From: an archaeon
GTDB lineage: Archaea; Iainarchaeota; Iainarchaeia; Iainarchaeales; 1-14-0-10-31-34
Assembly: GCA_043819075.1 (NCBI GenBank)
Contig: JBDRFE010000022.1
Location: 1 to 30,022, forward strand
Direction: 5' to 3'
Length of the DNA stretch: 30,022 nucleotides
Positions within the stretch are counted from its first letter, which is position 1. The number at the start of each line of letters is the position of its first letter. Positions 1 to 30,022 of the stretch are shown in pieces. The translations under genes and the position numbers were made by a program. A model generated the notes under the pieces. It saw only the letters and a program-made list of their open reading frames with translations, did not search any database and had not been told where the DNA came from.

Positions 1-1515
1 TTATTTTTCTTCGCAGGCGCTTAAGCCTGGCCTTAACTTGATTCTGAACTGCTTGCTTTTTGCAACTTTTACCCCTACGTCATTTCTGTTAATCAAAAAG
101 ATTTCTGCTTCTGAAACCTTCATTACTTCTTTTTTTAAGTCTATTGGCCTGTCAGAGCTTAAAGCAAAGCCTATTCCTGCTGTTTTGAGTTTGTCCAAAA
201 GCTGGATTATTTCGTCTGAATAAATTGTATTGTTTTTTGAGTTAAGGATTCTTTTAGCTGAAGGAATCAAAACCATTGAATTAATTTTTTCTTTTGATTT
301 GCTGTATTCTGATGAAAGCCCTTTTAGAATGCTATGCACTAAAAGAACTGAAGCTGTTTCATCTAATCCTGTTAAATGGATTATTCCTGCTCTTCCAATT
401 GCTTTTCCTGAACTCTTTGATATTTCTTTTATGTCATTTTTTCCTTCAAATAATTTAGGGTATTTTAGTTTAATTAAACTAAGTATTCTTATTGTTCTGA
501 ATTTGTTTGAGACTTTTGATTCATCTCTTGGCGTCATTTTTTTTGCTGCTGCAATAAGCTCTGCAATTGAATTAGGTTTTGATTCTTTTATTAGTTTTGC
601 CATCATTAATTGTTCTTCTCCTTCTTTCATTCCAATTAATTCAAAAAAGCCTTTAATGCTTATCAGGTTCAAATCAACATTAATGTTTTCTAAAGTAAAA
701 TGTTTTACCGGAAAACCCATTGGCTCTAAGTCAACATGATAGTCAGACAACATTTTTGATTCAGGATTAGGCCTGTTTAATCCAAGAAAAGATTTATCCC
801 AATCAAATATCACTACAGGAACACTGCTTATTAATGCTCCTTCGGCAATCAAATGAATTACATGTTTTCTGTCTTTTGGAGTTGAACCAAAAATTGTTGT
901 TTTCATCATTAATTCTAATGGCTCATTAATCATTGTATTTGATTTTGTTAAGCCTAACATTACTGTTCCTTTTCCTGAAATTCTTGAAACATCTTTTTCT
1001 GTTCCTTCTCCATTTCCTCCAGCTGAAGCAATTTCTTTCGGGTAAAGCATTGGAACAATCATTGGCTGAGAGAAAAAAGAGCTTTTGATTCTTTCCGGTG
1101 CTTTATTTAATTCAATTAACTGCAAGTCATATGCTTTTGAAAAATCTTTCATCATTTCACTTGAAGTATTTAATTTTTGCATTAAGTCTTCTACTTCGTC
1201 GCAGAACACGTTTTCAGAGTATTTTACATAGCTTGGAGCAGAGCTTAAAAGAAAAAACTTTATTGTTTCTTTTGGTTCGTGCTTGAATATTACTGTTGCT
1301 TCTTTTGGCAGTGTTTCAATAAAGTCTTCAATGCTTCCTTCAGCAAAAAACACTTTAAATAATTCTATTACTGCTCCCTTTATTTTTTGGTTTTCTTTTT
1401 CTAAAACTGTAACCAATAGCAGTCCTTCAGGGTTTGAATGCATTTCAACTTCAAAGCCTTCCATTTCCCCCGAAAACCTTTTTTCCCATGGACCGTTTCT
1501 TACCCTGAATTCCAT
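1..1515 (-). CDS. HerA/VirB4/FtsK-superfamily (DUF87-like) P-loop ATPase homologue, probably catalytically inactive, with an extra N-terminal domain
   Basis: 504-aa ORF whose motif order matches HerA-like ATPases: VMLGLT, KTTIFGSTPKDRKHVIHLIAEGAL (Walker A position, GxxGxGKS lost), PVVIFDWD, SMVLIPSAKRIL (Walker B position, hhhhDEAH lost), LDKLKTAGIGFALSSDRPIDLKKEV (cf. REGRKxGxGhxhxSQRPxDL). Confidence 0.75.
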   Translation of the reverse strand: MEFRVRNGPWEKRFSGEMEGFEVEMHSNPEGLLLVTVLEKENQKIKGAVIELFKVFFAEGSIEDFIETLPKEATVIFKHEPKETIKFFLLSSAPSYVKYSENVFCDEVEDLMQKLNTSSEMMKDFSKAYDLQLIELNKAPERIKSSFFSQPMIVPMLYPKEIASAGGNGEGTEKDVSRISGKGTVMLGLTKSNTMINEPLELMMKTTIFGSTPKDRKHVIHLIAEGALISSVPVVIFDWDKSFLGLNRPNPESKMLSDYHVDLEPMGFPVKHFTLENINVDLNLISIKGFFELIGMKEGEEQLMMAKLIKESKPNSIAELIAAAKKMTPRDESKVSNKFRTIRILSLIKLKYPKLFEGKNDIKEISKSSGKAIGRAGIIHLTGLDETASVLLVHSILKGLSSEYSKSKEKINSMVLIPSAKRILNSKNNTIYSDEIIQLLDKLKTAGIGFALSSDRPIDLKKEVMKVSEAEIFLINRNDVGVKVAKSKQFRIKLRPGLSACEEK

Positions 1516-1543
1516 TCAACCAGCTTCAATTGTTTTTGTAAAC

Positions 1544-1609
1544 TAATATAAATAAGTTCTTCTTATATAAATAGAGATATTATTTTAAAATAAAAACTTT
1601 TTCATGTGA
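1544..1609. promoter_or_regulatory. Divergent archaeal promoter region with candidate TATA boxes for both flanking genes and a GTGA SD-like motif before 1614
   Basis: 98-bp AT-rich spacer between divergent genes. It holds TTATATAAAT (1563-1572), TTTTAAAA (1583-1590), TTTATATTA on the minus strand (1552-1544) and GTGA at 1606-1609. Confidence 0.5.
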
Positions 1610-1613
1610 TTAA

Positions 1614-2207
1614 ATGGTTGACAAAAAGGTTGTTGTGAAAACAATAAAAAAAATGCTTGACTCTGGAATAGAAGATGATGTAATCCAGAGCACTTTATCT
1701 GATTTAGGTTTAACTGAAAGTGAGGCAGAAGAACTGATTGCAAGCGCTAAAGGAAAATCAGTTTCTTCAGAAGAAAAAACAGCAGAAACAGATGATTCGG
1801 TGGAAGAAGGCATTGAAGAAGCAATTGAATCAGATGAATCCGATGCAGATGAAAGTTCAGGCCAGAATTATGACATTGATTCTGTGATTAAAAAGACTTC
1901 TGACAGGATTAAAAGCCATTTAGCTGAAAAAGAGCAGTCAGATGAATTAAAAGAACAGTCAACTCATTTAAAGCTTGACGAACACGACGAAAAACTTGAT
2001 AAAATTCATTCAAAAATTGATTTAATGCACGAAAAACTTGATTCTTCTTCAGCGTTTTTTGAATTAAACAAAAAAGTTTCTTCAATAGAAAAAAGCATTT
2101 CTGAAATAAAATCTGATTTAAAGGACTCTAAAGCCCAGATTAATGCAGTGCATGACATTATGAAAAAAATCCTTGAAACAGAAAGAAAGCTTTTGACAAA
2201 AAAATGA
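1614..2207 (+). CDS. Hypothetical cytoplasmic protein: small N-terminal helical domain, acidic linker, C-terminal coiled coil
   Basis: 197-aa ORF with ATG start and SD-like GTGA. N-terminal IKKMLDSGIEDDVIQSTLSDLGLTESEAEELI, E/D/S-rich linker, heptad-patterned C-terminus (LDEHDEKLDKIHSKIDLMHEKLD...LNKKVSSIEKSISEIKSDLKDSKAQI). Confidence 0.8.
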   Translation: MVDKKVVVKTIKKMLDSGIEDDVIQSTLSDLGLTESEAEELIASAKGKSVSSEEKTAETDDSVEEGIEEAIESDESDADESSGQNYDIDSVIKKTSDRIKSHLAEKEQSDELKEQSTHLKLDEHDEKLDKIHSKIDLMHEKLDSSSAFFELNKKVSSIEKSISEIKSDLKDSKAQINAVHDIMKKILETERKLLTKK

Positions 2208-2211
2208 ATTT

Positions 2212-2700
2212 TTAATGGTGCCCGTTGCTTTCTTCTTTTTTGTGTACAGGATGATGATGGGCTGCAGGCGCATGAGGTTTTTCGTGGGCTTTATGCGCAT
2301 CATCTTCTTTGTGGTGTGATGGTTCTTTGCCGGAAAATAATGCTCCTAATCCTTCCAAAAAATTTTTTGCTCCTTTTCCTATTCTTCCCACTGGATTTTT
2401 TGCTTTATAAGAATAATCTTCTGGTGCAAGAAACTCGCCTGTTTTTTTTCCTGCTTCTTTTACTATTGAAGTAAGATATTTTGAGCTGAGAGGCTTTGGA
2501 TGAGCTTTTTCCATGTCTGTTTCCATGTCTCTTGTTAATTCTTTTCCAAGGGTTTTTGTTGCATGAACTGTTGAAGAAAATAATCCAGAAACAACAATCA
2601 ATAATATCAGCAATCCGATAATCCATGAAATCCATCTGAATTCGCTGAAATAAGCTGCAAAAAACAATAATAACAGCACCAGCAGGTAAACTAATTTCAT
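2212..2700 (-). CDS. Membrane protein with two N-terminal TM segments, an amphipathic helix and a His-rich C-terminal tail
   Basis: 162 aa. Hydrophobic residues ~3-19 and ~23-41, amphipathic RIGKGAKNFLEGLGALFSG, 11 His in the last 37 aa. Its start overlaps the upstream stop (TAATG at 2702-2698). Confidence 0.85.
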   Translation of the reverse strand: MKLVYLLVLLLLFFAAYFSEFRWISWIIGLLILLIVVSGLFSSTVHATKTLGKELTRDMETDMEKAHPKPLSSKYLTSIVKEAGKKTGEFLAPEDYSYKAKNPVGRIGKGAKNFLEGLGALFSGKEPSHHKEDDAHKAHEKPHAPAAHHHPVHKKEESNGHH

Positions 2701-3011
2701 TACTGCATTCCTTCCATTAAGCCGCCGAATCCGCCTTGATTAAACATTTCAGGCTGGCCTTCTTCTGTTTTCTTTCCTAAAAGCAAAGCCAATAAAATCA
2801 ACCCGATTATAACATATAAAGCGTATTCTTTGAGGTTGTCTTTTATTACATATAAGGCTACTCCTGCAATAATTAAGATGATTGTTGATTTCATGTCTTT
2901 CATTGCAACAATCAGTATTGCAATCATTCCGATTATAAGCCATGGCTCTTCGCTCCATTGGGTTGCCATCATCAAAAAAATTATTGCCAGAATTAAATTG
3001 AATAAATCCAT
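2700..3011 (-). CDS. Small multi-pass membrane protein with a G/M/Q-rich C-terminal tail
   Basis: 103 aa with about four short hydrophobic segments and tail EEGQPEMFNQGGFGGLMEGMQ. It abuts the upstream gene (0-nt gap) and overlaps the downstream gene by 1 nt. Confidence 0.85.
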   Translation of the reverse strand: MDLFNLILAIIFLMMATQWSEEPWLIIGMIAILIVAMKDMKSTIILIIAGVALYVIKDNLKEYALYVIIGLILLALLLGKKTEEGQPEMFNQGGFGGLMEGMQ

Positions 3012-3266
3012 TTAAGGCCCCTCAAAGGTAAGGAATTTTTCAAGCAGTTCTTTGCCAAATGTTGCCAGAAGAAATAATATTACCCCCAGCCATATTAATT
3101 CCCTGTGCTGTGATACAGTTAAATAAATCACTATTGCAGCAAAAATTATTGCAAGCTTTGGGCTGCCAAGGTTTCCTTTTGCCCAAGAATAAACCCAAAC
3201 CAAAAAGAATAATGAAAGGACTATTTCCAAATCAGGTGCAAGAGTTGAAAAAATTATTGTGTTCAT
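3012..3266 (-). CDS. Small membrane protein (hairpin paralogue A)
   Basis: 84 aa, about three hydrophobic segments, core LVWVYSWAKGNLGSPKLAIIFAAIVIYL. 0-nt gaps on both sides. Confidence 0.85.
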   Translation of the reverse strand: MNTIIFSTLAPDLEIVLSLFFLVWVYSWAKGNLGSPKLAIIFAAIVIYLTVSQHRELIWLGVILFLLATFGKELLEKFLTFEGP

Positions 3267-3599
3267 TTAGCGCCTGCCCCCGAATTTTGTCATAAAAAAA
3301 CTTGTTCCCCAGATTAACATTGAACTCACTCCAATCTGCACTACAATCATCAAAGAAAATGCTCCTGCAGAGACTGCCGCGTACTTGATTACTAAAATAT
3401 ATATTAGTATTCCCGAAATTATTAAAGTTAGCGGCCCGGAGCCTAAATAGCCTCTTACAGTAGTGTATAAAGTGAATACAAGGATTAACTGCACTAAAAT
3501 TTTTGCCTGAGGAACAATTGACATTAAAACCCATGGAAGTATTGCCACAATAACAAATAATATGAGGATTATCATTATCAGCCCGCCTTTTTGGTTCAT
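3267..3599 (-). CDS. Small membrane protein (hairpin paralogue B) with a possible class III signal peptide
   Basis: 110 aa. N-terminus MNQKG|GLIMIILILFVIVAILPW, core VFTLYTTVRGYLGSGPLTLIISGILIYIL. ATGA overlap with the upstream gene. Confidence 0.85.
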   Translation of the reverse strand: MNQKGGLIMIILILFVIVAILPWVLMSIVPQAKILVQLILVFTLYTTVRGYLGSGPLTLIISGILIYILVIKYAAVSAGAFSLMIVVQIGVSSMLIWGTSFFMTKFGGRR

Positions 3600-3937
3600 C
3601 TCATCATCCTCTTAGGCATGTTGTGGCTTGGAATATGGCTCATCTGTTGTGCGTCACTAGGACCAGCATGCTGGCCGACAAAAAAGAAGTCCACCATCAA
3701 ATGCCCTAAACCCATGAAAAATAAAACATATAAGATGTAGATTCCGCCGAATAATTTCCATTGGTCAAAGATTACAAAATAGCATGCTATTGCCATTAAG
3801 ATTACTGCAAAAGGCCCTGTGCCCATGTTTGTTTTAATAAAAGAAACAATTGCAATTAAGACAAAAATCTTTAATGCCAGAGTTATGTCTGCAAAGAACT
3901 CGCTTATGAAAAGAAATGCAATTAATGATGGTTCCAT
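3596..3937 (-). CDS. Small membrane protein (hairpin paralogue C), first gene of the small-membrane-protein cassette
   Basis: 113 aa, core LIAIVSFIKTNMGTGPFAVILMAIACYFVIF, further hydrophobic segments and a polar M/H/Q tail. Confidence 0.85.
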   Translation of the reverse strand: MEPSLIAFLFISEFFADITLALKIFVLIAIVSFIKTNMGTGPFAVILMAIACYFVIFDQWKLFGGIYILYVLFFMGLGHLMVDFFFVGQHAGPSDAQQMSHIPSHNMPKRMMR

Positions 3938-3957
3938 GATTAAATAATGTTTTTTTT

Positions 3958-3976
3958 TATTTAAAATGATTTGGTT
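3958..3976 (-). promoter_or_regulatory. Archaeal TATA box plus candidate BRE for a leaderless transcript starting near ATG 3937
   Basis: Minus strand reads AACCAAATCA-TTTTAAATA, with the TATA element 21-29 nt upstream of the ATG and no SD motif in between. Confidence 0.55.
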
Positions 3977-6900
3977 TCAGTTAATGCAGTCTGTTCCTGC
4001 AATCAAAGAATCCTCTAAATCATTAATGCTTTGCTTGCTTCCTGACTGCCTGAATAAGTTTTGTTCATTCCAGTAAACTTTCATTGAAGCATTATTTTGT
4101 GAAATGCATGCTGTGCCGTTTTTCACTAACTCAAAAACGTTTTCAATGTTTTTTAAGTAGTCTTCGCTGCCAGAACTGTTGAACTGCATTCCCTGTATTC
4201 CGTTCAATGAAACCAGCCCTGAATTCAGTTCATCTGCTGTGTAAAACCATGCATTCTGAACTGAACTTCCTGTATTTAATTTCAGCCTTATGTTTCTTTC
4301 AGTCGGGGTGTAAAAAACTGTTTTCAAAAAAGTGTTTCCTCCTTTGACTGCATTATTCCATTTAATTGAATACAAGTTCTGGTAGTTTGAAACTTCATTG
4401 CTTTGTGTTTTGCTGTCCCATCTGGCGTAATTTTGCAAAAAGCTTCCTTCAAAGTCCCTGCATCTCCCTAACCCGTTCCAGAAACCCAGCCTGTCATTTC
4501 CTGCCAGAATCGGAGTTTGTTCTTCCTGCATTCCGTAAAAATAACTGAAAGGGTTTTGTGTTGTTGGGGTTTGTTCGTGGAACATTTTTATTGCAACCGG
4601 AGTTGCTTTTGACGGATAAAATTTCATCTGGATTTCTTCTCCGTCATAATTCAGATTCAAAATGCTTCCCCTTGTTTCTTCTTTTGAATTCATTTCAATT
4701 AGAGAATCATTTTTTTCAACTGAAATATTGTTTAACGGAGTGCTTGAGTTATCGCTTGGATACAATGTTATTTCTGAATTCACTTTGAGTTCTTTTTCTC
4801 TGAGATTATTGTATCCTGTTCCATAGCCTGTTCTATGGAATACCCCGTTTTTTTCTCCTATTCTTCCGTCAAACGGCATGTAATAAAATATTGAGTCAGC
4901 GTCTGGGGTTGCAAGCCTGGTGAATTCAATTTTTATCTGTGCTTTAGGTGTTCCGTTTGATTCAAACAAATTCCATTTATCCCCTGAATAATTAATGCTT
5001 ACATCAATCCTGTATAATCCTGGCTCTGGCAATGCAAACCCGCTTTCATTCAGATACTTTCTGTTAAAAGAAATTTTTCCTGTTTTATAGTATTCTGCTA
5101 ACTCATTGTTTTTTGTTGCTGAATCAGAGTCAGTGAACCAGGTTGCTCCCTCTAAGAAAGCTTGTGTTTCATAGTATTCTGCAAAGTCTTGTCTGAAGTC
5201 CTCGCTGAAACCGTCTTTCATTAAATACGCGTTAAAATGGCTTAAATTTTTTATTTCTTCTATGATGTTTTTGATTTCAGGGCTTTCAGTATAAACTGTT
5301 GTTCCGTTTAATTTAACTGAATCCTGTGTAACGTATTTTCCTGTTAAAAGGTCTGTTTTGTTTAAGTAAAGATTTAATGGAAATACTTCTGCCATTATTT
5401 CTGTTGTTGTTCCGGCCCAGCACCTGCTTTCTTCAATCGCTTGTCTGTAATAAATAGTGGAAGTATTTGGATCAAATAATTCAAGATTTGTTAAAGCACC
5501 TGTTTCTGTTGGCAAGTGGCTTGCTTGTATTATATACACTTGTTCTTTTTCAGGCAGTTCAAATTCGCAGAAAACTTCTTTTTCTGAACCAGAAGAAATG
5601 TTTCCTGTTGGTTTAATGCAAGAGATTTCTCCTGTGTATTCAACTCCTTCTGGTATTGTCAGGTTTATTTTAACATCAACTGACATTGAAATCTCTGTTT
5701 TGTTTTCTATTATTATTGAAATTTTTGTTTTGTTTGTTTCATCATTTGTTTCAACATTGACTTCTTTTATTCCTATTTTTCCTTCTTCTACTATATTGAT
5801 TTTTGTTTCTTCCCATTGATTGCTTGCCAGTTCTTCTACAGCATTTTTTGGACAGGAAAAAGCATAACCGTTTTCTTTCATGAATTCATCTATTGCATGA
5901 ATTCTTTTGTTAAGCATTACAGTGAACTGCGCTGAATCACAGTAAACATAGTTTGTATTTGTTTGCTCGCATTCATTTAATGCAATTGCGCTCCATTCCC
6001 AGTTTAATTTCACTTTAGGCAAAGCGTTTTCTCCTGTTCCGCCTATTTCTCCTGTTGGTTTAACACAGTCAAGGCTTCTGTAAAGTGGAGGAATTTCTTC
6101 AATAAATCTTTGTGTTACTGCCCTTACATGGAATTTTCTTTGAACTTCTGTGTAGTCTTTATAATTAGGATTATCATCGTCGCCAGAATACTTGTCAGGC
6201 AAACCAAAATTAACTAAATCATCTGCCCTGTCATCATCTTTTCCCGGCACATTTAATTTTGCTGTTTGATTGTGTTCTGTTGCATTAACTGTCAGTATTC
6301 CATAAGTTGGTCTTATATTATCGTATTGATTAGTGTTTTTTTCAAACATTAACGGGAGAATTTCTTTTCCAGGAGGGCCATTTAAGTATATTAGTATTGC
6401 TTCTTCAAAATCCCAGCTTACTTCAATTCCCCTGATAGATAAGTCAATGCCAGTTAAATTTGGCGGGTTCCTGTCCGGAATTGGATTAATTGATTTAGCT
6501 CCTGCGCTTAAATTAATTAAATAGTCTAACATTGGTGCTGTTGTTCTGTCATCGCATGGGTCGTCACAGAAAAGACCTGTTATACAACCAATAAAGTTTA
6601 CTACAAAAGTTACTCCTGCCAGTATTCCTGCAGTAGCCCATCCGACTGGTCCTGCTGCAATTAAAGTGTATAAAACCACTGTCCCAAACGTTCCAGCCCC
6701 TGAAATAAAAGAATTACCAATATTTTTCAGGAATGAACTCTTTTGTGCGGTTTCCCAGACACAATTGCTTGCATCAACATCAACATTAGTGAATAATCTT
6801 TCATTATATAATTCAATTATATCCGGAACATTTCTTTCCGGCACAGCAATAGTGTAATTGTTTAAGCTAAAATAATGCCCTGAATTTGGTTCAGCTAATA

Positions 6901-9900
6901 CATCCATTGTATTTATTTCCCTCCAGGAAGAGCCTTGGTTTCTTGCCTCAATTTTTATTCCATATATTCCCGGAATGCTTGTTCTTTTGACTGTAATTTG
7001 CTCTGAATTATTCTGCCCTGTTCTTATCTTTAAAGCTGAAACACTTGTGTTTGGTGAAACAGTTATTCCTCCTTCTGTTCCTCCTGCGCATCTCGGGTCT
7101 GAATCGCAGAACCTTAATTCTATTTCCATTCCGCAGTTGTTTGTTACTGAAAAGTTTCCTTCATCTGAATCTTTTTCAATTATTGTGCCGACTTTTGGCG
7201 CTGGGTCAAATTCAATGCACTCCAATAAATCAACGTTTCCAATTCTTCCTTTTATTATTGAAGGGTCTGTCTGGATTGTTTGTTTGCCTGAAGAAGTATT
7301 TATTTCTGCTTCAATTATTACATTAAATTCTGTTATTCCCTGTTCTCCTGTTAATTCTGTGTCAGGAGTATATGTTAGTGTTGCAATCATTTCTTCTCTT
7401 GAATTCACGCTTGAAGCAAACTGGGTGAACTCGCTTGTTTTGAGTTCGTGTGAAACGCCTTTCATTCCAAGAGAAACATTTCCCTTTTTTCCATTGGCAC
7501 TGAATTCAACTTTTGCTTTTAAATCATTTATTTTGATTGCTCTTCCTGTCCTGTCAATACAGTTGTTTTCAATTGAATATGAAAGCATTACAGGCTGGGA
7601 TGTTGTCTGCCTTGAAAAATTTGTTTCTCCAGAGACTATCTCTAAACAAGAATCATTTTCTATTCTTGCCCCTAACCCTAAACTTAATTTTACTTCAACA
7701 TCTTTTGAGTAAACTGCATCAAATTCTTGGTTTTTCAGTTTTATTGTAAGCAGCCCTTCAGCTGAGCTGGTGTAGTTTTCCGGCAACCCGTTCTGCAGTT
7801 CTGCCTTAAAAATCTGTTCCACGAATTCCTGTGGTGTTCCTGGAATAATTCTTCCTTTAAATGAATTAAATACTGCATTCATTTTCTCTAAATTAATGAA
7901 GTCCTCAAAATATCCTTTTTTGTTCAGCAAACTGATTTTGCTGATGGTTAATTCTTTTTCAAGCAAATTCCTTACAGTAATTTCTTTTGTAACTGAAGGA
8001 TTATCTCTTTCGCTCAGTGTTTCATTTATTATTTCTGGCTCTAATTCAAACACTTCTTCTGTCAAAACAATTTCTTTTAAGGCTGTTTCAAAGCCGATTT
8101 TTTCTGCTGTAAACTCTATTCTTGTTTTTGGCTCTAATGCAGGAACAATGAATTCCGCTTCCCCTGTTCTTCCTGTTTTCTTTGAGGCAATTGTAATTCT
8201 TTTGTTTCCGACTTCAATTACATTTAGTTTAATTACTGCTTCATCTAATTCTGTTCCTTGCTCATCTTTCACTTCAACTGTTACTGGAGTTTCAACTAAA
8301 GCAGGAATTAATTCAGGCAGTACCTCTAATTGTATTTCTTTTCCTGTTTTGATTTTTATTTCAGTTGTTTTTGTGTTGTCAAAAATTTTGTCTGAGCCTC
8401 CGTTGGTTTTTTCATAAACTGATAGGTTAACAAAAATTCTTCCGGCATTTTTTGTTTTAATGCCAATTGTTCCCTGTATTACTGACTGCCTTCCAAATCT
8501 TCCCAGAGAAATTCCGGCTGTTTTTGGCGAATTCACTGAAGTGTTTGTTTTTGTCTGGCCTTCAGCTGTCTTTATTTCATAGTAAGAGATTTCTGCATTA
8601 GCTGTTTCTTCTTCTGAAGAGTCAATTAATTTTACTATTATTTCCGGTTCATCGTAAACTGACAAAGAATTATTTGTTATTTCAAAAGAGTATTCGTATA
8701 CTCCGTTTGTTTTTGTTTCAAATGCAAGTTTTTTCTGAATCAAAAAAGGCTCTTCAATTTTGTCTGTAAGCTTTTGTTTTCTTAAGCATAAATTGTTTTC
8801 CATGCAAAAAGGAACTTCATCTTCTGTGTTGAATTCTTCCTGTAATGTTTCTGCATACAAGCCTTGTTTTGTGGTTGTTCCAGAGCTTGTTCCAAGCTCA
8901 TTGTCTGCTGGAAAATAATAATATCTTGTGCCTTTTCCCCATGCCCTGTAATTTAATGCAATTACATCATTTTCTGTTGCTTCTTCTTTTACCCTTAATT
9001 CTATTTCTGCTTCATATACCCCGGGAGTTACATTATTCCAGACAATATTAGCCCATTTTGCTTCTGCGTTAGCTGAAGCAGAATTATCTGAATCAAAGTC
9101 AGTGTTCTGGCCTGTTTTTGGATTCCATGTTTTTCCCTTGATTTTTGATGCATTCGGTGCGTTAATTTTTTCTATCCACACAATATCGTTTTCAATAAAA
9201 GGGTTTGAGTCATTTCCTGTTCTAAAATGAATTCCTGCTGTCTGATAGCTTTCTCCTGCGGGAACAAACAGTTTTATTACTGCGGAATATTTTTTTCCTC
9301 CTGCAAGAGTGTCCTGTTTTTCTTCGTTAAAGTAAACTCCTTTTAATTCCACCCACAAGTTTTCCCCTGAAATCTGTTCCTCCAGTATTGCTGTTATTTC
9401 ATAGTCTTTGGGAAACAACTGGTATTCTTTTGTCACATATTTTGCGTAAACGTTTTTCGGGTCATAGAATTCAAAGTGCACTCTTTTGTCTGCTTTTATT
9501 TCAATTGAAGTTGTTCCGCCTGCGTCTAAAGTGAATTCTTTTTCTTCATCAATGCTTTTCACTTTAACTCTTGTATTCGGAACTGCAACCCCGTCTTTAT
9601 CTATTGTCGTTAATTTCAGTACGGCTTTTCCTATAACTAACTTTAATTCAACTTCTGTTTCTTCTGTCAGGGTTATTTCAAATTGTTCTGACAGCCCTGA
9701 AGCAGGGTATTTTTCTGCGTAAGCAAAATAAATTCCTTTTTTTATTCCGGAATATTTTACTGTTCCTTTTGCGTCAGAGAATTTTTCCGGGTATTCGGTC
9801 AATAAGCTTCCGTCCTCGTTTTTGAGCATTATTCTTGCGTTTGCAACTTTTTTTCCTTCTTCGTCTATTACTGTTATTACCAGTTTCCCGCTGTTAGCTG

Positions 9901-11146
9901 AAGTTGCTTTCTCTAATTTTATTTCAATTTCTTTGTCTGCATTAAATTCTGTTTCCAGTGTTTCAGGAAGATAGCCGTTTGCTGAAGCTTTTACTGTAAT
10001 TGAGCCTTTTGAATACAATGCGAATTCAATTGTTTCAGCGTTTTCCCCTGAATCTTTTTCTCCTATTACTTCGCCTGTTTCATCTTCTATTACAACTTTC
10101 GCATTCTTGATTCTTGAATTAGTGCTTTTGTCTTTTACTGTTACTTTTAGTGTGCCTTTTTTTGTCAGCTCTAATTCAACTATTCTTTCGTTTACTGTCT
10201 GCTGTTCTATTTCAACTGCATAAATTTTTTTTGTCTCAAAATTGCTTGCCGGGTCCTGTACCAACAAATCATAGCTTCCTGTTTCTATTCCAGTGAACTC
10301 TGCCATGCCTGAGTCAGTGAATTCTTTTTGTATTGTTGTATTGCCTTTTTTTAAGCTGACTTCAATTCCATTCAATGAATTTCCCTGAACACTTTTTACT
10401 ATAACCCTTAAATCGCCTAATGCTTCTCCTGAATCAATTCCCTGCAGGCTTATTGTTTCTACTCCTGAATTAATGCTGCCAAACCAGTTTTCATATCCTT
10501 GGACTTCAACTGAATCAACTAATAATACTTCACAGTTTCTTGGAATGCTTACAGTTATTTCCCCGTCTTTGTCTGAATCCCTTACAACTGAAGGGCTTGG
10601 GGTTACAGCTGAATTCCTGCAGCTTAATCTTATAGTAATTTCTTTTCCAGTAATATATTTGCCGTTTTTGTCTGTGAACCTTAAAATTGCTTGTGTCGGA
10701 CCAGAAGTTATTTCAGTTAATTCAACTGAAAATTCCTGTTTATCTTGGTTTAAAACAAAAGTTTTTTCAATTTCTTCAAACCTTGTTTCATTTATTTTTA
10801 TTTTTATTTGAGTGCCTTTGCCTGCTTTTAACTCAATTCTTCCTTCAGAGTCTGTTGTTAAAGACTGTTCTTCTGTGCCAAGGAAAACGCTTGCCTGTAT
10901 TCCGCTTAATTTTTTTCCCTGCGGGTCTTTAACTGTTATTGTAAAAGAATAATCTTGTGTTCCTGTAATCAATGGAACAAACAAAAACCCAAGCAACAGC
11001 AATACTAAAACAATTAATACTGCAAAAGACGGCACAATTGAATCAATTGCATCAGTTAATTTTGTTATTGGTACTTTTGAATCAATTTTTTCCAGCAGTT
11101 CATAGTACTTGTCTTCTGCTTTCAGGTAAAAGTCTTTTAATCCCAA
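3977..11146 (-). CDS. Giant membrane-anchored surface protein 1 (~2389 aa): carboxypeptidase-regulatory/prealbumin-like beta-sandwich repeats, Ig-like domains, internal hydrophobic hairpin, conserved C-terminal region
   Basis: Long ORF. The start is probably TTG at 11146: this gives MGLKDFY, matching the paralogue MGLKEIY, and places SD-like AGAGGGGT (11158-11151) at 4-nt spacing. N-terminal TM PSFAVLIVLVLLLLGFLF, repeats such as GKLVITVIDEEGKKVANARIML...SDAKGTV, many Cys pairs and N-x-S/T sequons. Confidence 0.85.
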   Translation of the reverse strand: MGLKDFYLKAEDKYYELLEKIDSKVPITKLTDAIDSIVPSFAVLIVLVLLLLGFLFVPLITGTQDYSFTITVKDPQGKKLSGIQASVFLGTEEQSLTTDSEGRIELKAGKGTQIKIKINETRFEEIEKTFVLNQDKQEFSVELTEITSGPTQAILRFTDKNGKYITGKEITIRLSCRNSAVTPSPSVVRDSDKDGEITVSIPRNCEVLLVDSVEVQGYENWFGSINSGVETISLQGIDSGEALGDLRVIVKSVQGNSLNGIEVSLKKGNTTIQKEFTDSGMAEFTGIETGSYDLLVQDPASNFETKKIYAVEIEQQTVNERIVELELTKKGTLKVTVKDKSTNSRIKNAKVVIEDETGEVIGEKDSGENAETIEFALYSKGSITVKASANGYLPETLETEFNADKEIEIKLEKATSANSGKLVITVIDEEGKKVANARIMLKNEDGSLLTEYPEKFSDAKGTVKYSGIKKGIYFAYAEKYPASGLSEQFEITLTEETEVELKLVIGKAVLKLTTIDKDGVAVPNTRVKVKSIDEEKEFTLDAGGTTSIEIKADKRVHFEFYDPKNVYAKYVTKEYQLFPKDYEITAILEEQISGENLWVELKGVYFNEEKQDTLAGGKKYSAVIKLFVPAGESYQTAGIHFRTGNDSNPFIENDIVWIEKINAPNASKIKGKTWNPKTGQNTDFDSDNSASANAEAKWANIVWNNVTPGVYEAEIELRVKEEATENDVIALNYRAWGKGTRYYYFPADNELGTSSGTTTKQGLYAETLQEEFNTEDEVPFCMENNLCLRKQKLTDKIEEPFLIQKKLAFETKTNGVYEYSFEITNNSLSVYDEPEIIVKLIDSSEEETANAEISYYEIKTAEGQTKTNTSVNSPKTAGISLGRFGRQSVIQGTIGIKTKNAGRIFVNLSVYEKTNGGSDKIFDNTKTTEIKIKTGKEIQLEVLPELIPALVETPVTVEVKDEQGTELDEAVIKLNVIEVGNKRITIASKKTGRTGEAEFIVPALEPKTRIEFTAEKIGFETALKEIVLTEEVFELEPEIINETLSERDNPSVTKEITVRNLLEKELTISKISLLNKKGYFEDFINLEKMNAVFNSFKGRIIPGTPQEFVEQIFKAELQNGLPENYTSSAEGLLTIKLKNQEFDAVYSKDVEVKLSLGLGARIENDSCLEIVSGETNFSRQTTSQPVMLSYSIENNCIDRTGRAIKINDLKAKVEFSANGKKGNVSLGMKGVSHELKTSEFTQFASSVNSREEMIATLTYTPDTELTGEQGITEFNVIIEAEINTSSGKQTIQTDPSIIKGRIGNVDLLECIEFDPAPKVGTIIEKDSDEGNFSVTNNCGMEIELRFCDSDPRCAGGTEGGITVSPNTSVSALKIRTGQNNSEQITVKRTSIPGIYGIKIEARNQGSSWREINTMDVLAEPNSGHYFSLNNYTIAVPERNVPDIIELYNERLFTNVDVDASNCVWETAQKSSFLKNIGNSFISGAGTFGTVVLYTLIAAGPVGWATAGILAGVTFVVNFIGCITGLFCDDPCDDRTTAPMLDYLINLSAGAKSINPIPDRNPPNLTGIDLSIRGIEVSWDFEEAILIYLNGPPGKEILPLMFEKNTNQYDNIRPTYGILTVNATEHNQTAKLNVPGKDDDRADDLVNFGLPDKYSGDDDNPNYKDYTEVQRKFHVRAVTQRFIEEIPPLYRSLDCVKPTGEIGGTGENALPKVKLNWEWSAIALNECEQTNTNYVYCDSAQFTVMLNKRIHAIDEFMKENGYAFSCPKNAVEELASNQWEETKINIVEEGKIGIKEVNVETNDETNKTKISIIIENKTEISMSVDVKINLTIPEGVEYTGEISCIKPTGNISSGSEKEVFCEFELPEKEQVYIIQASHLPTETGALTNLELFDPNTSTIYYRQAIEESRCWAGTTTEIMAEVFPLNLYLNKTDLLTGKYVTQDSVKLNGTTVYTESPEIKNIIEEIKNLSHFNAYLMKDGFSEDFRQDFAEYYETQAFLEGATWFTDSDSATKNNELAEYYKTGKISFNRKYLNESGFALPEPGLYRIDVSINYSGDKWNLFESNGTPKAQIKIEFTRLATPDADSIFYYMPFDGRIGEKNGVFHRTGYGTGYNNLREKELKVNSEITLYPSDNSSTPLNNISVEKNDSLIEMNSKEETRGSILNLNYDGEEIQMKFYPSKATPVAIKMFHEQTPTTQNPFSYFYGMQEEQTPILAGNDRLGFWNGLGRCRDFEGSFLQNYARWDSKTQSNEVSNYQNLYSIKWNNAVKGGNTFLKTVFYTPTERNIRLKLNTGSSVQNAWFYTADELNSGLVSLNGIQGMQFNSSGSEDYLKNIENVFELVKNGTACISQNNASMKVYWNEQNLFRQSGSKQSINDLEDSLIAGTDCIN

Positions 11147-11150
11147 CAAA

Positions 11151-11250
11151 ACCCCTCTGTTTTTTCCAGCTGTTAATGTATACTTTAGCTATTGAATAAT
11201 ATGCCTTTATTTATATTTAATTGTTTGTCTTGGTTCAAAAAATTTTTAAA
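11151..11250. promoter_or_regulatory. Divergent control region: SD and TATA candidates for giant gene 1 (minus) and a TATA box for the methyltransferase gene (plus)
   Basis: Minus strand: TTAAATATAAATA around 11220-11208 and SD-like AGAGGGGT at 11158-11151. Plus strand: TTTTTAAA at 11243-11250, 22-29 nt upstream of ATG 11272. Confidence 0.5.
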
Positions 11251-11271
11251 CTTGCAGTGCGTACTCTTTTT

Positions 11272-12378
11272 ATGAAAAACTTTTCTGCAGGAAAAATGCG
11301 TTTTGCTTTAGCTAAGGCTTCCTTTAAAGCTTCAAAGAAAACAAGAGCCTTTTTAGGCAAAACTCTAAGATTCAAACCTTTAAGGAAGCTGGTTTGGAGG
11401 GGTGAAAAAAGAAAAGTTTTGAAATATACTTCTTTGCCTAGTGAAATAAAAAGCGATATTTCTTTTATCCTTGCTTTCAGGGGGGCAAAAGCGCAGTCGA
11501 TTGCACTGGTAATTGTTGGGGCAGGCAATATTATTTTTCCACCTTGGTATTCAAAAGCCATAGGCGCAGTAGGTATTGGAGCCGGAGTATTTGTTACAAA
11601 AAAAAGAAACAAGGAAGTCGTTCACGCTACTGAACAATTAGGCCATTCGTTGTTTGTTTCAAAAGATAAAAGAATAGTTAAGCTAAGGAATTTATTCAAA
11701 TACATTGTTGTTGACATTGAAGGCAACTTAGTTGGGACAAATAAAAAGCCTTTTTTGGGGAAAATAGGGAGAAAAAGGATTTCTAAAAGTGACTCGTATT
11801 TAGGCAAGCACGATAAAAAGCTCTCTGATTCTGAAGCAAGGAAAGCAAGAAAAAAGTTTGCTAAAGCTTTTGCACTTGACTTGGGTGCAGGCTCTGGGGC
11901 AGAAAGAACAATAAAATATGCAAGGGAAAACCCTGACAGGATTTTTGTTGCGGTTGATACTGAAAACCCTTCTGTTAAATCCAGGATTGTTTTGAGGAAA
12001 GTTCCTAACCTGTTTTTTGTCAGGGCTGATGCATTGGAAGCATTAAAGCTTGTTGAATCCAGTTCAAAGCAGATTATTAATATGGATAATTTTCCTTTTT
12101 TTGATTCAGTCAATGAACTTCCTGTAAATATAGAATACAGGAAAATGCTTTTTTCTGAAGTCTTTCGTTCACTGAAACCAGGAGGCACACTTACTATAAC
12201 AACTGACCACTATAAGCTGGCAATAAAAGAATTAGCAGAAGCAGGCCTGAAAGTAAGAACTGCTGAGAGATGGGGTTCTAGAAACCTGACAGAAGACAAG
12301 GCAGCAAAATATACTGCTTATAGAATGTATTCGCTGAGAGGGGCTCCAATGCAGTTAACTGCAAAAAAGCCCAGATAA
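11272..12378 (+). CDS. Class I SAM-dependent methyltransferase (TrmB/KamB-like domain) fused to a highly basic N-terminal region with a hydrophobic Gly-rich segment
   Basis: Motif I FALDLGAGSG, then YARENPDRIFVAVD, PNLFFVRADALEAL and EVFRSLKPGGTLTITTD. The N-terminal ~200 aa is K/R-rich and contains SIALVIVGAGNIIFPPWYSKAIGAVGIGAGVFV. The start is moved from TTG 11221 to ATG 11272 on TATA spacing. Confidence 0.8.
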   Translation: MKNFSAGKMRFALAKASFKASKKTRAFLGKTLRFKPLRKLVWRGEKRKVLKYTSLPSEIKSDISFILAFRGAKAQSIALVIVGAGNIIFPPWYSKAIGAVGIGAGVFVTKKRNKEVVHATEQLGHSLFVSKDKRIVKLRNLFKYIVVDIEGNLVGTNKKPFLGKIGRKRISKSDSYLGKHDKKLSDSEARKARKKFAKAFALDLGAGSGAERTIKYARENPDRIFVAVDTENPSVKSRIVLRKVPNLFFVRADALEALKLVESSSKQIINMDNFPFFDSVNELPVNIEYRKMLFSEVFRSLKPGGTLTITTDHYKLAIKELAEAGLKVRTAERWGSRNLTEDKAAKYTAYRMYSLRGAPMQLTAKKPR

Positions 12379-12383
12379 TTGAA

Positions 12384-15300
12384 TCATTTTGTTATGCAGT
12401 TTTCCCCTGCTTTAAGCGAGGCTTTCACTGAATTAATTGAGTCATCAACTTTTTCCGGGTTCCAGAAAAAGTAAGAGTAACTTGAGTTTCCTATTCCACC
12501 TACGCAAACGTCCTCTGATTTAACCAAGTCAAGTATTTTCTGCAGTGAAGTTATTTCCAAGCTTGTTACTCCGTTTAATTCAACGAACTGGCTTGTTCCA
12601 GTCTGCTGGGTTATTGTTGCTTCATCGCTTGGAGTGAAAATTCTTGCATTGTCTCCTGCACTGATTAAATTCATTCTGGTCTGAGAATTTAACGGGCTAA
12701 AGATTAATGTCTCTAACCAGAATTTTCCGGTTCTAACCGGGCTCTTCCACACCCAGCCATAAGCTGTTGCCTTATTCTGTGTGATTTGCGCATAGCTTGC
12801 TTCATTGCTTAATCCATGTATATCTGGTGTTTCCATATAATCCTGTGAACTTCTGTCCAAAAAGTCTTTGCAGTTTGCTTCAATGCCACTCCATTTTGTT
12901 ATTCCCTCGCTTCCGGTGTTCTGGGACTGTCCGTCAACTGAAATTGAGTAAAACACATAAGCGTTTTCTGAAGGGTTTTCTTCCGGCCTGTCTATTTCAA
13001 GTATTACTGGTGTTGCAACTGAAGGAGTATAAGTTAATTTTGTTCCTGTTGAAGTCCTTTCAAACTGCATTATTTTTCCCCTGTCGTCTAAATTGCTTTT
13101 CTTGAAGTCAGTTGAATAAACTGTTTTAAGTTTTTCTGTTGGGTCTGCCACTGCCATTGGCACTGTCTTAATTGAGTGTGAACCGTCATTAATTCTTATC
13201 TGCTGGCCTTCAGTGTTTTCATAGTCCAATCCATATCCAATTCTTCCATTGCTTGAATTAATTCCTATTTCTCCGTCAAACGGCAGATAATATAATGGAG
13301 AATTTGGTTTTGCGGTTCTAAGCTTGTCCATTGAAATTGTTATTTTTGCGTTTGGAGTATTGCCTTTGAATAAATTCCATGAATTGTCGTTAAAAGAAAT
13401 GTCTATTCCAACTTTATATAATCCTGGTTCCTGTAATGGTGCATTCGGTGCTCCGGCGTAATCAAATTCAAACAATGAACTGTCTTTAAAGTATCTTCCT
13501 ATTCCAGTCTGGTCTTGTTCATTATAGTATGTTGTCGGTGCATCAAAGAATGCTGTGTTAACTGCGTAGTCGTGGAAGTCTTTTTGGAAGTCTGTGCTGT
13601 AGCCGTCAACTATTAAAAAAGAATTAAATCCGACTAATTCCATTAACCTTTCTTTTTGGCTTACAGGAGTTGTTTCTTCTGTTTTCTGGATTAACTCTGA
13701 TAACTTTAGAGTGCTACAGTTGTCTGTGCAGGTAATACCTGAATTTTCTAATCTTTGGGTTAATTCATCTATTTTTTGGAGTACTTCAATCGAAAACTGT
13801 GTTGCATCACAGTAAATATAGCTGTTGTTTGTTTCATCGCATGCGTTTTCTGGAATTCCGCTCCATCTCCATTCAAGCTTTATTTTTGGCAAAGCATTTT
13901 CCCCTGTTTCGCCAGTTAATTCTCCTATAGAGCATGAGCCAAAAGCATTTTGTGTGCCTGAAACATCATCTTCTGGATTAAATGAATTAAATTGCAATCT
14001 GTTGTATTGGTTGATGTAATCCTTTTTGTCTGTTAATTCTTTTAACCCTCTTTCAAAGTCATAGTCTGCTCCTTTAGTTAATTTTTCAAAGAAACTGTCA
14101 TTCCTGTTAAAGTAATCTGAGTTATACTGTGTTTCCCAGAAGTGTTCAGCTGACTCTGTTTTAAGTATTTTCATTATCGGGGTTTGTTCGTCTTCTTGTG
14201 TGATTCCGTTTTCATTGACAAAAGTTAAATCCCAGCAGTCTATTGTCTTGTTTTCAATTGAATCAAAGCAGTCAAACGGCCCCTCTAAAACCAATCCGAT
14301 GTCTGTATCCAATACTTCTTGTTTTGTTGTTGAATATTTTATTCCGTCTAACAGTTTGATGTTGTCTACTGTAATGTCGTTTGCTGTTGCCTTGAACTGC
14401 ATGTCGTCTGCTGTAAAATAATCGTATAATGTTGCTGCAGCAAAAGTTATTCCGAATACTGCAAAAGGGTTTGATGTGCCGAAAACGCTTTTTAAAATCT
14501 TGTCTAATCCGCCAATATTTGAAAGCAAGTCTAATCCTGGGATAATGCCATAACCTGTTGGAGTATCGTGTGCAAGAATTACCTTTCCTCCTGTTGGAGG
14601 AACTGTAGTTTCAGGGTTTGGAACACCAGAAGCTGGATTTTTTTTGTCGTCTTTTTTGTGCACTGCAGTGGCTACCCCGAATGCAATTACTGCAGGCAAT
14701 AATGCTTTTCTCATTGAAAGTGTAAGGTCCTGCAAATCAATTGTTACATTAACTGTTTTTTCATCACAGTAATTGTATATCTGTGCTGTGTCATAGCCGT
14801 CATATGGGTTGTCTATGTCATCATAGATGTCAAACTCATACCTGCTTAATTGCACGCAGGTGTCATCGTATACTGTCACAAAAATGTTTTGTATTTGTGT
14901 TTTTGTTGCAAGAGAAGTTCCTTTTGCTTCTGCTTTAATGATATATCTTCCGGTGAATGCGTCCCTTGAATCAATTGTTATTTCAGGGCTGGTTTCTTCT
15001 GAGCCTAAAGTAATTGCTGTCCTGCTTAATTTCAGTTCTTTTTCTGAATCAAAAGAAAAGTTTACATTGCTTCCGCAGCCTGAAGTTGAAACAGTGAAGT
15101 TTGCTTTTTCTCCTCTTTTAATGCTTAATTCTGTGTTAGAGAATTTAATGCAGTCCTCTAAATTAACTGCTTTTATTTCTGTGTGGATTTTGTCTTCAAT
15201 GAACTCGTCTTTTCCGTCTAATGGGTTTCTTGCTCTTACACTGATGTCTGCTGTTGCTGTTCCGTTTACTCCGCCGTTGACTTCAAATGCAAGTGTTGCA

Positions 15301-18300
15301 GTATAAATTCTGTTCTGCATTAAGTCAGTTAATTTTTTGTAGTAAGCTGATCTTAATTCAACTGGGTTTCCTTCAAAAGTTAAAGTATAGCTTCCAATGT
15401 GGTTTGACTTCCAGTCAACTTTTGCTTCCAAGTCATTTAATTCTATTGGCTCTCCGTTGATTGTGCATGAGTTTTCTATTCCGAAATCAATTTTTACTTT
15501 TATTCCTTCTGTTGTTGTCTTCCATTCTTTTGCCTCTAAAGTTAAGCAATTCGGGTCGTCTACTTCTCCGCCGATTCCAACAGTAATTTTTGCAGGAAGT
15601 TCTTCTGTCCAGACAGCTGTTCCGTTTGTGAACTCCATTTCAAAGTCTAAGTCAACTGTATCTCTTTCCTGCCTTGTTTTTGCGTATTCTGTGAGGATTC
15701 CTTTTACTTCAATTTCTTTTGTTATTTCTGATGGAATAATTATGTTGCCGTAATTTGTTTCCATCCAGGCATTCATTGCTTTTTCATCCAATAAATCCCT
15801 GAAGTTTCCTGAAAACTTTAATTCACTTAATTCTATGTCAAAGTCAAGCAGATTCTTTATTTTTAATGCAATTGTGTCAGAGGGATTTGTTTTAGTGTTC
15901 AACACAATTCCTATTTTATCCGGAGTGATTTCAACTATTTTGTCGTCAACTGCAAGTTCTTGTTCTAATACCTTGAATTCCTGTTTTTCCACTCTTACAA
16001 CTAATTTTGTGTCTGCTGTCTGGCCTGGAATTTCAATTAAAGCTTTTCCTGAGTGGTCTGTAAGAACAGGCCCTGCTATTAAATCATCAAACCTGTCAAT
16101 TATTTTTATTTGTGCGTCTTCTACTTCAACATCGTTTTCTTCGTTGAATACTGTTATTTCAACTGAGTTTGTTGTGTTTGAAGGGATTTTTTCTGGGTCA
16201 ACTTCTATTCTGAAAGTTTTTGGCGCTTCAACTTCTATTTGGATTGTTTTTTCAAAAACTATTTCTTGGCTTGAAACAATTTGGATTAAAATGCTGCCTG
16301 TTTTTGTTTCCTGTGTAATGAATTCAACTGTTGCGTTAATTGTTGTGTTCGGGTCAAAGTCCCCTAAGTCAATCCACGGAGTCTCGCTTGAGTCAGCTGT
16401 CCCGCTTCTGGTTAAAGAGTCAGCATTCCTTATTCTATAGTCTAAAAAGTTAAGCATCTCATTTTCATTTTTCAACTGAATTCTTGCAGCATAATGTTTC
16501 CTGCTTTTGTCATTATTCAGTATATTAAACTGCAGTTCATATTTTTGCAGTATTTTTGTTGGGTAAGAGCCTGAAACATTTCTTATAATGTCTTCTTTTA
16601 AGTCAGTTATTGTTGCACTGAAACAGAATTCTTCTGAACACAATACATTTGTGCCTACAGTAAAAGTTTTTTCTTTTGTTGCAGCATTTAATTCGTTTGA
16701 GGAACTAACACTTACGTCTGTCGGGTCTCTTTCTGTCTGTGAACCGGTTTTTCCGTATCCTCTGAACCTTAATTTTATTTCTTCTCCAAGCAAAGCATTT
16801 TCTTTTACTTTTATTACTGTATCAATATTGTATACTCCTGCTTTTGGCACAAGCCAGGATGAATTAAACCATTTTGCGTCTCCTTGGGTGCTGCTTTTCT
16901 TTGAGTCATTTAAATTGCTTTCATCAAACAAAGTGTATTTTGTTGTGATTGTATTCGGTGCATTAATTGTTTTTATTAAAATGTTGTCGTTTTCCATGAA
17001 TAAGTCGTTTCCTGTTCTGAAATGAATTCCTGCACTTTCATAATTCCTGTTTTCCGGCACAATAAATTGTATTCTTACAGTGTATTCTTCTCCTGCTTCT
17101 AATGCAGAAAACATTGTGTCTTCAACTAATTCGTTTCCCTTGAATACTCCTGCTATTTTTATTTCAGGTGCATCCATTCTTTTTTTTGGAATTAATTCAA
17201 TTGTTTCCTGAACTTCAGTTGAACCAAACACCGGGTAGCTTACACTATAATAATTCATGAAATCAGGTTTTTCTACTTTAAAGAAAACTTTTTTGTCTGC
17301 TTTTGTCTTGAATTCAATGCTTCCGTTGGAATCAGTTTTGTCTGCCTTTAATTCTTTTAATGTTCCTTCTTCGTAAAAGGTTACTGTTGCAAATGCAACA
17401 GTGTTTTTTTCTGCATCAATTATCTGGAGTTTTACTGTCCCATCAGGAATAATCATTGTTGCAATCAATTCTATTTCATCCTGGTTTCTCCTGTCATATA
17501 ATGTTTCGTCACTCCAGCCAGAAGAAGTTCCTTTGTAGGCAAAAGCCCTGTATGTTCCGTTTTTTATTTTAGTGAATTCAGCTGAACCGTTTGTGTCAGT
17601 TATTTTTTCGCTGACTCCTGCCAGAAATATTTCGTCTTCTTCAACTGAATACAATGCAATTCTTGCATTTCTTACAGGCTTTTCTTTTGTTCCTTCAACT
17701 GAAACTGCTTTAACTTTTAATGTTCCTGCATTTGTGCCTGTAAACTTTTCTAATTCAACTGTAATTGTTGTTCCGTCAGCTGAAATTCCTGTTGCTCTTT
17801 TCACTATGTATTGTTCGTTGTCTATTACTGCATCATAAACTGCTGTCTTGTTTTTAACATAAAATTCTGCTTTTCCTTCAGAGTTTGTTGTTCTTTCCTC
17901 TAATGATTCATTTCCTGAATACAATGTTATTTTTGTGTTTGGCAGAACACTTTTAGTGTCTTTGTCTGTTGCTTTAATTGAAATATAGCCTCCTTCTGGA
18001 ACAGCTCTTTCAAGTGAAATTACTGTGCTCTGGTTTCCGCTGAAATAAATTGTCCTGCTTTTTTCATAGTATGTTCCTGTTTCATCAAAAGCAGTTATTT
18101 TGTATTGCCCGTTGTCTAATTCGAATTCTGCCTGGCCGCTGAAAGTGTAAGAGCTGTCAGTGAAACTGGGATTAGAATTGTTTTCATATATTGCATAAAC
18201 ATTTACTTTTATTCCGTCTAATGCTGTTCCATTCTGGTTTTCAACTTCAACTGTCAGAATGCTTGTCTGTACTAATGAATCAAGGTAAATTTTGTTTGTC

Positions 18301-18989
18301 GGCTCAGACAATGAAACTGAAACGCTTTCTGAATGGTTTCCTGTAACTGAAGCAGTTAATTCACCGCAGTCTGATGGCTCGATTACTTCTCCTGAACCGT
18401 TTGAAATAGTTATTCTTGACGGCGGGGTTGCTTCTGGATTGCTGCATGAAAATGATACTGTATAAGTTTTTCCTGTGATTAACTCGCTTCTGTTTGTGCT
18501 GTCATACAATTTTATTGTCCTTTTAATTCCCTGTGCTGTTGCAGCTCCTGAGCTTAAAGTAATTGTTTTTTCTCCTGCTTCAGCGAACTTGAATGAATCA
18601 GTTTTTGTTTCAAAGCCTGTTTTCTTTATTTCAAATACAACAGTTGAATTCAACGGCACCTTGATTTTATCTGTTTTGCCGAAAGCATTTGTTGTAAGGG
18701 TTGTTGTTTTTTCATTGAATGTAAGTTCTATTGTACTCTGGCTTATTGCCTGGCCTTCTTCGCTGACTATCTTAAAGCTTAAATCTTTTTCTTCGCCTAA
18801 ACCTGTTCCTGTTATTGCTAGTATGCTGAATAAAAGTATTAAAATTATTATTCCGATTAACACCATAAAAGAGGGAATGATTTTGTCTATGGGGTCGGTT
18901 ATTTTTTGTATTGGAATTACTTTATTTATTTTTTCAATTACTTCATAGTATTTGTCTTCCAGGCTCAAATAAAAATCTTTTACTGCCAT
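12384..18989 (-). CDS. Giant membrane-anchored surface protein 2 (2201 aa), paralogue of proteins 1 and 3
   Basis: Same leader (MAVKDFYLSLEDKYYEVIEKI...IIPSF-TM), same beta-sandwich repeat series and shared motifs AGIHFRTG, TGENALPKIKLEWRW, YCDATQF and YYLPFDGEIG. SD GGTGA at 18998-18994. Confidence 0.9.
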   Translation of the reverse strand: MAVKDFYLSLEDKYYEVIEKINKVIPIQKITDPIDKIIPSFMVLIGIIILILLFSILAITGTGLGEEKDLSFKIVSEEGQAISQSTIELTFNEKTTTLTTNAFGKTDKIKVPLNSTVVFEIKKTGFETKTDSFKFAEAGEKTITLSSGAATAQGIKRTIKLYDSTNRSELITGKTYTVSFSCSNPEATPPSRITISNGSGEVIEPSDCGELTASVTGNHSESVSVSLSEPTNKIYLDSLVQTSILTVEVENQNGTALDGIKVNVYAIYENNSNPSFTDSSYTFSGQAEFELDNGQYKITAFDETGTYYEKSRTIYFSGNQSTVISLERAVPEGGYISIKATDKDTKSVLPNTKITLYSGNESLEERTTNSEGKAEFYVKNKTAVYDAVIDNEQYIVKRATGISADGTTITVELEKFTGTNAGTLKVKAVSVEGTKEKPVRNARIALYSVEEDEIFLAGVSEKITDTNGSAEFTKIKNGTYRAFAYKGTSSGWSDETLYDRRNQDEIELIATMIIPDGTVKLQIIDAEKNTVAFATVTFYEEGTLKELKADKTDSNGSIEFKTKADKKVFFKVEKPDFMNYYSVSYPVFGSTEVQETIELIPKKRMDAPEIKIAGVFKGNELVEDTMFSALEAGEEYTVRIQFIVPENRNYESAGIHFRTGNDLFMENDNILIKTINAPNTITTKYTLFDESNLNDSKKSSTQGDAKWFNSSWLVPKAGVYNIDTVIKVKENALLGEEIKLRFRGYGKTGSQTERDPTDVSVSSSNELNAATKEKTFTVGTNVLCSEEFCFSATITDLKEDIIRNVSGSYPTKILQKYELQFNILNNDKSRKHYAARIQLKNENEMLNFLDYRIRNADSLTRSGTADSSETPWIDLGDFDPNTTINATVEFITQETKTGSILIQIVSSQEIVFEKTIQIEVEAPKTFRIEVDPEKIPSNTTNSVEITVFNEENDVEVEDAQIKIIDRFDDLIAGPVLTDHSGKALIEIPGQTADTKLVVRVEKQEFKVLEQELAVDDKIVEITPDKIGIVLNTKTNPSDTIALKIKNLLDFDIELSELKFSGNFRDLLDEKAMNAWMETNYGNIIIPSEITKEIEVKGILTEYAKTRQERDTVDLDFEMEFTNGTAVWTEELPAKITVGIGGEVDDPNCLTLEAKEWKTTTEGIKVKIDFGIENSCTINGEPIELNDLEAKVDWKSNHIGSYTLTFEGNPVELRSAYYKKLTDLMQNRIYTATLAFEVNGGVNGTATADISVRARNPLDGKDEFIEDKIHTEIKAVNLEDCIKFSNTELSIKRGEKANFTVSTSGCGSNVNFSFDSEKELKLSRTAITLGSEETSPEITIDSRDAFTGRYIIKAEAKGTSLATKTQIQNIFVTVYDDTCVQLSRYEFDIYDDIDNPYDGYDTAQIYNYCDEKTVNVTIDLQDLTLSMRKALLPAVIAFGVATAVHKKDDKKNPASGVPNPETTVPPTGGKVILAHDTPTGYGIIPGLDLLSNIGGLDKILKSVFGTSNPFAVFGITFAAATLYDYFTADDMQFKATANDITVDNIKLLDGIKYSTTKQEVLDTDIGLVLEGPFDCFDSIENKTIDCWDLTFVNENGITQEDEQTPIMKILKTESAEHFWETQYNSDYFNRNDSFFEKLTKGADYDFERGLKELTDKKDYINQYNRLQFNSFNPEDDVSGTQNAFGSCSIGELTGETGENALPKIKLEWRWSGIPENACDETNNSYIYCDATQFSIEVLQKIDELTQRLENSGITCTDNCSTLKLSELIQKTEETTPVSQKERLMELVGFNSFLIVDGYSTDFQKDFHDYAVNTAFFDAPTTYYNEQDQTGIGRYFKDSSLFEFDYAGAPNAPLQEPGLYKVGIDISFNDNSWNLFKGNTPNAKITISMDKLRTAKPNSPLYYLPFDGEIGINSSNGRIGYGLDYENTEGQQIRINDGSHSIKTVPMAVADPTEKLKTVYSTDFKKSNLDDRGKIMQFERTSTGTKLTYTPSVATPVILEIDRPEENPSENAYVFYSISVDGQSQNTGSEGITKWSGIEANCKDFLDRSSQDYMETPDIHGLSNEASYAQITQNKATAYGWVWKSPVRTGKFWLETLIFSPLNSQTRMNLISAGDNARIFTPSDEATITQQTGTSQFVELNGVTSLEITSLQKILDLVKSEDVCVGGIGNSSYSYFFWNPEKVDDSINSVKASLKAGENCITK

Positions 18990-18990
18990 T

Positions 18991-19000
18991 CCCTCACCTT
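18991..19000 (-). promoter_or_regulatory. Shine-Dalgarno motif for giant gene 2
   Basis: Minus strand AAGGTGAGGG-A-ATG lies in the 19-nt gap after the stop of giant gene 3, which implies co-transcription. Confidence 0.7.
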
Positions 19001-19008
19001 TTTTTCCT

Positions 19009-22000
19009 TTAATTCATTTCATTCAATAATTTTTCTTTGTTCCACTGCAGTTCAAATTTGCTTGTGCTTGGGACAAAACAAACTGTTCCTGTTTCAATCT
19101 CTTCAATCCATTTCTTTATGCTTGTATTTTTTGCTATTTCTGCCGGTACTTCAGAGTTAAAGCTTGTTGTGTCAGGCAGGTCTGTTTCACTTGCTTTTCC
19201 TTTAATGTCAAAGTTATAGCCGGTCATTTCTTCTATTCCTGTATTACAGTGTTTCTGGAAAGTGTAAGCCCAGTCCGCTGGCACAAAGCTTAATGTTTTT
19301 TGTGTTGTTTTTGCGTCTGAACTGAAAATTATTCCAAATCTTGTGTCACTGCATGTACTTCCTTGTTTTAATCCTGATTCTTTTTGCTGGCTGTCTTTAA
19401 TTGAATTCCATTCAAGCAAATAGCTTAAGTCTTTTTCTTCTTTTATTCCAATTATTTTGTTGTCTGCTGCTGCTCCTCTGATTAAGTCATAAAAGACTCC
19501 TTTTGCTCCTGCAGTTCCTGCAAGAACTGCTTTTAATCCAATTGGCTTTGACGGGCTAAAAGTCATTCTGTCGCCGCTAATGTAAAGTATTCTTCCTTCT
19601 CTTGCCTGTTCAAATGTTGTTGTTTTTTCTGTGTTGGTTAATTTTTTTAGTGCACTGTTAATTGAATTGGTTTTTAGTTCCATTCCGTTTTCTTCTGTCA
19701 GGTAAATGTTTTTTACTGTCGGGTCTGCACCGTATTCTGTTCCATATCCTGTTCTTTTTGTTTCGTCTGTTACTCCGACTTTTCCGTCAAACGGAGTGCT
19801 GAACAAATAGTTTTGCCTGAAATCTTCTGAAAGGCTTTCCTGTTTTGTTAGTGAAACTTTTGTGTTTTCGCCTTTTTTGTCCCAGTCATAGTCAAAGAAT
19901 ACTTTGTATTTTCCTGAATCAAGTCTTTCTTTGTCAAAGCTCCATTTCTCAAAGAAAGAATTTTCTCTTGTGTACTCTGTTTTAAAGTCTGTTTTGAAGT
20001 CTGCTGTAATTCCGTCTTCTTTTAAGTATGAAGTGAATTCAATGTTTTCGTTATAGAATTCTTCTAATGTTTTTCCGATTAAAGCTGTTGCCCTTGTTTT
20101 TCCTTCTTTCATTATTTTTATCCTGTTTTCTTCTGAAACAATTTCAATATTCCTTACCCCTGTCTTGAATACGATTTCCTGCTGTAATGTCCTGAGGAAT
20201 TCCAGGTCAATGAAAACTGGCCCAAGGCCTTTTATTTTGTTCATTTCGCATGAAATTGCATTCGGGTCAGAGTCAGCGCATGCTTTTAATCTGTTCCTGA
20301 ATTCCTTGTACTCATTAAAAGTTATTGCGTATTTGTCTGCGCTTCCCTCTATCCTGTCTGCCCCAATTGCCTCTAATTTTCCTTTGTTGGTTATTTTTGT
20401 CCCATCAACTTCGCCTAAAACTGCTTTCTCGTCAATTGAAGAATCAGCCTGCATTGCGGTAATTATCCTGTCAATTTCTCCTGTAATTGTTTTTGCGTTC
20501 CCTGCATTTAATCCGAATTCAAGTACATCTTTTATTGTTTTAATGTCTAAATTAACTTTTGTTCCCTCAAATTTTTTTCCTGCAATAACTGAATACCCGC
20601 TGTCAATGAAGAATATTTGTGTTGTGCCTGTAATGTCGTCTTTTATTTTTGTCTGGTCAATCAAAAACCTGAATAAATTCTTTGAATTCCTTATCTCGCA
20701 GTATCCCTGGCATAATGCTGCAAGTTCTTTTGCCTGTAATGCATCAATTTTTTCTGCTTTCTTGTTTAATTCTATTGCCAACTGTGCTGAGTCACAGTAA
20801 GTGTTTCCTGAATCACATTCATTGAATGCAATGTTATCCCAGTTCCAGTCTAATTTTATTTTATCCAAACCATATTTTTCTAATGCGGTTTTTCCTGTCA
20901 CTGCATCGGAATTGCATGCCTGGACTTCATCTGAAATTGTTTCGCCAAGCAATGAATCTATTATTGCCTGAATCTCTTCGTCTGTTATTTCTGCACAAAT
21001 TGATTTTATCTGGATTTTCAATTCCTGTATTTTTATGTTAATGTCTTTTCCTGTGTCTGATATAATGTCTTCAACTTTTTGCTCTTTTTCTGCATCTTCT
21101 TTGCATATTTTTTGTTCTGCTGTCAGTGGCTTTACGTCTTTGCATAATTCAATTGAAAAAGGAATTGTAACTGTTTTTGTTTCTAATGGATTGACTCTGG
21201 ATAATCTCATCTGCAGTGTTCCTGAAATCTTTCCCGGATTGACTGTCAGGTTTGTTTTGTCCACTGAAACTTTTATTTTATCCCCGTCTTCTATGCTGAA
21301 GTTTATCACAACCCCTGATTCATCTGTTATTTTGCTGTTAATTATTTGTGTTATTGTGTCAGTGTCTCCGCAGTATTTTCCGTTAGGGTTTTTGTTGTCT
21401 TTCTTGTAAATCACTTTTCTTGAATCAATAAACTGGCTTATGTTGTTTCTGAATAATTCGTTTGGAATACATGAATCAAACTGTAATGCTTTCTGGTCAA
21501 TGCAGTTCTGATGTGATATGCTTGGGTCTCCGAAATCAATTATTGTCTGCTCTGATAAAGCCCATAAGTCTTCTATTATTATGTCAAATGGAATAATTTG
21601 TGTCATTCCAGTCCTGTCAGAGAAAGTAACCGGAAGCCTTTCCTCTGATTCAACTGTATAATATAATCCGGTTAATTTAACCCTTAAGTTTGCTAATTCA
21701 ATTAACGGGTTTTCGCTTGAAGGAAGGCTTTTTCCTTTTAAAGTATAATAGTCAAGGTTTTTTCTCATCCTGAATTTTAGTTCCTGCATTATTTTTCCGT
21801 CATTTCCGGGCTTGTTGACTAACTGGATTAATTCAATTGATTTAATTACTCCAGAGCTCTCTAATTTTTTCTGTCCTGTGTCTTGTGGTGAAGGAAAACC
21901 ATAATTTCCTGTTCCGCTTAAGTCCCTTGGAATTGACTGCTGTGTTAATCTTATTCCTAAGTCATAGCAGGTATTCCATATTATTCCTTCAACCGGCCTC

Positions 22001-25000
22001 TGGATTAAGTCATTGAATTCAAACACTCTTTTGTTTATTGAAATGCAGTCATAGTAATTTCTTTCTAATTCTGATTCAATCAATACATTATATTTTGCAA
22101 TTTCTTTTGGCGAGTCGCTTGAATCCTTGTGTTTTGCCCTGATTGTTAAAGGATACTGGCCGATAAAAATTGTTGGTGTTACTTCAATGGTTTTGTTTCC
22201 GCCTGAAGGCAATGCTATTGTGCTGTCTGAAACGCTTATTTCGGCGCTTCCCTCTATTTCAATTTGCACTGTTGTCGGGCAGTCGTTTTGGATTTCAATT
22301 GAGCCTGTTCCTGTTGCACCATAATTCCATGTAAAATTGTTTGTAGGGCTGTATCCTGTCGGGTTAGTGTACATTGAATTATAATAATTGCTTGGATACT
22401 GCTGGCTTGTCCATCCGTCTGGGAAAACAACATTAGAGTTATTCCTTAAACTTCCGGCTGAAGCTGTTGGATCATAAGGATAGCTGTTGAATGCATAACT
22501 GCTGTTGTTTGCACTCAAAACATTTGGGTTCATTCCATAATAGTAAGTGTTTGAAGGATTATAGCCAAAATAGTTCTGCATATTGCCGTAGCCGTAATTA
22601 TAGTTGTTCATTGAAATTCTTAGCTGGTTTGTTGCAGGCCTTATTCTGATGCATTGGCTTAACCTGCTTATTTCTGTCTGAACAGTTATTTTTTGTGTTA
22701 GTTTTTCGTCTCCGCTTTCTGTCGGGTTAATTGCTTCAATGTAAATTGTTGCTGTGCCAGAGCCTAATGCAATGTCATCTGGGGTAAAGCTTATTGAAAG
22801 GTTTTCTTCTTCTCCTGAGTTAGGGTTAAATGAGTCTGCAATTATTTTGTAACTGTCGCTTAACCTTATTGTATTGCTTCCTTCAATTAAGGATGTTAAA
22901 TCAATGCTTCCGATTGCATTTTCTTTCCAGACAACTTTTGCTTTAATATCCTTTAATGAAATGTTTTCTTCGTCAACTTTGCATGAATTTACCAGAACAA
23001 GTTTAAGTTCTTTTTTCGTGTTTTCTGTTAATGCAGTCCAGGAATTCGGGCTTAAAGTAAAACAGTCAGGTGAATCAACTTCTCCTCCTAATCCTATTGT
23101 GGCTTTAACCGGGAGGCTTGCAGTCCATTGTTTTCCTGCTTCAAGGTTTTCAAATACAATAATTATTTCTCCTTCAACTGTTGTTACTTCTTTTACTTGT
23201 TTTCCTTTGTCTGTCATTCCTAAAGTCAATAAAACCTGTTCTTCGTTTCCAATCAATAATTCTTTTCCTGTGAAGTCCTGCACCTGAACTGAAATCAATC
23301 CCTTGAATGAATCAGTTGAATCAACTGCAATTACAGTCAAAGGCATTTCAGTTGTATTCTTTAATATAATATCTCTTGTCACCTTGAATTCATTTTTTAC
23401 ATTAAATGTTTCTTTTATTTCTGTCGGGGTAAAAGCAACAACATTTTTTTGTATTATTATTTCTTTTTCAACCGGATTAAAGCCGCTTTTTTCTGCTTTG
23501 ATTAAAATAACTGTTTCTGGTTCCATTGACTCAAAAGCATAAGCAAATACTCCGTCAGAATCTGTTTTCCCTGAGGCAATCAATAAATCATTTTTCCTTA
23601 TTTTTATTTCTGCTTCATTTAATTCATCGCCTTCTTCGTCTGTTATCCTTACAAGCAAATTATTTTTTATGAACGGCACAAGGTTTTTCGGGACAGTTGT
23701 TATTGCCATTGTTTTTGCCTGGCTTACTTCTGCCCTGATTGGCTTGAACAAAATTTTTTCTTTTCCTAAATTAACTGTTTCGCCGAATAAGCTGAAGTCA
23801 ATCCTGTTTGTTCCCTCGCTTTTTGTGGTGAAAACAATTTTCCCTGAAATCTTGTCTCCTTTTGAAATGCTTCCTGTCTTGAAGGTTATTTTTTTTTCTG
23901 AGCCAAGATTTTTTTGTGTTTCCTGTATTTCATAAGAGTTTAATTCAATTCCTTTTCCTTCTATTACGAGTTCACTGCCGGAAAAAGTTTTTTCGTTTAT
24001 GCTGATTATATTGAATTCCATTTCATATGAACTTGAAATTTCTGCAGGAAAGGAGTCAATAATATTTGTTGTTGTTGCATTCTGCAAATCTTTTACCCTG
24101 AAAGAAGAGCAAAAGTTTTCTGCACACAGGCTTGATGCCCCTTCGCTTAAAGGCTCGTGCCTTGTTTTTGCATACAATGCCTGTTTTGCTGTAGTGCTTT
24201 CTGATTCCTGTAATTCTTCGTCATACGGGTCTCTTTGATATCCTTGTTCCTGTATCCATGCCCTGTAAGCTAATTCCATTGGCCCGCCGTTTAATAAGTC
24301 TTTTATCTGGATTACTGCTTCTATTTCGTATGTTCCTTCTTTGATTGAATCAAGTATTATGTTAGCCCATTTAGCTGAACCAGAAGTTAAGTGCTTTGAG
24401 TCAATTCCATATCCTGTTGGCGGATTAAATGTTGTGCCTTTGACTATTTTTGCATTTGAAGCTGAAACGCTTTTAATAAACAAATCGTCTTTTTCCATTG
24501 TATTGTTCTGGTTTTTTGTGTCTGCTCCGGTCCTTATATGGATTCCTGCGTTATTTGAGGCAGTTCCTTTTGGAACCATTAACTTGAATTTTGCCTTATA
24601 TGTTTTTCCTGTTGTAACGCTTGAATTTTCAACTTCCCTTCCGTCAAGACTTAATTCCTCTAATTTTATTCCAAAAGAGCTGATTGAGTCTTCTAATGAA
24701 ATTGTTTTTTCTTCTGTTCCGTCAAACATCTGGATTGGAGCAGTAGTGTATTTTGAGTGAGAGCTCTCGCTTACCTCTAAATAAACTTTTTTGTCTGCTC
24801 TAATATTAAAGCTTTTTCTTCCTTCAATGTCAGTTGAGTCAGCTGAAATTTCTTTTCCAGTAAAAAAATCTATTACTTTTATTGTTGCTGACTGGATTGG
24901 CTGTTTTTCTTTGTCTACAACCAGTACATCTAATGTTCCCTGGCCAATATTCAGCCTGATTTCAATTTTCTGGGGTTCTTTTTCTTTTACTTCAATTATT

Positions 25001-26457
25001 TTTGAGTCAGCGCCTTCAAAGCCTCTTTTTTCTGCTCTGACAATATATTTTCCTTCTTTTAATCTGTCAAAAACTGCTTTTCCGTCAAAGCCTGTTACTT
25101 TTTCTTCTCCTGTAATGCTTCCACTAACAGCATCCTTCAAAAACACTTTAGTGTCTTCAACTGCTTCGCCTTTTTCATCTATTACTTTTACTTCAATGCT
25201 TTTCTTGTTTGTTGCAGTTGCTTCCTGTAAAACAAATTCGCTGAAACTAGCTGAAGGGCTTAAAGTTTTTGCATTAGAGTTAAGGTAATCTGCGTGGCTG
25301 ACTGTTACAGTGAAATCAATTGCTTCAGCCACATTAAATACTGCTTCTCCTGCTGTGTTTGTCCTCTGCTGGTTTATTTCAGTGTCATCCTTGAATAATT
25401 TTATTAAAGCGTTTTCAACCGGGTTTCCTGCCTCGTTTTTCACCCTGATTTTTATTTCCCCTATTACCCCTTTTTCCATTATTATTTCATTGAAGTTAAT
25501 GCTCTGGTTGTTGGAATTAACTGTAACTGTAGTTGTTTCTTCTCTTGAATCAAAGTCCTTGAATTCTCCTGAAGAATCTGTTGCCTTAATATAATATGAG
25601 CCAAAAGAAACTTCTGCAGAGCATTCCCCTGTAAAAGTCGTGCAATAATTTTCTGCTGAATAGTTTCCTACAGGAATAGCCATTGCTTTTATTCCATTCA
25701 AATAATTTCCTGTTTCATCTTTTACTGTAAAATAAATCGTCCCTTTTTGTGCTGAAGTTTCCTCTAAATAAATTTTTATTAATGTTGAATCCGAATCAAA
25801 GTCACAGTCCTGGCTGCAATCCAATCCGATTGGCGATGCAAGGATTTTCCCGCAGTTTGCCGGAACATCATTTAATTCAGTTTTTCCAGTGCTAAAAGAA
25901 ACTCTTTCGCTCCAAGAACTGTTTTCTGAACAGCTGAAAAGCACATCAATTTCTTCTGTTAACAAACTGTCTCCTTTTCCAAGCAATTGCACGCTTATCG
26001 GCTTAAGCAAATCAGACAATAAAGAAATGCTTCCTGTTTTAGATTTATTTGAATTAAATGTCTGGGTTGTTTTTTTGAAACCGTTTTTTTCTGCACTGAC
26101 ACTAAAATCTTTTCCTTCAGTTACTTTTAATACAGCCTTTCCTTTGCTGTCTGTTGTTAAAGTAATTGTTTCTTCTCCTGACAAAAAAGTTATTTTTGCG
26201 CTGTCAATTCCTGTTATACCATCTGTTACAGTTAATTCAAAATCTGTTTTTGATTCAAATATCCCCCCAGAGCTTAATGCAATGAATGCTCCTGAAAAAA
26301 TTAATAAAACAAGTATTACTGCTATCGGAAAAGATGGAATGTTTTTTGCTTCAAGAAAATCAATTGCTTTGTATACCGGGATTCCGCTTTTGTCAAGTGA
26401 ATCCATTAAACCATAATATTTTTCTTCAATTGACGAATAGATTTCCTTTAATCCCAT
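19009..26457 (-). CDS. Giant membrane-anchored surface protein 3 (2482 aa), paralogue with a Tyr/Asn-rich low-complexity insert
   Basis: Leader MGLKEIYSSIEEKYYGLMDSL...IPSF-TM, beta-sandwich repeats, motifs AGIHIRTG, AKWANI, KIKLDWNW, YCDSAQL and STPFDGKVG, and a 98-aa Y/N-rich tract at 22611-22318. Confidence 0.9.
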   Translation of the reverse strand: MGLKEIYSSIEEKYYGLMDSLDKSGIPVYKAIDFLEAKNIPSFPIAVILVLLIFSGAFIALSSGGIFESKTDFELTVTDGITGIDSAKITFLSGEETITLTTDSKGKAVLKVTEGKDFSVSAEKNGFKKTTQTFNSNKSKTGSISLLSDLLKPISVQLLGKGDSLLTEEIDVLFSCSENSSWSERVSFSTGKTELNDVPANCGKILASPIGLDCSQDCDFDSDSTLIKIYLEETSAQKGTIYFTVKDETGNYLNGIKAMAIPVGNYSAENYCTTFTGECSAEVSFGSYYIKATDSSGEFKDFDSREETTTVTVNSNNQSINFNEIIMEKGVIGEIKIRVKNEAGNPVENALIKLFKDDTEINQQRTNTAGEAVFNVAEAIDFTVTVSHADYLNSNAKTLSPSASFSEFVLQEATATNKKSIEVKVIDEKGEAVEDTKVFLKDAVSGSITGEEKVTGFDGKAVFDRLKEGKYIVRAEKRGFEGADSKIIEVKEKEPQKIEIRLNIGQGTLDVLVVDKEKQPIQSATIKVIDFFTGKEISADSTDIEGRKSFNIRADKKVYLEVSESSHSKYTTAPIQMFDGTEEKTISLEDSISSFGIKLEELSLDGREVENSSVTTGKTYKAKFKLMVPKGTASNNAGIHIRTGADTKNQNNTMEKDDLFIKSVSASNAKIVKGTTFNPPTGYGIDSKHLTSGSAKWANIILDSIKEGTYEIEAVIQIKDLLNGGPMELAYRAWIQEQGYQRDPYDEELQESESTTAKQALYAKTRHEPLSEGASSLCAENFCSSFRVKDLQNATTTNIIDSFPAEISSSYEMEFNIISINEKTFSGSELVIEGKGIELNSYEIQETQKNLGSEKKITFKTGSISKGDKISGKIVFTTKSEGTNRIDFSLFGETVNLGKEKILFKPIRAEVSQAKTMAITTVPKNLVPFIKNNLLVRITDEEGDELNEAEIKIRKNDLLIASGKTDSDGVFAYAFESMEPETVILIKAEKSGFNPVEKEIIIQKNVVAFTPTEIKETFNVKNEFKVTRDIILKNTTEMPLTVIAVDSTDSFKGLISVQVQDFTGKELLIGNEEQVLLTLGMTDKGKQVKEVTTVEGEIIIVFENLEAGKQWTASLPVKATIGLGGEVDSPDCFTLSPNSWTALTENTKKELKLVLVNSCKVDEENISLKDIKAKVVWKENAIGSIDLTSLIEGSNTIRLSDSYKIIADSFNPNSGEEENLSISFTPDDIALGSGTATIYIEAINPTESGDEKLTQKITVQTEISRLSQCIRIRPATNQLRISMNNYNYGYGNMQNYFGYNPSNTYYYGMNPNVLSANNSSYAFNSYPYDPTASAGSLRNNSNVVFPDGWTSQQYPSNYYNSMYTNPTGYSPTNNFTWNYGATGTGSIEIQNDCPTTVQIEIEGSAEISVSDSTIALPSGGNKTIEVTPTIFIGQYPLTIRAKHKDSSDSPKEIAKYNVLIESELERNYYDCISINKRVFEFNDLIQRPVEGIIWNTCYDLGIRLTQQSIPRDLSGTGNYGFPSPQDTGQKKLESSGVIKSIELIQLVNKPGNDGKIMQELKFRMRKNLDYYTLKGKSLPSSENPLIELANLRVKLTGLYYTVESEERLPVTFSDRTGMTQIIPFDIIIEDLWALSEQTIIDFGDPSISHQNCIDQKALQFDSCIPNELFRNNISQFIDSRKVIYKKDNKNPNGKYCGDTDTITQIINSKITDESGVVINFSIEDGDKIKVSVDKTNLTVNPGKISGTLQMRLSRVNPLETKTVTIPFSIELCKDVKPLTAEQKICKEDAEKEQKVEDIISDTGKDINIKIQELKIQIKSICAEITDEEIQAIIDSLLGETISDEVQACNSDAVTGKTALEKYGLDKIKLDWNWDNIAFNECDSGNTYCDSAQLAIELNKKAEKIDALQAKELAALCQGYCEIRNSKNLFRFLIDQTKIKDDITGTTQIFFIDSGYSVIAGKKFEGTKVNLDIKTIKDVLEFGLNAGNAKTITGEIDRIITAMQADSSIDEKAVLGEVDGTKITNKGKLEAIGADRIEGSADKYAITFNEYKEFRNRLKACADSDPNAISCEMNKIKGLGPVFIDLEFLRTLQQEIVFKTGVRNIEIVSEENRIKIMKEGKTRATALIGKTLEEFYNENIEFTSYLKEDGITADFKTDFKTEYTRENSFFEKWSFDKERLDSGKYKVFFDYDWDKKGENTKVSLTKQESLSEDFRQNYLFSTPFDGKVGVTDETKRTGYGTEYGADPTVKNIYLTEENGMELKTNSINSALKKLTNTEKTTTFEQAREGRILYISGDRMTFSPSKPIGLKAVLAGTAGAKGVFYDLIRGAAADNKIIGIKEEKDLSYLLEWNSIKDSQQKESGLKQGSTCSDTRFGIIFSSDAKTTQKTLSFVPADWAYTFQKHCNTGIEEMTGYNFDIKGKASETDLPDTTSFNSEVPAEIAKNTSIKKWIEEIETGTVCFVPSTSKFELQWNKEKLLNEMN

Positions 26458-26460
26458 GCG

Positions 26461-26530
26461 CTTCCCTTCCCCTGAAATTATGTTTAATAATAGTATTTTT
26501 TGTGTATTTAATTCTTTATATATCTTTGTG
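26461..26530 (-). promoter_or_regulatory. Candidate promoter (BRE/TATA) and purine-rich SD-like motif upstream of giant gene 3
   Basis: Minus strand CACAAAGA-TATATAAA (26530-26515) and GGGGAAGGGAAG just upstream of ATG 26457, within an 87-bp AT-rich spacer. Confidence 0.4.
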
Positions 26531-26544
26531 TAATTTGTTTTTTT

Positions 26545-28359
26545 TTAGAGTGTTTCACAGCCTCCTTGTGCTGCATTGCCTAGCCCGCCAAAACCTCCTC
26601 CCCCGGATATTGTGTTTTTGCATTCCCAGTCGTCTTCATGGAAATCATTTTGCACTGAAGTGCTTTTCATTGCACAAGTTGTTGAATCAACTTCAAATTT
26701 TTTTGCCTGATGAAATGCAGTGTTATCGCTTGCAGGAGTGAATTTGTTGTCGGTTAATTCAACCACAAAAACAGGCTGTTTTGTTTTGTTGATAATATAA
26801 TTTTTGTTTGTTTCTTTGAACGGAACTTTTACAATTATGTTTCCTACTTCAGAGCATGTTGCATATTCGTTGTCCCCTGTTGGCGGAAAACCAAGAAAGC
26901 TTGCTGCATCGCTTGTTTTTTGGACAATTTTGTTGTCTTCAATTGCAACCCCGTATGTTCCCCATAAGCTTGAGTTAGCCGAACTAGTCATTGCACAAGA
27001 AGAATTTCCTCCAAGGTTTTCGTTTGCCTTGTATGAACCGCTGAAACCATCTGGATGGTGTTCGTCAACAGAGCCTCCTGTGTTGTTAATTTTCACTGAA
27101 TTCCTTGTCACTGGATTAACTTCAATTGAAATAATTCCTTTTGTCTGTTGCCCTTCTTTTATTTCGCATAATCCGTTGCCCATGCTTCCAAGCATGAAGT
27201 CATCTGTTGAATTTGCATCCAAAAATCCTTGTTCTGAATTATGGTTTGCAATAAAACACAATCTTGTTGCAACAATTTTGCTTAAAGCTGTTTCCTGGCT
27301 TGCAAGAGTGAAATAAGTGTTTGGATTGTATGAAATTATTGTTTGCCCGTTTACTGAACAAATTCCTCTTTCAATTAAATCCTGAGTGCATTTAACTGGC
27401 CTGCTATAAGAGTTTCCTATATTAGGGCAGGCAAAATCCATGTTTTTTTTGTCAGGCGGAAGATATGGGTTGCTTCTTACATTACAGTAATTCGGGTCGC
27501 ACAATCCTAATTTCATTTCTTCTATTTCATTGTGGATTCTAGGCGAAAATAATCCATAATTGTCTTTCCATAAGCTGCCTTCTTCTTTGTTGTATTCTAA
27601 TGCAAGGCTTCTTGCCTCTGCTATTGCCTTGAATAACCTTACCGGAACATACAATTTTATGTTTCCTCTTGGAAAAATTGATTCCTGTAACACTCTTTGC
27701 GTCCTTGGATTATAAACTTTTATTTGCGGAAAAGATTCATATACTTCGTCGCTTAAATCCTCTGTTTTTAAGTTCAGGTAAAATGTTCCCAAGCAGTTTT
27801 CCGGGTCTCCGTTTTCACAGTCAACTACTTCAAAAAAGTTTCCTGCTTGAACGCTTTTTTCCAGCAGTTCTTTCACTGCATTTCTTGTGATTGTTCCTTT
27901 TTCTACTTCGTTTTCTCCTTTGAATTCAACTGAAATTTCGTATGCGCCGACAAATTTTTTTCCCGGCAGGGCGCTAAATAATGTAATTACAACCTGGTTT
28001 ACAAACTGGTCTCCTTTTGTTGTGTTTCCTGCAGTGTATGTTCCGAAAAATCTTTGGGCAAAATTTTCTTTTGTTTGTTCAAAAGAATACTCTTGTGGTG
28101 TAATCTGGATTGTGTTGTGTCTTTCAGTGTAATCAAAGAATTCCTCTATTTCTTTTCTTAAAGTGTAATTAAATGTCTGTAATGCTTCTGCTCTGGTTAA
28201 GTCTGCCATTGACTGCATTTCAGCTTGTTCTTCTATGTTTGAAATCACTTCAGTTCTGTCTCTTTCGGCTTTAATCATTGTCTGGACAATCATTGCACTC
28301 AATAAAATCAGGACAAAAGAAACTAGTGCGGTAAATAAAGTAAATCCTTTTCTGTCCAT
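26545..28359 (-). CDS. Large Cys-rich secreted protein with an archaeal class III (type IV prepilin-like) signal peptide; putative minor pilin or adhesin
   Basis: 604 aa. N-terminus MDRKG|FTLFTALVSFVLILLSAMIV followed by a long helical segment. 14 Cys, Gly-rich C-terminus, and an SD-like AAGTGA just upstream. Confidence 0.8.
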   Translation of the reverse strand: MDRKGFTLFTALVSFVLILLSAMIVQTMIKAERDRTEVISNIEEQAEMQSMADLTRAEALQTFNYTLRKEIEEFFDYTERHNTIQITPQEYSFEQTKENFAQRFFGTYTAGNTTKGDQFVNQVVITLFSALPGKKFVGAYEISVEFKGENEVEKGTITRNAVKELLEKSVQAGNFFEVVDCENGDPENCLGTFYLNLKTEDLSDEVYESFPQIKVYNPRTQRVLQESIFPRGNIKLYVPVRLFKAIAEARSLALEYNKEEGSLWKDNYGLFSPRIHNEIEEMKLGLCDPNYCNVRSNPYLPPDKKNMDFACPNIGNSYSRPVKCTQDLIERGICSVNGQTIISYNPNTYFTLASQETALSKIVATRLCFIANHNSEQGFLDANSTDDFMLGSMGNGLCEIKEGQQTKGIISIEVNPVTRNSVKINNTGGSVDEHHPDGFSGSYKANENLGGNSSCAMTSSANSSLWGTYGVAIEDNKIVQKTSDAASFLGFPPTGDNEYATCSEVGNIIVKVPFKETNKNYIINKTKQPVFVVELTDNKFTPASDNTAFHQAKKFEVDSTTCAMKSTSVQNDFHEDDWECKNTISGGGGFGGLGNAAQGGCETL

Positions 28360-28383
28360 TGTTTCACTTAAATTTTTTTTGTT

Positions 28384-30022
28384 TTAAGGTGTTGCTGCCT
28401 GAACCTTTTCCTGTGTTTCTTTTTCATTTAACTGTTTTTGCAGTTCCACTAGTTTTTCATCAAGCTTTAATGATTTTAATTCTCCAGTGCACGAATCGCT
28501 GTCAATTCTTTTTTCAAACGGAATGCTCTTTAATTCTTCACTGCCGACTTTAGAGTAAGAGTAAGTGAATTCTCCTTCGTTATTGCTTTTCCTTATTTTT
28601 GCTTCATAAGTAAAAGTTTTTTCAAAGTCTGTTGCGCTAATCTCTGCTTTTGGCATATCAATTTTTTCCGGGTCACCCATTATTGCGTTTGCCAGCATCC
28701 AGCCTAATCCTCCTCCGACTAATGACCCGCCTGTTCCTGCTAGCCCTGCGTACAATCTGCTTAGTTTTGGATGCTGTTCAAGGAAAGACAAAAACTTGTT
28801 TTTCTGGGAAATAGCGCCTTCAGCTTTAATTGCATCTTTTATTGTCTCTACAGTTAGCCCTTCTGTTTGAACTACTTTTTCTCCAGAACTTACTCCTTTT
28901 CTTGCAGTTTCTACGTAATCGTTTTTTAATTGTTTTAATGCTTTTCCTGCTTTTGAGTTTGGGTCTATTTTGCTGTCAATTGTTTCACTGAACTTGTTTA
29001 TTCTTTCACGTAGGCTTCCCTTTCCTTCAACTCCTGTTGTAACTATGTCATCAACAATAAATTGCGGATCAGTTGAAGTCCCTAAATTTGCCTTGAAAGT
29101 GTCATCCACAAGTTTTTTTGCGTTAACTGGATCTCCTGCAACATTTACTTTTTTTATTGCATTAACCAGTTTGTTATACGTTGAAGCAAAAGCATCATCT
29201 GTTCCTTCTGTTAATTTTTTTATCACTTTTTTTTCTTTTACAATTATGAATCTTGTTGGTTCCCTGTAACTTGTATCTATCCCGATGACCTGAACTTTTG
29301 TTCTTGTTATCGCACTTTTTGCGCTATTGTAACTCTCTATTTCGCTTCCAAGTGCGGTAATTTGCTTTTCAATGTCAGTTGTCCCAATTCTTTGCAGTTC
29401 TTTTGATGCTGCCGCAATCTGTTTCGCTTCTGCGCTTGAAGGCAGTAATATTTTTGCTGTTTCTTTTACCCCGGCAGTTAATGCAGTTAATTTTTCCAGC
29501 TGCCAGAATACTTCAGCGTCAGTCTGGCTTCCAGTTCCAGTGTCAACAATAAGTTTTTGTGTTTCTTCCTGCCCGATTCCGATTGATTTAAGCGAATTCT
29601 TGTAAGCTTCTTTTGCTGTATCATAAACTGATTGTTCGTCAGAGAAAGCAGCTATTCCAACTGGAATTGCAGCGTTTATAAGACAGTCAATTAATCCAAC
29701 ACCGCCTGCAAGTATTTTGCCTGAAGCCATGCAACCTCCGATTGAACCTAATCCATAGCCGACTAATCCAGCAATCTTTCTGTTGCTTAACTCTGACTGT
29801 CTTTTGTTTATTGGATTTTGCTCTGGATTTTTATCCCAGTAAGCCTGTTGGGCTACTCCAAAATACAGTTTTTCCGGGTTGCCGTCCCAGTTAACTGTAG
29901 CATAATATTCTCCTGGTTGTTTCTGGCTTTGGGCTCTTTCAATGAATTCAATTGGAGTAATAGAGCACAAGCCAAATATTAGTTCTCTTTCTTTTAAGCC
30001 AGTTGCAGTTAACTTGATTTTA
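28384..30022 (-). CDS. C-terminal part of a 5'-truncated protein with two glycine-zipper hydrophobic segments flanking a helical region
   Basis: The frame stays open past the TTG at 29970 to the window edge (KIKLTATGLKERELIFGLCSITP...). Segments IAGLVGYGLGSIGGCMASGKILAGGVGLIDCLINAAIPVGIAAF and LYAGLAGTGGSLVGGGLGWMLANAIMG. Confidence 0.8.
   Translation of the reverse strand, partial: KIKLTATGLKERELIFGLCSITPIEFIERAQSQKQPGEYYATVNWDGNPEKLYFGVAQQAYWDKNPEQNPINKRQSELSNRKIAGLVGYGLGSIGGCMASGKILAGGVGLIDCLINAAIPVGIAAFSDEQSVYDTAKEAYKNSLKSIGIGQEETQKLIVDTGTGSQTDAEVFWQLEKLTALTAGVKETAKILLPSSAEAKQIAAASKELQRIGTTDIEKQITALGSEIESYNSAKSAITRTKVQVIGIDTSYREPTRFIIVKEKKVIKKLTEGTDDAFASTYNKLVNAIKKVNVAGDPVNAKKLVDDTFKANLGTSTDPQFIVDDIVTTGVEGKGSLRERINKFSETIDSKIDPNSKAGKALKQLKNDYVETARKGVSSGEKVVQTEGLTVETIKDAIKAEGAISQKNKFLSFLEQHPKLSRLYAGLAGTGGSLVGGGLGWMLANAIMGDPEKIDMPKAEISATDFEKTFTYEAKIRKSNNEGEFTYSYSKVGSEELKSIPFEKRIDSDSCTGELKSLKLDEKLVELQKQLNEKETQEKVQAATP

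Follow-up and report, generated by a model that had tools for sequence, protein, structure and literature searches.

A cluster of giant stalked paralogues in Iainarchaeota that probably builds one cell-contact structure

Introduction

How do DPANN archaea attach to their partners and draw on them? Tomography shows cones, tubes and bridges, and one preprint states that the bridge-forming proteins are unknown (10.1101/2023.02.24.529834). Here we analyse a concrete, order-wide candidate for this role, located on a contig of 30,022 nucleotides (JBDRFE010000022.1, hereafter the window) from an Iainarchaeota archaeon (DPANN). A sequence-only reading of the window had described three collinear giant paralogues and supposed that their length is constrained because the chains assemble in register. 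The closest precedent is a cluster of five large membrane-anchored proteins in Ca. Forterrea multitransposorum (PMC5905446), which is probably this same locus, since the locus is found order-wide. The one sentence and the figure legend that concern it in PMC5905446 mention no paralogy, conservation, domains or neighbours. A full-text literature search, covering mostly non-subscription papers, returned no description of the locus beyond that paper.

Results

The three giants are minus-strand ORFs, encoding A (19009–26457, 2482 aa), B (12384–18989, 2201 aa) and C (3977–11149, 2390 aa), and they are indeed paralogues, mutually about 27% identical across their first ~1,300 residues with E values of 1e-89 or better. 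Their coding total of 21,228 bp agrees with the ~21 kb first estimated and amounts to 1.7% of the 1.235-Mb assembly. The set is, however, larger than three. The open ORF at the window's end (28384–30021, minus strand) encodes the C-terminal 545 of the 2464 residues of a fourth paralogue, Z, which begins on contig C40 (141-nt overlap), and a fifth giant, Y, lies on contig C73. All five occupy ~2.8% of the genome.

Each of Z, A, B and C starts with a conserved ~40-aa leader and one N-terminal transmembrane (TM) segment (median hydropathy about 3.0), continues as a fixed-length stalk of about 11 beta-sandwich domains and then carries a class-specific insert. The leader consensus of the giants ends in PSF just before the TM segment and contains no class III motif, ruling out that the giants are pilins. 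Alignment placed the leader, the TM segment, the six repeats, the Cys pair of repeat 2, the AGIH[FI]RTG and AKW motifs and the seventh repeat where the sequence-only reading had them, and likewise K[VI]KLxWxW, YCD[SA]xQ, DG[FYI][ST]xDFxxDF (DGFSEDF in C, DGYSTDF in B), PFDG, RxGYG and C...WN. Two of its motifs had to be amended for C, which reads IEND at the otherwise correct [ME]E[NK]D and CxxxxxC in the domain described as CxxxxC. Pfam CarboxypepD_reg scored above cut-off in A and C and just below it in B.

The invariance of the repeat number was borne out, with six stalk repeats in 131 of 131 complete rows. Because the repeats are only ~22% identical to one another, slippage is not expected, and a fixed repeat number does not by itself require co-assembly; it would equally follow from a fixed distance to be spanned. 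The first ~1,250 residues also vary little in length (standard deviation 16–17 aa in A, B and C), and a model of B residues 505–1284 (pLDDT 94) consisted of complete single-chain beta-sandwiches.

Beyond the stalk, each class carries its own insert at the same place. In C it is a hydrophobic helical hairpin (6581–6766, minus strand, residues ~1462–1523), in A an uncharged stretch rich in Gly, Tyr, Asn, Ser, Gln and Pro (22285–22614, minus strand, residues ~1282–1391) and in B a Gly-rich amphipathic segment (14424–14708, minus strand, residues ~1428–1522). An uncharged run of at least 30 residues was found within residues 1250–1600 in 32 of 34 A rows. In the model of C residues 1305–2390 (pLDDT 85, pTM 0.80) the hairpin is predicted as helices 158–219, with a low-confidence tip; it sits inside a beta domain with Cys on its flanks, and 37 of 40 C inserts hold at least two Cys. 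In the part of Z encoded in the window, a long polar helical stretch is flanked by two hydrophobic segments rich in Gly and Ala. Wall-hydrolase domains (transglycosylase and amidase) were detected in the Z tails of 2 of 30 genomes and not in the other 28, nor in the Z of this genome. The idea, formed by eye, that most Z tails carry a degenerate transglycosylase found no support: a 12-tail profile matched MltC at E 0.45 with an hhalign probability of 0.4.

A, B and C share a terminal head domain, detected in 84 of 84 genomes of the order that are at least 88% complete. For Z, the terminal head profile reached a best E of 0.034 among 28 sequences, and a wider profile gave weak matches in 2 of the 28. 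Searched by sequence, the head exceeded the cut-off of no Pfam family and had no PDB match below E 0.4; nor was there a usable match among the named ESM Atlas clusters, where a blank signifies neither absence nor novelty. Foldseek against the PDB and viral models recovered only strings of Ig domains (whole-model TM-score at most 0.13), and the VIA-align rows of the C model fell on residues 7–117 and 484–602 only, barely covering the hairpin domain and the head.

A, B and C, together with Z, are ancient orthologous classes and not a recent expansion. In the tree that we ran as the check proposed with the sequence-only reading, the paralogues cluster by gene position and not by genome: Z and A form clades, B and C nearly do so (long-branch rows of families f2 and f8 are unplaced), and each orthologous clade echoes the host families. 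The order Z–D–A–B–C was found in 31 of 37 loci of the host's order, four others being cut by contig ends, with no tandem duplication of A, B or Z in the 37. A second, full-length tandem copy of C is present in 6 of 37 loci, and C lies off the cluster in two more genomes (class counts over whole genomes cover 12 genomes of the order). One genome has no Z within 8.8 kb upstream of D. Relative to a congener, dN/dS is about 0.26–0.27 for Z, A and C, indicating purifying selection. The same skeleton (giants with the same leader, D, s1–s4, u6 and h7) is present in other orders of the phylum.

The neighbours connect the giants to pilus genes and to a putative membrane base. D (26545–28359, minus strand, 604 aa) is a large pilin-like protein with a Cys-rich body and the signal KG/FTLF, which we take to be of the class III type; the motif is present in 33 of 34 D homologues. 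D had no Pfam or PDB sequence match, the ComGF model reaching E 0.003, below cut-off. C is usually followed by genes for small membrane proteins and by one for a HerA-like protein that lacks Walker A. Here these are s1 (3596–3937), s2 (3267–3599), s3 (3012–3266), s4 (2700–3011) and the membrane-anchored, poorly conserved s5 (2212–2700), all on the minus strand; u6 (1614–2207, plus strand), a conserved soluble protein whose C-terminal half reads as heptad-like; and the HerA/CedD-like P-loop protein h7 (1–1515, minus strand). Judged by profile comparison, s1–s3 are a second paralogous triad (hhalign probability 97.8 for s1 against s2 and 96.8 for s1 against s3). Genes for a pilus ATPase, a TadC-like protein and pilin-like proteins usually lie beside the locus. 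The ATPase (T2SSE above cut-off) is just upstream of Z in 8 of 10 genomes and on contig C62 here, the TadC-like gene beside it matched T2SSF below cut-off (E 2.6e-4 and 9e-4), and a sortase-family gene accompanies the locus in 9 of 10 genomes. A prepilin peptidase (Arc_PepC_II) is encoded, unlinked, on contig C13.

Discussion

The giants probably build one cell-contact structure. More specifically, we propose a single pilus-linked contact apparatus of fixed composition that engages a second membrane and has Z, A, B and C as its non-redundant subunits, a reading for which we judge the balance to be about even. It is supported by the position-based clades that repeat the host families, by the conserved gene order without tandem copies of A, B or Z, by the universal head, fixed proximal length and constant repeat number, by the class-specific inserts at one place, by the pilus ATPase, the sortase-family gene and the s1–s3 triad, and by the skeleton in other orders, the dN/dS values and the wall hydrolases on some Z tails. 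Support also comes from family f8, in which B is split just before the segment matching the amphipathic insert; the distal half, a gene of its own, starts like a signal peptide and lacks an anchor, so that contacts with protein must hold it. Against the proposal stand the varying copy number and position of C, the genome without a nearby Z, and the lack of a detected wall hydrolase in the window's Z and most others. Gene order can persist by co-regulation alone, the f8 halves could re-pair by completing one beta domain without another giant, and some C hairpins are hydrophobic enough to integrate into the cell's own membrane during export. Members of the phylum have also been proposed to be free-living (PMC5905446, PMC6349945), which likewise counts against it.

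If the proposal is right, the apparatus would incorporate or surround a type IV pilus-like filament, and the leaders of the giants would dock on a membrane base in which the s1–s3 triad, s4/s5 and u6 are joined by the HerA-like protein, itself catalytically dead. The stalks, being equal and about 45 nm long when extended (at ~4 nm per domain), would raise all distal bodies equally far above the S-layer. There the membrane of a partner cell may be engaged by C and Z through their hydrophobic hairpins and by B through its amphipathic segment, C being the subunit that varies and is adapted to the partner. A 1:1:1 stoichiometry is not required, and a ring or collar round the filament would fit as well as a rod.

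An unlikely rival is that the giants are envelope struts or arches, with the hairpins in the cell's own membrane or outer layer and the stalk as a ruler of the envelope. The assembly would then be a collar, dome or pore frame around a pilus and not a device entering a partner. That fixed length is confined to the part between the N-terminal TM segment and the insert would suit such a role, as would the near-universal presence of the locus in the order, which is typical of envelope parts, and the hydropathy of the C hairpins, which is at TM level (at least 1.8) in 29 of 40 and reaches 3.3 in some. Yet the genome also encodes an S-layer protein of the ordinary kind, with S_layer_C and S_layer_MJ both above cut-off, and the C insert, 68 to 437 aa long, is among the least conserved distal parts (0.17 against 0.29–0.41 in most flanking blocks), as would rather suit an element that faces a partner. 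The amphipathic segment of B is retained after the new signal peptide-like start in f8, and some Z tails carry enzymes for bacterial walls, both of which also count against a strut.

Somewhat less likely than the strut is a strict in-register oligomer of one A, one B and one C, with or without Z, forming a single rod with a trimeric head, the arrangement closest to that first supposed. The matching domain count and landmark offsets across classes, the head common to A, B and C and the single-copy state of A and B speak for it. The collinearity behind it, however, holds for the first ~1,270 residues and the terminal head and fails in the intervening 400–600 residues. Register along the whole chain is contradicted by the distal spacing, whose standard deviation is 67–218 aa as against the tight proximal values, and the distance between the common stalk's end and the head motif has class medians of 618, 663 and 467, with a range of 446–1344 within B. 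In one B, repeat 3 is extended by about 120 residues of Cys/Asp repeats, which are absent from its partner A, the modelled stalk (B residues 505–1284) contains no coiled-coil or collagen segment by which to trimerise, and the A head is far more diverged than the B and C heads. A fourth class on the same stalk, and C doubled or moved, also tell against a strict three-chain rod.

Equally improbable is that the giants are four old paralogues acting as independent fibrillar adhesins, alone or as homo-oligomers with their own ligands and joined by co-regulation: single stalk domains match folds found in known adhesins, namely CnaB, transthyretin-like, CLIPPER and pilin (Z scores 11–13), the repeats are too diverged to slip, the class of Y is unlinked, variable and sometimes split, and extra copies of C exist, but independent adhesins are usually gained and lost, all classes here are kept across the order, and this reading does not account for why the giants are linked to D, the s1–s3 triad, u6, h7 and pilus genes, or why the class-specific inserts share one position.

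Several known systems share features with the proposed contact apparatus. Like bacterial fibrillar adhesins and Gram-positive pilins, the giants combine an anchor, a string of Ig-like domains and a distal body, but their anchor is N-terminal with a conserved cytoplasmic leader, their repeat count is fixed, and they form four co-inherited classes with internal hydrophobic hairpins and a head without Pfam or PDB sequence match. As in type IV filament systems, putative host-contact genes have neighbours that encode a pilus ATPase, a TadC-like platform and pilin-like proteins. Pilus loci of cluster 2 DPANN and Undinarchaeota are described with coiled-coil proteins (10.1101/2023.02.24.529834), whereas the partners here are beta-sandwich giants and not pilins. 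The attachment organelle of Nanobdellota, a large envelope structure with cone and portal around a filament that contacts the host membrane (PMC11420986), illustrates the kind of structure that a locus like this might produce, although it belongs to another phylum and the likeness is one of description.

A HerA/VirD4-like protein with several small membrane proteins also resembles Ced/Ted DNA-import and conjugation-like systems (PMC11868833, PMC11823120, PMC9905601). The h7 profile matches HerA (4d2i, E 5.7e-5), and DUF87 was found in 7 of 19 members. Unlike Ced, h7 lacks the Walker A lysine, with no GxxGxGK[ST] in 19 aligned rows, and the CedD model matched 2 of 19 members at scores far below its cut-off. 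Searches of the s1, s2 and s3 profiles against the PDB returned no CedA1 or VirB2 chain at E 10, and Ced systems are not known to have giant stalks. We reject a Ced or type IV secretion system with an active ATPase, h7 being HerA-related but without that motif.

The strings of MG-type beta-sandwiches resemble alpha-2-macroglobulin and complement (Pfam bMG3 just under cut-off, Foldseek matches), but whole-model TM-scores of only 0.12–0.16 limit the likeness to single domains, and the conserved YCD[SA]xQ differs from CxEQ, the thioester motif of alpha-2-macroglobulin. A fusexin (HAP2/Fsx1) is also rejected: fusexins have a C-terminal TM anchor after domains I–III, whereas the anchor of the giants is N-terminal and their C-terminus is a soluble head. 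The match to HAP2 domain III (Z score 9.6, rmsd 2.8, 101 aligned residues) is a generic Ig match, tied with many unrelated Ig domains.

Extended to its boldest form, which we find doubtful, the proposal would make the locus an ancestral host-contact machine of Iainarchaeota: a four-strut ring round a pilus on a pseudo-ATPase ring base, with tip hairpins opening a junction in the partner cell, A lining the channel with a Gly/Tyr/Asn-rich gel, and Z delivering a variable helical domain and in some lineages cutting the bacterial wall. If true, Iainarchaeota would possess an apparatus for secretion or feeding that engages membranes and differs from the type III, IV and VI systems described so far, and it would hint at attacks on bacteria by some members of the group. 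The locus is relevant to whether Iainarchaeota live freely or depend on hosts and to possible bacterial partners, and several of its parts lend themselves to expression and structure determination, namely the head (residues 1684–2201 of B), the C hairpin domain (residues 1425–1680), D and h7. Atlas look-alikes of D fall in Iainarchaeota and Aenigmatarchaeota clusters, with a DUF7286 cluster at 0.90 as a lead only. The named matches belong to Diapherotrites/Iainarchaeota, except for one D homologue labelled Micrarchaeota at 55% identity.

Composition and conservation of the locus

Contig C22, one of 75 in a 1,235,492-bp assembly (34.6% GC), makes up the entire window. Named homologues come from Ca. 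Diapherotrites/Iainarchaeum, which places the host among the Iainarchaeota (DPANN). Three giant membrane-anchored surface proteins, A (19009–26457), B (12384–18989) and C (3977–11149), all on the minus strand, were confirmed together with the motifs that the sequence-only reading had listed, apart from small slips. The open ORF at 28384–30021 is the end of a fourth giant, Z (2464 aa), whose remainder lies on contig C40, which overlaps the window by exactly matching 141 nt; a fifth paralogue, Y (2064 aa), lies unlinked near cdc6 on contig C73 (24174–30368, minus strand). Along transcription the order is Z, the pilin-like protein D, A, B, a TrmB-like SAM methyltransferase on the opposite strand (11221–12378, plus), C, five small membrane proteins (s1–s5), the soluble protein u6 on the opposite strand, and the HerA/CedD-like protein h7. 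The methyltransferase, which scored above the cut-off for Pfam Methyltransf_4 and has a basic and hydrophobic N-terminal half, was seen at none of the 37 loci examined in relatives.

Those 37 loci (36 from the window's order, one outside) were selected from the 172 genomes with a match, favouring long contigs and a range of families, and are not a random sample. Z-D-A-B-C order was found in 31 of 37 order loci, the window's included; four others were truncated by contig ends, in one the 8.8 kb retrieved ahead of D contained no Z, and one had no C in the cluster but two C-class genes elsewhere in the genome. C was present in two full tandem copies in six loci and as an off-cluster extra in one further genome. 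No tandem duplication of A, B or Z was seen among the 37 order loci. Interruptions of A, B or C in four loci may be assembly errors. In one genome an extra C-class giant adjoins a ribosomal protein operon (L107:6262–13893).

Upstream of Z, on the opposite strand, a pilus-type ATPase was encoded in 8 of 10 genomes fetched, accompanied by TadC-like and pilin-like genes wherever the fetched stretch extended to them. Directly before Z, between it and the pilus genes, 9 of 10 genomes had an exosortase/archaeosortase-family gene (for example L081:10975–11460). In the window's genome this gene (L124:9041–9454) and the pilus genes, among them that of the ATPase (L124:4144–7959), are on contig C62, which terminates within the sortase-family gene; from the arrangement in relatives, we infer that C62 adjoins C40. 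The ATPase is 1272 aa long compared with ~760 aa in relatives; its P-loop region holds an insertion of ~505 aa, probably an intein. The genome also encodes a prepilin peptidase, and 33 of 34 homologues of D begin with a class III-type motif. Since there is an ordinary S-layer gene as well, the giants are an addition to the S-layer. Five further pilus/secretion-type ATPase matches occur in this small genome (contigs C2, C5, C52 and C26).

Among the partner proteins, s1, s2 and s3 are mutually paralogous and form a second triad. The HerA-related h7 gave a weak but nearly full-length CedD match; none of 19 aligned h7 rows had the Walker A lysine, and h7 may be a non-catalytic scaffold.

Across the phylum, B residues 600–960 were matched in 172 of 215 genomes (56 of the 58 that are at least 90% complete), most commonly three times per genome. 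A profile of the head, the terminal domain shared by A, B and C, was applied to the 89 genomes that are 88% complete or more and matched 84, namely every one of the 84 from the window's order and none of the 5 from other orders. In other orders, h7 was matched in 17 of 19 genomes, and several showed a similar arrangement of D-like genes, s1–s4, u6 and giants that share the leader. Therefore, the skeleton of the locus extends across the phylum, and what characterises this order is an A/B/C set whose members share the head. The head profile also matched 860 clusters at 50% identity (784 with E of 1e-10 or better), although these carry no taxonomy. In other orders (L100:3757–4257, L102, L105, L106) h7 is followed by an extra coiled-coil-like gene on the opposite strand and then DNA polymerase B, which also comes after h7 in many loci of the window's order.

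Paralogues form old, position-specific classes

A FastTree phylogeny of the first 1,350 residues (138 rows, excluding 5′-open ORFs, the second parts of split genes and one fragment) recovered clades of Z (20 rows, support 100), A (34, 99), B (36, 95) and C (37, 99). Outside them fell five fast C rows (families f2 and f8), one B, two Y-like and two other-order rows. With IQ-TREE (45 rows, 11 genomes), Z and A were each clades (11/11), and one long-branch C fell within B. Within each FastTree clade the host families reappear; paralogues thus do not cluster by genome, as recent expansion would have had it. In comparison with a congener, where dS is near 1, dN/dS came to ~0.26–0.27 in Z, A and C.

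A stalk of fixed length

The proposed constancy of repeat number held: the N-terminal stalk had six repeats in every one of 131 complete rows (20 of Z, 34 of A, 36 of B and 41 of C), a set that excludes seven rows for being truncated, Y-like or out-of-order. The six together span 508–571 aa, except in one B at 654, where the excess is three Cys/Asp repeats. The repeat-2 Cys was confirmed in A (34/34), B (36/36) and C (41/41) but does not extend to Z (0/20). From the pre-TM landmark, the AGIH motif lies at a median of 601–610 aa in all four classes; the last common Cys lies at 1,234–1,265 aa in A, B and C (sd 16–17). Repeats inside one protein are ~22% identical, and repeats at corresponding positions in different paralogues align better than repeats within a protein (score 47 versus 16). 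On these alignments the stalk already had its six repeats before the duplications. Because old, diverged repeats are not expected to slip, their fixed count is weak evidence for co-assembly.

A model of B 505–1284 (pLDDT 94, pTM 0.65) gave a chain of six complete β-sandwiches. Repeat 6 is transthyretin/CnaB-like (Z score 13.2, rmsd 1.4, 81 aligned), the AGIH domain is similar in fold to CLIPPER and TTHA1873 (Z score 11.4–11.7, rmsd 2.5–2.7, 120–127 aligned), and the final two sandwiches are MSP/PapD-like. The AGIH domain (B residues ~600–780; window 16650–17192) has conserved Lys, Asn and Asp and is like isopeptide-forming CLIPPER/pilin domains.

Distal regions and a possible apparatus

Beyond the last common Cys, the distance to the head motif varied within and between classes: 409–732 in A (25 of 34 scored), 446–1,344 in B (32/32) and 350–740 in C (41/41). 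Along the chains, register is therefore preserved in the proximal half alone. The general head profile picked up 22 of 34 A rows, and an A-specific profile the remaining 12; Z lacks the head. Each class carries an insert of its own in the distal stretch. In 32 of 34 rows, A has an uncharged run of at least 30 residues, chiefly Gly, Tyr, Asn, Ser and Gln. The insert of B is Gly-rich; in three genomes of family f8 the B gene breaks off immediately ahead of the corresponding segment, and the gene for the rest of B reads, by eye, as beginning with a putative cleavable signal peptide. The C insert (68 to 437 aa) has at least two Cys in 37 of 40 rows.

A distal hydrophobic segment (19-residue hydropathy of at least 1.8) was present in C (30/41) and some Z (4/20; 15/20 at 1.5 or more) and absent from A (0/34) and B (0/32). 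In a model of C 1305–2390 (pLDDT 85, pTM 0.80) it forms a helical hairpin inside a β domain, with a poorly resolved tip; a pTM this high points to a single rigid body for the distal half of C. The distal part of Z has two Gly/Cys-rich hydrophobic helices flanking several hundred variable polar residues. A wall-enzyme tip was found on Z in only 2 of 30 genomes scanned (an SLT domain in one, an amidase with a weak glucosaminidase in the other), and the window's Z has neither.

The shared leader and stalk length, differing business ends, fixed gene set and pilus link fit a multi-subunit apparatus, a reading that we put at about even. Struts of equal stalk length would rise to one height, above which class-specific distal parts would take on separate tasks. 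In this reading, which builds on the observed domain anatomy, orthology, gene order, length constraint and inserts, the chains would touch and share a base, the hairpins would enter a membrane, and there would be a partner cell. We consider it unlikely that the giants form an arch with two anchor points in the envelope of their own cell. A strict three-chain rod is improbable, and so are independent adhesins.

The locus is real and old, and apparently undescribed beyond one sentence in print. The portion consulted of PMC5905446 describes a 42-kb region of Ca. Forterrea with five membrane-anchored proteins of >1,800 aa, likely for cell–cell interaction; matched by description rather than sequence comparison, it is probably the same locus. 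A full-text literature search returned no fuller account, and the portions consulted of PMC4858521, PMC8407392 and PMC6349945 do not mention it. Accessible parts of other reports describe cones and nanotubes in co-cultures of other DPANN (PMC11420986, PMC11329633) and, in cluster 2 DPANN, pilus loci carrying coiled-coil proteins (10.1101/2023.02.24.529834). We regard the locus as a variant pilus-linked surface system; the idea of a membrane-engaging machine of a new kind is tentative and rather doubtful.

Last, B genes of family f10 (L037, L042) encode 88–100 Cys, compared with 20 in the window's B, and have large Cys-rich distal insertions. In relatives (L091–L099), Y is unlinked and often beside a cdc6, PolD or helicase gene, and in some genomes the head is encoded apart from it, in a gene for a secreted protein that also has PKD and dockerin domains.
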